Assembly (NCBI GenBank): GCA_035654695.1
Contig: DASRWG010000001.1
Location: forward strand, 7,157 to 71,156
Reading direction: 5' to 3'
DNA length: 64,000 bases
DNA from: Gallionella sp.
GTDB lineage: Bacteria > Pseudomonadota > Gammaproteobacteria > Burkholderiales > Gallionellaceae
The notes beneath the pieces are model-generated. The model worked only from the letters and a program-made list of their open reading frames with translations, was not told the origin of the DNA and did not search any database. The translations under genes were made by a program, and so were the position numbers. Positions 1-64,000 of the stretch are shown here, piece by piece (the first letter of the stretch is position 1; each line of letters opens with the position of its first letter).

Positions 1-2
1 CA

Positions 3-338
3 TGGTCGCCTCGAGTGCTGCGTGCGGCGATGGGCGGGCATTTCGCGCTGTCCATTTACGAGGCGTCAGACTTGCTGGCGGTCGCGGCGACATTGCCGGG
101 TACCGTGTTTGCTGCCTCGCTGCACGGCGATGCCAGCCTGTACGACTGCGACCTTTCCGGCGATGTCGCGTTCGCGATCGGCAACGAGGGGGCGGGGCTG
201 TCCGAAGCCTTGCAGGCCGCGGCTTCGCGGCGTTTTACCATCCCCATGCCCGGCAAGGTCGAGTCGCTGAACGCGGCCGCCGCGACCGCGGTCTGCCTGT
301 TCGAGGCGGTAAGACAGCGTTCGACGGGCGTCGCGTAA
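3..338 (+). CDS. TrmH/SpoU-family RNA 2'-O-methyltransferase, C-terminal part (5' truncated by window edge)
   Basis: Frame from nt 3 reads WSPRVLRAAMGGHF...AIGNEGAGLS...IPMPGKVESLNAAAATAVCLFE, the SPOUT/TrmH motifs (GNEGxG, ESLNxxxA). Confidence 0.9.
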   Translation, partial: WSPRVLRAAMGGHFALSIYEASDLLAVAATLPGTVFAASLHGDASLYDCDLSGDVAFAIGNEGAGLSEALQAAASRRFTIPMPGKVESLNAAAATAVCLFEAVRQRSTGVA

Positions 339-349
339 GCTCGATGTCC

Positions 350-377
350 TTGACCAGCCTCGCTTTTTCGTTATAAT
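350..377 (+). promoter_or_regulatory. sigma70-type promoter of the rpsF operon
   Basis: TTGACC (350-355), 16-nt spacer, TATAAT (372-377), upstream of rpsF. Confidence 0.65.
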
Positions 378-410
378 GCGCGCCCCGTAGAGCCGATGGT
401 CGGCTCTCGA

Positions 411-456
411 CCTTGCTCCACCGCTACGCATGGCGGGGGGCTTTAACCGTAAGGAG
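411..456 (+). promoter_or_regulatory. probable S6:S18 autoregulatory leader RNA
   Basis: CCTTGC...CCG-TAAGGAG: CCTTG can pair with TAAGG over the Shine-Dalgarno, with an unpaired CCG. This matches the known rpsF leader architecture. Confidence 0.55.
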
Positions 457-461
457 ATGTA

Positions 462-839
462 ATGCGTCATTACGAAATCGTGTTTATCGTGCATCCCGAT
501 CAGAGCGAGCAAGTGCCCGCGATGATCGAGCGTTATCGCACACTGGTCACTTCCAAGAGCGGTCTGATCCACCGTCTGGAAGACTGGGGTCGCCGCCAGT
601 TGGCTTACCCGATCCAAAAGATTCACAAGGCACACTACGTGCTGATGAATATCGAATGCAACCAGGAAACCCTGGACGAGTTGGAGCATGCATTCCGCTT
701 CAACGATGCTGTGCTGCGTCATCTGACCGTCAAGACCAAGGCTGCCGTCACCGAGCCTTCCGCGATGATGAAGGAAGAGAAGTCCCGCTCCGTGCATAGC
801 GAAGCTGCCGCACCGGCTGCAGAAGCCGCGGCTGCGTAA
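462..839 (+). CDS. rpsF: 30S ribosomal protein S6
   Basis: [25 protein letters not shown]...[22 protein letters not shown]. Confidence 0.99.
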
Positions 840-842
840 GCA

Positions 843-1139
843 TTGGCGCGTAACCAGGTCGTCATCGGCGGAGAGCTGATCGCACTGGATGGTTTGAGGT
901 ACACCCCGGCCGGGGTGGCGAGAGTGGAACTGACATTGCGTCACAGCTCGCAACAGCCCGAAGCGAACGGTACAAGGCAGGTGCAGTGCGAAGTGGATGC
1001 GCTGGCATTTGCCGAAACGGCCCACAAGGTCGCCGGATTCTCGATAGGGCAAACCGTCAAGGTGAAAGGTTTTCTGGCTCAGCGCAGCATGCGCAGTCGG
1101 CAACTGGTTCTGCACATCAACGACATAATTTTGGAATAA
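843..1139 (+). CDS. priB: primosomal replication protein N (PriB), TTG start
   Basis: LRYTPAGV...L.H.S.Q.EA...RQV motif; lies between rpsF and rpsR. Confidence 0.93.
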   Translation: MARNQVVIGGELIALDGLRYTPAGVARVELTLRHSSQQPEANGTRQVQCEVDALAFAETAHKVAGFSIGQTVKVKGFLAQRSMRSRQLVLHINDIILE

Positions 1140-1148
1140 GGAAACATC

Positions 1149-1421
1149 ATGGCTCGTCCTGACAAGAAGAAAGATGACAAGAACAAGCGTTCTTCCCGCA
1201 ACAACCTGTTCAAGCGCCGCAAGTTCTGCCGCTTCACAGTGGATAAGATCGCCGAAGTGGATTACAAGGATGTGAACATCCTCAAGGAATTCATCTCCGA
1301 AAACGGCAAGCTGATCCCGGCTCGCATCACCGGCACCAAGACACGCTACCAGCGTCAATTGAGCACCGCCGTGAAGCGCGCTCGTTTCCTGGCATTGCTG
1401 CCGTACACCGACCTGCATTAA
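1149..1421 (+). CDS. rpsR: 30S ribosomal protein S18
   Basis: [10 protein letters not shown]...DYKDV...[11 protein letters not shown]...ARFLALLPY. Confidence 0.99.
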
Positions 1422-1434
1422 GAAGGAGCAGAAC

Positions 1435-1884
1435 ATGCAAATTATTCTGATGGAAAAAGTGGCCAACGTTGGTCAATTGGGCGATGTGGTCAAGGTCAAG
1501 AACGGCTATGCCCGTAACTTCCTGATCCCGCAAGGCATGGCCAAGCGCGCAACTGCTGCCAACATGGCCGAGTTCGAAGCGCGTCGCGTCGAGATCGAAG
1601 CGGCCGACAAGGCCAAGCTGGCTGACGCACAGGCTCGCGGCGAGAAGCTGGCCGGCGTGACCGTGCAGATCGCACAGAAGGCCGGCGTGGACGGCAAGCT
1701 GTTCGGTTCCGTCACCAATGCCGACATCGCTGCCGCGCTGGTCGCTCAAGGCTACGCTGTCGAGAAGTCTCAAGTGCGCATGCCTGCGGGCCACCTGAAG
1801 CAGATCGGCGATTACCCGATCAGCATCGGTCTGCACACCGATGTGGTCGTGGATATCACCGTCTCGGTGCTGGGCGAACACTAA
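1435..1884 (+). CDS. rplI: 50S ribosomal protein L9
   Basis: [32 protein letters not shown]...GKLFGSVT. Confidence 0.99.
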
Positions 1885-1907
1885 TTCGTCACGTAGCGCG
1901 GCAACAC

Positions 1908-1934
1908 AAAAAGGACTGGCGACAGTCCTTTTTT
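1908..1934 (+). terminator. intrinsic (probably bidirectional) terminator after rplI
   Basis: AAAAAGGACTG-GCGA-CAGTCCTTTTTT hairpin with U tract. Confidence 0.85.
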
Positions 1935-2001
1935 GTTGTCCTCTGTTTTTGCCGGGCGGGTTAAAATGCCTCCCGATTACACCTTGGATCAACATCTGCC
2001 A

Positions 2002-3396
2002 ATGAACAATTTCTCGGGCGCCGACGCGCAACTCGAACAGATCAAGCTGCCCCCGCACTCGGTGGAGGCGGAGCAGTCGGTGCTGGGCGGATTGCTGCTC
2101 GAAGCGGGTGCGCTGGACAAGATCATTGATCTGATTTTCGACAGCGACTTCTATCGTCAGGAGCATAGGCTGATCTATCGCCAGATCGTGCGCCTGAGCG
2201 AGCAGGCTAAGCCGGTGGACGTGATCACCGTCGCCGAAGCGCTGGAGAATGCCGGCGAGCTGGACAAGGCCGGCGGCCTGCCTTACCTCGGCAGCCTCGC
2301 GCAGAACGTGCCGTCTGCAGCGAACATTCGCCGTTATGGCGAGATCGTGCGCGAGCGTTCGATCATGCGCAAGCTGGTCGAGGTCGGCAGCGAGATCGCC
2401 AGTAGTGCTTACAACCCGACAGGGCGCGATGCCGGACAATTGCTGGATGAGGCGGAGAGCAAGGTGTTTGAGATCGCCGAGGCCGGTTCCAAGGGCAAGC
2501 AGGGTTTCTTTTCGATGCCGCCGTTGCTGACGGAGGTGGTCGAGCGCATCGAGACCTTGTACGGTCGCGAAAATCACAGCGAAGTGACCGGCACTGCGAC
2601 GGGTTACACGGATCTGGATCGGATGACTTCCGGATTGCAGCCGGGAGATTTGATTATCGTTGCCGGGCGTCCGAGTATGGGTAAAACCGCCTTCTCGATC
2701 AATATTGCGGAGAACGTTGCGCTGGATGGCAAGCCGGTCGCGATCTACAGTATGGAAATGGGGGCGGCACAGTTGGTGATGCGTATGCTGGGCTCGGTCG
2801 GCAAGTTGAATCAACACGACTTGCGCACCGGACGTCTGCAGGATGACGATTGGGGTCGATTGACCCACGCGCTGGGGCGACTCAACGATGCGCCCATCTT
2901 CATCGACGAGACACCGGGTCTGTCCGCGCTGGAACTTCGCGCGCGCTCGCGCCGCCTGCATCGGCAGCATGGCGAGCTGGGGTTGATCGTGGTGGACTAT
3001 CTGCAGTTGATGAGCGGGAATGCGGGCAAGGCGAGCGAGAATCGCGCCACCGAAATTTCGGAAATTTCGCGTTCGCTGAAGGCGCTGGCGAAAGAACTGC
3101 ATGTGCCGGTGATCGCGCTGTCGCAGCTGAACCGAAGTCTGGAGCAGCGTCCCAACAAGCGCCCGGTGATGTCCGACTTGCGCGAGTCCGGCGCTATCGA
3201 ACAGGATGCGGACCTGATTCTGTTCATCTATCGCGACGAAGTCTACAACAAGGAGTCGCCGGACAAGGGTAAGGCCGAGATTATCATCGGCAAGCAGCGT
3301 AACGGTCCTATCGGTACGGTAGGCCTGGCGTTCCGCGGCGAGTACACTCGTTTCGAAAATCTGGCCGAAGGTGGCTATATCGATAGCGCGTATTAA
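2002..3396 (+). CDS. dnaB: replicative DNA helicase DnaB (start could be 1966)
   Basis: LPPHSVEAEQSVLGGLL; Walker A AGRPSMGKT; IVVDYLQLM; DLRESGAIEQDAD; KQRNGPIG. Confidence 0.98.
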   Translation: MNNFSGADAQLEQIKLPPHSVEAEQSVLGGLLLEAGALDKIIDLIFDSDFYRQEHRLIYRQIVRLSEQAKPVDVITVAEALENAGELDKAGGLPYLGSLAQNVPSAANIRRYGEIVRERSIMRKLVEVGSEIASSAYNPTGRDAGQLLDEAESKVFEIAEAGSKGKQGFFSMPPLLTEVVERIETLYGRENHSEVTGTATGYTDLDRMTSGLQPGDLIIVAGRPSMGKTAFSINIAENVALDGKPVAIYSMEMGAAQLVMRMLGSVGKLNQHDLRTGRLQDDDWGRLTHALGRLNDAPIFIDETPGLSALELRARSRRLHRQHGELGLIVVDYLQLMSGNAGKASENRATEISEISRSLKALAKELHVPVIALSQLNRSLEQRPNKRPVMSDLRESGAIEQDADLILFIYRDEVYNKESPDKGKAEIIIGKQRNGPIGTVGLAFRGEYTRFENLAEGGYIDSAY

Positions 3397-3465
3397 ACAT
3401 ATTTGAAAATAACGCACGATTTTGTTTGAAGCGCGAAATCCTTTTGTGTACAATGCGGCCTCTTT

Positions 3466-3542
3466 AGGCGCGTAGCTCAGCTGGTTAGAGCACTACCTTG
3501 ACATGGTAGGGGTCGTTGGTTCGAGTCCAATCGTGCCTACCA
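3466..3542 (+). tRNA. tRNA-Val(GAC)
   Basis: 77-nt cloverleaf AGGCGCG...CGTGCCT-ACCA; anticodon arm CTACC-TTGACAT-GGTAG; GGTTCGAGTCC T-arm. Confidence 0.97.
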
Positions 3543-3550
3543 ACACTTCG

Positions 3551-3579
3551 AGTGCGGCAATGCCGCACTTTGTATTTTC
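3551..3579 (+). terminator. hairpin/terminator after tRNA-Val
   Basis: AGTGCGGCA-A-TGCCGCACT followed by a T-rich tract. Confidence 0.55.
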
Positions 3580-3592
3580 AGGAAGCAAAAAC

Positions 3593-5506
3593 ATGCCTGT
3601 CATCACCTTGCCGGATGGTTCGCAGCGTAGTTTTGATCAATCTGTTACTGTCGCTGCAGTTGCGGCAAGCATAGGTGCTGGTCTCGCCCGTGCCGCGCTG
3701 GCTGGCAAGGTGGACGGCAAGATGGTCGATACCTCGTATCTGATCGAGCAGGACGTACAGCTTGCGATCATCACCGACAAGGATGCAGACGGCGTCGAGA
3801 TCATTCGCCATTCGACCGCGCACCTGCTGGCCCATGCGGTGAAGGAGTTGTTCCCGGATGCGCAGGTGACCATCGGGCCGGTGATTGAGAACGGCTTCTA
3901 TTACGATTTTTCCTACAAGCGTCCGTTCACGCCGGAAGACTTGACGGCGATCGAGAAGCGCATGGCCGAGATCGCCAAGCTGGATTTGCCGGTGGCGCGC
4001 CGTGTGCTGCCGCGCGACGAGGCGGTCAGCTATTTCAAGCATATCGGCGAGCAGTACAAGGCCGAGATCATCGAGTCGATTCCCGCGGACCAGGATGTGT
4101 CGCTGTACAGTGAAGGCGAGTTCACCGATCTGTGTCGTGGCCCGCATGTGCCGTCGACCGGCAAGCTGAAGGCGTTCAAGCTGATGAAGGTGGCCGGCGC
4201 CTACTGGCGCGGCGATTCGAAGAACGAGATGCTGCAGCGCATCTACGGCACGGCCTGGGCGAAGAAGGAAGAGCTCGAAGCTTATCTGCACCAGCTCGAA
4301 GAGGCCGAGAAGCGCGATCACCGCAAGCTCGGCAAGCAGCTGGAACTGTTCCATATGCAGGATTCTTCTCCCGGCATGGTGTTCTGGCATCCCAAGGGTT
4401 GGACGCTGTGGCAGGAAGTCGAGCAATACATGCGCCGCAAATTCCGCAGCCACGGCTATCAGGAAGTGCGCACGCCGACCATCATGGATCGCACGCTGTG
4501 GGAGAAGTCCGGTCACTGGGATAACTATCGCGACAACATGTTTACGACGGCATCGGAGAATCGCGACTACGCGGTGAAGCCGATGAACTGCCCGGGCCAT
4601 GTGCAGATTTTCAACCACGGCCTGCACAGCTATCGCGACCTGCCGTTGCGTCTGGCGGAATTTGGCTCCTGCCACCGCAACGAGACCTCAGGTTCGCTGC
4701 ACGGCCTGATGCGTGTGCGCGGTTTCACCCAGGACGATGCGCATATCTTCTGCACCGAAGATCAGGTGCAGTCCGAAGTGTCGAATTTCATTGTGATGCT
4801 GAACGAGGTGTACCGCGACTTCGGCTTCAACGAGGTGCTGGTCAAGCTGTCTACCCGTCCGGAGAAGCGCGTCGGTTCCGACGAAACCTGGGACAAGGCC
4901 GAAGCCGGCCTGGCGGCCGCGCTGCAGCAGAATGCGCTGGCTTACGATCTTCAGCCGGGCGAGGGCGCGTTCTACGGTCCCAAGGTCGAGTTTACGCTGA
5001 AGGACAGCCTCGGCCGCCTGTGGCAATGCGGCACGATCCAGCTGGACTTCAATCTGCCGGTGCGTCTGGATGCGGAATTCGTCGACGAGGACAATAGCCG
5101 CAAGCCGCCGGTGATGCTGCATCGCGCGATCCTCGGATCGATGGAGCGCTTCATTGGCATCCTGATCGAACACCATGCGGGCGCGTTCCCGCTGTGGCTG
5201 TCGCCGATGCAGGTGGTGCTGATGAATATCTCGCAGGCGCAGGAGGGCTATGCGACTGAAATCGCGCAAGCCTTGCGCGATGCCGGGTTGCGCGTGCAAT
5301 TGGATTTGCGCAATGAAAAGATTACCTATAAAATACGCGAACATAGCTTGCAGAAATTGCCTTATCAGCTGATCGTCGGCGATAAGGAGATGGCTGGAAG
5401 ATTGGTGGCCGTGCGTACCCGCAGTGGTGAGGATCTCGGACAGATGTCGCTGGAAGCGTTGATTCAGCGGCTTCAGGCAGAGACGAAGTCGGGCAGCACG
5501 GTTTAA
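3593..5506 (+). CDS. thrS: threonine--tRNA ligase
   Basis: [13 protein letters not shown] domain; [56 protein letters not shown]. Confidence 0.99.
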
Positions 5507-5527
5507 TTTTGCCTAACGGAGACAGCA

Positions 5528-6052
5528 ATAGCACAGGATAAATCGCAACGCTTGAATGAGATGATTACCGCACCGCAAGTGCGCCTCATTGGAGCAGAAA
5601 AAGAGCCCCTCGGGATTGTGTCTATCGCGGAAGCCTTGCGCCTCGCGGACGAAGCGGAGCTGGATCTGGTGGAGATCTCGCCGCTGGCGGAGCCGCCGGT
5701 GTGTCGCATCATGGATTTCGGCAAGTTCAAGTATGCCGAGAGCAAGAAGCTGCACGAAGCCAAGCTCAAGCAGAAGCAGGTCCAGATCAAGGAAATCAAG
5801 TTCCGTCCAGGCACCGATGAAGGCGATTACAACATCAAGTTGCGCAACCTGATCAAGTTTCTGGATGACGGCGACAAGACCAAGATCACTCTGCGTTTCC
5901 GAGGCCGCGAAATGGCCCACCAGGAAATCGGCATGCGCCTGATCGAACGCATCAAGGCGGATCTGGAGGAGCATGGCGTGGTCGAGCAGTTTCCGAAGAT
6001 GGAAGGTCGCCAGATGGTGATGGTGCTGTCGCCCAAGGCGAAGAAGAAATAA
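5528..6052 (+). CDS. infC: translation initiation factor IF-3, non-canonical ATA start
   Basis: In-frame ATA at 5528 after GGAG gives (M)[43 protein letters not shown]. Confidence 0.96.
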
Positions 6053-6185
6053 AGTTTAGTCGTGCCGGCTGAAGGGGATGGCCGGGGCGATGGAAGAGCA
6101 GCAAACATCCCTGATAAAAAGTGGTGTACGGGTCGTCAAGTTTTTCCACCGGAAAACACCTTCCACCATAACTTAAGGAGCAGTC

Positions 6186-6383
6186 ATGCCTAAGATGAAA
6201 ACCAAGAGCAGCGCGAAGAAGCGTTTCGTCGTTCGCGCTGGTGGCAGCATCAAGCGCGGTCAAGCGTTCAAGCGCCACATCCTGACCAAGAAGACAACCA
6301 AGAGCAAGCGTCAACTGCGCGGTGCAACCGGTGTCCATGAGACCAACACGGCGTCCGTGCGCGCCATGATGCCATACGCATAA
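6186..6383 (+). CDS. rpmI: 50S ribosomal protein L35
   Basis: [14 protein letters not shown]...[15 protein letters not shown]. Confidence 0.99.
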
Positions 6384-6393
6384 GGAGTAGATC

Positions 6394-6753
6394 ATGCCAA
6401 GAGTAAAACGTGGTGTAGTAGCGCGCGCAAGTCACAAGAAGGTTCTGGCCCTGGCCAAGGGTTACCGCGGTCGCCGCAAGAACGTCTATCGCATCGCCAA
6501 GCAGGCGGTGATGAAGGCAGGCCAGTATGCCTACCGTGACCGTCGTCAGAAGAAGCGTCAGTTCCGTACCCTGTGGATCGCCCGTATCAACGCGGCGGCT
6601 CGCGAGCAGGGCATGAGCTACAGCGTGTTCATGAACGGCCTGAAGAAGGCGGAGATCAATGTCGACCGCAAGGTGCTGGCAGACATCGCCGTGTTCGACA
6701 AGGCGGCCTTTGCACAATTCGTGGTGCAAGCAAAAGCCAGCCTCGGCGTTTAA
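6394..6753 (+). CDS. rplT: 50S ribosomal protein L20
   Basis: MPRVKRGV...AKGYRGRR...[24 protein letters not shown]. Confidence 0.99.
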
Positions 6754-6764
6754 GCGCAAGCTAA

Positions 6765-7853
<1,089 letters not shown>

Positions 7854-7855
7854 CT

Positions 7856-10210
7856 ATGCAATTCTCTGAATCCTGGTTGCGCACCCTCGTGAATCCTTCG
7901 CTGTCCAGCGAGGAGTTGTCGCATCTTTTGACCATGGCTGGACTGGAAGTGGAGGAGATGACCCCGGTCGCGCCCGCTTTCGAGAAGGTCGTCGTGGCCG
8001 AGGTGCTGACCAAAGACAAACACCCCGATGCAGACAGGCTGAATGTGCTGACGGTGAACGTCGGTTTGCCTGAGCCGCTGACTATCGTGTGCGGCGCGGC
8101 CAATGTGACTGTCGGCATGAAGGCCCCCTGTGCGCTGGTCGGCGCGAAGTTGCCGGGTATAGAGATCAAGCAGGCCAAGGTGCGCGGCGTCGCGTCCTTC
8201 GGCATGATGTGCTCCGACAAGGAACTTGGTCTGGCGGAAGAAAGCGCCGGCCTGATGGTGCTGGCCGCTGACGCGGTGGTCGGGCAGAGCATACGGGAGC
8301 ATCTCGATCTGGACGATCATCTGATCACGCTCAAGCTCACGCCGAATCGCTGCGATTGCCTGTCGTTGCACGGCATCGCACGCGAAGTGGCCGCGTTGAC
8401 CGGCACCGGGATGCAAGCCGTTCCGGAAGCCTCTTTTGCCCAGTCCGGCAGCCAGAGCCGCAAGGTCAAAGTCAGTGCTCCTGCAGCATGTCCGCGTTAC
8501 ACCGGTCGAGTGATCTCCGGCGTGAACGCCAAGGCGGCGACACCGGCCTGGATGGTCAAGCGTCTGGAGCGTTGCGGCCTGCGCAGCATCAGCGCGCTGG
8601 TCGACGTGACCAACTACATGCTGCTGGAACTGGGGCAGCCGCTGCACGCGTTCGATCTGAACAAATTGTCCGGCGACATCGAGGTGCGTTTCGCCCGCGC
8701 CGGGGAGAGTCTGAAGCTGCTGAACGAGCTGACGGTGGAACTGCAGGACGACATGCTGGTGATCGCCGACGGCAAGGGACCGGTCGCACTGGCCGGCGTG
8801 ATGGGCGGTGCGGACAGCGCGGTCGACGACGCGACCACCGAGATATTTCTGGAGAGCGCGTTCTTCGCACCGAGCGTGATCGTCGGCAAGTCGCGCCGTC
8901 TGGGCTTCAGTTCCGATTCTTCCTATCGTTTCGAGCGCGGTGTGGATTTTGCGTCCACGCAGGCGGCGCTGGATCGCGCGACGCAATTGATCCTGGAAAT
9001 CTGCGGCGGTCAGGCCGGAGCAGTCACCGAGGCGGCGGGACAGTTGCCGGTGCGTCATCCGGTGAAACTGCGCGCTTCGCGCGTCCATCGCGTGCTGGGC
9101 GTCGCGCTGGAGTCCGATGCGATCACGTCTATCCTGGCGCGCCTCGGCATGGTGTTCGAGCAGAAGGGCGATGAATTTTTGGTGACGCCGCCTAGCTATC
9201 GCTTCGACATCGCGATCGAGGAAGACCTGATCGAAGAGGTCGCTCGCGTCCACGGCTATGAGCACATCCCGGCGGTGCCGACGCAGGCGCGCATGAGCAT
9301 CCTGCCGCGGGTCGAGGCTGAGCGTCCGCTGGCGAAACTGCGCCAACTGATGGTATCGCGCGACTATCAGGAGGCCATCACCTATTCCTTCGTGGAAGCC
9401 GAGTGGGAGCGAGACCTGTGCGGCAACACCGCGCCCGTCGCGCTGAAGAACCCCATCGCTAGCCAGATGAGCGTGATGCGCAGCAGTCTGCTGGGCGGGC
9501 TGGTCGGCGCGTTGCGCGCCAATCTCGCACGCAAGCAGCCGCGCGTGCGCCTGTTCGAGATCGGCGGCTGTTTCGCCGCCGAGGCGGGCAGCTATACCCA
9601 GCACGAGCGTCTGGCCGGACTGGCCTATGGCGATGTCCAGCCCGAGCAATGGGGTGTTCCGGCGCGCGGCGTGGACTTCTACGACGTCAAGGGCGACGTC
9701 GAGGCGCTGTTCGCGCCGCGCACGCTGAGCTTCCAGGCGGCGCAGCATCCCGCCTCTCATCCCGGGCGTTCGGCGCGCATCCTGCTGGACGGGCGTGTAA
9801 TCGGCTGGATGGGCGAGATGCATCCGCAATGGCAGCAGCAATACGGCTTGCCGCAGGCGGTCGTGTGGTTCGAGGTCGAACTGGAAGCGCTGGCGCAGAG
9901 CCACGTGCCGAGGGCAAAAGACGTCTCGCGCTTCCCGCCGGTGCGTCGCGACCTCGCGGTGCTGGTGGACGAGACAGTCGATGCGCAGAGCCTGCTGGAT
10001 GCGATGTGCGGAGCTTCCGCCCCCTTCGTTGTCGACATTGGTTTGTTCGACGTGTATCGCGGCAAGGGCGTGGAGCAAGGCAAAAAAAGCCTTGCATTCC
10101 GTGTGTTATTACAAGATACTCAGAAAACACTTACGGACTCGGAAATCGAGCCAAGCGTCGCCTCGCTGGTGGCGGTGCTGCAACAAAACGGCGCGCAACT
10201 GCGCGTGTAG
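7856..10210 (+). CDS. pheT: phenylalanine--tRNA ligase beta subunit
   Basis: [47 protein letters not shown]. Confidence 0.99.
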
Positions 10211-10218
10211 GGGAGAAA

Positions 10219-10530
10219 ATGATTTCGACGTTGACCAAGGCCGAACTGGCCGATTTGCTGTTTGACAAGGTTGGACTCAACAAGCGCGAGGCCAAGGATA
10301 TGGTGGAAGCATTCTTCGAGGAGATCCGTTCCCAGCTCGAAAAGGGCGAGAGCGTGAAGCTTTCCGGCTTCGGCAACTTCCAGTTGCGCGACAAGCCGCA
10401 GCGCCCGGGCCGCAACCCCAAGACCGGCGAAGAGATCCCGATCACCGCGCGCCGCGTCGTGACCTTTCATCCCAGCCAGAAGCTGAAGACCATGGTGGAA
10501 AAGTCCTATCATGGAACCCCACAAGCCTAA
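10219..10530 (+). CDS. ihfA: integration host factor alpha subunit
   Basis: LTKAELAD...[38 protein letters not shown]; follows pheT. Confidence 0.98.
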
Positions 10531-10909
10531 TTCCGAACTCCCGCCGATCCCGGCCAAGCGCTACTTCACCATCGGGGAAGTCAGCGAATTGTGCGGGGTC
10601 AAGGCGCATGTGCTGCGCTACTGGGAGCAGGAATTCACCCAGCTCAAACCCGTCAAGCGCAGCGGCAACCGCCGCTACTATCAGCACCACGAGGTGCTGC
10701 TGATCCGCCGCATCCGCGAACTGCTGTACGAGCAGGGATTTACGATCAGCGGCGCGCGCAATCGTCTGGAAAGTCAGGCGCACGGTGCTGCCGACAATGC
10801 CACACCGGCACCAGCTGCCGCACCGGTTGCCTCCTCCGCATACGCGAATGTCGATCTCGCCGCCGTGCGCCGCGAAATACGCGACATCATCTCGCTGCTG
10901 GAAGCATAA
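10511..10909 (+). CDS. MerR-family HTH transcriptional regulator (conserved partner of ihfA)
   Basis: [33 protein letters not shown]...RRYY...LLY..GFTISGA. Confidence 0.93.
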
Positions 10910-10950
10910 AACGCTGGCTCATTCGCGCCGCTCTGCTATAATTCGTGCCC

Positions 10951-11028
<78 letters not shown>

Positions 11029-11032
11029 GTAT

Positions 11033-11045
11033 AATCAACAACTTA
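11033..11045 (+). promoter_or_regulatory. IHF-binding consensus immediately downstream of tRNA-Pro (att-site associated)
   Basis: AATCAACAACTTA matches WATCAANNNNTTR exactly, 4 nt after the tRNA CCA. Confidence 0.6.
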
Positions 11046-12107
11046 CGTCTATTTTTCTCCTCTTGTGGCGGTGTCAGTGAACATCGCGTCATTCTTCCCG
11101 CGTTCCTTTGCTCGCCACTTGAAATTGGATCGAGCCAAACGGCCCACAGTCCGTGCAGCATCCTCAGTTTGGTGTACAGGCGCAGGCCATTAGGCAATTT
11201 CCAACAGTAAGGCGTGGCAATTGGTCGGTGTGATGCCTGAGCAGGCCTGAAGATGGGCGGTCATCAACGGCGGGGGCGCAGCGATAAGAGCCACGATGCC
11301 TAGCGTGATGTTCCGGAATCTCGCCGCCCGGGTTCTATCTGAGGCTGGTCGACGAACATCGAATGCCGCTGATCGAAAATACTATCCCCGAGGTGCTCTC
11401 CGGTCTACAGATGAAGGGCGATTAGCTGCATCCGAATGCAGAAGGACATGCGTTGCTGGTGGGGAAAATATTCGATGCCATGCGGGCTATCGGGTAGGTG
11501 TGCTAGCCGGTGAAAATCGCGTGGGTGCGGCGATGTGCGATGTTGATGGCCTTGTTTCTTTAATGCCGCACCCGTATCTGCATGCCGGACATGTCTCAGA
11601 TTCCGCGAGATAATTACTACATTAAGCAGCTTTAATTTCCTTAATTTCTTTCCCGATTCTTCGTTTCAATTAAGCCCCGCTGACACAAATTCGGTCATTG
11701 CGCAATATGCCGAAATGCATATGTATTTCGGCCTGAGTGCATAGATATTTGATCGAAATATCTATGTAATTCATGTAACTATATAGATATTCTTCGTTGT
11801 TGACTAAGCGCCCCAAGGTCAATAACAATCCGCGTCCGGTTGTGGGGACGGCATTCGTCATAGAGCCTCGCAACATGTAGCTCCATTCACGCCAAAGACA
11901 AAACCTTGAACAGCCAGGCCTGGAATGGGGCAAGCAGGAATGCTGCACCCATACACAAGTAAAAATAACAACAGTAGCAGCTGCTGCGGTATATCGAAGC
12001 TCAGGGGCCTTTGTTCAGGAATGCTTGTCGCCACGCGGGATCAACCGTCACTGGCGAATCGGCTTTACCCGGTTTCGTTCTATCGCGGCAGCTTGAACAG
12101 GGAAAAA

Positions 12108-12674
12108 ATGATACACGCTGCCGTATCTCATATTGCCAATCAACTGAACCAGTTCCTGAAAAGGTCGTTCGACCTCAATGAGGATGTGGTTGTGCTATCC
12201 AACATCATGGAGCAGGACGGTACGCTGGCTCCCAATATCAATAACAAGCTGGTCGTGTTTCTGGTCAATATCGAGAAAGAAACAACCTCTTCGCGTCCGG
12301 GCAATCCGGGCAGTTTCGAGCGTTCCGCTTCGAGCTATCCGCCGGTGTATCTGAACCTGTATGTCATGGTTGCGGGGAATTTCGCTTGCAGCAATTACGC
12401 CGAGGCGCTCAAGTTTCTGTCGAACACGGTCAGCTTCTTCCAGCGACAACCGGTGTTCGATCATCAGGTGACTCCCGAGCTGGACAAGAGAATCAACAAA
12501 CTGGCGTTGGATATCGAGAACCTGAACATCCAGGACTTGAGCAGCCTGTGGGGGATATTGAGCGGGAAATACCAGCCGTCCATCTTGTACAAGGTCAGGA
12601 TGGTCTCATTCGATTCCGGAGATGTGATGAGCCAGCTTTCGCCGATCAAGGGATATCAGGGTTCGGTGACTTGA
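12108..12674 (+). CDS. DUF4255 / Afp16-Pvc16-like CIS tail terminator (cap) protein
   Basis: MIHAAVSHIANQLNQFL...LVVFLVNIEKE...PPVYLNLYVM...Y.EALKFLS...FFQ..PVF...LWGILSGKYQPSILYKVRMV. Confidence 0.9.
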   Translation: MIHAAVSHIANQLNQFLKRSFDLNEDVVVLSNIMEQDGTLAPNINNKLVVFLVNIEKETTSSRPGNPGSFERSASSYPPVYLNLYVMVAGNFACSNYAEALKFLSNTVSFFQRQPVFDHQVTPELDKRINKLALDIENLNIQDLSSLWGILSGKYQPSILYKVRMVSFDSGDVMSQLSPIKGYQGSVT

Positions 12675-12686
12675 GCCGGGGATGCC

Positions 12687-13547
12687 ATGGGAGCTTTCCG
12701 GCCATTGTTCAGCGTTTCCGTGGAGCATGGCTACTTCGCGGATGGCGCATGGAAGGGGCTGGATTTTGTCCCGACGCCGGCGACGATGAAGGTAATCAAC
12801 GGCGCGAACGTGCTGGTCAGGCCGACAAAGAACGGCGTGGCGGCGTTTTATGACGAGAGCTGGCTGGACGCGCTGCGGCTTTATGCGGAAGACGCGAACG
12901 GCGCGTTGTGTTTCAGCTTCAAGGTCTATGCAAAAGACCGGACGTTTGCGAATTACACCTCGCCTGCCACGCGTAGCGGAAACGATGTTCTGTACTTCGA
13001 TAACCGCGAAGGAGTTACTGATTTCGGCATCGGCAAGGTCCGCCTGAGCAAGGAAGATTCCGTGTCCGAAAAGGATTCCAGGGGTATCGACAGTTTGGTC
13101 GCAGAGGACATTCTTTGCGACAGGGACAGGCGGGTGCCGCCGGATTTTGTGGTGAGTGTCTGCGTGGCGCCCGGAGTGAGCGACGACACATGGCGGGCTT
13201 TGGATTGTTTCATCCGGTTCGATGCCAGACGGGCTTACTGGAAGTATTACCTGCTGGGGGGCATGAACAGGAGTAATCCCTTTATCGTCGATCTCGACAG
13301 CCGAGTGGAGTTCGAGTTTTGCGGCGAAGTGTTGTTGTTGGGAGACAGGCCGGCAAAGGTGTTCAGGTCGAAAGAACCAATCCCGGTGCTGGAGAAATCG
13401 GCTTGCCGGTTTCAGTTGCGGGAGCAGGGGCCCGGGACGGGGAAGGTGCTGGTCAAGCGCTTGCCGGTCGGCTCCGAAAGCAGGCTGGGCATGGAAGTGA
13501 TCGATGGCAAGCGCGAGATCGTCGCGGAAAGTTTTATCAATTATTGA
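12687..13547 (+). CDS. hypothetical CIS-associated protein between terminator and sheath genes
   Basis: 286-aa ORF in the operon (FRPLFSVSVEHGYF... and C-terminal ...YWKYYL...F.S.EPIP...FQL...LP). No function recognised. Confidence 0.75.
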   Translation: MGAFRPLFSVSVEHGYFADGAWKGLDFVPTPATMKVINGANVLVRPTKNGVAAFYDESWLDALRLYAEDANGALCFSFKVYAKDRTFANYTSPATRSGNDVLYFDNREGVTDFGIGKVRLSKEDSVSEKDSRGIDSLVAEDILCDRDRRVPPDFVVSVCVAPGVSDDTWRALDCFIRFDARRAYWKYYLLGGMNRSNPFIVDLDSRVEFEFCGEVLLLGDRPAKVFRSKEPIPVLEKSACRFQLREQGPGTGKVLVKRLPVGSESRLGMEVIDGKREIVAESFINY

Positions 13548-13633
13548 GTTGTTGATTGATGTTGGTGGTGCAAGTGTTTCAAGAGAGCAGGTTCGATTTA
13601 CGTTAGGTAAGTTAACTATTGAAAGGGGGCAAC

Positions 13634-15145
13634 ATGGGAGCTATGAAAACACCCGGCGTTTATATCGTCGAGAAGAGCGCCTTTCCGAACTCGGTCGTGG
13701 AAGTCGCAACAGCGGTGCCCGCATTTATCGGCTATACCGAAAAAGCGGACAACAAAGGCAAGTCGCTTAGCAATCAGCCTTGGCGGATTACGTCAATGGC
13801 CGAGTTCCAGAATTATTTCGGTTTCGGTCCTTCGGTGGAGTTCAGCCTGACCGAGGCGGCGACGCCGCCCGCGGCTCCGCCATCGATTTCCGTGGGCGGC
13901 AAGGACTACATGCTGGCGCAGTCGAAAGGAAAATATCTGCTGTACTACAGCATGATGCTGTTCTTCCAGAACGGCGGCGGGCCTTGCTACATCGTGTCGA
14001 TAGGCAACTACGGCGATGATGTGGCTATGGACAAGCTTACGGGCGGCATCGATCAGTTGGTCAAGGAGCAGGAACCCACCATCGTGGTGATACCGGATGC
14101 GGTCTTGCTGAAGCAGGCCGATTGCATCAGCGTCGAGCAGGCCATGCTGGATCACTGCGGCAACGTGATGAAGAACCGGGTGGCGATCTTGGATATTTCC
14201 GACGGTCATCGCAGCCGTCAGGATCCGGCTGGCGATCCGGTGGCTACCTTCCGCAATTCGCTGGGCATCAATTTCCTCGATTTCGGCATGGCCTACTATC
14301 CTTGGCTCAATACCACGATCGTCCAGGCGAAGGATTTGGCGTACTGGAATCTGGATAGCGCGAGCCAGACCTTGCTTCAGGGAATGCTGGAAGCCGAACT
14401 CAATATCGCGGCCCAACCGGCAGCCAAGGCCGAGCAGCTCCAGTCCATCGTCGATGGCATCGCCAAGACGGATGCAACGCCGCAAGACAAGGCGATGCTG
14501 AACAAGAGCCTGATCTCGCTCAGCCCGAGTTACAACATGATCCTGACGGACATGGCGGCCATGCTCAACCTGCTGCCTCCGGCTGCCGCCATGGCGGGCG
14601 TGTACACGATGGTGGACAACAATCGCGGGGTCTGGAAAGCACCGGCCAACGTCAGCCTGAATGCGGTGACTTCGCCGACCGTCAACATCACTCACGGCGA
14701 TCAAGAGGATCTGAACGTCACGCCGCAGGGCAAGTCGATCAACGCGATCCGTCCGTTCGTCGGCGAGGGCACGCTGGTATGGGGCGCGCGCACGCTGGAC
14801 GGCAATAGCCTCGACTGGCGCTATATCAACGTCCGCCGCACGATGATCATGCTCGAAGAGTCCATCCGCTTGGCTTCCAAGGCGTACGTGTTCGAGCCCA
14901 ACGTCGCGAATACCTGGGTCACCATCAAGAGCATGATCCGCAACTTCCTGACCGGTATCTGGAAGAAGGGCGGTCTGGCTGGCGCTGTGCCGGACGATGC
15001 GTTTGCCGTTTTCTGCGGTCTCGGAGAAACCATGACGCCGGAAGATATTCTGGAGGGCGTCTTGAGAGTGACGGTGCTGGTGGCGATCAGCCGTCCGGCC
15101 GAATTCATTGAGATCACCTTCCAGCAGCAGATGCAGAAGTCCTGA
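13634..15145 (+). CDS. contractile tail sheath protein (Afp2/3/4-like, single copy)
   Basis: KTPGVYIVE...VATAVPAFIGYT; YYPW; GVWKAPAN; VWGARTL; WRYINVRR; FEPN...TW; PAEFIEITF. Confidence 0.96.
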   Translation: MGAMKTPGVYIVEKSAFPNSVVEVATAVPAFIGYTEKADNKGKSLSNQPWRITSMAEFQNYFGFGPSVEFSLTEAATPPAAPPSISVGGKDYMLAQSKGKYLLYYSMMLFFQNGGGPCYIVSIGNYGDDVAMDKLTGGIDQLVKEQEPTIVVIPDAVLLKQADCISVEQAMLDHCGNVMKNRVAILDISDGHRSRQDPAGDPVATFRNSLGINFLDFGMAYYPWLNTTIVQAKDLAYWNLDSASQTLLQGMLEAELNIAAQPAAKAEQLQSIVDGIAKTDATPQDKAMLNKSLISLSPSYNMILTDMAAMLNLLPPAAAMAGVYTMVDNNRGVWKAPANVSLNAVTSPTVNITHGDQEDLNVTPQGKSINAIRPFVGEGTLVWGARTLDGNSLDWRYINVRRTMIMLEESIRLASKAYVFEPNVANTWVTIKSMIRNFLTGIWKKGGLAGAVPDDAFAVFCGLGETMTPEDILEGVLRVTVLVAISRPAEFIEITFQQQMQKS

Positions 15146-15208
15146 TCCGCAGTGCAGCCAGTTAACGCATCAACAACCATTTAACATTTTTATAGAGAGG
15201 AGTATGTC

Positions 15209-15667
15209 ATGGCAGATGACGGTTCCGCACAATCGGCGACAGTATGGCCCATGCCCAAGTTCTACTTCCAGGTGAAGTGGGATGCCAACGTGATGTCTTT
15301 CCAGGAAGTGTCCGGCCTGGATATCCAGTCGGAAGAAATTAAATACCGGCACGGCGACAGCCCGCAGTTCTCGGTCATCAAGATGCCGGGGATGAAGAAG
15401 TACGGCAACATCACCATGAAGAAGGGCATCTTCAAGGGAGACAACAAGTTCTGGGATTGGCTCAACCAGATCAAGATGAACACCATCAAGCGCGTTCCGG
15501 TCACCATCAGCCTGCTCGACGAGGCCGGTGCGCCCACGATGGTGTGGACGCTGGCGAACGCCTGGCCGACCAAGATCACCGGGACGGACCTCAAGTCGGA
15601 AGGCAACGAAGTGGCGGTCGAGTCCATCGAGATCGTCCACGAAGGCCTCACCATCGCCAACGGTTGA
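15209..15667 (+). CDS. tail tube protein 1 (T4 gp19/Afp1-like)
   Basis: WPMPKFYFQV...FQEVSGL...YRHG...KMPG..KYGNITMKKG...W.L.NAWPTK...NEVAVESIEIVHEGL. Confidence 0.95.
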   Translation: MADDGSAQSATVWPMPKFYFQVKWDANVMSFQEVSGLDIQSEEIKYRHGDSPQFSVIKMPGMKKYGNITMKKGIFKGDNKFWDWLNQIKMNTIKRVPVTISLLDEAGAPTMVWTLANAWPTKITGTDLKSEGNEVAVESIEIVHEGLTIANG

Positions 15668-15685
15668 TGATGCCGGCGTAGTCAT

Positions 15686-15716
15686 GGGGGAGGGGAAACC
15701 CTTCCCCGGTTTTTTG
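15686..15716 (+). terminator. intrinsic terminator-like hairpin between the two tube genes
   Basis: GGGGGAGGGG-AAA-CCCTTCCCC followed by GGTTTTTTG. Confidence 0.6.
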
Positions 15717-15746
15717 TAATTTCTGATTTTTGTCATCGACGAACCC

Positions 15747-16199
15747 ATGGTTGATTCCGCTTATCCGCTGCCGGCCTTTTATTTCAAGGTCGTGTTCGCG
15801 TCCTCGCAGGGGAATTCGGACACTTCTTTTCAGGAGGTGTCCGGCATTTCTTCCGAGATGGAAACCGAGCCGATAGTCGAGGGAGGCAACCAGTACACGC
15901 GGCAATTGCCGAAATCGCTCAAACATTCGAACCTGGTATTGAAGCGCGGCATCGCCGACATGAGTTCGCCGCTGGTCGTCTGGTGCCAGAAGGTGCTGGA
16001 AACGAATTTCATGGAGCCTATCGTGCCGACGCTGGTCAGCGTGTATTTGCTGAACGAAGAAGGAAATCCGTTGCGCGGATGGGAGTTCACCGACGCCTAT
16101 CCGGTCAAGTGGAATGTCGAGGCATTCAACTCGACGAAAAACGATGTGGCGATAGAAACGATCGAATTGAGTTACATGAGTTCTTCGCGGACTCTCTGA
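15747..16199 (+). CDS. tail tube protein 2 (Afp5-like)
   Basis: YPLPAFYFKV...FQEVSGI...EGGN...LP....SNLVLKRG...W.F..AYPVKW...N.VAIETIEL.Y. Confidence 0.93.
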   Translation: MVDSAYPLPAFYFKVVFASSQGNSDTSFQEVSGISSEMETEPIVEGGNQYTRQLPKSLKHSNLVLKRGIADMSSPLVVWCQKVLETNFMEPIVPTLVSVYLLNEEGNPLRGWEFTDAYPVKWNVEAFNSTKNDVAIETIELSYMSSSRTL

Positions 16200-16204
16200 A
16201 CATC

Positions 16205-16363
16205 ATGTCGATAGAGATAAGACAGATGGTGGTGAAGTCGAACGTGGTGCAACGCAGCACCCCGGACGAGGAAACCGACATCGAAGAAAACGGGAATCGG
16301 GCGATTCTCGAAGAATGCAAAAGGCTGATCCAGGAAGCCTTGCAAGAAATTAAGGAGAGATAA
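16205..16363 (+). CDS. small CIS protein, DUF5908/Afp6-like
   Basis: MSIEIRQMVVKSNV...ILEEC...QEIKER; 52 aa in the Afp6 position, with the characteristic N-terminal IEIR and C-terminal ER. Confidence 0.75.
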   Translation: MSIEIRQMVVKSNVVQRSTPDEETDIEENGNRAILEECKRLIQEALQEIKER

Positions 16364-17044
16364 TTGATCACCAAGCTGACGATCACTCCATGCAGTCTTG
16401 ACGATAAGGGCGATGTCACCGGCCCCAGGACCGGCGAGGCCTTTACGGTCAGACTGAACCCGTCGAATTACACGCGCAACTTCGAAATCACCTACAACAC
16501 CACCAAGGCGATGGGCGCGCCGGTGATGCAGCCGCGATTCAGCGGCGCGGGCGAGAAGAAGATGGATTTCGACATCGTCATGGACGGGACCGGCGTGGTT
16601 CCGCCGACCTCGGCGAATTCGACGGCCATCGATGTCGATACGCAACTGGGCGACCTGAGGAAGGTCGTCTATACGCTGGACGGGGAGGAGCACGAACCGA
16701 ATACCGTGATGCTGGTGTGGGGGAGTTTCAGTTTCGTCGGTAAGCTCAGCACGATGTCGGTCGAGTACACCCTGTTCAAGCCGACCGGGGATCCGCTGAG
16801 AGCGAAGGTGAAGCTGTCTTTCATCCAGTATGTCGGCCCGACGGAGGCGGCGAATACCGCCAATCTGCGTTCACCCGACCTGACCCATTCCGTGGATGTG
16901 CAGGCGGGCGATTCCTTGCCCCTGCTGTGTTTCCGCATCTACAAAAACAGCGGCTATTACCTGGAAGTCGCGAAGTTCAACGGCATCACCAATTTTCGAA
17001 ATATCAAGCCGGGCACGCGGCTGAATTTTCCGCCGTTAAGGTAA
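16364..17044 (+). CDS. Afp7-like tube initiator / LysM baseplate hub protein
   Basis: F.V.LNP..Y; LVWG...F.G.L....V.YTLF...G.PLRAKV.LSF; C-terminal LysM (SPDLTH.V.V.AGDSLPLLC..IY...YY.EVA..NGI.NFR.I.PG..L.FPP). Confidence 0.9.
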   Translation: MITKLTITPCSLDDKGDVTGPRTGEAFTVRLNPSNYTRNFEITYNTTKAMGAPVMQPRFSGAGEKKMDFDIVMDGTGVVPPTSANSTAIDVDTQLGDLRKVVYTLDGEEHEPNTVMLVWGSFSFVGKLSTMSVEYTLFKPTGDPLRAKVKLSFIQYVGPTEAANTANLRSPDLTHSVDVQAGDSLPLLCFRIYKNSGYYLEVAKFNGITNFRNIKPGTRLNFPPLR

Positions 17045-17050
17045 AGCATC

Positions 17051-18838
17051 ATGGCGAGTTCACCGGCGATAGATGGCGGGGTTGTCAGGCTGTCCCTGTT
17101 CAGCGAGGGGACGGCCCTGCCCGGCACGGTGCAGGTCGTATCCGTGTCGGTCAGGAAGACCATCAACAAGATACCGGTGGCCGAGATCGTCGTGCTGGAC
17201 GGCGACATGCCGCAGAAGGATTTCCCGGTCAGCAATGCCGCCTATTTCAAACCCGGCGGCGCGATAAAAATCAACGCCGGATACGGCTCCGATGAGGAGA
17301 CCATTTTCGAGGGCATCGTCGTCAAGCACGGCATCAAGATCACCGGCGACAATTATTCCCGGCTGGTCGTCGAATGCCGCGACAAGGCCGTCGCGATGAC
17401 CATAGGCCGCAAGAACGCCAACTATGTCGATTCGAAAGACAGCGACATCATCACCAAGCTCATCGGCAATTGCAGCGGGCTCACCGCCGATGTGGGAGCT
17501 ACCGATACGCAGTACAAAGAGCTGGTGCAGTACTACTGCACGGACTGGGATTTCATGCTGTCGCGCGCCGAGGTCAATGGCTTGCTGGTGATCGTGGATG
17601 CCGCCAAGGTGAGCGTCAAGGCGCCTGCGACCGACGGCACGCCCCAGTTGAAAATCACTTACGGCAGCGACTTGCTGGAGTTCCACGCCAACATCGATGC
17701 CAGAAACCAGTTCTCCAAGGTCGAAGGCGTCTCGTGGGACGTGAAAAATCAGGCCATCGTGGAGCAGCAGGCGACGCCGAAGACGCTGAACGAGCAGGGC
17801 GACCTGACTTCTGCCACGCTGGCCAAGGTCATCGGGCTGAGCGCATTCCGTCTCCAGACCCCGGCCCCGCTGGAAAGCGCCGCGCTGAAGTCATGGGCCG
17901 ATGCGCAGCAGGTCAAGTCCGGGCTGGCCAGAGTGCAGGGGCGCATGCGCTTTCAGGGCAGCGCCAAGGCCAAGGCGGGCGAACTGATCGAGATCGAGGG
18001 CGTGGGCAACCGCTTCAACGGCAAGGTGTTCGTCAGTTCCGTCCATCATCAGGTGACCGACGGAAACTGGACTACGGAAGCCGAATTCGGCATGCCGCAC
18101 GACTGGTTTGCCGAGAACCGCGACCTGGTCGCGCCGCCCGCATCGGGCTTGCTGCCGGGAATCGAAGGGCTGCATGTCGGCGTGGTGAAGAAACTGGATG
18201 CCGATCCGGAAGGGCAGTACAAAGTTCAGGTTTCGATTCCCGTGTTGAAGGCGGAAACGGACGGCGTGTGGGCCAGGCTGATGCAGTTCTACGCGTCCGA
18301 CGGCATCGGCGCGTTCTTCGTGCCGGAGATCGGCGACGAGGTCGTGCTCGGCTATTTCAACAACGATCCTTCCAACCCGGTGATTCTGGGCAGCCTGTAC
18401 AGCAGCAAGCGCAAGCCGTCCTACGAATTGACCGCGGACAATTTCAAGAAAGCCATCGTCACCAAGAGCAAACTCACGCTCGAATTCGACGACGACAAGA
18501 AAATCATCACCATCGTCACGCCGGGAAAAAACCAGATCGTGATTAGCGACGACGGCAAGTCCATCCTGCTGAAGGACCAGACCGGCAATCAGGCCAAGCT
18601 CAGCGAGGATGGCATCCTGCTGGATAGCCCCAAGGACATCACCATCTCCGCCAAGGGCAAGGTCAGTATCTCGGCCACGGGCAATGTGGAGATCGAGTCC
18701 AAGGCCGACTTCAAGGGCGACGCGCTGAACATCACCCACACCGCAAAGACCGGTTTCACGGCCAAGGGCAATGCCAGCGCCGAAATTTCCGCATCGGGCC
18801 AGACGACCGTAAAGGGCGCGATGGTCATGATTAATTGA
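17051..18838 (+). CDS. VgrG/Afp8-like spike protein
   Basis: INKIPVAEIVVLDG; VQYYCTDWDFMLSRAEVNG; gp5 OB-fold WARL...YA..G.G.FF.PEIGDEV.LG...DP..PVILGSLY; C-terminal beta-helix repeats. Confidence 0.93.
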   Translation: MASSPAIDGGVVRLSLFSEGTALPGTVQVVSVSVRKTINKIPVAEIVVLDGDMPQKDFPVSNAAYFKPGGAIKINAGYGSDEETIFEGIVVKHGIKITGDNYSRLVVECRDKAVAMTIGRKNANYVDSKDSDIITKLIGNCSGLTADVGATDTQYKELVQYYCTDWDFMLSRAEVNGLLVIVDAAKVSVKAPATDGTPQLKITYGSDLLEFHANIDARNQFSKVEGVSWDVKNQAIVEQQATPKTLNEQGDLTSATLAKVIGLSAFRLQTPAPLESAALKSWADAQQVKSGLARVQGRMRFQGSAKAKAGELIEIEGVGNRFNGKVFVSSVHHQVTDGNWTTEAEFGMPHDWFAENRDLVAPPASGLLPGIEGLHVGVVKKLDADPEGQYKVQVSIPVLKAETDGVWARLMQFYASDGIGAFFVPEIGDEVVLGYFNNDPSNPVILGSLYSSKRKPSYELTADNFKKAIVTKSKLTLEFDDDKKIITIVTPGKNQIVISDDGKSILLKDQTGNQAKLSEDGILLDSPKDITISAKGKVSISATGNVEIESKADFKGDALNITHTAKTGFTAKGNASAEISASGQTTVKGAMVMIN

Positions 18839-18845
18839 CGGGCTG

Positions 18846-19268
18846 ATGACGATGAGTGCCGATCAATCCTTTCTGGGCGCGGGCTGGGGATTCCCGCCCG
18901 AATTCAACCGCGATGCCGGGACGGTCCGGATGGTTCACGGCGCGGAGGATATCGACGAGAGCCTGCGCATCCTGATGGCCACCGTGCCCAAGGAGCGGGT
19001 CATGCAGCCCGCATACGGCTGCGGGCTGAAGCAACTGGTATTCGAAAGCATCAACGAAAGCACCCTGACGCTGATCCGGGATGCGATTGGGCGGGCCGTG
19101 CTTTATTTCGAGCCGCGGGTCGATCTGGAGGAGATCGAGATAGACGAAGAGCAGGCGCAAGAAGGCGTGCTGTTAATCAAACTCAACTACCGTGTCAGGA
19201 CGACGAACAGCAGAGCCAATCTGGTTTTCCCGTTCTATTTCCTGCAAGGCACTAACCTTTCCGCGTAA
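18846..19268 (+). CDS. gp25/GPW-like baseplate protein (Afp9-like)
   Basis: FLGAGWGFPPEF...DIDESL.IL..T...ERVMQP.YGC.L...FEPR....N..NLVFPFY...GT. Confidence 0.94.
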   Translation: MTMSADQSFLGAGWGFPPEFNRDAGTVRMVHGAEDIDESLRILMATVPKERVMQPAYGCGLKQLVFESINESTLTLIRDAIGRAVLYFEPRVDLEEIEIDEEQAQEGVLLIKLNYRVRTTNSRANLVFPFYFLQGTNLSA

Positions 19269-19277
19269 TCGGACACG

Positions 19278-22200
19278 ATGGCCAAGTTGATTATCAGGGA
19301 CGGAACCAGCCAGGACGAGCGCCTGTTGCCCGCATTGAAGGAGGGATATGTCAATGTGGACGAGATGCGTTTCGAGGATATGTTGGCCATGGCCTCGGAA
19401 TATGCCGCCCTGATTAAGCATCACGATGCGGACTCGCGCGCCGACGTCAACTGGGCCGAATTTTTCGGGGCCGACGAGGCCTGCATACTCGCGTCGATAT
19501 TGGCGACGAACCTGAGCGGCATCGAGCGGGATTTTTCCGCGTTCGTCGCGGAACCGGAGGCGAGGCTTGCCCAGTTGCTTGATTGTCGTGCCGATCCGGC
19601 GATGCTGCCGACCTTCAGGCTGGCGGTGGCTATCGATGCATGGCTCGTCAGGCTGGGCAGGTTGTCGAGCGTCGCGGCAGTGCGGATGCGCGAGAGCATA
19701 CAGGGCGTGATCGAAAAAACGCTGGGGACGGAATTGCAGCGCCTGCGCGTTTTCTTGCGGCAACACCATGCGCATAACGCCGACGAGGCATTCCGGGCGT
19801 TCGGCCCGATCTGGGGCGGCGACGGGAAACCGGGCAAGGGCGGCAGCGCAATTCCCGGCCCGGCATCCGGATCGCCCGCCGTCGCGGAATTCCTGAAATC
19901 CAACTTCCATGCGTTTTACAACGCCCTGTCGTTCCTGCAAGGCGGGGCGCGGGATATGTTGCACGTGTCGCTCGAACGGCATAACCACGATCCGGCGATA
20001 GGCCTGTATATCGCGTTCCTGCGCTTGTTTGCCAGGGTGCAGGACAAGGCCAACAAGTTCACCATGCGGCATCTGAATTTTTATTACGAAGACGTATTGA
20101 AAATCCAGCGCCGCGATTTCGTTCCCGACAGCGCCTATTTGATTGTCCGTCCGGACACCGCGGGCCGCGAGGTGGAGATAGGCAAAGGCACGGAATTCAG
20201 GGCCGGTCTGGACGAGAACGATGCCGAACTGCTGTATGCGGCGGACAACGACCTGCTGGTGACCGATGCGAAGGTGAGCTCCCTGCACACCCTATATTTC
20301 GGACGCAACAGCCTGAGCTCTCCCGAAAATGCGCTGGCCTCGCCGCCGGGGCGCGGCGGAAGGCGCAAGCGGTTCGCCACTTCGGCGAAGTTGAACCGGA
20401 TGGGGCGCGGTGGAGAGAACGGCGCACCGGTTTCGCATCCCCTGTTCGGCGTACCGCAACGCACCAAAGCCGCCAGCCATTTCGAGGAAGCGCGGATCGG
20501 ATTCGCCGTCGCGAGCAACGTGCTGTTGCTGAAACACGGGCAACGCGATATCGGCCTGACTTTCAAACTTGCTCCCGGCGGCAAGGCGGGCGACCCGAAT
20601 GCGTTCGCGGACAGGTTGAGCCGGGTGCTGCCGACAAGCAAGGCGGACGCATTCTTCAAGGCATTCCGCCACATGTTCAGGATCAGCCTCACCGGCGAAA
20701 GCGGCTGGTTCGAGGTTGACGATTATTTGCCGTTGAGCCGGATCGTCGATGAAGACGATTGCGAAGAAAACTGTTTCAAGATCCAGTTGCGCCTCCCCGA
20801 TAGCGCGGGAGCGGTCGTGCCATATTCGCCGGAAATCCACGGCGAGAATTTCGACACCGGTTTGCCGGTGGTCAGGTTCCTTGTCAATCCGGATGCCTAT
20901 CTGTATCCCTACAGCCTCTTGTCAGAAATGGCGGTCAGGGAAATCTTGATCGAGGTCGATGTCAGGGGCTGCACGGATATCCGGATATACAACCAGTACG
21001 GCCCGTTGAGCGCCGATGTGCAGTTCAACCCATTCGGGCCGTCGCCGTCCTTCGGCGATTATCTCGTGGTCGGCAGCTACGAGGCTGCCAGGAAGAAACT
21101 GGTTGCCTTCGAGGTGGATGTCGAATGGAGCGGGTTGCCGCAGGAAATGAACGGTTTCGGCGAATACTATCGGGCCTATTCGATGTCCATCGATAACGCC
21201 ACGTTCAAGGCCGGCCTCGCCGTGTTGCGCGATCGAAAGTGGCAGCCTGCCGAAGAGGGCGAGCAGCCTGTCGTGGAGCTGTTCGAGTCCCGCGATGGCG
21301 CCGGGAAAAACGGGGACGGCGCGGGAAAAAACGGCAGCGGCAAAGTCGGCAAGCGGCGACGTTTTTCTTTTCGCGGCGAGTGCAAATTCATGAGGCCGCT
21401 GGAGAACGTCGCTGAAGAGCAATACGGCTATGACTCGCTGTCCAAGGACGGATTCTTCAAGCTCGCGCTGACCCAGCCGTCTTTTGCCTTCGGCCACAAA
21501 GAGTATCCGGCTATCCTGACCAAGGTGATGACCGATAACGCCAGGCTCAAGAAATTCGGGCTCGCTAAATGGCTGTCCCGCTCGCTGCCGCCCAAGCCGT
21601 TGCCGAATACGCCCTATACGCCGTTGATAAGCGCCATCTCGGTCAATTACAAAGCGGTCTCTCAAATCAGCCTGGAGCGCATCGGCTCGACGGAAGAGGG
21701 GCTGCGCCAGGAAAAAATATTCCACCTCCACCCGCAAGGCTTCGAGAGCCTGTCGCCGCGAGCCTACGGAAAAATCCATCTGGTTCCGCGTTACGAAACG
21801 GACGGGAATTTGTTCATCGGCCTTACGGCAACCAGACTGTCCGGCCCGCTCACCCTGTTCTTCCATTTGCGCGAGGACTCGCTGCCGGATGCCAGCGCCA
21901 GACCATTCGAATTCGAGTGGTATTACCTCGCATCGAACCAGTGGAGGCCGTTCAAAAAGACCCAAGTGGTATCCGATACGACCGACGGCTTCCTGTCGTC
22001 CGGCATCGTGACGCTGGACATCCCGGACGACATCGATCGCGCAAACACCATACTGCCGTCGGACCGGTTCTGGCTCAGGGTGTCCGTGGACGACGAGCGC
22101 ATGCATACGCTGTGCAGTCTCTATGCGGTGCATGCCCAGGCGTTGCGGGTGAGTTGGGCGAAACAGGAGGCGAACAGCCTTGCCCATCTCTCGTCCCCGC

Positions 22201-23060
22201 TGCCTGCGGGCAGCATCAAAGAAACGAAGTTCTCGATTCCGGGACTCGCCGGGATACGCCAGATCATGGAGTCCTCAGGCGGGAAGCCGCCCGAGAGCGA
22301 CACGCAACGAACGATACGGGCCAGCGAACGCCTGCGCCACAAGAACCGCGCGATTACGCCATGGGATTACGAGAGACTGATCCTGCAACGATTCCCGGAG
22401 ATATACAAAGCCAAATGCTTCTCCTGCATGACGGGCGATGCGGAGGCGCGGCGCAAGATCAAACCGGGCCATCTGCTGATCGTATTGATTCCGTATCTGA
22501 AAGAGTCGGCCACGGCGAATTCGCATCCCATGGTCAATGCCTTGCTGTTGCGGGAGGTCAGGGATTTCGTCAAGGGGCTCGCATCCGCTTGCGTGAAAAT
22601 TTCGGTCAGGAATCCGGCTTACGAACGGATACAGGTGCGCTGCAAAGTGAAGTTCGGGAATGGCGCGGGGCGGGGCGCGCAACTCAACCGGTTGAACCGG
22701 GAAATCGTGAATTACCTGTCTCCCTGGAGCGACGGCGGACTGGCGGCGCGGTTCGGCTGGCGGCTCCGCTGCAACGACATCCAGTCCCACATCCAGGGGC
22801 TCGACTATGTCGAATCCGTTTCCGGGCTTTCCATGCTGCGGATCGATGACGGCGACGACAGCAGCCACCATCGGCTTTCCGATACGGCGCGGAGCAAGAG
22901 CGGCGATATTCAGCCGCTCCATCCGTGGAGCATCGCGATACCCGTCGGACATCACCTGATCGAGGTCGAGGACGAGGCGGGCGTCTGTCCGCCCCGGAAA
23001 ACCGGGATCGCCAATTTGGCTATCGGAAACACATTCATTTTGTCACGGGGAAATCAATGA
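19278..23060 (+). CDS. baseplate wedge protein (Afp11/gpJ-like)
   Basis: DGTSQDER; HDPAIGLYIAFLRLF...N.FT.RHL.FYY..VL; F.PFG..P; S.GG...E...R.SERLRHKNRAITPWDYERLIL..FP.I. Confidence 0.9.
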   Translation: MAKLIIRDGTSQDERLLPALKEGYVNVDEMRFEDMLAMASEYAALIKHHDADSRADVNWAEFFGADEACILASILATNLSGIERDFSAFVAEPEARLAQLLDCRADPAMLPTFRLAVAIDAWLVRLGRLSSVAAVRMRESIQGVIEKTLGTELQRLRVFLRQHHAHNADEAFRAFGPIWGGDGKPGKGGSAIPGPASGSPAVAEFLKSNFHAFYNALSFLQGGARDMLHVSLERHNHDPAIGLYIAFLRLFARVQDKANKFTMRHLNFYYEDVLKIQRRDFVPDSAYLIVRPDTAGREVEIGKGTEFRAGLDENDAELLYAADNDLLVTDAKVSSLHTLYFGRNSLSSPENALASPPGRGGRRKRFATSAKLNRMGRGGENGAPVSHPLFGVPQRTKAASHFEEARIGFAVASNVLLLKHGQRDIGLTFKLAPGGKAGDPNAFADRLSRVLPTSKADAFFKAFRHMFRISLTGESGWFEVDDYLPLSRIVDEDDCEENCFKIQLRLPDSAGAVVPYSPEIHGENFDTGLPVVRFLVNPDAYLYPYSLLSEMAVREILIEVDVRGCTDIRIYNQYGPLSADVQFNPFGPSPSFGDYLVVGSYEAARKKLVAFEVDVEWSGLPQEMNGFGEYYRAYSMSIDNATFKAGLAVLRDRKWQPAEEGEQPVVELFESRDGAGKNGDGAGKNGSGKVGKRRRFSFRGECKFMRPLENVAEEQYGYDSLSKDGFFKLALTQPSFAFGHKEYPAILTKVMTDNARLKKFGLAKWLSRSLPPKPLPNTPYTPLISAISVNYKAVSQISLERIGSTEEGLRQEKIFHLHPQGFESLSPRAYGKIHLVPRYETDGNLFIGLTATRLSGPLTLFFHLREDSLPDASARPFEFEWYYLASNQWRPFKKTQVVSDTTDGFLSSGIVTLDIPDDIDRANTILPSDRFWLRVSVDDERMHTLCSLYAVHAQALRVSWAKQEANSLAHLSSPLPAGSIKETKFSIPGLAGIRQIMESSGGKPPESDTQRTIRASERLRHKNRAITPWDYERLILQRFPEIYKAKCFSCMTGDAEARRKIKPGHLLIVLIPYLKESATANSHPMVNALLLREVRDFVKGLASACVKISVRNPAYERIQVRCKVKFGNGAGRGAQLNRLNREIVNYLSPWSDGGLAARFGWRLRCNDIQSHIQGLDYVESVSGLSMLRIDDGDDSSHHRLSDTARSKSGDIQPLHPWSIAIPVGHHLIEVEDEAGVCPPRKTGIANLAIGNTFILSRGNQ

Positions 23061-33579: not shown

Positions 33580-34964
33580 TGCAGCAGCGATTGAAAATTT
33601 CCGGTCGAACCGAATTATTGCCGATGAGCCGGGCGAATGCCGCCACGCTTGAGGCCGAGATCGACTGGTTCACCCGCGTCGTCGAGACGCGGTTCAGCCT
33701 GTATTTCGGACAGGAATCCAATTGCAAGGATATCCGCGAACACCAGCCCCCGGCGCTGCGCGGCGACGAATCGGAATACGCGCGCATGGTCAATGAGTGC
33801 GGGCTTGGATTCGACGAGCGCATCGTGCTGATGCTCGCGCTGATCCCGCACATCCGCCCGCAGGCGCTCGACACCTTCTTCGTCAGCAACAAGAATTTCG
33901 AGCGTGCGTTCACCGAGTTCGGCGGCGTCAAGGGGCAGGTGCACGGCGGCTTTCTGCCCACCTGCGAGACGGCGTCTTTCATCCTGCACGGCAACGATCT
34001 GGCCGGGCGCTTCGATTTCATCGGCATGCTGGACGACGATCATGTCTTCGCCGCGAAAGGCATCGTCGAGATCGAACACCGGGCGAGCGGCGAGCCCTTG
34101 TTCAACGGCGTGCTGAAGCTGTCGAACGAATACCTGAACCGGTTCACCACGGGGCAGGACCTCAAGCCCGATTACAGTATGAACTTCCCTGCGAAGCGGA
34201 TCACGACCAAGCTGACCTGGGACGACTTGGTGCTGACTCACGACGTGCTGGAGGAAGTGGAGAACATCAACGCCTGGCTCATGCACTCGAAAACCATCAT
34301 GGAAGATTGGGGGCTGGAGCGGACGGTCAAGCCGGGTTATCGCTGCCTGTTCTACGGTCCGCCGGGCACGGGCAAGACGCTGACCGCCACGCTGATCGGC
34401 GCAAACGCTGGACTGGACGTGTACCGCATCGACCTTTCGATGGTGGTGTCGAAATACATCGGCGAGACGGAAAAGAATCTCGCCAATATTTTCGACCAGG
34501 CGAAGACCAAGAACTGGATTCTGTTCTTCGACGAGGCCGACGCGCTGTTCGGCAAGCGCACGCAGACGTCGAGTTCGAACGACCGCTATGCGAATCAGGA
34601 AGTCTCCTACCTGTTGCAGCGGGTCGAGGACTTCCCCGGCGTGGTCATCCTCGCGACCAACCTGAAGGCCAATATTGACGAGGCGTTCTCGCGGCGCTTC
34701 CAGACCTCGATCTATTTTTCGCTGCCAGATGCCGAGCACAGGCTGTTGCTGTGGCAGGGTTATTTCAAGGGCAAGTGTCGGCTGGAAGACAGCGTCGATC
34801 TGGAGAAACTGGCCGAGGAATACGTGCTCGCGGGCGGGGCCATCGCCAACGTGGTGCGCTACGGCGCGATACGCGCGCTGCACATGGGCAGGGACGCGAT
34901 CTCGCACGACGACCTGGTGAAAGGGATCGCGAAGGAACTCATCAAGGAAGGGAAGACCATTTAG
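33579..34964 (+). CDS. AAA+ ATPase (Afp15/Pvc15-like); alternative start ~33624
   Basis: Walker A LFYGPPGTGKT; Walker B ILFFDEADALFGKR; DRYANQEVSYLLQRVE; ILATN; DEAF.RRF. TGATG overlap with the TMP stop. Confidence 0.95.
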   Translation: MQQRLKISGRTELLPMSRANAATLEAEIDWFTRVVETRFSLYFGQESNCKDIREHQPPALRGDESEYARMVNECGLGFDERIVLMLALIPHIRPQALDTFFVSNKNFERAFTEFGGVKGQVHGGFLPTCETASFILHGNDLAGRFDFIGMLDDDHVFAAKGIVEIEHRASGEPLFNGVLKLSNEYLNRFTTGQDLKPDYSMNFPAKRITTKLTWDDLVLTHDVLEEVENINAWLMHSKTIMEDWGLERTVKPGYRCLFYGPPGTGKTLTATLIGANAGLDVYRIDLSMVVSKYIGETEKNLANIFDQAKTKNWILFFDEADALFGKRTQTSSSNDRYANQEVSYLLQRVEDFPGVVILATNLKANIDEAFSRRFQTSIYFSLPDAEHRLLLWQGYFKGKCRLEDSVDLEKLAEEYVLAGGAIANVVRYGAIRALHMGRDAISHDDLVKGIAKELIKEGKTI

Positions 34965-34972
34965 GTACGGTT

Positions 34973-37846
34973 ATGGTGAGTGCATACACAAGAAGAATGT
35001 TGCAGCGCATGCGCCGGTTCGCAGCCGTGGTGCTGCTGGCATGCATCGCCCTGCCGGGTGTGGCGGCGGAACCGGATTGCGGCGGGATGCTGGCCACCGT
35101 GGCGGCAAAGAAACACGGCAAGGGCGTCGTCGCCGATGCGCAGAGGCAACTGGCCGAGCTCGGCCTCGATCCGGGCGGAGTGGACGATGTGCTGGGATCG
35201 AAAACCCGGTCGGAATTGTTGCGTTTCTGCGGCAGGGCGAAATTTGCGTTGAACGACGACCTGCTGATCATGCTGCGTAATCACGCGGCCATCCACAGGG
35301 CTTATCAGAACTGGACGACAACGCTGGCTGGCAAGGGCTTCCAGAAATGGGCTGGGAAGCAGAAGGATGCGGCGGAGATTGCCCGGATCGAACTGGGCGG
35401 CGATGCGGAGGAAGTGATCGCCGTGCTGGATCGCTACCGGACGCGCCGCGCATCCCAAGCGCTGGTCGGCAGTGGGGACGATACGCCGGCCAGCTACCTG
35501 TTGACCAAGGACGACATCGAACAACTGAGATCGCGGGAGGGAGTCGCCAAGTCGATGGCGAAACTGCTGGATGCGACCTATGAGGATCAGGAGGATTTCG
35601 AGGCGGCAGCCGGTACGGCGCTGAAGGGCGTGGCCGATTCTTTCGAGTATGTGCAACTGGCCGAGAAAATTTCGGAACAGCAAACCAGCTACAGGATCAG
35701 CGCCAAATCGTTCGACGAGCTCAAGGTGGAAAATGTCCCCGAATATGTTTTGTCGGCGATACAGGGCTTGAAGGATTTGAATTACCCCGGCGACACGCTG
35801 GACGAGGCGGTGGATGCGGAGCTGGGCAAGCTGGTCGAGAGAACGATGGCGTTCAAGCCGCAGCTCATTACGTTGGCGAAAATTTCGCCGGCGGGCGCGA
35901 GCTTGAGCGAAAGCTCGCTGGCGAAATTCGCCGAGGCGCAAAAGGACGATCCGCTGGCCGTCGTCATCTTGGAGCGGTTGCGGAAACTGCTGGGGGCGAG
36001 CTTCAAGGACGACAAGGCGCTGGCCTGGGCGATGCAGACGGTGCTGAAGGCGGTGGCGGACCAGATCGACAATTCCCGCTCACTCATCCTCGCTCATGCC
36101 GAAGAGGTAAGCGTTTATGCGTTCGACAAAACGCGCGCGCAGGAGATCGACAAGAAGATAAAAGACTCCACCGTTCCGGAAATTTATCTGGCGCTGCTGG
36201 AGGATATGCAGGGCGTGGATTATCCGGATCCGGAATTGTTCTGGTTGGCGACCAAGGCACGAGTCGCCATGCTGGGTTCCAACAATTTGTTAAAGAAGAG
36301 CATCAGGGGCACGATCGAGCGACTCGGGGCCGACAAGATGGATGAGCAGTTGCTGGAAGAGCTGAAGGCAGCGAAATTGCATCCGGCTGTTCTCGGTTTG
36401 CTGGGCACGTTGCAGGGACAAAAGTTCGACGACGCCAAGGCGCTGGAATCCGCAATCGACGGACTGTTCGCGCAACTGGGCGAGTTGTACGAGCAATACC
36501 GCCCGGTGGTGATCGAGCAAGCCCGGAAGACGCATCCGTTCGACAAGACGAAGAACATCCTGTGGGACGGCAAGTCGTGCAATTGCGTGCACAGCAACCT
36601 GGCCGGGGAAATCTACGGGTTTTATCCCTACTGGATGGCCGGCGACAAACAGGCTATCGACTTCAGCGTGCAGACCCGCATCGGTTATTACGGGCTGACT
36701 TTCGACGACAAGGGCAACATACCCAACGCATCGCGCTGGACCGGGCTGGATGCAGGATTCATCCGCGAGGCCAGAACCTACGGCGCGAAGGTGGATCTGG
36801 TCATCTACCGGAACGACTGGCGAGGATGGGACCAATCCAGCAACGAAGAAAAGGCAGCGCTCTTCGAGAACCTGGTCGCGAATATCGTCGCGCTGGTCGA
36901 TACGCCGTTGACCGACACGTTTTCCAAAGTGAAGCCTTATATCTCCATGGGGATGAATCCGCCCCCGGTGATGGGCGACGGCATCACCCTGTATTTCTCG
37001 GGCTATCCGCAGGACGCGGATGCGGTCGATGCCTTCGACGGATTCATCCGCGCCCTGCGCGACAAACTGAAATCCGGCGGGCGCAAGTATTCCATTAACC
37101 TCATGTTCCGCAGTGCGGAACTGGGCAAGGGCGCCTACGACTATCCCCGCTTGCTATCGATGGTGGGAGACATCGAGGGTAACGACGAAAACGACAAGAA
37201 ACTGGACGCGCTCTTCCTGGTGTTGTTGCAGGAGCCGACGACCTCCGACAAGAAAATGTTGCGCCTGAATATCGAGAATGGCTTGCACGGCAAGAACAGA
37301 ATGAAACTTCTGCGCAACGTCGCGATGGTGCTCACCTACGATGGACGCAACGAAAGCCAGTTGCTGGACGACGTGATTTATGCAAAAGACAATTTCGGCG
37401 GAATCGGTTTCTGGACGCAACCCGTCATATCCGGGGTAGAGCCGACGGCGGATTCGTCCACCCTCGCCAGCGATGTACTGCACGACAATTTCCTGAATAC
37501 TGCCAATGGCGTGAGTGCGGCGAAGCCGGCCGTCTGCCAATACATCTGTCCGAACAGATGGGCGTTCAGGATCACTTGGGACATTTTCCTGCTGATCTTG
37601 CTGGTGAGTATTCCGCTGTACGTGCTCGCATGCGACTGGCGGAATCTGTTCAACAAATATTTCCTGCATTTCCTCGGCGGAGTGGTCGCTCCGTTCCTGC
37701 TGATCACTTTTGCCCTGCTGTTCTGCGACCCGGCCTGGGAAAAAATATCCAGGGGGAACGGGCTTCTGATACTCGTCATCGCGATCGTCCTCGCCTACAT
37801 CGTCTGGAACTACTACGACAAAAAGAGAAAGGCGGACCTGCCATGA
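34973..37846 (+). CDS. envelope protein: signal peptide, peptidoglycan-binding domain, helical repeats, GH18-like TIM domain and 3 C-terminal TM helices
   Basis: RRFAAVVLLACIALPGVAA signal; AQRQLAELGLDPGGVDDVLGSKTR (PG_binding_1-like); IYGFYPYW...RIGYYGLTFDDKG...GGIGFW (GH18-like); three hydrophobic segments at the C-terminus. Confidence 0.7.
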   Translation: MVSAYTRRMLQRMRRFAAVVLLACIALPGVAAEPDCGGMLATVAAKKHGKGVVADAQRQLAELGLDPGGVDDVLGSKTRSELLRFCGRAKFALNDDLLIMLRNHAAIHRAYQNWTTTLAGKGFQKWAGKQKDAAEIARIELGGDAEEVIAVLDRYRTRRASQALVGSGDDTPASYLLTKDDIEQLRSREGVAKSMAKLLDATYEDQEDFEAAAGTALKGVADSFEYVQLAEKISEQQTSYRISAKSFDELKVENVPEYVLSAIQGLKDLNYPGDTLDEAVDAELGKLVERTMAFKPQLITLAKISPAGASLSESSLAKFAEAQKDDPLAVVILERLRKLLGASFKDDKALAWAMQTVLKAVADQIDNSRSLILAHAEEVSVYAFDKTRAQEIDKKIKDSTVPEIYLALLEDMQGVDYPDPELFWLATKARVAMLGSNNLLKKSIRGTIERLGADKMDEQLLEELKAAKLHPAVLGLLGTLQGQKFDDAKALESAIDGLFAQLGELYEQYRPVVIEQARKTHPFDKTKNILWDGKSCNCVHSNLAGEIYGFYPYWMAGDKQAIDFSVQTRIGYYGLTFDDKGNIPNASRWTGLDAGFIREARTYGAKVDLVIYRNDWRGWDQSSNEEKAALFENLVANIVALVDTPLTDTFSKVKPYISMGMNPPPVMGDGITLYFSGYPQDADAVDAFDGFIRALRDKLKSGGRKYSINLMFRSAELGKGAYDYPRLLSMVGDIEGNDENDKKLDALFLVLLQEPTTSDKKMLRLNIENGLHGKNRMKLLRNVAMVLTYDGRNESQLLDDVIYAKDNFGGIGFWTQPVISGVEPTADSSTLASDVLHDNFLNTANGVSAAKPAVCQYICPNRWAFRITWDIFLLILLVSIPLYVLACDWRNLFNKYFLHFLGGVVAPFLLITFALLFCDPAWEKISRGNGLLILVIAIVLAYIVWNYYDKKRKADLP

Positions 37847-38457
37847 TGACCCTGCTGGAAAAAGCCACCATCATCCATTACCACCGCCACCGCATCGGCG
37901 AATACGACAGCGGCACGGTCGAGGCGCTGGGCTATCGAGGCGAGGATAGCCAGACGAAACGCTTCGAGACGCTCGCCGCCGTGGCCGACCTGAACGGCTG
38001 CTCGGTGCTCGACATCGGTTGCGGGCACGGCGACCTGAAGGGGTTCCTCGATACGTGTTTCCACGGCTTCGGCTATATCGGCATAGACCAGATGGCCGAA
38101 TTTGTCACGCAGGCGCGCAGCCTCTACGGCCAGCGCCCGTCCTGCTACTTCTGCATCGCGGATTTCACCGACGCGGAACTGCCGCAGGCCGACTACGTGT
38201 TCGCCTCCGGCGTGCTGGGCTACCGCTGCGAAGATCCCGGATTCTATTTTTCGATGATCGTGAAGATGTACCTCGCCGCGAACAAGGCGCTCGCCTTCAA
38301 CATGCTGGATGCCGCGAAGTTTCCGCCGCATCCGCTGCTGGTCGGCCACGATGTGGAGAAGGTAGTCGAATTCTGCAAGCGCCTGTCGCCTAACGTGCGG
38401 CTGGTGCGCGGGTATCTGGAAGACGACTTTACGGTGCTGATGTACAAGAGTCCGTGA
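37843..38457 (+). CDS. class I SAM-dependent methyltransferase
   Basis: SQ..RF..L; motif I VLDIGCGHGDL; YIGID; DYVFASG. ATGA overlap with the upstream gene. Confidence 0.9.
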   Translation: MMTLLEKATIIHYHRHRIGEYDSGTVEALGYRGEDSQTKRFETLAAVADLNGCSVLDIGCGHGDLKGFLDTCFHGFGYIGIDQMAEFVTQARSLYGQRPSCYFCIADFTDAELPQADYVFASGVLGYRCEDPGFYFSMIVKMYLAANKALAFNMLDAAKFPPHPLLVGHDVEKVVEFCKRLSPNVRLVRGYLEDDFTVLMYKSP

Positions 38458-38516
38458 CCTAGCTTTACACAGTAGAAATTTATTTTTATGCATCAACCTG
38501 AAACAAGGAGGCCGAA

Positions 38517-40145
38517 ATGCAACGAGTACAGAAACAAGGCAGCGAATCGGAAAACGCGCAACGCACCGCGCAAGCCAAATTTACGTCTTGGTCGCGCGAG
38601 AACGAGCGCGCGAATGCCATCGATGACAGCCCGGCGATGATCGCCCAGCGCAAGAAGCTCAACAGCTTGTTCGGCGGCGCGATACAACGACAGGGCGCGG
38701 AAGAAGAGATGCTGCAAGGAAAATTCGATGGCGTGCAGAGGGTAGAGGAAGAAGAGCCTCTGCAAGGAAAGTTCGAAACCGCACAACGCGTGGAAGAGGA
38801 AGAGCCGTTACAAGGAAAGTTCGATGTGGCTCAGCGAGTCGAAGAAGAAGAACCTTTGCAGGGGAAGTTTGAGGCGGTGCAGCGGGTAGAGGAAGAAGAG
38901 CCACTGCAAGGCAAATTCGAGACGGCCCAGCGCGTGGAGGATGAGGAACCTCTGCAAGGAAAGTTCGAAGCCGTGCAGCGAGTCGAAGAAGAGGAGCCGC
39001 TACAGGGAAAGTTTGAGGCAGCCTCATCCACCCAGTTGAAGGAAGAGGTCGCCAAGCCCAATAACACCGGCCTGCCGGACAATCTGAAGAGCGGCATAGA
39101 AAATCTTTCCGGCATGTCGATGGACAACGTCAAGGTCCACTACAACTCCTCGCAACCCGCGCAGCTCAACGCGTTGGCCTATGCGCAGGGTACCGACATC
39201 CATGTTGCACCCGGGCAGGAGCAACACCTGCCGCACGAAGCCTGGCATGTGGTGCAGCAGGCGCAGGGACGGGTGAAGCCTACCATGCAGATGAAGGAGG
39301 GCGTGCCGGTCAACGACGATAAGTCGCTGGAGCACGAGGCGGATGTGATGGGGGCGAAGGCGGCTTCAGTCGGAGTGGCGCAAGCAATGAACAAACTAAT
39401 CGAACCAAAGGTTGTTGGCTCTACCCCCTTTCAATGTAAGACTGAAATTGACAATAAATCAGTAGATCAAGCCTACCGTTCGGATGGTGATATATCTCAA
39501 CAAAGAATGGGCGTGGAAATGGAAGCATATCTAGATCCTTGGAATCCATTGCATGGAACTGAATCAGCCGCTTTCGACAGACATGGCATTTATCTTGATG
39601 AGGCATATAACGAAGGCAATGATGGTGCTACAGCCATGCATTTGTTGAATGCAAATTTAGGAGGGCTTGCTGTTGATGAAAATCTATTTCCCGGGCATAC
39701 AAATAAAAACGGACAACACCTGAAATCAGGTGAGACAGAGGTAAAGAACAAGGTGTTAACGTTGATGAATAATGGAAAGAAAGGATGGCGAGTATTTTAT
39801 AAGGTTAGATTTTCTCCGCCTTCAGTGCTTACGCCTGAGAACTTCACAACAGTACCTCTTCAAGTGCAGCATTGTTACGTGAGCCCAGAGGATCAAATGG
39901 TTCTGGACTGGGTAACGGTATCTGAAAAGCCTAATGTAGAGTTGGATGAGGCTGGCTGGAAAACTAGCACGAGCAAAGTCAGGAATAGAAGAGCAACACG
40001 GACGAGAAAATATCTGCATAAGAACACTGAAGGCGAAAGGGCAACTTTTGTAGAGCTCGTTAAGCATGAGGATGATCCAGATAGTGAGGCATTAAGATTC
40101 CACACTCATGTCGCACACGAAGACAAAGATGATTTGTTGAGTTAG
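38517..40145 (+). CDS. DUF4157 (eCIS core) effector 1 with N-terminal repeats and a predicted beta-beta-alpha-Me non-specific nuclease C-terminus
   Basis: [39 protein letters not shown]...[15 protein letters not shown] core; C-terminal [10 protein letters not shown]....NLFP....N..H....E..VK. AAGGAGG SD. Confidence 0.85.
38685..39023 (+). repeat. seven tandem 48-nt (16-aa) repeats [13 protein letters not shown][ED]xx
   Basis: One degenerate 17-aa unit plus six near-identical 16-aa units read from the translation. Confidence 0.95.
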
Positions 40146-40293
40146 TCATTACAGACGGAATCAATGCGATCGGATCAGTCCTCATTTATACACTTAATGT
40201 GGTGAGTTGATGGGGCCGCGGGGCAATGGGAGCAGACCTCATTGAACTTAATAATGAAGATGAAGAGAGCAACACGCAACCGATAACCGAAAG

Positions 40294-43167
40294 ATGATCT
40301 CGCTTCTTTACCTGATACGACTCTTTGCCCTGCTCGTGCTGCTCTGCGCCGCGCCCGCGTTCGCCGTCACTCCGATGGTGGCGGCGGGTTACGGTCATAC
40401 GGTCGCGCTGAAATCAGACGGCACGGTTTCGGCATGGGGCGACAACGCGCAAGGGCAACTGGGGATAGGCAGCATGGATTATCGCCTGACCCCGGCAGCC
40501 ATTCCGGAATTTACCGGCATCGCTGACTTGTCGGCGGGGCGTGAGCACACGCTGGCGCTAAAGTCGGACGGCACGGTGTGGGCATGGGGCGGAAACTATC
40601 CCAACGGGCAACTGGGCGATGACTCGCTGACGTCGCAATCGAGTCCCGTTGTTGTGCCGGAACTGAAAGATGTCGCCGCAGTGGTGGCGGGGGGCTGGCA
40701 CAGCCTCGCGCTGAAATCGGACGGCTCGGTGCTGGCTTGGGGTAAAAACGTTTCGGGCCAAGTGGGTGATGGCAGCAAGGTGGCGCGGCCCTCGCCGGTG
40801 GCGATTCAGGAGCTTGTAGGCGTACGCGCTATTGCGGCGGGCGAGGCGCACAGCGCGGCGCTGAAATCCGATGGCACGGTCTGGGCGTGGGGCGACAACG
40901 CGCATGGGCAGCTCGGCGACGGCACTGTGCTGGGCCGTCTGGCTCCGGTGAGGGTGCAGGGGATCGATGGCGTAGTGGCGATTGCGGCGGGCGGCAATCA
41001 CACGGTTGCGTTGAAGGCGGACGGTACGGTGTGGGCGTGGGGCGGCAACGCACACGGACAACTCGGCAATGAAAACACGGCGGACAGTTCGGTTCCGGTG
41101 CGGGTGCTGGGGCTCGATGGAGTGATTTCGATCACGGCGGACGGCGGCTTTACGCTGGCGTTGAAAGCGGATCATACGGTGTGGGCGTGGGGCGATAACT
41201 CGCATGGACAACTCGGCGACGGCACTACGACGGATCGCTCCAATCCGGTACAGGTGCCGAACCTTGTCGGTGTAGTGGCGATTGCTGCGGGCGAGGGGCA
41301 TGCGGTTGCGTTGAAAGCGGACGGCACGGTGGTCGCGTGGGGCTGGAACTATTCCGGCCAAGTGGGCGATGACAGTTGGGGGATAGATCGCTCGAGTCCT
41401 GTCGCGGTGTTGGGTGAACTCAATTTAGGAAGCAGCCAGATCGATGCGGAGCAGAGTGTGAGTTTCGGCGACGCGCCGCAGCTTGCCGCGGGGCAGCGCG
41501 CCAGGGTCAAGGCCGTAGCGAGTTCAGACCTCGCCGTGCATTTCTCCAGCACGACGCCTGCCGTCTGCATGGTCATCGGCGACGAGGTCAGCGCGACTGC
41601 GGCGGGCGAGTGCATCGTCGCCGCCGATCAAGCGGGCGACGGACATTACCGCGCCGCACCGCGCGCGATGCAGCGCATCCCCGTCGGCAAGGGCAGCCAG
41701 ACCATCGCTTTCGGTGTTGCGCCGCTGGTCATCGTGGGCAGCAGCGGAAAGCTGCGCGCCGCCGCCAGTTCCGGCCTTGCACCGGTTTTCGGCAGCCTGA
41801 CGCCCGACGTGTGCAGCGTCAGCGGCGACACCTTGAGCGGTATCGACGAAGGCATTTGCGTCGTCTCCGCGAACCAGCCGGGCAATGCCGACTACAACTC
41901 GGCCACGCCGGAGAAACAGTCCAGCCGCATCCACGAGACCATCTTCATCATGCCCAGAATGGCGGCGGGCGGCGCGCACAGCATGTGCCTCAAGTACGAC
42001 GGCACGGTGAGCGCGTGGGGCGACAACTCGCAAGGGCAGCTCGGCAGCGGCGGCTCGGGGCAGCAGCGTAGCCAGATCGGAATTTCCAGCCTCAAGAGCG
42101 TGCTGTCGCTGTCCGCGGGCATGTACCACACCGTCGCGCTGATGTTCGGCGGCACGGTGCAGACCTGGGGCGATAACGACAAGGGGCAACTGGGCGATGG
42201 CGGCAAGCAACGGCGCGATACGCCTGCAACGGTGCCGGGGCTCAGCGATGTGCGCGACGTGGCGGCGGGCGGCTGGCACAGCGTTGCGCTGATGAACGAC
42301 GGTACGGTGCGGGCGTGGGGCATGAACAACAACGGCCAGTTGGGCGACGGCAGCACGATGGATCGAACCGGCCCCGTTGCGGTGAAGGGTCTCGCCGACG
42401 TGAAAGCGATTGCGGCGGGACGCGATTTCACCGTGGCGCTGAAAAACGACGGGACGCTGTGGGCCTGGGGCAACAACGCGCACGGCCAACTGGGCGACGG
42501 CACGACGCTGAATCGCAACGCGCCGGTGCAGGTCGCGGGATTGAAAGACGTGCTAGTCGTGGCAGCGGGAGGGGCTTACACGCTGGCGACCAAGTCCGAC
42601 GGCACGGTGTGGTCGTGGGGAAAAAACGATACCGGCCAGTTGGGCAACGGCTCTCTGGACGAAAGCTACAAGCCGACGCTGGTGCCCAAGCTCGCCAAGG
42701 CGCTCGCGCTCGCGGCAGGCAGCGAACACGCGCTGGCGTTGCTGGAGGGCGGCGCGCTGCTGGCTTGGGGCGACAACACCTACGGGCAACTGGGCAACGG
42801 CACGATCAAGGCAAGCACCGTGCCGGTCCCCGTGGCAAAGATCGCCGACGTCATCGCCGTGGCGGCGGGGGACGGGCACAGCGTGGCGCTCAAGGCAGAC
42901 GGCACGAAAATGTCTTGGGGCAACAACAGCGCGGGGCAACTGGGCGACGGCAGCACGAAGAATCACTCCCTCCCGGCGGAAGTGCCGGAGCCGCTGGGAT
43001 GGAAAGTGTGGCTGTGGTTGTGGGATCAGATCAAGGCGCTGCCGGACAAGCTGATGGGTTTGCAGAAGATGCTGGCTGCGCCCGAACTGCCGCCGTTGCC
43101 GCCGCTGCCTCCGATACCGGAAGTGCCTAAGGTGGAGATGCCGAAGCTGGAGGCACCCAAGAAGTAG
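40294..43167 (+). CDS. secreted RCC1/BLIP-II-repeat protein: two beta-propellers joined by two Ig-like linker domains, Pro-rich tail
   Basis: Sec signal (LLVLLCAAPAFA); many AAG..HT.ALK.DGTVWAWG.N..GQLGDG repeats in two blocks; middle Q.I.F....A.ASSGL...F.S.TP.VC units. Confidence 0.9.
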   Translation: MISLLYLIRLFALLVLLCAAPAFAVTPMVAAGYGHTVALKSDGTVSAWGDNAQGQLGIGSMDYRLTPAAIPEFTGIADLSAGREHTLALKSDGTVWAWGGNYPNGQLGDDSLTSQSSPVVVPELKDVAAVVAGGWHSLALKSDGSVLAWGKNVSGQVGDGSKVARPSPVAIQELVGVRAIAAGEAHSAALKSDGTVWAWGDNAHGQLGDGTVLGRLAPVRVQGIDGVVAIAAGGNHTVALKADGTVWAWGGNAHGQLGNENTADSSVPVRVLGLDGVISITADGGFTLALKADHTVWAWGDNSHGQLGDGTTTDRSNPVQVPNLVGVVAIAAGEGHAVALKADGTVVAWGWNYSGQVGDDSWGIDRSSPVAVLGELNLGSSQIDAEQSVSFGDAPQLAAGQRARVKAVASSDLAVHFSSTTPAVCMVIGDEVSATAAGECIVAADQAGDGHYRAAPRAMQRIPVGKGSQTIAFGVAPLVIVGSSGKLRAAASSGLAPVFGSLTPDVCSVSGDTLSGIDEGICVVSANQPGNADYNSATPEKQSSRIHETIFIMPRMAAGGAHSMCLKYDGTVSAWGDNSQGQLGSGGSGQQRSQIGISSLKSVLSLSAGMYHTVALMFGGTVQTWGDNDKGQLGDGGKQRRDTPATVPGLSDVRDVAAGGWHSVALMNDGTVRAWGMNNNGQLGDGSTMDRTGPVAVKGLADVKAIAAGRDFTVALKNDGTLWAWGNNAHGQLGDGTTLNRNAPVQVAGLKDVLVVAAGGAYTLATKSDGTVWSWGKNDTGQLGNGSLDESYKPTLVPKLAKALALAAGSEHALALLEGGALLAWGDNTYGQLGNGTIKASTVPVPVAKIADVIAVAAGDGHSVALKADGTKMSWGNNSAGQLGDGSTKNHSLPAEVPEPLGWKVWLWLWDQIKALPDKLMGLQKMLAAPELPPLPPLPPIPEVPKVEMPKLEAPKK

Positions 43168-43184
43168 GAGCGCTTATAAAACAG

Positions 43185-43213
43185 CCGTTCGTGGTGAGCC
43201 TGTCGAACCATGA
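43185..43213. repeat. REP-like half element
   Basis: CCGTTCGTGGTGAGCCTGTCGAACCATGA resembles the widespread CGTTCGxxxTGAGCCTGTCGAA intergenic repeat; only one arm is seen. Confidence 0.45.
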
Positions 43214-43246
43214 ATGGCGGAATAGGGGAATGGAAGGATAGCGAGC

Positions 43247-44542
43247 ATGCAAAAAGCCGAAGCGCAACATAACCACGCGCAGCCCGCCGTGCGACAGGGC
43301 AAGGGCGCATCGCTCGAATCGCCGCAGGGCGAACGGATCGCGCAACTCGAAGCGATGGCCGAGAGCAGCCCGCAGGCAGGCAAGCTAGCTCAACTCGCGG
43401 TGATGGTCGATTCCAGTCCGGCGATGGCAGCGCAACGCAAGCTGATTGGGCAGGCACATGGCAGTCCAGCGATGACGGCTCAGAGCAAAGCTGTCAATGG
43501 TATCGCTCAGCGCGCCGAGACTCCGGCCAAGCCGAACAATACCGGCCTGCCGGACAACCTCAAGAGCGGTATCGAGTCGCTCTCCGGCATGTCGATGGAC
43601 AACGTCAAGGTGCATTACAACTCATCGCAGCCGGCGCAACTCAACGCGCTGGCCTATGCGCAGGGCACCGACATCCACGTCGCACCGGGGCAGGAACAGC
43701 ATCTGCCGCATGAGGCTTGGCATGTGGTGCAGCAGGCGCAGGGGAGGGTGAGGCCGACGATGCAGCTGAAGGATGGCGTGCCAGTCAACGACGATGCCGG
43801 GCTGGAGCACGAGGCGGATGTGATGGGAATGAAGGCACTTGAATCACGAAATGGTACTGAGGGAGCCGGCTTCAGCGTGGCGTCCAACCAGCCCCGCCAA
43901 TTGTTCAGTCCCAAATCAAGTGAATTTCCGGTACAGCGTATCGTGTATTTCGCGGACAACAATGGGGAATCTCCTGCATTGGCAGCTCCACCCCAAGGTG
44001 GGGTCGTATGGGTTAGCCCGCTTGGCGATGTAAACAATACGCTTTACGGGACTTCTGCACTTGCCAACCAGGCCGTGCGGGGGCTGCTCGGTGTTGGTGA
44101 CGCTGAGCCAACGGCAGAGGCGGAATGCTATGCAGGTCCCGCCCAGAATGGTCCATATTTTTACTGGTGGGATGATGATCAAGCGCCGACGACAGTGAAA
44201 ATAATGCCGACTCATACCCAAGACGGCACAAACCAGTTATATCGCTTCTCGAATACGGAGGTGTCCGTTTATACGCCTGTCGTGCACAACCATGCGGCCC
44301 AGATACAAGCAGAGAATTCTGGTGCTGCATGGGCAATTTCGGCCAATCCGGCGTTGCCGTACGTTCCTTACCCTAATGCATTGAATCACTACTTGCACAA
44401 ACCTGCAGTAGCAGGATCAATGAAACTCAAGCAAGAAGTCTCCCTGAAGTTAAAAACTGCATCGTCCAAGGGGGAGGACAAGACTTACGCAAAAGACACA
44501 TTCGAAAAGGCGGCCAAGAGTGGAGTTGCATCGCTTGTTTAA
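43247..44542 (+). CDS. DUF4157 effector 2 with an unrecognised C-terminal domain
   Basis: Same DUF4157 core (43529-43835, HEAWH), followed by an unrelated ~230-aa region. Confidence 0.85.
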   Translation: MQKAEAQHNHAQPAVRQGKGASLESPQGERIAQLEAMAESSPQAGKLAQLAVMVDSSPAMAAQRKLIGQAHGSPAMTAQSKAVNGIAQRAETPAKPNNTGLPDNLKSGIESLSGMSMDNVKVHYNSSQPAQLNALAYAQGTDIHVAPGQEQHLPHEAWHVVQQAQGRVRPTMQLKDGVPVNDDAGLEHEADVMGMKALESRNGTEGAGFSVASNQPRQLFSPKSSEFPVQRIVYFADNNGESPALAAPPQGGVVWVSPLGDVNNTLYGTSALANQAVRGLLGVGDAEPTAEAECYAGPAQNGPYFYWWDDDQAPTTVKIMPTHTQDGTNQLYRFSNTEVSVYTPVVHNHAAQIQAENSGAAWAISANPALPYVPYPNALNHYLHKPAVAGSMKLKQEVSLKLKTASSKGEDKTYAKDTFEKAAKSGVASLV

Positions 44543-44590
44543 TGTATGGGTACAGAAATATCGAAGACTCGACAATAGGGAAAGATATAA

Positions 44591-46438
44591 ATGCCAAACA
44601 GTGCACGCGCAGCATTGCACCTGACCAACGATCCCATCATCTCTAAAAGCCAGAACGAGAGTCTGGCGCGGATGGTGCGGAACGTTCACGAGAAATGCTT
44701 TAAAGCGGGAGAGACGATCTACAAGGCGCATGCCGATGCCGACACGCTTTACCTGATCGAGAGCGGGACGGTGGAACTGGTCACGCCTGAGGGCAAGCGC
44801 GTGACGATGGACGGGACGCGCTTCGGTGAGGAGGCTGCGACGGATGTGCCTTGCTATCTTTCCGACGCCGTTGCGGTCACCGATGTGGTCGCGTTCAGCG
44901 TGCCGCGCACCAGCTTGATCGGGCTGAACCAGTACAACCCGGGACACAAGGCGGAGTTCTATTTTTCGCTGTTGGCGAATTTCGGCGGGGAGGAGGTGCG
45001 TCGCGCATCGACGGCGCAGTCCGCGCGCCACAAGCCGAAGGAGCGCGATGGCATCGAGGCGTTCGGTTGGGCGCTGGCGATCCTGATTCCGCTGGGGATC
45101 ATGATGTTCGCGGGCGACTGGGGCGTCGGGCGCGAGGTGAAGACCTTCCTCGCGATTTTCAGCGCGGCGATCGTGATGTGGGTGTTCGAGCTCGTCGATG
45201 AGTTCATCCCCGGATTGTTCGCGGTGCTGATGATCCTCGCGATGGGGCTCGCGCCGCCCAAGGTGGTGTTGGGCGGCTTCGCCTCCGACGGCTTCTTCAT
45301 GGCGATGAGCATTCTCGGGCTGGGCACCGTGGTGGTGTATTCCGGGCTGAGTTTCCGCTGCCTGTTGTGGCTGCTGCGCTACCTGCCCGGTACGAACATC
45401 GGACACAACTTCGGCCTGCTGTTCACAGGCTACCTGATTAATCCGGTGATCCCTTCGATCAACGCTCGCACGGTGATGATGGCGCCGTTCCTGATCGACA
45501 TGGTGGAGACGGTGAAATTCCATTTGCGCGGCAAGGCGGCGACGCGGCTGGCGATTGCGGCCTTTACCGGGGCGACGCTGTTCTCGGCGACTTTCCTGAC
45601 CAGCCGTTCGATCAACTTCGTGATCTACGGCATGCTGTCACCACAGGAGCAGCAGCATTTCTCGTGGATCTACTGGCTGTTCTCGACCTCGGTCGCGGCC
45701 ATTGCGATGCTGGCGTTGTACCTGATCGCGGTCAAGCTGATGTTCGGCAGCGCGGAGAAGCCACAATTGTCGAAGCAGCAGGTCAATGTCCAGATGCAGT
45801 TGCTGGGGAAAATCAAGCAGCGCGAGTGGGCCGCCATCGCCGGCATCGTGCTGTTTACCATCGGCATCGTCACCACCTCCATCCACAATATCCAGCCGCC
45901 GTGGATGGGCATGGCGATACTCTACGGTCTGCTGCTGTTCGGTTTCCTGAGCCGTAGCGAGTTCAAGGAGAAGACCGACTGGCCGGGACTGGTCTATCTC
46001 GGCACACTGATCGGCGTCATCGCTACGTTCAACTATCTCGGGCTGGACAAGTGGCTGACCGCCGAACTCTCAGTGCTGGGCGAGGTGTTGAGCAAGAGTT
46101 TCGGCCTGTTCGTCGCGCTGCTCTTCGTGGTGATCTTCGTGATGCGGCTGGCCTTCCCGAATACCGCGACCATTGCCATCTGCGCGACCATTTTCATGCC
46201 GGTTGCAAGCCAGGCCGGTGTGAATCCCTGGGTAATCGGCTTCATTCTGCTGCTGCTCGGCGACATGTGGGTCTTCCCCTACCAGTGCCCGCATTACCAG
46301 CAGTTCCAGGAACTGGTGCGCGAGAAGCGCATATACGACGAGGGGATGTTCCTCAAATTTAACATGCTGATGAATTTTGTCCGGCTGGCCGGTATTTATG
46401 CCGCGATTCCGTTCTGGGCTGCGCTGGGGTTGCTATGA
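44591..46438 (+). CDS. cyclic-nucleotide-binding-like domain fused to an SLC13/DASS-family permease
   Basis: F..GETIY.....AD.LYLIESG.V...FGEEA (cNMP fold), then ~12 hydrophobic helices with DASS-like signatures (IF..A..MW...,P...AR...M.P,...S...F.T....N). Confidence 0.82.
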   Translation: MPNSARAALHLTNDPIISKSQNESLARMVRNVHEKCFKAGETIYKAHADADTLYLIESGTVELVTPEGKRVTMDGTRFGEEAATDVPCYLSDAVAVTDVVAFSVPRTSLIGLNQYNPGHKAEFYFSLLANFGGEEVRRASTAQSARHKPKERDGIEAFGWALAILIPLGIMMFAGDWGVGREVKTFLAIFSAAIVMWVFELVDEFIPGLFAVLMILAMGLAPPKVVLGGFASDGFFMAMSILGLGTVVVYSGLSFRCLLWLLRYLPGTNIGHNFGLLFTGYLINPVIPSINARTVMMAPFLIDMVETVKFHLRGKAATRLAIAAFTGATLFSATFLTSRSINFVIYGMLSPQEQQHFSWIYWLFSTSVAAIAMLALYLIAVKLMFGSAEKPQLSKQQVNVQMQLLGKIKQREWAAIAGIVLFTIGIVTTSIHNIQPPWMGMAILYGLLLFGFLSRSEFKEKTDWPGLVYLGTLIGVIATFNYLGLDKWLTAELSVLGEVLSKSFGLFVALLFVVIFVMRLAFPNTATIAICATIFMPVASQAGVNPWVIGFILLLLGDMWVFPYQCPHYQQFQELVREKRIYDEGMFLKFNMLMNFVRLAGIYAAIPFWAALGLL

Positions 46439-47466
46439 CGAAAAAACTGAAAAACTGGCTGGTGGTCGCATTCCTGCTGCTGGTCGTCTTCCTGCTGTTC
46501 TGGTTCAAGGCGACGCAGCCCAGGGTGCTGGTGATACATAGCTACGACCCTGACTATGCATGGACGCGGGATGTCGATACCGGTCTCCATCGAGTGTTCG
46601 ATAGCAACCTGCACCATAAGGTCCAGTGGCACTACATGAACACCAAGAAACATCCTGACGCCGAATTCAAGCGCCGGGCGGGCATGCTCGCTACGCGTGA
46701 GATCGAGCGTTTTCGTCCCGACGTGATTATCGCGGTCGACGACGATGCGCAGAAATATGCAGTGAAGGAATACGCCAAAGACCCTAAGGTCAGGATCGTG
46801 TTCGGCGGCCTCAACGGTTCCGCAGTGCCATACAACTACCACCTCTCGAAGAACGCGACCGGTATCTACGAACGCAAGCCGCTCGGCAGCTTGCTCAGCA
46901 TGTTGTCCGAGGTGCGCGACGGGGCGGGAATGCCGCTCGGGAAACGCATCGTTCACATCGGGGATCGATCCGATTCCGTCATGGAAGACAGCAAGGCCAT
47001 CGAGTCCATGGACTGGACGCCATTCCGGCTGGTTGCCTCGATGCACGCCGGCACTCTGGACGAATGGAAGCGCGCCGTTCTGGAGGCTTCGGAAAAGGGC
47101 GACTTGATCCTCATCTCGAATTACCAGAATGTCCTGCGGCAGGACGGAAAAGACGGTTTCGTGCCGCCCGCCGAACTCATGGAGTGGACCGAAGCCAATT
47201 CCCGTATACCCGTGGTCGGGATGGGCGGCTTCATGGTGGAAGACGGCGGCATGCTCGCCGTGGGCGCTTCCGGCTTCGAACAGGGCGACGTGATCGCGCG
47301 CATGACCATGAGGATACTGGATGAGGAAATCAGTCCCGGCGACATTCCGCACGTCATGCCGCGCCAGTACCTGGTCTACATGCGCCAGGCGGTGATGGAG
47401 AAACGGGGGCTCAAGCTGCCGGATATCTACGAGGCGTTTTCGCGGGCGTCGAACAACTATCATTGA
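46435..47466 (+). CDS. membrane-anchored ABC-type substrate-binding-like (sensor-like) periplasmic protein
   Basis: N-terminal TM; RVLVIHSYDPDYAWT; PDVIIAVDDDAQ; IVFGG.N; PV.G...F.V..GG.L.V.....EQG...A. ATGA overlap with the permease. Confidence 0.78.
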   Translation: MTKKLKNWLVVAFLLLVVFLLFWFKATQPRVLVIHSYDPDYAWTRDVDTGLHRVFDSNLHHKVQWHYMNTKKHPDAEFKRRAGMLATREIERFRPDVIIAVDDDAQKYAVKEYAKDPKVRIVFGGLNGSAVPYNYHLSKNATGIYERKPLGSLLSMLSEVRDGAGMPLGKRIVHIGDRSDSVMEDSKAIESMDWTPFRLVASMHAGTLDEWKRAVLEASEKGDLILISNYQNVLRQDGKDGFVPPAELMEWTEANSRIPVVGMGGFMVEDGGMLAVGASGFEQGDVIARMTMRILDEEISPGDIPHVMPRQYLVYMRQAVMEKRGLKLPDIYEAFSRASNNYH

Positions 47467-47511
47467 AGATCAGTCCGCTTTCGCTAACGGGAGCATACGG
47501 GGGAGAGGTAT

Positions 47512-48960
47512 ATGCAAAAAGCCGAACCGCAACAAAAGCCAATTCAGAACCAATCCGCCCAGCGGCAGGGGCATGGCGTCTCGCTCGAATCTCCGCAGGG
47601 CGAACGGATCGCGCAACTCGAAGCGATGGCAGCGAGCAGTTCCCAGACGGGCAGGTTGGCGCAGCTCGCGGGGATGGCGAACACCAGCCCGCGCATGGCC
47701 GCGCAACGCAAGGCGATCCGCGCCATTCACAACAGTCCGAACGTGACCGCGCAGCGGCAACAGATCGACAGCCTTACCGGGGGAACCGCGCAGCGCAAGG
47801 AGGCGGAAGAGCCGCTGCAAGCAAAAGTCGCACAGCGCGAAGCCGCGCCTGTCAAACCGAATAACACCGGCCTGCCCGACAACCTCAAGTCCGGCATCGA
47901 GAATCTTTCCGGCATGTCCATGGACAACGTGAAGGTCCACTACAACTCATCGCAGCCTGCGCAACTCAATGCGCTGGCCTACGCGCAAGGGGCCGATATT
48001 CACGTTGCACCCGGACAGGAGCAGCACCTGCCGCATGAGGCCTGGCACGTGGTGCAGCAGGTGCAGGGGCGCGTGCAGCCGACGATGCAGATGAAGGAAG
48101 GAGTCCCGGTCAACGACGATGCAGGTCTGGAGCGCGAGGCGGATGTGATGGGGGCGAAAGCAGTCTCAGTTGGAGCGGTGCAAGCGAAACGATCAATCGA
48201 GTCTGCCCCCATTGATGCAAAACTTGACCTCATTAATACACCAGCTAGGAATCACGACTACAACCTCCAGTTATTTCACAACAATACCCATGCACCTGTT
48301 GTTCAGCGTATAGGTCCCAGCTATATTCCAAAGGAAGATGGACCCAATGCATTTATCGATCAAGCCCCGGCAACAGCAGGAGTAGTCTCCTTTGACAATG
48401 TCGCAGATGCATTTTATGCAGGATTACCGAGTGAACATGTCAGTGAAATTGAAATTATTGGTGGAATAGACACTTACGCCAATGATGCTGGAGGCGGTGA
48501 TGTTGTACGGACAGGAGACGTCAATCCGGTAATTGGACAAATTGATCACATCGTTCCACGCTCGCGTGGTGGTGGTACTTCATTTCGCAACGCGCAATTA
48601 GTGGATGCGCCAACAAATAATGCTAAAAACGATGCCTATCCTTGTCCAATCAGTAATCTCAACGGTACGCGGGTGTTTCTTGGAACATCCAAATGGAATA
48701 TGCCAGCAGGTACCATCCTTGCGACAGATTTCGCGTCGCAAAGAATACAAATTTTGGAAAATGCGCGTGTGCCAAAAAATCTGGGAGTCACATTGTATGA
48801 AACAGCCGGGGCCGGACAGGGGACGCAAATTACTGCTGAGACTCAGACTGCAGCGCGAAATCATTATGTACCGGAGAACGATACTGAACTTCAGTGGTTA
48901 AGCTACGACGAAGCACGCGCGAACGGACTTGCTCCAGGCGAAGGAGGACCGTTGGCCTAA
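47512..48960 (+). CDS. DUF4157 effector 3 with an HNH endonuclease motif
   Basis: DUF4157 core at 47854-48160; C-terminal QIDHIVPRSRGGGTSFRNAQLVDAPTNNAKND. Confidence 0.85.
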   Translation: MQKAEPQQKPIQNQSAQRQGHGVSLESPQGERIAQLEAMAASSSQTGRLAQLAGMANTSPRMAAQRKAIRAIHNSPNVTAQRQQIDSLTGGTAQRKEAEEPLQAKVAQREAAPVKPNNTGLPDNLKSGIENLSGMSMDNVKVHYNSSQPAQLNALAYAQGADIHVAPGQEQHLPHEAWHVVQQVQGRVQPTMQMKEGVPVNDDAGLEREADVMGAKAVSVGAVQAKRSIESAPIDAKLDLINTPARNHDYNLQLFHNNTHAPVVQRIGPSYIPKEDGPNAFIDQAPATAGVVSFDNVADAFYAGLPSEHVSEIEIIGGIDTYANDAGGGDVVRTGDVNPVIGQIDHIVPRSRGGGTSFRNAQLVDAPTNNAKNDAYPCPISNLNGTRVFLGTSKWNMPAGTILATDFASQRIQILENARVPKNLGVTLYETAGAGQGTQITAETQTAARNHYVPENDTELQWLSYDEARANGLAPGEGGPLA

Positions 48961-48987
48961 ATTGACGTTGAACTAAGCCGCTTCACA

Positions 48988-49021
48988 CGGTGGTTGGGGG
49001 AAACCAACCACCGCGTTGTTG
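48988..49021 (+). terminator. hairpin after effector 3
   Basis: CGGTGGTTGG-GGGAAA-CCAACCACCG, perfect 10-bp stem followed by CGTTGTTG. Confidence 0.6.
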
Positions 49022-49148
49022 TCTGTAAAAATCGATGGGGTCAGACTCCATTGAACGTGGCCAACAAAACGACAAAAATAACCAAGCGGCCTATCGATCC
49101 GATCATCTCCATCGATTCACGAGATTATTCAAGACAAGACTACATCAC

Positions 49149-49292
49149 ATGCAAAACAATCAAGAAAAACAAGTCAGGCTGCCATGCCCGAATTGCGGCA
49201 TACAGATTCAGGTTTGGGGTGCGCATCTGCTTTATGCGCAGACAATTCGTTGCGATGCATGCGGGGTGGAACTGGCGCTGGATAAGGAATAA
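49149..49292 (+). CDS. 47-aa zinc-ribbon-like small protein
   Basis: MQNNQEKQVRLPCPNCG...IRCDACGVELALDKE, two CxxC motifs. Confidence 0.55.
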   Translation: MQNNQEKQVRLPCPNCGIQIQVWGAHLLYAQTIRCDACGVELALDKE

Positions 49293-49380
49293 TCGGGTTC
49301 CGCGCTCGATGCGTTGGGAGATCGGATGACTGGGGCCGGACACCATTGATTCCGCGAAACAGAATTTTCAGGAGGGATAA

Positions 49381-49770
49381 ATGGGCCAGCAAGTCTGCAT
49401 GAACGCCGTGATGCAATGCAGTTTCGGCATGGCGCCGAGCTCGCTGATGGTGTTACCCAAGAACCGGGTGATGACGGGCAATGTGCCGGATGCAAACATC
49501 ATGGACAACATTCCGTTCGTTAATATTCTGCCGTTCGGGATGTGCCAGAGTTTGGCCAACCCCGCGGTGGCGGCGGCGACTGCGGCGGCTTTGGGGGTGT
49601 TGACGCCGATGCCATGCACGCCGATGACGGCTGCGCCCTGGGCACCGGGCTGCGCGACGGTGATGATCGCCAACATGCCCGCGCTGAACAATTCTTCCAA
49701 GCTGATGTGTTCGTTCGGCGGGGTGATCTCGATCAACTTTGCCGGGCAGGCGACGGTTAATATTCCGTGA
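49381..49770 (+). CDS. DUF4280 PAAR-like spike-tip protein
   Basis: A..QCSFG.APS.L.V; ANIMD..P..NI.PFG.C.S.ANP.VA; PC.P....PW.PG; L....KLMC..GG.I. GGAGG SD. Confidence 0.9.
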   Translation: MGQQVCMNAVMQCSFGMAPSSLMVLPKNRVMTGNVPDANIMDNIPFVNILPFGMCQSLANPAVAAATAAALGVLTPMPCTPMTAAPWAPGCATVMIANMPALNNSSKLMCSFGGVISINFAGQATVNIP

Positions 49771-49952
49771 TAGTGGGCGCGTGAGCTGGATCTCCTTTGG
49801 AATTAACCGCAGTTAAACGAAGGTATCGCAGCCGGTTTGTTGGCATGAATCGCACTGCAAATCGGAGTCGCGGCGGTCAATAGCCTATAATGCTGAAGCG
49901 GCATCGCTATTGGTGATTTCATTGGGCATGGGTTATCATGCCGCCTCGCCGA

Positions 49953-49980
49953 GGAGGTTCGAATCTTCTCGTCCCGATCA
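49953..49980 (+). repeat. degenerate att-like copy of the tRNA-Pro 3' end
   Basis: 25/28 identity to 11001-11028; all three differences are C>T. Confidence 0.85.
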
Positions 49981-50040
49981 ACTGAAATCCCAGACAACAT
50001 CTCAACTTTTCCGGCATTCCCGAATGCTCTTCACCAGCCG

Positions 50041-50787
50041 ATGCGCATCCTGATCAGCAATGACGACGGTTATTTCGCACCCGGCTTGGCCTGTCTGGCC
50101 GAACATCTTTCCTATGTCGCAGAAGTCGTCGTTGTCGCACCGGAGCGCGACCGTTCGGGCGCATCCAATTCGTTGACGCTGGATAGGCCGCTCAAGCTGC
50201 GCAAGGCTGCCAGCGGTTTCTATTACGTCAACGGCACGCCGACGGACTGCGTGCACCTGGCCGTCACCGGCATGCTGGACTATCAGCCGGATATGGTTGT
50301 CTCGGGCATCAATGCCGGGGCGAACATGGGCGACGACACGATCTATTCCGGCACCGTGGCCGCGGCGACCGAGGGATTCCTGCTCGGCATTCCTTCCATC
50401 GCCGTCTCGCTGGTCGGCAAGGAACTTGTCCATTACGAGACCGCCGCGCGGGTCGCGACCGGGCTGGTGCAGCGCTTCGCTGCGCAGACCCACAGCCATC
50501 CCTGGCTGCTGAACGTGAACGTGCCGGATATTCCTTACGAAGACTTGCAAGGTATCGAAGTGACTCGCCTCGGCAAGCGCCACAAGGCCGAGCCGGTGAT
50601 CAAGGCCAACAACCCGCACGGCGAGACCGTGTACTGGGTGGGTGCTGCCGGCAAGGCGCAGGATGCGGGTGAGGGCACGGACTTCAATGCGTTGGCTCAG
50701 CAGCGCGCTTCGGTTACGCCGTTGCAGATCGACCTGACGCAGTACGCTCAGATCGACGCGGTGCGCGATTGGATGGGGCCGCGATGA
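50041..50787 (+). CDS. surE: 5'/3'-nucleotidase SurE
   Basis: [56 protein letters not shown]. Confidence 0.98.
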
Positions 50788-51440
50788 GCGCGAGGATCAA
50801 CGGCATCGGCATGACTTCGCAGCGCACCCGGATGCGCATGATCGAGCGCCTGCGCGAGCAGGGCGTCAAGGACGAGGTGGTGCTGGCGGCGATGTTCGAG
50901 ACGCCGCGCCACCTGTTCATCGACGAGGCGCTGGCCAGCCGCGCCTATGACGACGTGTCGCTGCCGATCAACTACAACCAGACCATCTCCCAGCCCTATA
51001 TCGTCGCGCGCATGATCGAGATCATGCGCAACGGCAAGCAGCTCAACCGCGTGCTGGAGGTCGGCACCGGCTGCGGCTACCAGGCCGCGGTGCTGTCCCC
51101 GGTGGCGAAGGAAGTCTATACCGTCGAGCGCATCCAGCCGCTGTACGAGCGGGCGCGCCGCCAGTTGCGCGACCTGAAGCTGCGCAACGTCAGCGTGCGC
51201 TATGCCGACGGCACCGCGGGCTTGCCGGAGCTTGGCCCGTTCGACGGTATCATCATGGCTTGCGCCGCGCCGGCCTTGTCCGCCGTGCTGCGCGAGCAGC
51301 TGGCGGTCGGCGGCAGGATGGTGATCCCGGTCGGGATGCAGGAGCAATGGCTGTACCTGGTCGAACGCGACGAGCGCGGTTTCCGCGAGACCCGGCTGGA
51401 ACCGGTGAAGTTCGTGCCATTGTTAATGGGAAAAGCATAA
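50784..51440 (+). CDS. pcm: protein-L-isoaspartate O-methyltransferase
   Basis: [41 protein letters not shown]; follows surE. Confidence 0.97.
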
Positions 51441-51459
51441 TCGGGTCGATGGGAAAAGC

Positions 51460-52371
51460 ATGAGCAGATTGAACCGTATATTCGCCCTGCTGGTCGCGGC
51501 GGTCATCCTGACCGGATGCGCTTCGAGCAAGCAACGCGCGCCGGTGCAGGAACGCGGAGGTTCCGCTGCCAAGGCCGCGGTCGCCGCCGAAAAGGCCCGC
51601 GAGAAAGCGCAGCGCGAGAAGGATTGGCGTCCGCGCGTGCATGTCGTGCAGAAGGGCGACACGCTGTATGGCATCGCCTTCAACTACGGTTTCGATTACC
51701 ACGAACTGGCCGAACTGAACGGCATCACCGACCCGAGTGTGATCTCGATAGGCCAGCAGATCCGGCTTTTCTCCGGCGCGGCCAGCCCGGCGGAAGCGCC
51801 CAAGCCGCTCGAGCCGGCGATCAAGGACCAGCCCAGGCTGGTGAAATACGCCTATAGCGAGGAGGCGCAGGCAAAGCTCTCCCAGCCGGAGCCGGCCGTA
51901 AAGCCCGTTGTTCCCGCCAAGCCGGAAAAGGTCGAACCAAAGCCGCAGCCGAAACCGGAACCCAAGCCGACCGAAGAGAGCGCCGAGGTCGAGCCCGATG
52001 CCGATATCGAATGGGCTATGCCGACACAGGGCAAGGTGATCGCCGGATTCTCGGAAGCGGCCAACCGCAAGGGCATCGACATCTCCGGCAAGCTAGGCCA
52101 ACCGGTCAGCGCCAGTGCGCCGGGCAAGGTGGTGTACAGCGGCAGCGGCCTGCGCGGCTACGGCAAGCTGGTGATCATCAAGCACAACAACACCTTCCTC
52201 AGCGCCTATGCCCACAACGACAAGGTGCTGGTCAAGGAAGGCCAGAGCGTCACCCGCGGCCAGAAGATCGCCGAGATGGGCAACACTGACGCCGACCAAG
52301 TCAAGCTGCACTTCGAGGTGCGCCGCTTCGGCAAGCCGGTAGATCCGGCGAAATACCTCTCCCTCAAATAG
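51460..52371 (+). CDS. nlpD: LysM/M23 lipoprotein NlpD
   Basis: Lipobox LTGC; LysM HVVQKGDTLYGIA; M23 KGIDISG...YSGSGLRGYGKLVIIKH...SAYAHN...KLHFEVR. Confidence 0.93.
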   Translation: MSRLNRIFALLVAAVILTGCASSKQRAPVQERGGSAAKAAVAAEKAREKAQREKDWRPRVHVVQKGDTLYGIAFNYGFDYHELAELNGITDPSVISIGQQIRLFSGAASPAEAPKPLEPAIKDQPRLVKYAYSEEAQAKLSQPEPAVKPVVPAKPEKVEPKPQPKPEPKPTEESAEVEPDADIEWAMPTQGKVIAGFSEAANRKGIDISGKLGQPVSASAPGKVVYSGSGLRGYGKLVIIKHNNTFLSAYAHNDKVLVKEGQSVTRGQKIAEMGNTDADQVKLHFEVRRFGKPVDPAKYLSLK

Positions 52372-52395
52372 GGGCACGGCGCGCCGTGCCCCTGC
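52368..52395. repeat. GTAG-type REP-like palindrome overlapping the nlpD stop and the next start codon
   Basis: ATAG-GGGCACGGC-GC-GCCGTGCCC-CTGC with a perfect GGGGCACGGC/GCCGTGCCCC stem. Confidence 0.55.
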
Positions 52396-53234
52396 TCAGC
52401 ACCTCCGACCATGACCGCGACAGCGCGAATTTGCGCTATGTCTACCCGGTCGTCTCCCGCCGCGCCGGCGGCGTCTCGGTCGGCATCAACCTGAACACCG
52501 ACAACGCCTGCAACTGGCGCTGCCTGTATTGCCAGGTGCCCGACCTGACGCGCGGCGCGGCGCCCCCGGTCGACCTTGCTTTGCTCGATAAGGAGTTGCG
52601 AGGTTTCCTGCATGAGTTGCTGCACGGCGACTTCATGCAGCGCCGCGTGCCGGAAGGCATGCGCCGCATCAACGATATCGCATTGTCCGGCAACGGCGAG
52701 CCGACCAGCGCCGCGGAGTTCGCCGGGGTCGTCGAACTGATCGCCCGCGTACGCCAAGAATCCGGCTTGCCGGAGGAAGTGAAGACCGTGCTGATCACCA
52801 ACGGCAGCCTGATATACCGCGACGACGTCCGGCGCGGCCTGCGCGAACTGGCGAGGATCAACGGCGAGGTGTGGTTCAAGCTGGACCGCGCCAGTGAAGC
52901 GGGAATGGCGCTCGTCAATGACACCCGCACCAGCCTCGTCAAGGTGCGTGCCAACCTGATTTCGGCGATTTCGGCCTGTCCGACCTGGTTGCAGACCTGC
53001 TGGTTCGCGCTGGACGGCATCGCGCCGACCGCACAGGATGAAGCGGATTATCTGGAGTTCGTTGCCGGATTATTGCGAGAGGGACACAGGCTGCAAGGTG
53101 TGCTGCTATACGGCTTGGCGCGGCTCTCGTTGCAGCCCGAGGCCGCGCGCTTGTCCAATCTACCGGAGGATGTGATGCAGCGGTTCGCCGAACGCATCCG
53201 CCAGTTGGGGGTGGAGGTTAAAGTCTCGTCCTAA
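52386..53234 (+). CDS. radical SAM protein of unknown substrate
   Basis: YVYPV.SRR.GG.S.GINL; CNWRCLYC (CxxxCxxC); SGNGEPT; LITNG. Confidence 0.9.
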   Translation: MPLLSTSDHDRDSANLRYVYPVVSRRAGGVSVGINLNTDNACNWRCLYCQVPDLTRGAAPPVDLALLDKELRGFLHELLHGDFMQRRVPEGMRRINDIALSGNGEPTSAAEFAGVVELIARVRQESGLPEEVKTVLITNGSLIYRDDVRRGLRELARINGEVWFKLDRASEAGMALVNDTRTSLVKVRANLISAISACPTWLQTCWFALDGIAPTAQDEADYLEFVAGLLREGHRLQGVLLYGLARLSLQPEAARLSNLPEDVMQRFAERIRQLGVEVKVSS

Positions 53235-53306
53235 CGGGCTTGCCCGTTCCCTCTCCTCAATCCAAGCGGGAGAGGAGACGATCGAATGCTGCGCATGATA
53301 TGCGTT

Positions 53307-53516
53307 TTAACGCTGGCAGCGGTACATCTTGCGCAGGAACAGATCCACATCCATGATTCTCGGCACGGTGGGCATCTCGACATGTTCTGCGCCCACTTCG
53401 CGCAATCCCAATGCGGGAACCCAGCCGGCGCTCAGCACCTCGTCGCCATACCCGGAAACCGTATTCTCGCAGCGTTCCACCTCATAGCTGCTCATATCCA
53501 TCGTCAGTACGCTCAT
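53307..53516 (-). CDS. 69-aa hypothetical protein
   Basis: ORF MSVLTMDMSSYEVE... preceded by a strong SD AGGAGGA 4 nt upstream; fills the gap between the radical SAM gene and rep. Confidence 0.65.
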   Translation of the reverse strand: MSVLTMDMSSYEVERCENTVSGYGDEVLSAGWVPALGLREVGAEHVEMPTVPRIMDVDLFLRKMYRCQR

Positions 53517-53671
53517 GATGTCCTCCTGTTGCCTGGTGAGAGCCGCGAAATGCGCCGCTCTTGATTGAAGTATCGGCCTAGTCGGGCGGAAATTTAGCGC
53601 CCATTCCGGATTTTTTAATGCTTCACTTTGGTATCATGGCGGCCTTTCCGGCAACACTCCAGCAGTCCAGA

Positions 53672-55669
53672 ATGTTAAGCAAACTCAATGAAGTACAGCG
53701 CGATGCCGCGTCTTATCTCGGCGGCCCCTTGTTGGTGCTGGCCGGGGCGGGCAGCGGCAAGACACGCGTGATCACCCACAAGATCGCCTATCTGGTCGAG
53801 GAGTGTGGTTATGAGGCGCGCAACATCGCGGCGATCACCTTCACCAACAAGGCGGCCACCGAAATGCGCGAGCGCGTCGCCACGCTGTTGCCGGGCAGCC
53901 GGTCCAAGGGGCTGGTGGTCAGTACGTTCCATTCGCTGGGGATGAACATCCTGCGCGCCGAGGCGGGGTTGCTGGGTTACAAGCCGAAGTTTTCCATCTT
54001 CGATTCCAGCGACAGTTGGAAGATATTGAGCGAGCTGACCAATTCCGGCGACAAGCAGGAAATACGCGACTTGCAGACTCAGATTTCGAACTGGAAGTCG
54101 GCCTTCATTTCGCCGGCGCAGGCGGGCGAGCAGGGCGGGAGCGATGTAGCGCAGGTGCAGGCGCGCGTCTATGCACGCTATCAGGAGACGCTACGCGCTT
54201 ATCAGGCGGTGGATTTCGACGACCTGATCCACCTGCCGGTGGTGCTGTTCAAGGAGCATCCGGAGGCGCTGGAGCGCTGGCAGCACCGGCTGCGCTACCT
54301 GCTGATCGACGAATACCAGGACACCAACGATTGCCAGTACCAGTTGACCCGGTTGCTGGCGGGCGTCCGCGCAGCGTTCACCGCGGTGGGCGACGACGAT
54401 CAGGCGATCTACGCCTGGCGCGGCGCGAGCGTAGAGAACCTGCACAACCTGCGCAACGACTATCCCAGCTTGCGCGTCATCAAACTGGAGCAGAACTACC
54501 GCTCGTCGCAGCGCATCCTCAAGGTGGCCAACCACTTGATCAACCACAACACCAAGGTGTTCGAGAAGAAGCTGTGGAGCGATCACGGCATCGGCGATCC
54601 GATCCGCATTTACGCCGCGCGTGACGACGAGCAGGAGGCCGAGAGTGTGGTGATGAAGCTGATGACGCACAAGTTCGAGAACCGCACGCGCTTCGCCGAC
54701 TACGCGATCCTGTACCGCAGCAATTATCTGGCGCGCGCGTTCGAGGAACAGTTGCGCGTCCAGCGCGTGCCATACACCGTCAGCGGCGGCACTTCGTTCT
54801 TCGACAAGGCGGAGATCAAGGACATCATTTCCTACCTGCGATTGATCGCGAATCCGGACGACGATCCGGCCTTTATCCGCGCGATCACCACGCCGAAACG
54901 AGGCGTCGGCAACGCCACGCTGGAGAAGCTGGGCAACTATGCGGGCAAGCGCAAGGTCAGCCTGTTCGAGGCGGCGTTCGAGTCGCCCATGGCCGACGAG
55001 CTGCCGCCGCGCCAGTACGAAGACCTGATGATGTTCTGCAAATTCATCAACCGCATCGCGGATCGCGCCGAGGCCGATCCCTGCGGCGAGTTGCTGGACG
55101 AGTTGCTGCGCGCGATCAACTACGAGACCTGGCTGTACGACTCGCATGAGTCGCGGCAAGCCGAGAGCAAGTGGAAGAACGTCGAGGATTTTATCGGTTG
55201 GTTGAAGCGCAAGGCCGAAGCCGACGAGAAGTCGCTGATCGCGATGGTGCAGACCATCGCGCTGATCAACATGCTGGAAGGCAAGGACGAAGAGCCAGAC
55301 GCGGTCACGCTGTCCACGTTGCATGCCGCGAAAGGACTGGAGTTCCCGCATGTGTTCATTGTCGGCGCAGAGGAAGACATCCTGCCGTTCCGCGACAGCG
55401 ACGAGAAGGGCATTGAGGAAGAGCGCCGCTTGATGTACGTCGGCGTCACCCGCGCCCAGCGCAGCTTGCAGATCAGCTACTGCAACCGCCGCAAGCGCGG
55501 CAAGGACTGGTTCGCCTGCGAGCCCAGCCGCTTCATCGACGAGATGCCGGAAGACGAGCTGCAGTATGCCGGCGGTCATGCGGATGCGGTGCCGGTCGTG
55601 ACCAAGGACGAAGGCATGGACAAGCTCGCGCGGCTGAAGGCGATGCTGAACAAGACGCCGGCGGAATAG
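53672..55669 (+). CDS. rep: ATP-dependent DNA helicase Rep (UvrD/Rep family)
   Basis: LN..Q; LVLAGAGSGKTRVIT; AITFTNKAA.EM.ER; LIDEYQDTN; VGDDDQ.IY.WRGA; LEQNYRS; STLHAAKGLEF; EERRLMYVG.TRA. ~665 aa with no UvrD C-terminal extension. Confidence 0.85.
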   Translation: MLSKLNEVQRDAASYLGGPLLVLAGAGSGKTRVITHKIAYLVEECGYEARNIAAITFTNKAATEMRERVATLLPGSRSKGLVVSTFHSLGMNILRAEAGLLGYKPKFSIFDSSDSWKILSELTNSGDKQEIRDLQTQISNWKSAFISPAQAGEQGGSDVAQVQARVYARYQETLRAYQAVDFDDLIHLPVVLFKEHPEALERWQHRLRYLLIDEYQDTNDCQYQLTRLLAGVRAAFTAVGDDDQAIYAWRGASVENLHNLRNDYPSLRVIKLEQNYRSSQRILKVANHLINHNTKVFEKKLWSDHGIGDPIRIYAARDDEQEAESVVMKLMTHKFENRTRFADYAILYRSNYLARAFEEQLRVQRVPYTVSGGTSFFDKAEIKDIISYLRLIANPDDDPAFIRAITTPKRGVGNATLEKLGNYAGKRKVSLFEAAFESPMADELPPRQYEDLMMFCKFINRIADRAEADPCGELLDELLRAINYETWLYDSHESRQAESKWKNVEDFIGWLKRKAEADEKSLIAMVQTIALINMLEGKDEEPDAVTLSTLHAAKGLEFPHVFIVGAEEDILPFRDSDEKGIEEERRLMYVGVTRAQRSLQISYCNRRKRGKDWFACEPSRFIDEMPEDELQYAGGHADAVPVVTKDEGMDKLARLKAMLNKTPAE

Positions 55670-55672
55670 TCC

Positions 55673-56494
55673 ATGCGAGAGACGGCGCAACCAACCGAGT
55701 TGAGACAGGCCGCGCTGCACTGGCTGGCTGAATGCAACGCGGCGAAGAAGGCCGGCGGCGTGCGCCGTCTGGCCCAGGCATGGGCCGCGGGCGAGATCGG
55801 GCTGGACGGCGAGGCTGCGTTGGCCGCGAACCTCAACATCCCCGGCCGCCCGGACAAGCCCGAACTGGTATCGCCGCATGAGGTCAAGCGCCGCGCGATG
55901 AATACGCCGGAAGGCCGCGCGGCATTGATCCATGCGCTGGTGCACATTGAATTCAACGCGATCAACCTCGCGCTGGATGCGGTCGGGCGCTTTCCCGGCA
56001 TGCCGCGCGAATATTACGCCGACTGGCTGCGGGTCGCCGACGAGGAGGCGCTGCACTTCACCCTGCTGGCCGATCACCTGAAAGAGCTGGGTTACTCCTA
56101 TGGCGACTTCCCCGCGCACAACGGCCTGTGGGATCTCGCGGTCGAGACGCGGCACGATGTGCTGGCGCGCATGGCGCTGCTACCGCGGACGATGGAGGCC
56201 CGCGGGCTGGACGTCACGCCGGGGCTGCGCGCGAAGCTGGTGCAGGCCGGTGATATCGCCGTCGGCGGAATCATGGACGTCATCCTGCGGGACGAGATCG
56301 GCCATGTCGCGATCGGCAACCGCTGGTTCGGCTGGCTGTGCGAGCGGCGCGGCCTGGAGCCTGCCGCGACCTATATCCGGCTCATCGCCGAACACAAGAT
56401 TTTGCCGCAACGCTCCCCGTTCAATCTGGAAGCCAGACGCGCGGCGGGATTCGGCGAAGCGGAATTGGCGGTTTTATCGAGCCGGCACGAATAG
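55673..56494 (+). CDS. DUF455 ferritin-like domain protein
   Basis: PGRP.KP.LV; ALIHAL.HIEFNAINLALD; DEEA.HF.LL; P...EARGLD..P; DEIGHVAIG..WF. Confidence 0.92.
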   Translation: MRETAQPTELRQAALHWLAECNAAKKAGGVRRLAQAWAAGEIGLDGEAALAANLNIPGRPDKPELVSPHEVKRRAMNTPEGRAALIHALVHIEFNAINLALDAVGRFPGMPREYYADWLRVADEEALHFTLLADHLKELGYSYGDFPAHNGLWDLAVETRHDVLARMALLPRTMEARGLDVTPGLRAKLVQAGDIAVGGIMDVILRDEIGHVAIGNRWFGWLCERRGLEPAATYIRLIAEHKILPQRSPFNLEARRAAGFGEAELAVLSSRHE

Positions 56495-56607
56495 CGTACG
56501 GGATGCCGGGGGACTACAATCCGGACCGGATGGAAAAACGAATTTGAATGCGCTGCTATTTTCCGAATCCGCCGAACCATAACGGAACCCGGCTCGCACA
56601 AGACCTG

Positions 56608-58128
56608 ATGCCTATTTACAACCCTTTGTCCTTGATCAAATCCATCGCGTGGGCGAAGCTGCTTGGCGTGGCCTTGCTCTACGCATCGCTGATCTATATC
56701 GGCGATGCGATCTTTGAAAGCGGCGCCGTCATCGCGCATCTTGAATTGGCCAGCGGTTTTGCGCTGGCATCGCTGCTGATGGGTGGGATGCGATATGCCG
56801 CAAGCGTATTCCTCGGTGCCGTCACGGCCCATGCCATTCTGGGCGCCGGCCTGGGGGAAATCGCCATCGTCGCGTCGAGCGACGCACTGGAAGCCATGCT
56901 CGGAGTCTGGCTGCTGATGCACGGCGAAAAGTTCGATCTGCATCTTCAATCGTTGCGCGCCTACGTTCGATTGGTTCTGCTGGGCGGCTGCGTCAGTATC
57001 GCCATCAGCGCCCTGATTACAAATACGCTATTGTTGTTCTTCGGGTTCATTGCCTACGAGGAAGTTGTTAACAGCATGCTCCACTGGTGGATGAGCGATA
57101 CGCTGGGTGTCATCCTGGTGACTCCGTTGATCCTCGTCTGGTCGCGGGGAAAATGCCATTGGTGCGAAACTGGACAGTTGGCCGAAGCGGTCTTTCTGCT
57201 TGGCCTGACGGTTTTGGTCGGGCAGATCGTTTTTCTCGATTGGCTGCACGACGTCGTGGGGCCGACCGCCAACGGTTACTGGATGTTCATGCTGATCACC
57301 TGGGTGGCCATGTTTCTGGGAGCCCGCGGCACGACGGTCGCCTTGCTCGCGGTGGCAGTCCAGGCGTTGCTCGGCGCAACGCAGGGGGTGGGATATTTCG
57401 CGCATGATATTGAACAGGCCAGCCTGCTCAATTACTGGTTCTATATATTGACGCTGTCCCTGGTCGGCATGTCGCTGGCGACCTATGTGCATGAAATCCG
57501 GCAGGCGAACTTTGCCTTGGCCCATCGCGATGCGCTGATACGCGAGATCCATCATCGCATCAAGAACAATATCCAGGGCATCACCGGATTGCTGCGCCAG
57601 CTCGCGGAGAAGCAACCGGACATCAGGGGCGCGATCGATCAGACGATCAGCCAGGTGCAGAGCATCGCGACGATACATGGCTTGCAGGAGGGAACCGCGG
57701 CGGACAATGTCGAGCTGGGCGAGCTGGTTGATGCGGTGGCAAGCGGGGTCGGGTCGCTGTGGGGAAGCGCCATTCGGGTCGATATGTCCCCGGACTGGAG
57801 GCCTTGCGTCGTCGATGCGGCAGAGGCCGTGCCGCTGGCGCTGATATTGAACGAACTGCTGTCGAATGCCCTCAAGCATGGAGACCGGCCCGGACAGATC
57901 AGGGTCGGACTCGAGCATGGTCGCGACCTGGACTCCGTACATGTCGTCATCCGCAATGCCGGCCACTTGCCGCCCGGTTTCAATTTCGAGCACGATACCG
58001 GCACCGGACTGCAGTTGGTAAGATCGCTGATGCCGAGACATGGTGCGGGCATGTCCTGGCAGCATCGCGACAATACAGTGATCGCTGTGCTGGAGCTGGA
58101 ACCGCCCGTCATTACTTTCAGGTCATGA
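56608..58128 (+). CDS. MASE1-domain sensor histidine kinase (HisKA_2 type)
   Basis: N-terminal multi-TM region with WW..D.LG....TP; H-box REIHHRIKNNIQ; LILNELLSNALKHG; NAG..P..F...GTGL.LV. Confidence 0.88.
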   Translation: MPIYNPLSLIKSIAWAKLLGVALLYASLIYIGDAIFESGAVIAHLELASGFALASLLMGGMRYAASVFLGAVTAHAILGAGLGEIAIVASSDALEAMLGVWLLMHGEKFDLHLQSLRAYVRLVLLGGCVSIAISALITNTLLLFFGFIAYEEVVNSMLHWWMSDTLGVILVTPLILVWSRGKCHWCETGQLAEAVFLLGLTVLVGQIVFLDWLHDVVGPTANGYWMFMLITWVAMFLGARGTTVALLAVAVQALLGATQGVGYFAHDIEQASLLNYWFYILTLSLVGMSLATYVHEIRQANFALAHRDALIREIHHRIKNNIQGITGLLRQLAEKQPDIRGAIDQTISQVQSIATIHGLQEGTAADNVELGELVDAVASGVGSLWGSAIRVDMSPDWRPCVVDAAEAVPLALILNELLSNALKHGDRPGQIRVGLEHGRDLDSVHVVIRNAGHLPPGFNFEHDTGTGLQLVRSLMPRHGAGMSWQHRDNTVIAVLELEPPVITFRS

Positions 58129-58131
58129 GTC

Positions 58132-58737
58132 ATGAATCCAAACGCCACCTCTGAAACGACAATTCTCCTGGTCGACGACGACCGGCTGGTGCTGTCCACG
58201 CTCTCCATGGGAGTGGCCAGGGCGGGTTATCGCGTCGTCACCGCTGAATCGGCGGACGATGCGGAAGCCTTCCTGGCGAGCGGAGAACGTCCAGATCTGG
58301 CCATACTCGACGTCAGGATGCCGGGCACGAGCGGGCTGGCGCTGGCGGAGCGGTTGCGTTCGCTGGACCATATTCCGTTCATGCTGCTGACTGCTTACAG
58401 CGATCCGGAAACAGTCGAACGGGCAACGGCTTCCGGTGCGTTGGCTTATCTGGTCAAGCCCGTCGATACGCCGCAACTGGTGCCGGCCATCAAGGCCGCG
58501 CTGGCGCGCGCCAAGGATATACATGGCCTGGAAGCGACCGAACGGCAGTTGCAGCAGGCACTCAACAGCGAGCGGGAAATCAGTATTGCGATCGGTATCA
58601 CCATGATGCAGTACCGCCTCGATCGCAAGGCGGCTTTCGAGCTGTTGCGCAAGACCGCCCGCAGCCAAGGGCGCAAACTGGCGGTGCTTGCGGGGGAAGT
58701 CATCGGCGCGAGCGAAACCCTGAATCTCGGCGCGTAG
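58132..58737 (+). CDS. response regulator with ANTAR domain
   Basis: ILLVDDD; PDLAILDVRMP; LTAY; YLVKP; C-terminal I..AIGI.M......AF..LR..AR....KL...A..V. Confidence 0.9.
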   Translation: MNPNATSETTILLVDDDRLVLSTLSMGVARAGYRVVTAESADDAEAFLASGERPDLAILDVRMPGTSGLALAERLRSLDHIPFMLLTAYSDPETVERATASGALAYLVKPVDTPQLVPAIKAALARAKDIHGLEATERQLQQALNSEREISIAIGITMMQYRLDRKAAFELLRKTARSQGRKLAVLAGEVIGASETLNLGA

Positions 58738-59030
58738 ACCGCGCAGGACGCATCAGGAAAATCCGATTGATTTACTGTGGTTTGCTATAGTATCTTGTAA
58801 CCAAATTCGGTTCGCCCTTGACCCCGGCCACCGACTCAACGAGACCCAGAACACGTCTCCGAATTTCCCGTCATGATTTTTTCAGCGACGGGATGTGACG
58901 AAGAATGCCCATAGGGCTGGAGACGAACATGTTCTGGATGCTTCCTACCTGCTGTTCCCATCGACTGCCAATTCATCCTTGCCGCACGAGGACGCCCGTA
59001 GCGGCACAAGTCCAGTTTGATACCCGGGGA

Positions 59031-59408
59031 ATGCAACAAGGCTTCAGCCTGATCGAATTGATGGTTGCCGTAGCGATAGTCGGCATTCTCGCCGCTGTCG
59101 CATTTCCCAGCTACCAGAATTATGTCGTCAAAGGCAATCGCGCAGCCGCGCAGGCTTTCATGATGGACGTGGAGAACCGCCAGAAGCAATACCTGCTCGA
59201 TGCCCGCAGTTATGCAGCAGATCTCGCCACTTTGAATATGGCGGCGCCCAGCGATGTTTCGAATTTCTACACGGTTACTATCGCAGCCTCGGCGGCGCCG
59301 CCGGCATTCACTATCACTGCAACGCCCATCACGGGAAGCAAACAGGAAAGCGACGGCGCTTTAACGCTGGACAGCAGTGGCGCAAAGACCCCCGCCGACA
59401 AGTGGTGA
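59031..59408 (+). CDS. pilE: type IV pilin PilE-like (start uncertain)
   Basis: QQGFSLIELMVAVAIVGILAAVAFPSYQNYV...NRAAAQ..M....QE/KQ..L...SY. Confidence 0.85.
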   Translation: MQQGFSLIELMVAVAIVGILAAVAFPSYQNYVVKGNRAAAQAFMMDVENRQKQYLLDARSYAADLATLNMAAPSDVSNFYTVTIAASAAPPAFTITATPITGSKQESDGALTLDSSGAKTPADKW

Positions 59409-59412
59409 TGAA

Positions 59413-59877
59413 ATGGACGCCAGGCGTCATTCTTCCGGCTTTACGATAACCGAACTGCTCGTGGCGGTGGCGGTCCTGGGGATACTTGCCGCTCTTGCGG
59501 TTCCCAGCTTCAGGTCGCTCACTCAAGCCCAGCAGGTAAAGGCCGCGAGCTTCGAGTTGTTCGCCGCGCTCAGTCTGGCCAGGAGCGAAGCCATCAAGCG
59601 TAACGGCAATATCACCGTGACCCCCGCTGCCGGAGGGTGGGAGGATGGCTGGAGCATGACCTCGGGTGGGACGATCATCAGCACTCATGGCGTCCTCAGG
59701 GGAGTTGTCGTCACCGGCGGTCCGGCCAGCGTGGTTTACGCCAGAACCGGCAGAATCTCCGGAGCAACCGCACCCTCATTCCAGATCGACAACGAAACGA
59801 CGGCCACGGCAAACGTGCGTTGCATCAGGATCGATCTGAGCGGGATGCCGCGCACCGTCAAGGGGGTGTGCTCATGA
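59413..59877 (+). CDS. FimT/GspH-family minor pilin
   Basis: GFTITELLVAVAVLGILAALAVPSF...LARSEAIKRN..ITV. Confidence 0.87.
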   Translation: MDARRHSSGFTITELLVAVAVLGILAALAVPSFRSLTQAQQVKAASFELFAALSLARSEAIKRNGNITVTPAAGGWEDGWSMTSGGTIISTHGVLRGVVVTGGPASVVYARTGRISGATAPSFQIDNETTATANVRCIRIDLSGMPRTVKGVCS

Positions 59878-60413
59878 GCATGAATCGTAACCATGGCTTC
59901 AGCCTGATCGAGATCCTGATTACCATCGTGATCCTGATGGTCGGCCTGCTCGGGTTGGCAGGTTTGCAGGGCAGGGCGCTGACCTCGCAGATGGAATCGT
60001 ACCAACGTTCGCAGGCGTTAGTCCTGTTGAAGGATATGGTCGACCGGATCAATGCCAATCGCAAGAATGCGGCTTCTTATGTGACGAATCTGAATCCAGC
60101 CGTTTCTTGTCCGGTAGCGGGGGCGGGAAGTTCTGTTGCCAGCATGGATCTGGCTGATTGGTGCACTGCACTGCAGGGGGCCGCGGAAGTACAAGGTACG
60201 GCAAACGTTGGCGCGATGATCGGTGCACGGGGCTGTATAACCCAGACCGTCGCACCGGCAAGCGGTGTTCCCAGCCAATACCTGGTCGCCGTAGCTTGGC
60301 AGGGATTGAACAGCACTGCCATTCCAAGCATAACTTGCGGGCAAAACCAATACGGCAATGAAGCCTTGCGCCGTGTGGTTGCGCTGCCCGTGGTCATAGC
60401 GGATTTGAATTGA
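59874..60413 (+). CDS. pilV: type IV pilus modification protein PilV
   Basis: GFSLIEILITIVILMVGLLGLAGLQ...S.QRSQA..L..DM.DRI.AN. Confidence 0.9.
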   Translation: MSMNRNHGFSLIEILITIVILMVGLLGLAGLQGRALTSQMESYQRSQALVLLKDMVDRINANRKNAASYVTNLNPAVSCPVAGAGSSVASMDLADWCTALQGAAEVQGTANVGAMIGARGCITQTVAPASGVPSQYLVAVAWQGLNSTAIPSITCGQNQYGNEALRRVVALPVVIADLN

Positions 60414-60414
60414 T

Positions 60415-61467
60415 ATGAACGCATTGAGCCGCCTGTATGTTTTGACAAACCGGCAAAGCCAGAAAGGCTTGTCGTTGATCGAACTCATGATTTCCATCAC
60501 CATCGGCTTGCTTATTCTTTCTGCGTTGACCACGCTGTTTGTCAACCAGAGCAAGACTCGTAGCGAATTGGATAAGTCGAATCGCATGATCGACAACGGC
60601 CGTTACGCGCTGGAAGTACTGACTGAAAATCTGAGGATGGCTGGTTTCTATGGAAATTATTTACCCGGTGGCGCAGCCACGGCGACACCTGATCCCTGCA
60701 GTCTGGCGACCATTACCGACTCGGCCACCAACCTCAATGTGCTGCGCCATCATGTGCAGGGTTACGCTGCTGCGGCGCAGGCAAGCCAGATCGCAAGCCT
60801 GCCGGCCTCCTGCGGTTTTACTTACACGGCCGGTAGCGCCACCTCGTTAAAACCCGGCAGCGACATACTGGTACTGCGGCGCGTCAGTACCGCAACGCCC
60901 GTCGCTGCTGCCAATGCGACAGCAGCACCGAACAGTGCCAATACAGTTTATTTGCAGGTGTCAAATTGCAATACCGATGCCAGTTACCAGTTGGTTTCAG
61001 GTGCCGGGCCTTTTACTGCTTTCCATGACAAGGATTGCACGACTACTGCAAGCCTGCGGCCATTCATCGTGCAGGTCTATTTCGTGTCCCTCGACAACAA
61101 TCCCGGTGATGGCATTCCTACTCTGAAACGCAAGGAACTTGATCAGGCTACCGGTGCATTTGTAACCACGCCATTGGTCGAGGGGATCGAATATCTGCAG
61201 GTCGATTACGGACTGGATGCCGATGCCGATGGGGCTGCCGACAGTTACATCGCCAATCCCGCTGCTGCGGAATGGGCCGACATCGTATCGGTGAAACTCA
61301 ACCTAATCGCCAGAAATATCGAGACCAGCGCTGGACATACCGACACCAAGAGTTATGTGCTGGGTAGCGCCGGCACATTCGGGCCTTTCAGCGACGCTTA
61401 TAAACGCCATGCCTATACCCAGGTTGTTCGCTTGGTCAACCCGTCCGGACGGAGGGAGGTGCCATGA
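60415..61467 (+). CDS. pilW: type IV pilus assembly protein PilW
   Basis: QKGLSLIELMIS..IGL..L; NGRYAL..L...RMAG; PLVEGIEYLQVDYG.D. Confidence 0.9.
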   Translation: MNALSRLYVLTNRQSQKGLSLIELMISITIGLLILSALTTLFVNQSKTRSELDKSNRMIDNGRYALEVLTENLRMAGFYGNYLPGGAATATPDPCSLATITDSATNLNVLRHHVQGYAAAAQASQIASLPASCGFTYTAGSATSLKPGSDILVLRRVSTATPVAAANATAAPNSANTVYLQVSNCNTDASYQLVSGAGPFTAFHDKDCTTTASLRPFIVQVYFVSLDNNPGDGIPTLKRKELDQATGAFVTTPLVEGIEYLQVDYGLDADADGAADSYIANPAAAEWADIVSVKLNLIARNIETSAGHTDTKSYVLGSAGTFGPFSDAYKRHAYTQVVRLVNPSGRREVP

Positions 61468-61997
61468 GCCTATTGCATAAACAGCGCGGCAGCACCTTGC
61501 TGGTGGCGCTTGTCATGCTGGTGTTGTTGACGTTGATCGCGCTTTCCGCAATGAATGCGACGACGACCAGCATTCAGGTGGTCGGCAATGCGCAATTCCG
61601 CGAGGAGACGAATACTGCCGCGCAGCAGGCCATCGAGCATGTGATCAGCAGCAACTTCACTGCGGCTCCCGCGGCTTCGTCCGTTGCCGTCACCTTCGGG
61701 GCGGCGAACTATACCGTTGAGATCGATACCCCAACTTGCACCAGCTCTCTCGGCCTTTCCAATGCCATGCTGAACCCCGACATCGCAGCCGATGCCGTTT
61801 GTCTTGGCAGTGCCGCCGCAAGCAACACCGGGATCATGGTCTCCGGCGTTGCCGCAGCCATGCCAACCGCGCAATCCTGGTGCTATCAACAGAATTGGGA
61901 CATTCGTGCTTCAGTGAGCGATAGCGATACTGGAACGAATACGACCGTCCATCAGGGGGTGTTTACCCGGGTGCCAGCCGGGACGGAATGCCCGTAG
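61464..61997 (+). CDS. pilX: type IV pilus assembly protein PilX
   Basis: QRGSTLLVALVMLVLLTLIALSAM...GN.Q...A.QAIE. Confidence 0.88.
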   Translation: MSLLHKQRGSTLLVALVMLVLLTLIALSAMNATTTSIQVVGNAQFREETNTAAQQAIEHVISSNFTAAPAASSVAVTFGAANYTVEIDTPTCTSSLGLSNAMLNPDIAADAVCLGSAAASNTGIMVSGVAAAMPTAQSWCYQQNWDIRASVSDSDTGTNTTVHQGVFTRVPAGTECP

Positions 61998-62064
61998 TGT
62001 TGTACTGACTGAATATTGCTTCGCCAATATGAAATTATTAATTAATGCAGTCGGAGGTATCATT

Positions 62065-64000
62065 ATGAAAGCGATACGACTTATTTCAGCCAGTCTGTTG
62101 ATGGTCTTGATGGGCCACTCCACAGCGAGTCGGGCAGAGGATATCGATATTTACAGCGGCCTCGGCAGCAACACCAATGTGCCGAATGTGTTGCTCGTGA
62201 TGGACAACGCGGCCAATTTCTCTTCCAGCGCATCATTCACGACCTGCCCCATCGCCGATCCGGTCACCGGTGCAGTCACCAATGAGACCTTGACCCTGAC
62301 GGGAACCGTGGGTGGCATCGAGCAATGCGCTCTGTACAACGTCGTCAATGGGCTGCCTACCAATGCAGACGGTAGTGCGAGGATCAACATCGGCTTGATG
62401 GTCTACAACGCCAACAATATCCGTGACATCAACAACGCGAACTGTGGTGGAAGCAGCGGCGGCTGCCTTGCACAGCCGCTGATCCCGATGGATGCGGCCC
62501 ACAAGACCGCATTCCTGAACTGGGTAAAGACTTGGGTTACGACGGGCGGGGCGGGAAGCGGCTACATCAAGGCCGCCGGACAGGCCACCGCTGCTGCCAT
62601 GCAGGAAGCCTGGGCCTATTACCGGGGCGCGACCGGAATCTCCGGCCGAAATTATTCCGGTATCAAGCCGACCTCCGGTTGCCAGAAAAATTTTGTGATC
62701 TTCATCGGCAATTCGTTCAGCAGTTCCGGCACGCCCGGCGATGCACCCAGTTCCGCGCAGACCGCTCTTGAGGGCGCTCCCGGCGTGACGGCGGCGCAAA
62801 AAGCACTGATCCTGAATACCGTCAATACTTCCTATGCCTCTCTCGGTCTCACTTGTGGCTCGGGCTCGCACACTTTCCCCAGCTCGGCTCACGAGACCAA
62901 GGGATACTATGCCGATGAATGGGCGCGATACATGTACCAGGCCGACCTGTATAGCGACAATCCCACGGGCAAGCAAAACATCGTCAGCTACAGCGTCGGC
63001 ATTCTGGGTTCTTCCTGCCAGGCGGAATATGCCGCGACCCTGACGAATATCGCGACATATGGCGGAGGAAAATATTTTCCCACGACGGACTACGGCGGCC
63101 TGGTTGTCGCCATCCTGAAGATCCTCAACGAAGTGCAAGCGGTCAATAGCGTGTTCTCGTCTTCCAGCCTGCCGGTCAGTGTGAATGCCCAAGGCACCTA
63201 CCTGAACCAGATTTACATGGGGATGTTCCGTCCCGATTCGGGCGCGCTGCCAAGGTGGGCAGGTAATCTGAAACAGTACCAATTCACGATCGACTCGGCC
63301 ACGGGCAGCCTGAATTTGGGGGACAGTGTGGGTAACCTGGCGCTCGATTCCTCTGGCACGGGCTTCCTTTCGCCCAATGCAATCAGTTTCTGGACCTGTA
63401 CCAATACGGCGCTCAACTCCTATCCGTCGACTCATTTGACGGCGGCACAGCAGGCATTACTGGTAGCCAACAACCAGACTAACGTCAGCAGTTCTTGTGT
63501 CGAACCGGCCAGTGGTTTCTGGGGGAACAGCCCCAGTAGCGCTAATGCCGCGGCATTGGGATTCGACCTGCCGGATGGCGAGCTGGTGGAGAGGGGCGGT
63601 GCAGCCCAGCAGATGCGCCATACCAGTCTGTCCGTGAACTACACCGCATCGCCTGCCGCGCCGCGCAAACTCTATACCTTCTGCCCAAGCGGAGCGAGTT
63701 GCAATGCGGACCTGACCAATGCCGCCAATGCCTTTGCCACTTCCAATGCCAGCCTCACGGCGGGCATGTTTGGTTCTTCCTCCAGCGTGAATGTCTCGAC
63801 CCTCACGCGCTCGGGCACCACGGCAACAGTCGCGACCTCTGGCAACCATGGATTCACGACGGGCGATTCCATCGCCATCGCCAACGCTTCGCCGAGCGGC
63901 TACAACGGCACCTTCACCATAACGAGGGTGGACAACACGCATTTCACCTATCCCATCACCGAATATCCGCCAACGACGGCAACGGGCAGTTATACCGCCA
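62065..64000 (+). CDS. pilY1: PilY1/PilC-type pilus tip adhesin, N-terminal part (3' truncated by window edge)
   Basis: GGAGG SD; signal peptide then EDIDIY...PNVLLVMDN (vWA-like), CQKNFVIFIGN, NEVQAVNSVF.S.SLPV, YMGMFRP....PRW.GNLKQY. Follows pilX. Translated by eye, absent from the ORF track. Confidence 0.88.
   Translation, partial: MKAIRLISASLLMVLMGHSTASRAEDIDIYSGLGSNTNVPNVLLVMDNAANFSSSASFTTCPIADPVTGAVTNETLTLTGTVGGIEQCALYNVVNGLPTNADGSARINIGLMVYNANNIRDINNANCGGSSGGCLAQPLIPMDAAHKTAFLNWVKTWVTTGGAGSGYIKAAGQATAAAMQEAWAYYRGATGISGRNYSGIKPTSGCQKNFVIFIGNSFSSSGTPGDAPSSAQTALEGAPGVTAAQKALILNTVNTSYASLGLTCGSGSHTFPSSAHETKGYYADEWARYMYQADLYSDNPTGKQNIVSYSVGILGSSCQAEYAATLTNIATYGGGKYFPTTDYGGLVVAILKILNEVQAVNSVFSSSSLPVSVNAQGTYLNQIYMGMFRPDSGALPRWAGNLKQYQFTIDSATGSLNLGDSVGNLALDSSGTGFLSPNAISFWTCTNTALNSYPSTHLTAAQQALLVANNQTNVSSSCVEPASGFWGNSPSSANAAALGFDLPDGELVERGGAAQQMRHTSLSVNYTASPAAPRKLYTFCPSGASCNADLTNAANAFATSNASLTAGMFGSSSSVNVSTLTRSGTTATVATSGNHGFTTGDSIAIANASPSGYNGTFTITRVDNTHFTYPITEYPPTTATGSYTA

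Follow-up and report, generated by a model that had tools for sequence, protein, structure and literature searches.

What kind of contractile injection system (CIS) occupies positions 12108 to 49770 of this window (the whole 64-kb stretch of DNA that was analyzed, from a Gallionella-like betaproteobacterium, environmental and iron-oxidizer-like), and which of its parts lack a characterized counterpart? [quoted passage not shown] Because it is of the SalCIS type, the core of the machine is already known.

An intact CIS on a tRNA-bordered island

Positions 12108 to 49770 hold 23 co-oriented, close-set genes on the + strand (intergenic spacing of −8 to +148 nt, with the sole exception of 420 nt ahead of the last gene), which constitute a complete CIS and an accessory block. 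Pfam assignments and gene order bear out the completeness claimed by the initial annotation, all of whose listed genes were recovered on the + strand with their coordinates unchanged. Its view that this is not a canonical type VI secretion system (T6SS) also holds, in that no TssJLM, ClpV, or TssBC gene was found across the 64-kb window, where the flanking genes are housekeeping genes. The CIS locus is intact and is carried on an island of ~38.9 kb (11029 to 49980) with the following borders and upstream element:

10952..11028, + strand, tRNA-Pro(GGG) (ARAGORN; Rfam tRNA, 59.7 bits), left border of the island
11740..11766, no strand assigned, perfect 11-nt inverted repeat CATAGATATTT-N5-AAATATCTATG, read in the sequence
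49953..49980, + strand, 28-nt copy of the tRNA-Pro 3′ end (25/28 identical), right border of the island

The 3′-end copy is the best tRNA match in the remainder of the window (score of 22 versus a shuffle maximum of 13). The inverted repeat, whose arms CATAGATATTT and AAATATCTATG occur once each in the window, sits upstream of the operon in an AT-rich leader without genes and is possibly an operator.

Core machinery

The structural genes, together with the spike tip candidate from the far end of the locus, are as follows:

12108..12674, + strand, Cis16a, tail terminator/cap, DUF4255 (Pfam Pvc16_N, E 6.5e-35)
12687..13547, + strand, putative Cis16b, cap adaptor (PDB 9R9N_C, weak)
13634..15145, + strand, Cis2, single sheath protein (9R9H SalCis2; Pfam sheath C-terminal domain)
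15209..15667, + strand, Cis1, inner tube protein (Pfam Phage_T4_gp19, E 3.4e-49)
15747..16199, + strand, Cis5, second tube protein, tube initiator (Pfam Phage_T4_gp19, E 2.2e-38)
16205..16363, + strand, Cis6, spike plug, DUF5908, 52 aa (Pfam DUF5908, E 2.5e-8); true start, ATG at 16205
16364..17044, + strand, Cis7, baseplate hub/tube adaptor, 226 aa (Pfam CIS_tube, E 3.7e-42)
17051..18838, + strand, Cis8, VgrG-like spike (Pfam Phage_base_V, E 4.7e-22, plus Phage_GPD)
18846..19268, + strand, Cis9, gp25-like sheath initiator (Pfam GPW_gp25, E 1.5e-25)
19278..23060, + strand, Cis11, gp6-like wedge/cage protein, 1260 aa (PDB 9RCE_A)
23057..23881, + strand, Cis13-like small baseplate fiber/anchor candidate, 274 aa (position; AF2/Foldseek)
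23940..26033, + strand, Cis12, gp6/7-like wedge, 697 aa (PDB matches)
26026..33579, + strand, Cis14, tape-measure protein, 2517 aa (Pfam CIS_TMP, E 9e-121)
33579..34964, + strand, Cis15, AAA+ ATPase (Pfam AAA, E 2.7e-30); true start, 33579
34973..37846, + strand, homologue of the SalCIS integral membrane protein (PDB 9R9A, E 1.2e-19, residues 543 to 948)
49381..49770, + strand, DUF4280, PAAR-like spike tip candidate (Pfam DUF4280, E 5.2e-35)

Homology identifies a baseplate and spike made up of Cis6, Cis7, Cis8, Cis9, Cis11, and Cis12, with the DUF4280 protein as candidate tip. It likewise identifies a tube of Cis1 and Cis5 enclosed by a sheath of one protein, a cap that is double (Cis16a plus Cis16b), and an AAA+ ATPase, Cis15. 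The sheath protein is 64% identical to SalCis2 (9R9H) over its full length (E 6.5e-210); next come the sheaths of AlgoCIS (1e-106), tCIS (8e-98), and Afp/PVC (about 1e-46 to 1e-54), and the sheaths of pyocin and T4 reach only E 1e-8 to 1e-5. These values replace the "Afp/PVC-type" label of the initial annotation with SalCIS as the closest system, and they agree with its remark that a single sheath and a DUF4255-first order are AlgoCIS- or T6SSiv-like rather than Afp-like. For the second gene, previously a "hypothetical," the sole notable PDB sequence match (9R9N_C, "SalCis16b - cap"; E 5.7e-4, in the C-terminal 120 aa) and a position in the operon identical to that in SalCIS tentatively suggest Cis16b.

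Within the baseplate, the top PDB match of Cis11 is 9RCE_A, SalCis11 (1323 aa; E 5.9e-123), followed by tCIS (4e-104) and AlgoCIS; its match to TIGR02243 is partial. The 697-aa protein, earlier called the fiber, is instead the Cis12 wedge, as judged from its PDB matches (Algo12, 2.5e-67; tCIS, 6.7e-67; SalCis12, 2.9e-57), leaving the 274-aa protein at 23057 to 23881 as the sole fiber-like candidate in the locus. Almost every related locus has this protein encoded between Cis11 and Cis12. It has 412 homologues, none with a name, and no match in a PDB sequence search; its AF2 model (pLDDT of 68) finds phage tailspike N-terminal parts and T4 gp9 as top Foldseek matches (E ~2e-3, low TM-scores). 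Position and these weak fold matches hint that it may be Cis13-like. As for the proposed LysM hub, the hub assignment stands (CIS_tube), whereas LysM is not detected by Pfam at the thresholds used, the C terminus being LysM-like by eye. Related loci carry 69 to 98% identical copies of the DUF4280 protein, for which a PDB sequence search, SalCIS tip protein included, returned no match.

In the tape measure, CIS_TMP covers only the two conserved ends, N- and C-terminal, and the interior follows an ABB-AB-AB-ABB-AB pattern of five A modules (each about 150 to 175 aa) and seven B modules (each about 120 aa), with 84% nucleotide identity across 1273 nt between the two ABB blocks. Since Cis14 is built of duplicated modules, a very long particle is predicted. 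Tape measures of this lineage range from 1000 to 2800 aa, and close relatives differ in module number.

The Cis15 ATPase is 55 to 96% identical across >80 CIS loci, and an ATPase-centered set of 82 loci (81 related loci plus the window) was used to assess gene co-occurrence. Directly 3′ of the ATPase in 42 of the 82 lies the membrane protein gene, and the order Cis11, 274-aa protein, Cis12, tape measure, ATPase, membrane protein is kept in Pseudomonadota, Nitrospirota, and Desulfobacterota. The membrane protein has a signal-like N terminus (Sec type), matches PG_binding_1 weakly, carries a GH18/SleL-like domain in the periplasm, and has three transmembrane (TM) helices at its C terminus, the topology of its SalCIS counterpart (named SalCis19 in the preprint, bioRxiv 10.1101/2025.06.01.657177, and SalCis20 in the paper, Nat Commun 2026;17:5272). 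The peptidoglycan-binding membrane protein of the initial annotation is thus present, but it is not unmatched, being a homologue of the SalCIS protein (PDB 9R9A). Its motif reads DGITLYFS, versus DGITLDID in SalCIS and DGxDxDxE in GH18; because the GH18 acid residues are missing, it is predicted to bind peptidoglycan, not to cut it.

Relationship to characterized systems

SalCIS and the Gallionella locus have in common the single sheath, the Cis16a/Cis16b double cap, the large Cis11 cage protein, Cis12, DUF4157 effectors, and the lack of a T6SS membrane complex, and a very long tail is expected here. They differ in host (Salmonella versus an environmental betaproteobacterium), in orientation (ATPase and effectors divergent in SalCIS, all genes co-oriented here), in the tip (DUF4280 here), in effectors (two in SalCIS versus three here, with different C termini), and in the additional methyltransferase, RCC1 protein, cyclic-nucleotide-binding (cNMP) transporter, and substrate-binding protein (SBP) of the Gallionella locus.

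AlgoCIS (Algoriphagus machipongonensis; Xu et al., Nat Microbiol 2022; PDB 7ADZ/7AEB) shares the DUF4255-first order, single sheath, double cap, Cis11/Cis12 cage, and HExxH effectors and, among PDB relatives, is second-best for the sheath and best for Cis12; however, its extracellular particles are ordinary in length and are released from the cell. No homologue of the membrane protein was found in the Bacteroidota loci scanned. The Amoebophilus asiaticus T6SS (subtype iv) and the Aureispira CIS resemble the proposed injector in being phage-tail-like, cytoplasmic, in contact with the inner membrane, and without TssJLM; the SalCIS paper (Nat Commun 2026;17:5272) describes baseplate geometry and Cis13-like proteins as features that these systems have in common. 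The Anabaena tCIS (Weiss et al., Nat Microbiol 2022; PDB 7B5H), related through its sheath, Cis11, and Cis12 (E values above), offers a membrane-anchored mode but anchors to thylakoids via baseplate protein extensions and lacks the GH18-like membrane protein homologue. Afp (Serratia entomophila) and PVC (Photorhabdus) share core parts (Afp1-16 nomenclature), the tape measure, the ATPase, and 3′-end toxins, whereas they have three sheath paralogues of far lower similarity, a single cap, long adenovirus-like fibers, a terminator gene in last place, and released particles of ~110 nm.

Accessory genes and effectors

Seven further genes follow the membrane protein gene:

37843..38457, + strand, class I SAM methyltransferase, 204 aa (Pfam Methyltransf_25/31/12)
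38517..40145, + strand, DUF4157 effector 1 (Pfam eCIS_core, E 6.7e-9)
40294..43167, + strand, exported RCC1-repeat protein, 957 aa (Pfam WD40_RLD, E 1.5e-190; 13 to 14 RCC1 repeats)
43247..44542, + strand, DUF4157 effector 2 (Pfam eCIS_core, E 2e-8)
44591..46438, + strand, DASS/CitMHS/DctM (ion-transporter) superfamily membrane transporter with an N-terminal cyclic-nucleotide-binding domain (Pfam)
46435..47466, + strand, membrane-anchored periplasmic SBP, PF04392 (Pfam ABC_sub_bind, E 2.6e-6)
47512..48960, + strand, DUF4157 effector 3 with C-terminal HNH nuclease domain (Pfam eCIS_core, 1.1e-8; HNH_4, 8.6e-5)

The three polymorphic effectors recognized earlier are there by Pfam, yet they are standard DUF4157/eCIS_core toxins, as in SalCIS, rather than unmatched proteins; such effectors are present in 41 of the 82 loci. 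Effector 1 has 16-aa tandem repeats with an (E/D)xxQRV ending, a HEAWH motif, and a C-terminal domain with a weak nuclease-like match (Endonuclea_NS_2, E 0.038 only), and the N-terminal ~200 aa of effector 2 are 62 to 70% identical to those of effectors 1 and 3. The statement that the combination matches no characterized system accordingly fails for the core, the membrane protein, and the DUF4157 effectors (SalCIS; PMC13266070) and survives for the methyltransferase, the RCC1 protein, and the cNMP-transporter/SBP pair, the only parts without a characterized counterpart. As the 18 ORFs of SalCIS include no methyltransferase, RCC1, or transporter gene, these genes are dispensable for particle building.

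The methyltransferase was missing from the initial gene list. Its start codon and the stop codon of the membrane protein gene overlap as ATGA, and homologues occur in 24 of the 82 loci. In CIS loci from several phyla, the gene comes after the ATPase/membrane-protein pair, and four of five homologues sampled lie within CIS loci. With an AF2 model (pLDDT of 89) closest to small-molecule methyltransferases, it is a conserved, translationally coupled, and unexplained partner of that pair.

The RCC1 protein combines a Sec-type signal (N-terminal hydrophobic segment), two RCC1-like propellers with an Ig-like stretch between them, and a Pro-rich tail. The transporter matches Na_sulph_symp (1.3e-27), CitMHS (8e-14), and cNMP_binding (3.4e-12) and has many TM segments; the SBP has an N-terminal TM segment and is paired with the transporter in every related locus with room for both. 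We regard these three as lineage-restricted envelope proteins, most likely modulating anchoring, target contact, or firing. That part of the ~15-kb accessory block, particularly the transporter/SBP pair and perhaps RCC1, is instead unrelated cargo traveling with effector cassettes is somewhat unlikely. The characterized SalCIS operon does lack RCC1, transporter, and SBP genes, RCC1 occurs in just 3 of the 82 loci, CIS genes are absent from about half of those transporter/SBP loci that have usable flanks, and the variable effector genes that the pair always adjoins are hot spots of recombination. However, in independent lineages the pair takes differing positions by contractile systems: between tube genes inside the CIS structural operon in L190 to L192, adjacent to the end of a canonical T6SS (ClpV-VgrG-DUF4280) in L094, and close to a sheath gene in L096. 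All six of the closest RCC1 orthologue loci (57 to 85% identity; five aligning over nearly their whole length, the sixth truncated where its contig stops), from four taxa, are CIS loci, and a seventh match lies in a Nitrospirota CIS locus (L011). The gene-neighborhood check called for earlier thus places accessory genes with CIS loci in other genomes; same-strand tight spacing and purifying selection on all accessory genes tested (dN/dS of 0.04 to 0.22) also argue against mere cargo.

Mode of action

The particle would assemble in the cytoplasm, the 2517-aa tape measure, lengthened by A/B module duplication, giving a tube and sheath of several hundred nm. Inner membrane contact would be made via the Cis13-like protein and the membrane protein, whose periplasmic domain would bind peptidoglycan without cutting it, and contraction would expel the spike together with the three DUF4157 effectors, of which one is an HNH nuclease, and deliver them into a neighboring cell. 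SalCIS particles are 600 to 700 nm long and were found close to the inner membrane, and their release was not detected; Cis13 plus the membrane protein is the proposed anchor, the membrane association being a model only, with anchoring orientation left unresolved (Nat Commun 2026;17:5272).

A classical extracellular CIS in the Afp/PVC/AlgoCIS mode, with free particles released by lysis and the membrane protein serving release rather than anchoring, is unlikely. It would fit the full eCIS core (including Cis6, tape measure, ATPase, and DUF4157 effectors), the window's lack of a T6SS membrane complex, and the standing of AlgoCIS as the next-closest solved relative, and the SalCIS authors allow that release perhaps just awaits unidentified activation conditions. 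Against it stand the absence from the locus of a holin/endolysin cassette and of a long Afp13-type fiber, the undetected release and inner-membrane position of SalCIS particles, and a predicted length atypical among released eCIS; lytic activity of the membrane protein is also doubtful, because the GH18 catalytic residues are absent.

Quite improbable is a cytoplasmic CIS directed at its own producer instead of other cells, whether for stress-induced death or for development, as in Streptomyces. SalCIS showed no secretion, its expression arrested division, and its authors consider that it may be domesticated or defensive; moreover, no immunity gene lies 3′ of any of the three effectors here. 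Nevertheless, the sheath of PDB 8bl4/8bky, which we take to be that of the Streptomyces CIS, matches Cis2 at about 1e-42 and is far more distant than SalCis2. The PAAR-like tip and spike are retained, and a conserved N-terminal module that carries three diversified toxin C termini typically marks intercellular conflict (Geller 2021).

A defective prophage tail or R-type tailocin, suggested by phage-tail-like sheath, tube, and baseplate genes on a tRNA-bordered island, is effectively ruled out by gene content: head, replication, integrase, and lysis genes are all absent, the Cis15 ATPase, Cis6 plug, and DUF4157 effectors are CIS markers absent from phages and pyocins, and pyocin and T4 sheaths match only distantly (E values above).

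Ahead of the last gene, a 111-aa ORF (48994 to 49329) was rejected as unsupported, and one further reading frame is doubtful, with no homologue across the fetched loci:

49149..49292, + strand, 47-aa zinc-ribbon-like ORF, CPNCG...CDACG, read in the sequence

Assembled metatranscriptome contigs, which may include carried-over DNA, span the sheath/tube, transporter, and SBP genes and are near-identical.

Gene content and machine type

Twenty-three co-oriented genes occupy positions 12108-49770 of the window (G+C content of ~59%), with intergenic spacings of -8 to +148 nt, several ATGA/TGATG overlaps, and a single 420-nt gap that precedes the last gene. Pfam families recognized across these genes are Pvc16_N/DUF4255, the sheath, two gp19-type tubes, DUF5908, CIS_tube, a VgrG-type spike, gp25, the CIS tape measure, an AAA ATPase, three eCIS_core (DUF4157) proteins, RCC1 repeats, a cNMP_binding plus Na_sulph_symp/CitMHS membrane protein, ABC_sub_bind, and DUF4280, and this tightly packed same-strand set bears out the gene calls of the initial annotation. 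Sheath, tube, VgrG, gp25, baseplate J-like wedge, DUF4255, AAA, and DUF4157 lie within one operon and together represent the broad eCIS core domain set (Chen 2019; Geller 2021, which lists those domains). The genes discussed individually below are:

23057..23881 (+), 274-aa protein, Cis13-like candidate
26026..33579 (+), tape measure protein (TMP), Cis14
33579..34964 (+), ATPase, Cis15
34973..37846 (+), membrane protein
37843..38457 (+), methyltransferase
40294..43167 (+), RCC1 protein
44591..46438 (+), transporter
46435..47466 (+), substrate-binding protein (SBP)
49381..49770 (+), DUF4280 protein, tip candidate

In sequence searches of solved structures, the sheath aligns end to end with SalCis2 (PDB 9R9H; 64% identity, E 6e-210), the sheath of the contractile injection system (CIS) of Salmonella enterica subsp. 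salamae (SalCIS), as against E values of 1e-106 for AlgoCIS, 8e-98 for the Anabaena tCIS, and about 1e-46 to 1e-54 for Afp/PVC; by these pairwise scores, it groups with SalCis2. The best PDB match of the 1260-aa protein is SalCis11 (1323 aa; E 6e-123), the main aligned stretch beginning only at residue 437/536; a Cis11 with an extended domain IV is one mark of the SalCIS cluster (PMC13266070). The 697-aa protein, originally annotated as a fibre, is instead the Cis12 wedge (Algo12, E 2.5e-67; SalCis12, E 3e-57). A double cap, Cis16a plus Cis16b, is also represented: Pvc16_N is detected at E 6.5e-35, and the 286-aa product first listed as hypothetical, which holds the same second operon position, has as its sole PDB match of note a weak hit to "SalCis16b - cap" (E 5.7e-4). 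Conserved between Cis11 and Cis12, the 274-aa gene is a candidate for the trimeric SalCis13-like protein; its AF2 monomer (pLDDT 68) bears a weak likeness to tailspike N-terminal parts and to T4 gp9, and PDB sequence searches with this protein and with DUF4280 returned no match.

The locus itself is a real and well-delimited finding. Judged by these similarities, it is a SalCIS-type CIS, a known kind described only in 2025-26, and the earlier view that no characterised system matches it no longer stands where core, membrane protein, and effectors are concerned, SalCIS matching all three. It differs from SalCIS in its extended conserved accessory block, in the catalytically degenerate domain of its membrane protein, and in a tip protein from another family. 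SalCIS particles are 600-700 nm long and 18 nm wide and are bundled at the inner membrane, with release undetected; Cis13 and the membrane protein are its proposed anchor, and related operons form a distinct cluster (PMC13266070). Homology to this machine type suggests that the Gallionella system, known here from its genes, would likewise be membrane anchored rather than released; no lysis cassette was seen at the locus. A canonical T6SS (i-iii), already excluded in the initial annotation, is rejected: the 64-kb window has no TssJLM, TssBC pair, or ClpV, and a TMP and Cis6 plug, both missing from T6SS i-iii, are present. An R-type tailocin or prophage tail, for which one expects phage-type lysis, regulation, or head genes and neither a Cis15 ATPase nor a Cis6 plug nor toxin cargo, is rejected on gene content, with pyocin and T4 sheaths matching only at E 1e-8 to 1e-5.

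Tape measure protein

The TMP (2517 aa) matches CIS_TMP at its two ends only; between them, five A and seven B modules are arranged as ABB-AB-AB-ABB-AB. Blocks one and four are 84% identical over 1273 nt of DNA, a sign that about 1150 aa were duplicated recently. Module number differs among relatives, one Gallionella MAG having six AB units and a Burkholderiaceae MAG one A plus eight B modules; TMP lengths in the lineage run from about 1000 to >2787 aa, such that the window's TMP is at the high end but typical. Under the rule of thumb for phage tails (1.5 Å per residue of alpha-helix), which is uncalibrated against SalCIS, a protein of 2517 aa would extend for as much as ~380 nm. Close relatives with different module numbers make this modular TMP a natural series for tests of CIS length control.

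A membrane protein with a degenerate GH18-like domain

The 957-aa product, described at first as a peptidoglycan-binding membrane protein, matches PDB 9R9A over residues 543-948 (E 1.2e-19), and the two have a common layout of a signal-like N-terminus and three C-terminal transmembrane helices (the hydrophobic segments of the Gallionella protein number one N-terminal and three C-terminal). PDB 9R9A is the integral membrane protein of SalCIS, a homodimer with a SleL-like periplasmic domain; the preprint calls it SalCis19, and the paper (PMC13266070) SalCis20. The combination of Sec signal, putative hydrolase domain, and three transmembrane helices that characterizes the SalCIS cluster is thus found here. 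A search of a large protein database with the membrane protein recovered close relatives only (47-92% identity) and did not reach SalCis19.

The canonical GH18 catalytic motif is DxxDxDxE/DGxDxDxE. It is absent from the window's membrane protein, whose sole Pfam GH18 match (Glyco_hydro_18) is weak (E 0.13) and begins at DGITLYFS; the corresponding versions are DGITLDID in SalCIS and DGVTLYFD in the consensus of 50 homologues. Compared with DGxDxDxE, the Gallionella copies thus lack the acidic residues of the motif, and this loss points to the "hydrolase" possibly being a binding module: the periplasmic domain would serve in peptidoglycan binding or as a scaffold, rather than in hydrolysis.

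Accessory genes across related loci

We scanned genome collections with the membrane protein, ATPase, transporter, and RCC1 protein as centers. The ATPase scan, with one genome per species, gave 80 loci, and tblastn with all window genes showed that the order Cis11, 274-aa protein, Cis12, TMP, ATPase is kept in Pseudomonadota, Nitrospirota, Desulfobacterota, and Bacteroidota. For a family census, all ORFs up to 10.5 kb downstream of the ATPase were clustered in 82 loci (81 fetched plus the window, which is counted in every family): the membrane protein occurs in 42, DUF4157 effectors in 41, the methyltransferase in 24, an unknown 391-aa protein in 9, and the RCC1 protein in 3. None of the loci with the membrane protein is from Bacteroidota. 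At seven Bacteroidota loci without it (L056, positions 11435-14905, and six others), TrkA_N/RyR-domain and TIR-domain proteins lie downstream of the ATPase, and others have an nSTAND1-WD40 NTPase.

The methyltransferase (class I SAM, 204 aa), whose start overlaps the stop of the membrane-protein gene, has 381 homologues, the top 120 at 58-94% identity. Four of the five sampled for genomic context reside in CIS loci, and the fifth stands alone. In Pelobacter propionicus the order is TMP, AAA, a 752-aa protein, methyltransferase, and, further on, eCIS_core; in a Chloroflexi MAG it is AAA, a protein with a weak GH18 match, methyltransferase; and in the two other CIS contigs, TPR and dCache proteins intervene. 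In the related CIS loci of two metagenome/MAG contigs (L186 and L188), the membrane protein is separated from the methyltransferase by a TPR protein, a periplasmic sensor protein of dCache_1/MCP-like type, and a 366-aa protein of unknown kind, in the position that other envelope proteins hold in the window. The AF2 model of the methyltransferase (pLDDT 89) has a fold like that of small-molecule methyltransferases (neighbours include ChlM, NodS, and natural-product and phosphoethanolamine N-methyltransferases), pointing to no one substrate. The SalCIS papers and eCIS surveys searched make no mention of the enzyme.

The RCC1 protein has a Sec-type signal and two RCC1-like propellers, with a weak Ig-like match between them. 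A scan centered on it yielded 79 loci, and the six at 57-85% identity (from two Gallionella, a Rhodocyclaceae, a Burkholderiaceae, a Burkholderiales, and a Zetaproteobacteria MAG) all prove to be CIS loci, their genes running AAA, membrane protein, methyltransferase, effector, RCC1. Alignments are near full length in five of these, the sixth (L109) being cut by a contig end. The remaining 73 are generic RCC1 proteins (best aligned segments 29-52% identical) with no CIS structural genes nearby, L137 having just a weak DUF4280-like match. A seventh CIS-linked copy occurs at a Nitrospirota locus.

The cNMP-binding DASS/CitMHS-type transporter and the membrane-anchored PF04392 SBP are paired wherever the locus has room. 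In Gallionella, the pair sits between effectors; at L034, a related locus from another genome, it is downstream of the membrane protein; and on three metagenome contigs (L190-L192), it is inside the CIS structural operon, in the order tube1, DUF4157 effector, 151-aa ORF, transporter, SBP, tube2, DUF5908, Cis7, VgrG, gp25, Cis11, and onward. On L190 (positions 307-4244), the 1161-aa DUF4157 effector and the overlapping 151-aa ORF immediately precede the pair, between the tube genes, and effector and pair may move together as one cassette. A Kuenenia MAG has the pair at a distance of 7 kb from a sheath gene, and at loci L094 and L091, ~5 kb lies between it and the terminal genes of a canonical T6SS (ClpV, VgrG, MORN, DUF4280). 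Contractile-system genes are missing at about half of the transporter/SBP loci with usable flanks. The link of the pair to contractile systems is no more than suggestive. The T6SS end at L094 (beta-proteobacterial MAG, positions 12852-21599) further includes a SPOR protein and a DUF4280 protein 74% identical to the window's, and an FkbM-type methyltransferase and a TPR protein separate it from the pair.

Possible roles of the accessory block

Comparison of about 80 related loci shows that the accessory genes co-occur with CIS loci elsewhere: the cross-phyla methyltransferase, exported RCC1 protein, and cNMP-binding transporter/SBP, which the Salmonella SalCIS operon lacks, are found with the machine. 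Close orthologues of the accessory genes occur in Gallionella, Rhodocyclaceae, Burkholderiales, and Zetaproteobacteria MAGs, extending the SalCIS machine type to environmental chemolithotroph-like bacteria. Our literature searches returned nothing relevant tying CIS to a methyltransferase, RCC1, a transporter, or Gallionella. The roles of the methyltransferase, RCC1 protein, and transporter/SBP are putative, and we put these proteins forward as specific candidates for the anchoring or triggering functions that are still missing.

A bolder and, in our estimation, improbable proposal is that SalCIS-type injectors carry an overlooked envelope module, through which anchoring or firing would be linked to an outside ligand or second messenger. 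Its core would consist of the membrane protein with the translationally coupled small-molecule-type methyltransferase, which interchangeable extracytoplasmic sensor-like partners would join: the exported double RCC1 propeller and the cyclic-nucleotide-binding, SBP-dependent transporter in the window, and dCache and TPR proteins in other lineages. If true, contractile injection systems would gain their first example of control gated by a ligand or cNMP, and SBP-dependent secondary transporters a new class.

Effectors and small ORFs

The three DUF4157 proteins are 62-70% identical over their N-terminal ~200 aa, which include a HEAWH motif, and have mutually unrelated C-termini (one HNH nuclease, one weak nuclease-like match, and one unknown). 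A conserved N-terminus with differing C-termini is the architecture of eCIS-associated toxins (Geller et al. 2021). No immunity-like gene follows any of the three. Correspondence to the conserved SalCIS effector is at the domain level only, through the three eCIS_core proteins with HEAWH: that effector is a DUF4157/HExxH protein according to the preprint and SalCgo2 according to the published text, which places DUF4157 in SalCgo1. Ahead of DUF4157, residues 77-156 of effector 1 (window 38745-39000) comprise 16-aa tandem repeats (five perfect, several degenerate), ...(E/D)xxQRV, in place of which effectors 2 and 3 have a single related leader.

Two small ORFs were considered near the end of the locus. 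A 111-aa ORF (48994-49329) was rejected as a gene, having no family match. A 47-aa ORF (49149-49292), within the 420-nt gap before DUF4280, has two CxxC pairs (zinc-ribbon-like); it has no counterpart in the related loci, and its status as a gene is doubtful.

A tRNA-bordered island

Both flanks consist of housekeeping genes: dnaB, tRNA-Val, thrS, infC, rplT, pheST, ihfA, a MerR-family gene, and tRNA-Pro are upstream, and surE, pcm, nlpD, and a UvrD-type helicase are downstream. Farther on in the downstream flank (positions 56548-61997, unrelated to the CIS) are a MASE1 histidine kinase and ANTAR response regulator, after which come type IV minor pilins, among them a ComP-like one for DNA uptake. 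Three sites mark the borders and leader of the locus:

10952-11028, tRNA-Pro(GGG), left bracket of the CIS locus
11740-11766, perfect 11-nt inverted repeat CATAGATATTT N5 AAATATCTATG, in the AT-rich, gene-free 1.1-kb leader upstream of the first CIS gene
49953-49980, copy of the tRNA-Pro 3' end (25/28 nt), between DUF4280 and surE

The copy is the best match to tRNA-Pro elsewhere in the window (score of 22, versus a shuffle maximum of 13). Because tRNA-Pro and the copy of its 3' end bracket the CIS, the locus makes up a ~38.9-kb island with a tRNA gene at its border, on which no integrase is visible. The inverted repeat may be an operator; in a promoter/terminator scan of the leader, sites were no more frequent than in shuffled sequence.

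The closest loci are in Gallionella MAGs, with 76-96% amino-acid identity in the accessory block. A Zetaproteobacteria MAG locus (L116) has orthologues of the window's membrane protein, methyltransferase, DUF4280, effector, and RCC1 protein (44-70% amino-acid identity), which fits island exchange between lineages that we take to be iron oxidising.

Selection and expression

All genes of the locus are intact. Computed against two Gallionella MAGs, dN/dS is lowest for DUF4280 (0.04-0.06) and the ATPase (0.05-0.07), followed by the transporter (0.10-0.11), methyltransferase (0.12-0.16), membrane protein (0.14-0.18), SBP (0.15-0.21), and RCC1 protein (0.19-0.22). Contigs with 85-99% identity to the locus are present in metatranscriptome assemblies of sediment, soil, and wetland origin, with coverage densest on the sheath and tube genes, a faint indication that the locus is expressed in relatives; signal from RCC1, which is confounded by generic RCC1 repeats, was left out. 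Near-identical pieces include one of the transporter, with 3 mismatches in 190 nt, and one of the SBP, with 1 in 156.

Follow-up and report, generated by a model that had tools for sequence, protein, structure and literature searches.

Replacement of C-terminal tails behind the DUF4157 domain of three predicted cargo genes in a Gallionella contractile-injection-system locus

The 3´ end of a contractile-injection-system (CIS) locus in Gallionella sp. carries three genes, here called g1, g2 and g3, in which a closely similar DUF4157 domain is followed by three unrelated C-terminal tails. This raises the question of how the tails came to differ behind a near-constant domain, and in particular whether the DNA encoding the domain is itself a recombination cassette for capturing new tails, as the original prediction had proposed by analogy with Rhs and CDI toxins. 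We examined the locus in a 64,000-nt stretch of DNA (the window) together with related loci in other genomes.

Three DUF4157 genes and their tails

The window contains a complete CIS locus, with g1-g3 at its 3´ end. Pfam scans of the structural block (11925..34964, on the forward strand, as are the genes, cores, tails, repeats and cassettes below) identified Pvc16_N, the sheath, two gp19 tubes, CIS_tube, a VgrG-like spike, gp25 (18846-19268), a 2517-aa CIS tape measure (CIS_TMP) and an AAA ATPase, all upstream of g1-g3; the same scans gave no match for the baseplate ORFs in this block. The genes g1 (38517..40145, 542 aa), g2 (43247..44542, 431 aa) and g3 (47512..48960, 482 aa) are each an ORF with a match to PF13699, the family also named DUF4157, eCIS_core and PVC-metallopeptidase, at 36.2, 34.7 and 35.6 bits, respectively (gathering score 22 bits). 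In all three, the core stands between an N-terminal region and a tail that varies from gene to gene. Between g1 and g2 lies an RCC1-repeat protein gene (40294..43167; Pfam) with an N-terminal Sec-type signal peptide, which is not a DUF4157 gene and keeps its place among the effector genes of related loci. As judged by Pfam and synteny, the island is closed by a DUF4280 (PAAR-like) gene (49381..49770), whose product is 95-98% identical in the related loci L026, L025 and L019 and 77% identical in L016.

The cores of g1 (39042..39368), g2 (43517..43843) and g3 (47842..48168) were delimited by alignment and profile; that of g1, zincin-like, reads KPNNTGLP...HEAWHVVQQ...EADVMGAKA. The original prediction had placed them at 39054-39360, 43529-43835 and 47854-48160, as a fixed 307-nt core ending at EADVMG. 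MAFFT, ungapped comparison and a repeat search agree that the copies (300-307 nt) are colinear and free of indels, as had been predicted, with the repeat search locating them (family D4) at 39053-39352, 43528-43827 and 47853-48152. The word "fixed", however, does not describe them well, as nucleotide identity is just 85% in all three pairs, with 94-96 of 102 residues identical in the protein. The sequence GAGGCGGATGTGATGGG occurs in exactly three copies in the window (39336-39352, 43811-43827 and 48136-48152), where none is expected by chance. The proposed end point also needed adjustment: the tails are indeed unrelated, but the conserved block extends three codons past EADVMG to AKA (MKA in g2), and g1 and g3 have ~12 further residues in common (AKAxSVGxxQA); the segment compared next matches at 23 of 30 nt.

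HEAWH is present in all three ORFs. The three genes do not vary in HEAWHVVQQ or in the Glu of (L)E(H)EADVMG, which lies ~30 residues downstream, and both are conserved at 0.99 or above in 111 relatives, in agreement with the HExxHxxQ...E signature as defined by Zhang et al. 2012 (PMC3482391). A PDB sequence search with the core profile gave no match. The best 120 matches of a protein search with the core were all shorter than 190 aa, and that search probably favours short targets in its ranking; the idea that fused core-tail forms are rare was rejected, as a genome scan found tails on 95 of 111 core proteins.

Tail 1 (39369..40142) is predicted to be a divergent nuclease domain of the Endonuclea_NS_2 type (beta-beta-alpha-metal). 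Its motif, HLLNxxLGG...NLFP...N..H, contains invariant residues, the His of HLLN and that of the downstream QH being the predicted catalytic ones; 11 homologs were found, and hhalign related the tail to Endonuclea_NS_2-positive tails at 99.3% (E 3e-20), while the direct match to Pfam Endonuclea_NS_2 (PF13930; E 0.04, 14.6 bits) fell under the threshold of 27. The motif region was modelled at low confidence in the predicted structure. Foldseek with this model against the PDB found nothing better than E 0.4 and a PDB sequence search with the tail-1 profile found no match, so the nuclease call depends on motifs and on homology at the profile level. No CIS genes lie within 10 kb of P0123 and P0125, two homologs of tail 1 that lack the core, and one of the two is located among transposases. 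Tail 2 (43844..44539) belongs, by alignment and modelling, to a rare family with the conserved His-rich motifs THTxD, HxHA and DHYLxKP; a word-index protein search gave no match and an exhaustive search of representatives gave nine relatives. Its predicted fold is confident (pLDDT 82), and Foldseek against the PDB returned no match (best E 0.47). Tail 3 (48169..48957) is a predicted HNH nuclease, with an HNH_4 motif at residues 343-377 (nt 48538-48642; PF13395, E 8.6e-5), the His of DHIVP as a predicted catalytic residue, and just two weak matches among PDB sequences, both to Cas9 HNH (E 0.12 and 0.41). An NCBIfam search made no addition. The best explanation of these data is that tails 1 and 3 are His-Me-finger nucleases, as predicted from their sequences, and that tail 2 has an unknown fold.

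Some homologs of tails 1 and 2 have the core and others lack it, the N-terminal regions ahead of them being similar. Across 78 loci, the 95 tails carried on the core fall into 76 clusters, and nucleases dominate among those that can be recognised, which also include some peptidases and one glycosyltransferase; domains seen across the homologs are Endonuclea_NS_2, WHH, Colicin-DNase, EndoU, NucA, calpain, M91 and GT. This diversity bears out the proposal that the three paralogs form a polymorphic effector set on a CIS locus; relatives join the same core to other tails.

Tail replacement and base composition

Flanking genes, N-terminal regions and cores have orthologs in the closest Gallionella genomes, at 80-95% nucleotide identity. 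Identity to these syntenic loci collapses at 39330-39360 and at 48115-48145 and returns at the next conserved gene. Because homology is lost right after EADVMGAKA and is back at the next gene, the tails have been replaced at that boundary, which is where the exchange had been expected. Slots in L006, L007, L019, L025 and L026 combine the same N-terminal region and core with other tails, and orthologs thus do not always keep the same ones. The first replaced cassette consists of tail 1 and the spacer downstream (39362..40300), with no homology to L006 or L007; the second consists of tail 3 and a 400-nt spacer (48154..49356) and is absent from the syntenic L026. Consistent with these comparisons, groundwater metagenome relatives cover the flanks and the cores, with zero depth over the tails.

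Tails have been exchanged on genes that lack the core as well. In JALNYK01, the slot orthologous to g2 lacks the core and has its N-terminal region joined to a WHH nuclease. A pair of coreless orthologs, 1288 and 1422 aa long, match at 74% identity over ~1113 aa before diverging into a WHH tail and an Endonuclea_NS_2 tail, respectively. Toxins in the same island of relatives have thus been swapped on carriers with and without the core.

No immunity gene was found after g1 or g2, where gaps of 149 nt and 49 nt contain no ORF. After g3, the only candidate is a doubtful zinc-ribbon ORF of 47-85 aa (49149-49292, CPNC...CDAC) in the spacer of the second cassette. A 111-aa ORF (48994-49329) was not retained as an immunity-gene candidate on account of its TTG start and odd R/W/C-rich composition; its exact sequence is not in the protein collection. 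A search for RNA or proteomic data with the locus sequence found DNA metagenomes only.

The tails are AT-richer than the cores, as had been noted, and do not match the composition of the surrounding genome. GC content is 0.605-0.624 for the cores and 0.43, 0.525 and 0.48 for tails 1, 2 and 3, while GC3 is 0.78-0.83 for the cores, 0.68-0.84 for neighbouring genes and 0.375, 0.51 and 0.37 for the tails, with the drop in GC3 located at most about 90 nt from the core-tail junction. Low GC in the tails could reflect selection, on amino-acid composition or for throttled toxin translation, instead of a recent foreign origin. The core has the higher GC3 in 94% of the 95 fusions, whose hosts cover many GC contents, tail GC follows host GC (r = 0.70), and the core is GC-enriched relative to its own host or locus in 89% of loci; the contrast between core and tail indeed stems partly from this enrichment. 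Selection nevertheless appears an unlikely explanation for g1-g3, given that their tails lie 6-16 GC points under the window mean, compared to an average deficit of 2.7 points over the fusions, that the untranslated spacers downstream were replaced along with the tails, and that orthologous slots hold unrelated tails.

Core conservation and the route of exchange

The likeness of the three cores might be thought to stem from recent duplication or from ongoing gene conversion among the paralogs, given copies that are colinear, indel-free and almost identical in protein sequence. We regard this as highly improbable. Pairwise dS between the paralogous cores is 0.77-0.92, with dN/dS of 0.05-0.08, and gene conversion was rejected on the dS values. 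Paralogous cores in one genome are 85-86% identical at the nucleotide level, no closer than orthologs between genomes (89-90%), and therefore do not evolve in concert. An equal level of protein identity, 80-94%, is found across phyla, so the constancy of the core reflects functional constraint.

These same data bear on the proposal that the core is a DNA homology cassette, in which RecA-type crossovers within the core or at its 3´ end would capture new tails, the partners being incoming or paralogous cores, as in the orphan-module recombination of Rhs/CDI systems. A comparable recombination process was proposed by Zhang et al. 2012 (PMC3482391), and the breakpoints do fall at the 3´ end of the core in five ortholog comparisons. 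In addition, the three cores form direct repeats spaced by 4.3-4.5 kb, with longest exact common runs of 18-29 nt, the last ~100 nt of the core are 95% identical in the L007 comparison (80-88% upstream), and L019 has N-terminal-region and core types in different slots. Such crossovers are difficult to reconcile, however, with cores that are just 85% identical, with dS ~0.8 and no concerted evolution. Synonymous diversity shows no broad drop along the core or at the junction, being lower only at D104 and V105 of EADVMG (0.21 and 0.28 vs 0.4-0.7). A core HMM matched only g1-g3 among window ORFs of at least 60 aa, with no orphan core fragments or displaced tails, and the repeat search detected no core copies in the window beyond the three. 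Moreover, the coreless g2 slot in JALNYK01 and the 1288- and 1422-aa orthologs exchange tails all the same, and the right-hand breakpoint requires a second homology that the core cannot provide. We thus consider a role of the core DNA as a recombination cassette rather unlikely, and here depart from the original prediction.

Our preferred reading is that g1-g3 are CIS cargo toxins built from three modules, the tails of which were replaced at a domain boundary by horizontally acquired cassettes, and we think it likely to be correct. The paralogs would be old, with turnover confined to the segment that begins just after EADVMGAKA and runs up to the next conserved gene, the incoming cassettes would be toxins of lower GC, and the core DNA would be no special recombination substrate. 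The breakpoint probably lies at the end of the core because this is a domain boundary (the last helix, with the zinc-ligand Glu), at which a swap leaves both parts functional.

Predicted modules and comparison with known systems

The N-terminal regions of g1-g3 are homologous as well, and similarity of this region among the cargo paralogs of one system is thus seen here. SPxMxAQRK-type motifs are present in all three, g2 and g3 have 163 nt in common at 79% identity (repeat family D6), and the g1 region contains 6.6 tandem copies of a 48-nt unit (38699..39013; TRF, repeat family D5) that encodes 16-aa units. Hydrophobic-Gln-Arg/Lys (hQ[RK]) motifs number 423, compared to 71 expected. This putatively disordered, motif-rich region would be the first module and, by analogy with AlgoCIS Cgo1 and Cgo2, may act as a loading signal whose recognition is aided by the AAA ATPase. 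The DUF4157 zincin-like domain would be the second, kept near-invariant by purifying selection on the protein, with a releasing peptidase or an accessory to loading or folding as candidate roles, and the C-terminal toxin the third.

This organisation closely resembles that of the DUF4157 toxins of extracellular CIS (eCIS), whose architecture and recombinational origin have been described previously (Zhang et al. 2012, PMC3482391; Geller et al. 2021, PMC8213781), with polymorphic toxins of this type also reported by Danov et al. 2024 (PMC11297309). In both, a constant HExxHxxQ...E zincin-like domain in the N-terminal part precedes variable C-terminal toxins, mostly nucleases, a genome contains several such genes, located 3´ in a phage-tail-like injection locus, and immunity genes are often missing. 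We see no categorical difference: g1-g3 clearly add a further case to a toxin architecture known since 2012 and do not constitute a new type of system, and the established picture of polymorphic eCIS toxins is unchanged. Particular to this set are the replacement at EADVMGAKA seen by comparing orthologous slots, the tail 2 family without a fold match, and a core that is variably present after N-terminal regions of one type, including at an orthologous slot.

AlgoCIS Cgo1 and Cgo2 are likewise encoded within a CIS cluster and have paralog-similar disordered N-terminal regions, a central DUF4157 domain and differing C-terminal domains. Both are found within the lumen of the tube, and their loading depends on the N-terminal region, whereas DUF4157 is dispensable for it and the toxicity of Cgo1 does not depend on HExxH (Xu et al. 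2022, PMC8894135; bioRxiv 10.64898/2026.05.27.728243). These properties of Cgo1 and Cgo2 were established by experiment; for g1-g3, tube loading and toxicity are predictions. The AlgoCIS host also belongs to the Bacteroidota, while that of g1-g3 is a Betaproteobacterium, and the present set comprises three genes with non-CIS genes interspersed.

As in Rhs/CDI toxins (CdiA-CT), the conserved region of g1-g3 closes in a short motif (DPxGL or VENN there, EADVMGAKA here), followed by variable AT-richer toxin tips that differ among close relatives. Unlike those toxins, g1-g3 have no Pfam matches to YD/Rhs or FHA repeats, no cognate immunity gene directly downstream of g1 or g2 and no orphan tip/immunity arrays with core fragments in the window, and delivery is predicted to be by a phage-tail-like particle instead of a T6SS or T5SS. 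Their conserved region is also too diverged in DNA to show the homology-driven exchange documented for Rhs/CDI. PVC effectors Pdp1 and Pnf and the MAC effectors have an N-terminal signal and no DUF4157; this layout is shared by coreless relatives in Gallionella metagenome-assembled genomes (N-terminal region with WHH or Endonuclea_NS_2), while g1-g3 all keep the domain.

DUF4157 thus behaves as a middle module that is optional, and this is relevant to the question of its role. The locus is a clean natural experiment in which Gallionellaceae slots keep the predicted loading region and DUF4157 while toxin and spacer are replaced at one boundary, and attempts to engineer payload fusions for such injection systems may take that boundary as a practical guide. 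The locus further contributes two predicted toxin families that have been little characterised, one a divergent clade of Endonuclea_NS_2 and the other a His-rich domain without a solved fold relative.

Zhang et al. 2012 (PMC3482391) predicted autoproteolytic toxin release by the metallopeptidase. A further idea, which we put forward as speculative and quite improbable, starts from the hQ[RK] motif, which recurs along the N-terminal region, on both sides of the core and shortly ahead of the toxin in effectors with or without the core. This motif would be a specific recognition or cleavage site, at which the near-invariant DUF4157 zincin cuts the toxin off its loading signal, in cis when fused or in trans from tail-less forms of 170-240 aa. 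If so, the "eCIS core domain" would gain a defined substrate.

A side observation concerns repeats: the intergenic-repeat 29-mer is single-copy in the window.

Three DUF4157 genes within a contractile injection system island

The window is chromosomal and carries a complete contractile injection system (CIS) island between thrS, pheS and pheT upstream and surE, pcm and an M23 peptidase gene downstream. The nearest genomes are Gallionella MAGs (86-89% nt identity), and the exact sequence was found in soil metagenomes. The island encodes Pvc16_N, sheath, two gp19 tubes, CIS_tube, a VgrG-like spike, gp25, a 2517-aa CIS tape measure, an AAA ATPase, a 1031-aa protein and a methyltransferase, followed by three genes on the same strand, g1 (38517-40145, 542 aa), g2 (43247-44542, 431 aa) and g3 (47512-48960, 482 aa), interleaved with genes for a signal-peptide RCC1-repeat protein, a cNMP-domain transporter of the Na/sulfate-symporter family and an ABC substrate-binding protein. 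The g1, g2 and g3 proteins all contain HEAWH and match PF13699 (now "eCIS core domain", previously DUF4157) above threshold.

Three-way alignment, ungapped comparison and an independent repeat search (family D4) agreed on three colinear, indel-free core copies of ~300 nt at the positions originally predicted (39054-39360, 43529-43835 and 47854-48160), and exactly three copies of the 17-mer GAGGCGGATGTGATGGG are present in the window (39336, 43811 and 48136), with none expected by chance. The cores are not "fixed", as had been proposed, given that every pair is 85% identical in DNA and shares 94-96 of 102 residues. EADVMG, the proposed end of the core, is common to all three, but the conserved block extends on through AKA (MKA in g2), beyond which g1 and g3 share ~12 more residues. 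Likewise, while the tails (tails 1, 2 and 3) are unrelated, homology is not limited to the core but includes the N-terminal regions.

Several other features of the island were noted. The tape measure gene (26026-33579) is very long and internally repetitive, with tblastn against relatives aligning the same segments at several offsets. The RCC1-repeat gene (40294-43167; 957 aa, ~14 repeats of 150 nt, Sec-type signal peptide) lies between effector genes and has the same position in Gallionella, a Zetaproteobacteria MAG (L013) and a Rhodocyclaceae MAG (L027). The transporter and ABC substrate-binding genes (44591-47466), with host-like GC3, keep their position between g2 and g3 in all close Gallionella loci. 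The only PAAR-like gene found, DUF4280 (49381-49770), closes the island at its far 3´ end after the effector genes, 30 kb away from the spike gene (17051-18838). Finally, CCGTTCGTGGTGAGCCTGTCGAACCATGA (43185-43213, between the RCC1 gene and g2) is single-copy in the window and resembles a widespread interspersed repeat of the REP type, on account of its depth of 310-912 versus ~15 and its numerous loose ends in contigs of groundwater metagenomes.

Tail exchange at orthologous slots

Comparison of related loci shows that tails really are exchanged between orthologous effector positions (slots). In the syntenic Gallionella JALNYK01 (L006/L026), the AAA ATPase (93%), 1031-aa protein (92%), methyltransferase (86%), RCC1-repeat protein (85%), transporter (94%) and DUF4280 (98%) share the given protein identities with the window. 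The g1 and g3 orthologs are 87% and 79% identical over residues 1-282 and 1-224, respectively, and unrelated over the remainder. Sliding nucleotide identity to the syntenic locus was 80-95% over the N-terminal region and core, fell to ~35% at 39330-39360 and 48115-48145, and resumed at ~40300 (RCC1 gene start) and 49361 (just ahead of DUF4280). The g1 ortholog in L007 has a 100% identical core protein and is unrelated from the first residue past AKA, and L025 and L019 likewise show homology through the core followed by unrelated tails. These data bear out the predicted exchange boundary at EADVMG(AKA). Groundwater metagenome contigs of related populations covered the flanks and cores, with zero depth at 39585-40001, 44172-44588 and 48342-48758.

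Clustering of the 95 tails (60 aa or longer) that follow this core in 78 loci gave 76 clusters, including 62 singletons. Recognizable domains were mostly nucleases (10 Endonuclea_NS_2, 3 WHH, 3 Colicin-DNase, EndoU and NucA), with calpain-like and M91 peptidases and a glycosyltransferase among the others. As predicted, the tails are also AT-richer, with GC3 of 0.375, 0.51 and 0.37 (tails 1, 2 and 3) compared to 0.78-0.83 for the cores; GC3 falls within ~90 nt of the junction, and core GC3 exceeded tail GC3 in 94% of the fusions. Both outcomes named as contrary to the original prediction were thus contradicted: orthologs do not keep their tails (L006/L026, L007, L019 and L025 all differ), and tail composition does not match the genome (GC3 of 0.68-0.84 for neighbouring genes). 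The polymorphic-effector reading is supported, though already known from the literature: proteins whose N-terminal PVC-metallopeptidase stays constant while the C-terminal toxin varies were described by Zhang et al., 2012 (PMC3482391), along with a proposed origin by recombination, and DUF4157 was made a marker of eCIS toxins (Geller et al., 2021, PMC8213781; Danov et al., 2024, PMC11297309).

Constancy of the core and the site of exchange

The substitution patterns indicate that core constancy is due to purifying selection on the protein domain, in that dS between the g1, g2 and g3 cores is 0.77-0.92 (dN/dS 0.05-0.08), cores across Gallionella genomes do not group by genome and so show no concerted evolution, and the core protein is 80-94% identical in Nitrosomonas, Methylobacter, Massilia, Chitinophaga, Acidobacteriota, Cyanobium and others. 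Recent duplication or conversion was rejected as the source of the likeness on the same dS values and lack of clustering. The longest exact runs in common between the paralogs are 18-29 nt, and core DNA is 89-90% identical between slot-1 orthologs and 85-86% between paralogs. Among 111 core copies, nearly all positions of the NNTGLP-EADVMGxKA stretch are conserved at 0.9 or above and amino-acid conservation is lost directly past AKA, while synonymous heterozygosity is 0.4-0.7 along most of the core and dips only at two junction codons of EADVMG, D104 (0.21) and V105 (0.28). The window cores carry the HExxHxxQ...E signature that defines the PVC-metallopeptidase, and since its Glu was placed on the third helix (Zhang et al., 2012, PMC3482391), EADVMG probably forms the domain's final structural element. 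Natural tail-less forms (14 of the 111 copies) end 2-10 residues past EADVMG.

The subfamily retains at least 80% protein identity among Proteobacteria, Bacteroidota, Acidobacteriota, Cyanobium and an actinobacterial MAG (L006-L083), a remarkably high level for an accessory domain that suggests either a conserved partner or frequent transfer of the system as a whole. In Nitrosomonas supralitoralis (PXXU01000001.1, L004), the first DUF4157 gene is tail-less and the second (11124-13540) is frameshifted inside the core (...HVVQQKQGGG / ...VKATMQMKGKVHINDD...EADVM) before running on into a GDPD phosphodiesterase tail; the gene is a pseudogene, or the frameshift is an error of sequencing.

The original prediction also made the core a recombination cassette for acquiring payloads. 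In that form the mechanism finds no support, and the evidence points away from such a device: besides the 85% DNA identity and the dS values, toxins are swapped on carriers that have no core. Homologs of tail 1 mostly, and of tail 2 in half the cases, lack DUF4157 and directly follow an N-terminal region of similar type. The g2 slot of JALNYK01 (L006 14368-15039) encodes a coreless 223-aa protein in which a WHH nuclease is joined to an N-terminal region of the g2 type (58% identity over 72-74 residues). The same island also encodes coreless orthologs in JALNYK01 (1288 aa, L026 5673-9539) and DASTGP01 (1422 aa, L025 5378-9646) that are 74% identical over ~1113 residues and differ after that, with a WHH-like domain at the end of the former and Endonuclea_NS_2 at the end of the latter. 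The core is therefore not needed for toxin replacement there. A core profile search of ORFs and a repeat search detected neither orphan fragments of the core nor tails out of place in the window. Crossovers may possibly be helped by homology near the 3´ end of the core, as its last 100 nt are 95% identical to L007 versus 80-88% upstream. On the favoured reading, breakpoints are visible at domain boundaries because no other products survive.

Tail identities, known systems and N-terminal motifs

Tail 3 has an HNH_4 motif (Pfam). For tail 1, a search of 5.8 billion clusters yielded only 11 relatives, with invariant H...N...N..H residues; its direct Endonuclea_NS_2 match was sub-threshold, hhalign gave 99.3% to tails with significant Endonuclea_NS_2 matches, and its AlphaFold model (pLDDT 68) had no relative in PDB. 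For tail 2, 9 relatives with conserved His-rich motifs emerged from 1.84 billion representatives, and the model was confident (pLDDT 82, pTM 0.77) but had no PDB match. After g1 and g2, no ORF resembling an immunity gene is present. A possible small zinc-ribbon ORF (49149-49292, within 48961-49356; 47-85 aa, CPNC...CDAC) in the spacer is replaced together with tail 3 and could be an immunity or accessory gene; an overlapping 111-aa TTG ORF looks spurious.

The genes share with Rhs/CDI systems a demarcation motif with variable, AT-rich tips behind it. However, repeats, adjacent immunity genes and orphan arrays, all features of Rhs/CDI, are lacking, and the genes do not belong to that class; g1-g3 are instead a well-resolved example of PVC-metallopeptidase/DUF4157 eCIS toxins. 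They have the same three-part layout as AlgoCIS Cgo1/Cgo2, which reside in the tube lumen and require the N-terminal region, not DUF4157, for loading (PMC8894135; bioRxiv 10.64898/2026.05.27.728243).

The motif [AVILMF]-Q-[RK] is enriched in N-terminal regions (window regions 38517-39041, 43247-43516 and 47512-47841 plus loci L006-L083; 423 observed, 71 expected, z = 41) and in the first 60 tail residues (67 observed, 14 expected, z = 15), and is at chance level in the remainder of the tails (toxin domains). It typically lies ~20 residues ahead of the core and ~30 past it, the latter site being immediately before the toxin fold; in coreless homologs too it stands right in front of the toxin domain. 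The motif is a candidate recognition or processing site. The g1 N-terminal region also contains 6.6 tandem copies of a 48-nt unit (38699-39013) encoding acidic 16-aa units, which recur at differing copy numbers in the orthologs of L006, L007 and Nitrosomonas supralitoralis.

Follow-up and report, generated by a model that had tools for sequence, protein, structure and literature searches.

Two genes that overlap by four nucleotides lie on the + strand of the window, the whole 64-kb stretch of Gallionella sp. DNA analysed here. ORF A (44591-46438) encodes 615 aa, predicted to form a cytoplasmic CNB-fold domain at the N-terminus, which a disordered linker joins to a DASS/SLC13-fold carrier. ORF B (46435-47466) encodes 343 aa, with an N-terminal helix (aa 3-27) as putative transmembrane anchor and a periplasmic domain resembling type I substrate-binding proteins (SBPs) of the PF04392 family. 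The carrier stop and the SBP start share an ATGA at 46435-46438 on the + strand (cTATGAcg), which points to translational coupling. An earlier note on this DNA, which described two genes joined by such an overlap, was exact in this respect. The arrangement is not an assembly chimera, because a 4293-nt contig from an independent assembly (run X1) spans 43330-47622 with zero differences.

The eCIS island around the pair

The pair sits in an eCIS island of about 39 kb that is bounded by a tRNA-Pro-derived repeat. The left boundary is tRNA-Pro(GGG) at 10952-11028 (+ strand). Its last 25 nt (11001-11025) recur as a direct repeat at 49953-49977 (+ strand; 23/25 identity), between a DUF4280 gene and surE, and this is the right boundary. 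The att boundaries that the earlier note had placed around the pair are therefore present. The eCIS structural genes fill 11925-34964 on the + strand and comprise Pvc16_N, the sheath, two tube genes, a LysM-like tube, a VgrG-like spike, the baseplate, a 2517-aa tape measure and an AAA ATPase. The DUF4280 (PAAR-like) gene at 49381-49770, also on the + strand, is the final gene of the island.

The neighbours of the pair are co-oriented with it, and both bear eCIS_core/DUF4157, in agreement with a position between effector genes. The upstream effector-type gene (43247-44542, + strand) stops 48 bp 5' of ORF A, and the downstream DUF4157/eCIS_core-HNH gene (47512-48960, + strand) starts 45 bp 3' of ORF B. 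A scan by consensus alone found no promoter-like or terminator-like sites on the + strand from 38000 to 48988; the first terminator-like hairpin 3' of the pair on that strand is at 48988-49013. The pair is probably co-transcribed with the DUF4157 effector genes. A search for RNA runs that contain the stretch found none.

What if the pair is only a passenger? In this scenario it would be an ordinary nutrient or anion transporter without a CIS role, carried as accessory cargo of variable regions that lands in effector arrays, vgrG islands and tRNA islands. We consider this possible but doubtful. Repeated effector N-terminal modules of about 600 bp flank the pair in the window and could mediate its gain and loss by recombination. 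Metagenome contigs branch at these repeats, and they include a co-occurring strain variant with a different sequence immediately 5' of the carrier start. No form lacking the pair was found among the metagenome contigs, a kind of material that cannot prove absence. However, dN/dS within eCIS islands is 0.07-0.12 for ORF A and 0.10-0.21 for ORF B, which argues for strong purifying selection on both genes. A separate idea, that the SBP gene is a foreign insertion or hypervariable, was prompted by a comparison of the window with locus L012, in which the SBP is 76% and an AAA ATPase fragment 100% identical. It was ruled out: at the DNA level the pair is 86% identical and its neighbours 80-92% in the same comparison, and dN/dS is low.

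The carrier, its CNB-like domain and the binding protein

The transport core of ORF A (aa 162-558; 45074-46264, + strand) matches Pfam Na_sulph_symp with 97.4 bits (cut-off 27). It scores 95.4 bits against the NCBIfam DASS model TIGR00785, which is below the cut-off of 198.6, and there is a weak match to Pfam DctM. Searches of solved structures with the single sequence returned only CNB matches for the carrier, and profiles were required for DASS matches. With these, DASS structures are matched at 8e-22 to 4e-6 overall, and a profile confined to the TM part ranks DiT2.1 (8e-22), DiT1 (2e-19) and LaINDY (7e-16). The AF2 model (pLDDT 79.7) gives a similar picture in Foldseek, with AtDiT2.1 at a TM of 0.82, VcINDY, NaCT and NaS1 at 0.74-0.81, and NaDC3 also matched. 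ORF A is thus predicted to be an elevator-type anion carrier of the DASS fold.

One clue to its coupling lies in the first hairpin motif, P288-S-I-N291-A-R293. SNT motifs at the hairpin tips are typical of the Na+-coupled DASS members. PSINAR does not align with SNT but with the exchanger type PS[TVN][TS]AR, namely PSTTAR, PSVSAR and PSNSAR of DiT2.1, DiT1 and LaINDY. P288, N291 and R293 are invariant across the carrier family, as are many further columns, whereas the second hairpin motif, which reads PNTAT in the window, is not conserved. The type of motif suggests coupling to something other than Na+, and by sequence the carrier core appears closest to the exchanger-type, Na+-independent branch (DiT1, DiT2, LaINDY). 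AtDiT1, AtDiT2.1 and LaINDY (PDB 9mcr, 9mcu, 6wtw) are the best profile and fold matches, and their hairpin resembles the PSxN[AG]R of the carrier family. However, their identity to ORF A is only about 17-18%, and they operate without a binding protein and without a CNB domain, both of which are associated with ORF A.

The CNB-like beta-roll (aa 35-111; 44693-44923, + strand) matches Pfam cNMP_binding (PF00027) with 46.6 bits (cut-off 27.5), and Foldseek matches the N-terminus to the HCN2 CNBD and CRP. Both cassette strings given in the earlier note, FGEEA and PCYLSDA, are present, within G79-E80-E81-A...Y89-L-S-D-A93. Canonical CNB domains (PKA-R, CRP, HCN, the MloK1 CNBD) have the beta-roll and C-helix fold in common with ORF A, as well as the G-E of the phosphate-binding cassette G-E-x-A...R-[ST]-A. 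In ORF A, however, Y-L-S replaces the Arg that contacts the cyclic phosphate and the following Ser/Thr-Ala; Tyr89 falls at the Arg position in an alignment with a canonical paralogue (GEMALLTGEPRSA). Such a cassette resembles those of CNB-homology domains with a different ligand or with no ligand at all. The substitution is family-wide. The cassette reads GEE[AG]x6-Y-x-x-x-A, with Tyr in 22/22 aligned SBP-paired sequences, and PRSA occurs only in an unpaired paralogue (L028). A rule that a canonical PRSA cassette goes with the absence of an SBP was drawn from this paralogue and then dropped, its type being a singleton in the genome collection (n=1).

ORF B scores 27.3 bits against Pfam ABC_sub_bind (PF04392), barely over the cut-off of 25.9. 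A single-sequence search of solved structures found no match for the SBP, and here too profiles were required. The AF2 model (pLDDT 90.4) is matched in Foldseek by 3LKV (1e-14), by CD0873 and 3LFT (about 1e-12 to 1e-11), and then by LuxP. In other words, ORF B would have the same fold (TM up to 0.75) as 3LKV from V. cholerae, CD0873 from C. difficile, the Trp-bound 3LFT from S. pneumoniae and TrpX, all binding proteins of PF04392, and family models match it weakly. The differences are that its identity to known PF04392 proteins is 12-17%, that its anchor is a transmembrane helix, and that 3LKV, CD0873, 3LFT and TrpX are parts of ABC importers or lipoproteins, whereas the partner of ORF B is a DASS carrier. 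The usual PF04392 operon partner, an ABC permease with its ATPase, is replaced by the DASS gene throughout, and no ABC permease or ATPase was found among the ORFs of at least 150 aa scanned across the 64 kb. This bears out the remark that the SBP has no ABC partner. Across 25 homologues 38 columns of the SBP are invariant. No fusion of SBP and carrier was seen in the best 150 of 6635 matches to the SBP profile. From these models, ORF B is predicted to be a type I binding protein of PF04392 that lies in the periplasm and is held to the membrane by its N-terminal helix.

The ranking of LuxP raises the question of whether the pair transports anything at all. AI-2 receptors of the LuxP type, complexed with LuxQ, are the next-best fold matches of the SBP after the PF04392 structures. 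Perhaps, then, the tethered SBP is a receptor of the LuxP/TagR type, with the DASS body and CNB-like domain signalling into the control of a secretion system without net transport. We think this unlikely. The carrier has no recognisable output domain beyond its CNB-like fold, and the substrate-site motif at its hairpin tip is invariant across the family, as expected of a working carrier.

Distribution of the pair and its link to contractile injection systems

The pair is a self-contained module that was found at about 90 loci in several bacterial phyla, including cultured Massilia, Duganella, Undibacterium and Noviherbaspirillum strains. The SBP gene lies directly 3' of the carrier gene in 26/27 loci of a first set and, in a later and wider set, at all loci but L028 where downstream DNA is available. 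In 66/84 distinct loci the two share a 4-nt [AG]TGA overlap, and at 3 others they overlap by 1 nt. Other neighbour families each occur in at most 13/92 loci. Contexts vary and include NRPS, Tad pilus, cyclase and DUF2589 genes, and extra binding proteins; the literature offered nothing useful on DUF2589. A three-gene unit of FGE-sulfatase and pair (L092, L031) was considered and dropped, since the similarity at L031 is weak and distant.

Some of these contexts favour signalling. In Nitrospirae loci, the pair is directly followed by a DUF3369-SpoIIE/PP2C phosphatase to which a paralogous SBP-like domain is fused. A class III cyclase with dCache and HAMP sensor domains adjoins or overlaps the pair in 8 distinct loci, and the contexts in the window's own clade are regulated secretion machines. 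However, no partner kinase or regulator is conserved beside the pair.

The cyclases also invite comparison with Pycsar- or CBASS-like abortive infection, in which a membrane protein activated by a cyclic nucleotide kills the cell. A CNB domain and a membrane protein beside a class III cyclase do resemble PycC plus PycTM, PycC models match the cyclase domain in the relatives (2e-24), and there is a weak match of the CNB profile to PycTIR 8jsk. In contrast, PADLOC has no model that matches the carrier or the SBP, dCache and HAMP are typical of signalling cyclases, and the window has no cyclase, either among its ORFs of at least 150 aa or by tblastn with cyclase seeds. Furthermore, the membrane part looks like a DASS carrier that is both complete and conserved and has an obligate partner in the periplasm, and the cassette lacks the phosphate-binding Arg. 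A role in defence is very improbable, and we rejected it for want of a PADLOC match and of a cyclase in the window.

The Gallionellaceae-type clade is the window's own, defined by at least 60% identity. Of its 15 informative loci, 12 belong to eCIS or T6SS clusters; a further two have secretin/T1SS genes next to them. The pair is found in eCIS effector arrays in the window and at L001, L002 (at the end of the array), L011-13 and L093. At L094-96 it is part of the eCIS structural operon and lies 5' of the genes for tube2, spike and baseplate, whose products are 55-82% identical to those of the window. At the T6SS loci it is divergent from tssK/tssM (L014) or convergent with vgrG-DUF4280 (L015 and L018). 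Outside the clade only 2 of about 70 loci are CIS-linked (L020 and L092, independent cases), and eight have a sensor cyclase instead of a CIS.

The link to contractile injection systems is real but clade-specific. The earlier note had proposed a role in CIS firing or in import from lysed targets and had asked for co-occurrence. Within the clade the co-occurrence stands, but family-wide it fails, with about 70 of about 90 loci lacking a CIS marker. The same count, in widely varying contexts, speaks for a passenger. Chance adjacency is moreover inflated because accessory genes cluster in islands. Against a passenger stands the fact that the CIS-linked loci of the clade take at least five different arrangements, in addition to the two cases outside it. 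The divergence of the pair (65% and 54%) is also in line with that of the eCIS proteins that go with it (55-82%), which suggests that pair and eCIS have co-diverged in this clade. In the Gallionellaceae-type clade the module is shown to accompany contractile-injection and secretion loci stably, as an accessory. With respect to the eCIS core or shell, it is inside eCIS loci of one clade and most family members are elsewhere. A CIS-specific role cannot be ancestral, because most of the family is not near any CIS. Likewise its basic function is likely to be independent of CIS, because the family is mostly without one and sometimes sits beside a dCache-HAMP class III cyclase.

A proposed binding-protein-coupled DASS carrier

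Of the readings considered, that of the earlier note, a secondary transporter assisted by an SBP and gated by a non-canonical ligand, appears best supported by the sequences. What strengthens it is the near-universal adjacency of the genes, their conserved coupling, the invariant hairpin motif, the family-wide exchange of Arg for Tyr and the purifying selection. On balance we favour, by a modest margin over even chances, that the two genes encode one membrane device, a binding-protein-coupled DASS transporter with a CNB-like domain. The tethered binding protein would capture a small molecule in the periplasm, probably an organic or aromatic anion. It might then deliver this ligand to the carrier dimer, by analogy with TRAP, TTT and TAXI-GltS, or instead control the carrier allosterically. 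The CNB-like domain would gate the carrier from inside on a cytoplasmic ligand. This could be a cyclic nucleotide, produced by the dCache-HAMP cyclase found next to the pair in some relatives, or a non-nucleotide. In the window, among DUF4157 effector genes on a tRNA-Pro island, the pair could serve to detect a cue in the periplasm, or to take up a substrate from it, that is relevant when the eCIS is deployed.

A bolder version is that the pair would be a new class of SBP-dependent DASS transporter and also a dedicated small-molecule input device of CIS in the Gallionellaceae-type clade. A periplasmic cue read by the tethered binding protein and a cytoplasmic ligand read by the Tyr-type CNB domain would together set the time at which eCIS or T6SS weapons are produced or deployed. 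In this way both the persistence of the module across the switch between T6SS and eCIS and its place in an eCIS structural operon would be accounted for. We assign this idea a low probability. To our knowledge, the control of eCIS production is largely unknown. A literature search found no description of eCIS with transporters, and Geller et al. (PMC8213781) use none of the terms "transporter", "permease" and "cyclic nucleotide" in the main text of their eCIS survey.

SBP-dependent carriers are among the nearest known systems. In TAXI-GltS (Bordetella pertussis; Jaques et al., 2025, PMC12344293), TRAP and TTT there is likewise genetic linkage and translational coupling between an SBP and a secondary carrier of the elevator type, none of them relies on an ATPase, nor does the ORF A/B pair, and DctM of TRAP shares the DASS fold with ORF A. 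However, ORF A is predicted to be a bona fide DASS-fold protein, in contrast to DctQM, TctAB and GltS, and ORF B has the type I PF04392 fold with a transmembrane anchor, in contrast to DctP, TAXI and TctC. The pair also has no Q-like or small subunit, and it carries the extra cytoplasmic CNB-like domain. It would therefore be a separate class and not a member of TRAP, TTT or TAXI-GltS, because its SBP is PF04392 and its carrier DASS.

The DASS carrier is, as far as we know, a textbook elevator that works alone in every case studied. SBP pairing has not previously been described for this carrier family, and the literature searched held no description of CNB-DASS proteins or of PF04392 with DASS. 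By 2025 the use of SBPs was known only for TRAP and TTT, and then for TAXI-GltS, whose authors called for further classes so as to test whether it is the elevator mechanism that permits SBP coupling (PMC12344293). If the favoured reading is true, a DASS carrier coupled to a PF04392 SBP, with an internal CNB-like gate, would be a further class of SBP-coupled elevator, and its occurrence in cultured strains makes the pair testable. A conserved membrane module that appears to co-diverge with an eCIS lineage, and that T6SS loci also have beside them, offers a concrete candidate for a function as accessory or input.

An overlapping gene pair in a tRNA-bounded island

The earlier note placed two genes with an ATGA overlap between effector genes and within att boundaries, and both points hold. 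ORF A (44591-46438, + strand, 615 aa) encodes a carrier and ORF B (46435-47466, + strand, 343 aa) a substrate-binding protein (SBP), with the stop codon of the first overlapping the start codon of the second. The flanking genes, at 43247-44542 (48 bp upstream of ORF A) and 47512-48960 (45 bp downstream of ORF B, also with an HNH domain), both carry eCIS_core/DUF4157, which marks the toxins of extracellular contractile injection systems (eCIS; PMC8213781). A single error-free contig of an independent assembly spans 43330-47622. In a co-occurring strain, the sequence immediately before the carrier start differs (loose end at 44590, run X3).

On one side of the eCIS locus are core genes (dnaB, thrS, infC, pheST, a HU/IHF-like gene and tRNA-Pro), and beyond it core genes resume (surE, pcm, nlpD and uvrD). 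The locus encodes Pvc16_N, sheath, tube, VgrG-like spike and baseplate proteins, a 2517-aa tape measure and an AAA ATPase, together with a methyltransferase, DUF4157 proteins, an RCC1-repeat protein and DUF4280. The 3'-terminal 25 nt of tRNA-Pro are repeated at 49953-49977 (23/25 identical), which makes the locus of about 39 kb, pair included, a tRNA-bounded island. Its edge regions are 10952-11925 (with tRNA-Pro) and 49770-50040 (with the repeat). Neither the two edges nor the set of scanned ORFs yielded an integrase-like reading frame, and the island may be an immobilised one. Genes for a MASE1 histidine kinase and an ANTAR response regulator (56548-58737) are about 6 kb outside it.

A consensus scan of the + strand found no promoter-like or terminator-like site between 38000 and a terminator-like hairpin at 48988-49013, just past the HNH effector gene. 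This site-free stretch is consistent with co-transcription of the pair and the effector genes, without being proof of it.

Several other features of the locus stand out. The tape-measure ORF (26026-33579) is very long for an eCIS and matches CIS_TMP only in its last ~350 aa; if length scales as in phage tails, an unusually long tube is predicted. Three DUF4157 effector genes have a common type of N-terminal module, ~600 bp long (38517-39380, 43247-43840 and 47512-48180), with ~80-89% DNA identity within and between genomes. Two of these modules bracket the pair, and metagenome contigs break and branch exactly at them. The RCC1-repeat protein (40294-43167, 957 aa) lies in the effector array, lacks DUF4157 and has a signal-peptide-like N-terminus and a Pro-rich tail; it occupies the same place in the homologous loci L001, L011 and L012. 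Just past the hairpin, an 85-aa ORF (49035-49292) with two CxxC pairs and weak zinc-ribbon matches separates the HNH effector gene from DUF4280.

Folds of the carrier and the binding protein

ORF A combines a cNMP_binding domain (aa 35-111) with a Na_sulph_symp/DASS core (aa 162-558). In its predicted model (pLDDT 79.7), a disordered linker (aa 142-151) joins a beta-roll and its C-helices to a membrane body made entirely of helices. In Foldseek comparisons of this model the N-terminus matches the HCN2 CNBD and CRP, and the membrane body matches AtDiT2.1 (TM 0.82) and NaS1, NaDC3, NaCT and VcINDY (TM 0.74-0.81). A profile built from only the membrane part finds the Na+-independent exchanger branch best (DiT2.1, 8e-22; DiT1, 2e-19; LaINDY, 7e-16), with weaker matches to SLC13A1 (6e-8) and VcINDY (4e-6). 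The motif P-S-x-N-[AG]-R (P288, N291, R293) is invariant across the carrier family and aligns with PSTTAR, PSVSAR and PSNSAR of the DiT/LaINDY exchangers. From the alignment and what is generally known of DASS structures, we take it to be the tip of the first hairpin.

The cassette of the cyclic-nucleotide-binding-like (CNB-like) domain had been noted to lack its phosphate-binding Arg. Indeed, G-E is kept and Tyr89 takes the Arg position. The pattern GEE[AG]-x6-Y occurs in 22/22 SBP-paired sequences aligned, cyclase-adjacent ones included, and the substitution is therefore family-wide among them rather than peculiar to the window. The canonical GEMALLTGEPRSA cassette was found only in L028, a singleton (n = 1) and the sole paralogue without an SBP gene. 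This second carrier paralogue (L028 7140-8987, PRSA cassette) belongs to a Nitrospirae bin.

ORF B scores only just above the PF04392 ABC_sub_bind cut-off. In its predicted model (pLDDT 90.4), a helix at the N-terminus (aa 3-27) leads into a type I binding-protein fold of two lobes, which is nearest to the PF04392 members 3LKV, CD0873 and 3LFT and then to LuxP. Across 25 homologues of 42-76% identity, 38 columns are invariant. At E <= 1e-30 an SBP-profile search reached 573 representative clusters; almost all are stand-alone proteins of ~345 aa, and no fusion to a carrier appeared among the best 150 matches.

As the earlier note had it, the SBP is without an ABC partner: neither an ABC permease nor an ABC ATPase was found in the 64-kb window. 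No nucleotide cyclase was found there either. The idea that the pair is a Pycsar-like effector is contradicted by this missing cyclase and by the absence of PADLOC matches.

Conservation and genomic neighbourhoods

Homologue searches and two genome scans gathered ~90 loci, spread over Betaproteobacteria (Gallionellaceae, Oxalobacteraceae, Rhodocyclaceae and others), Nitrospirae (Ca. Magnetobacterium among them), Magnetococcales and one Vicinamibacterales bin; cultured hosts are strains of Massilia, Duganella, Undibacterium, Telluria, Herbaspirillum and Noviherbaspirillum. The SBP gene directly follows the carrier gene in all loci with downstream DNA except L028. The junction is a 4-nt [AG]TGA overlap in 66/84 distinct loci and TGATG in three others. 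The idea of an orphan SBP that works with some distant ABC system is contradicted by this universal coupling to a DASS gene. In the eCIS islands, selection on both genes is purifying: dN/dS is 0.07-0.12 for the carrier and 0.10-0.21 for the SBP. Against L001 and L011-13, dS is 0.68-0.84 for the SBP gene versus 0.34-0.46 for the adjoining carrier gene in the same genome pairs; this roughly twofold excess hints at recombination or a separate history of the SBP gene.

By unbiased clustering of all flanking ORFs, any other neighbour family occurs in at most 13/92 loci. In the wider family, a dCache-HAMP class III cyclase adjoins or overlaps the pair in eight distinct loci. NRPS genes and DUF2589 pairs are also recurring neighbours there, as are additional genes for binding-protein-like products (NMT1_3/TAXI-like, PBP_like_2). 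In two branches of the family that lie far apart, the pair is followed by two DUF2589 genes and an ORF of ~92 aa (L003 13721-15417; Massilia/Duganella L050, L065, L067, L070, L077, L079 and L087); no useful literature on DUF2589 function was found. The Nitrospirae have a neighbour in which a paralogous SBP-like domain is fused to DUF3369-SpoIIE/PP2C. In the magnetotactic ones (L021 13182-15515, L049, L053) this 777-aa fusion protein, its SBP-like domain periplasmic, follows the pair, and the binding fold is therefore also a sensor domain there.

The clade of the window (carrier identity of 60% or more) is different. The pair lies within eCIS effector arrays in the window, L001, L002, L011-13 and L093, and inside the eCIS structural operon in L094-96, in the order [DUF4157 effector][YbjN-like][carrier][SBP][tube2][LysM-like tube][spike][baseplate]. 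Structural proteins of L094-96 are 55-82% identical to those of the window, and the pair is similar (65% and 54%). T6SS genes are found beside the pair in L014 (tssK, tssM) and in L015 and L018 (ClpV-VgrG-MORN-DUF4280), and L016 and L097 have a secretin-domain gene with T1SS ABC and HlyD genes. Only L003 lacks eCIS, T6SS and secretin/T1SS neighbours. Altogether, 12/15 informative loci of the clade are linked to a contractile injection system (CIS). They group together in a neighbour-joining tree with the T6SS-linked members basal, while L020 and L092 are independent CIS-adjacent cases elsewhere. The co-occurrence with CIS that the earlier note wanted checked stands for the clade but not for the whole family. 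Within the clade it is robust to rearrangement and is kept when the type of injection system changes. Perhaps the pair are simply passenger genes. This would account for the wider family, but it fits the clade pattern poorly.

The DUF4280 (PAAR-like) protein of the eCIS island (49381-49770) is 69-74% identical to those of pair-adjacent T6SS vgrG clusters (L015 8313-8696; L018 17266-17649). This suggests that the T6SS and eCIS of this lineage have exchanged tip modules.

A putative SBP-dependent carrier

The observation itself is confirmed, and the analysis shows the folds, coupling, conservation and context of the pair. The earlier interpretation, an SBP-assisted, ligand-gated transporter or transceptor with a non-canonical ligand, is partly supported. 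The tethered SBP would bind a periplasmic ligand and then either deliver it to the DASS dimer or control the dimer, while the CNB-like domain would gate the carrier from the cytoplasm. Because Tyr replaces Arg, this domain may hold a cyclic nucleotide unusually or bind a different ligand. A non-transporting sensor has also been considered. The attachment of the pair to contractile injection and secretion loci is lineage-specific; its part in eCIS or T6SS could be cue sensing, import of released solutes, or none at all.

Before TAXI-GltS, only TRAP and TTT were known as SBP-dependent, and TAXI-GltS was proposed as a new class by the same reasoning as used here (PMC12344293). Literature searches found no published description of a DASS-SBP pairing. 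The pair is a candidate for a further class of SBP-dependent elevator transporter.
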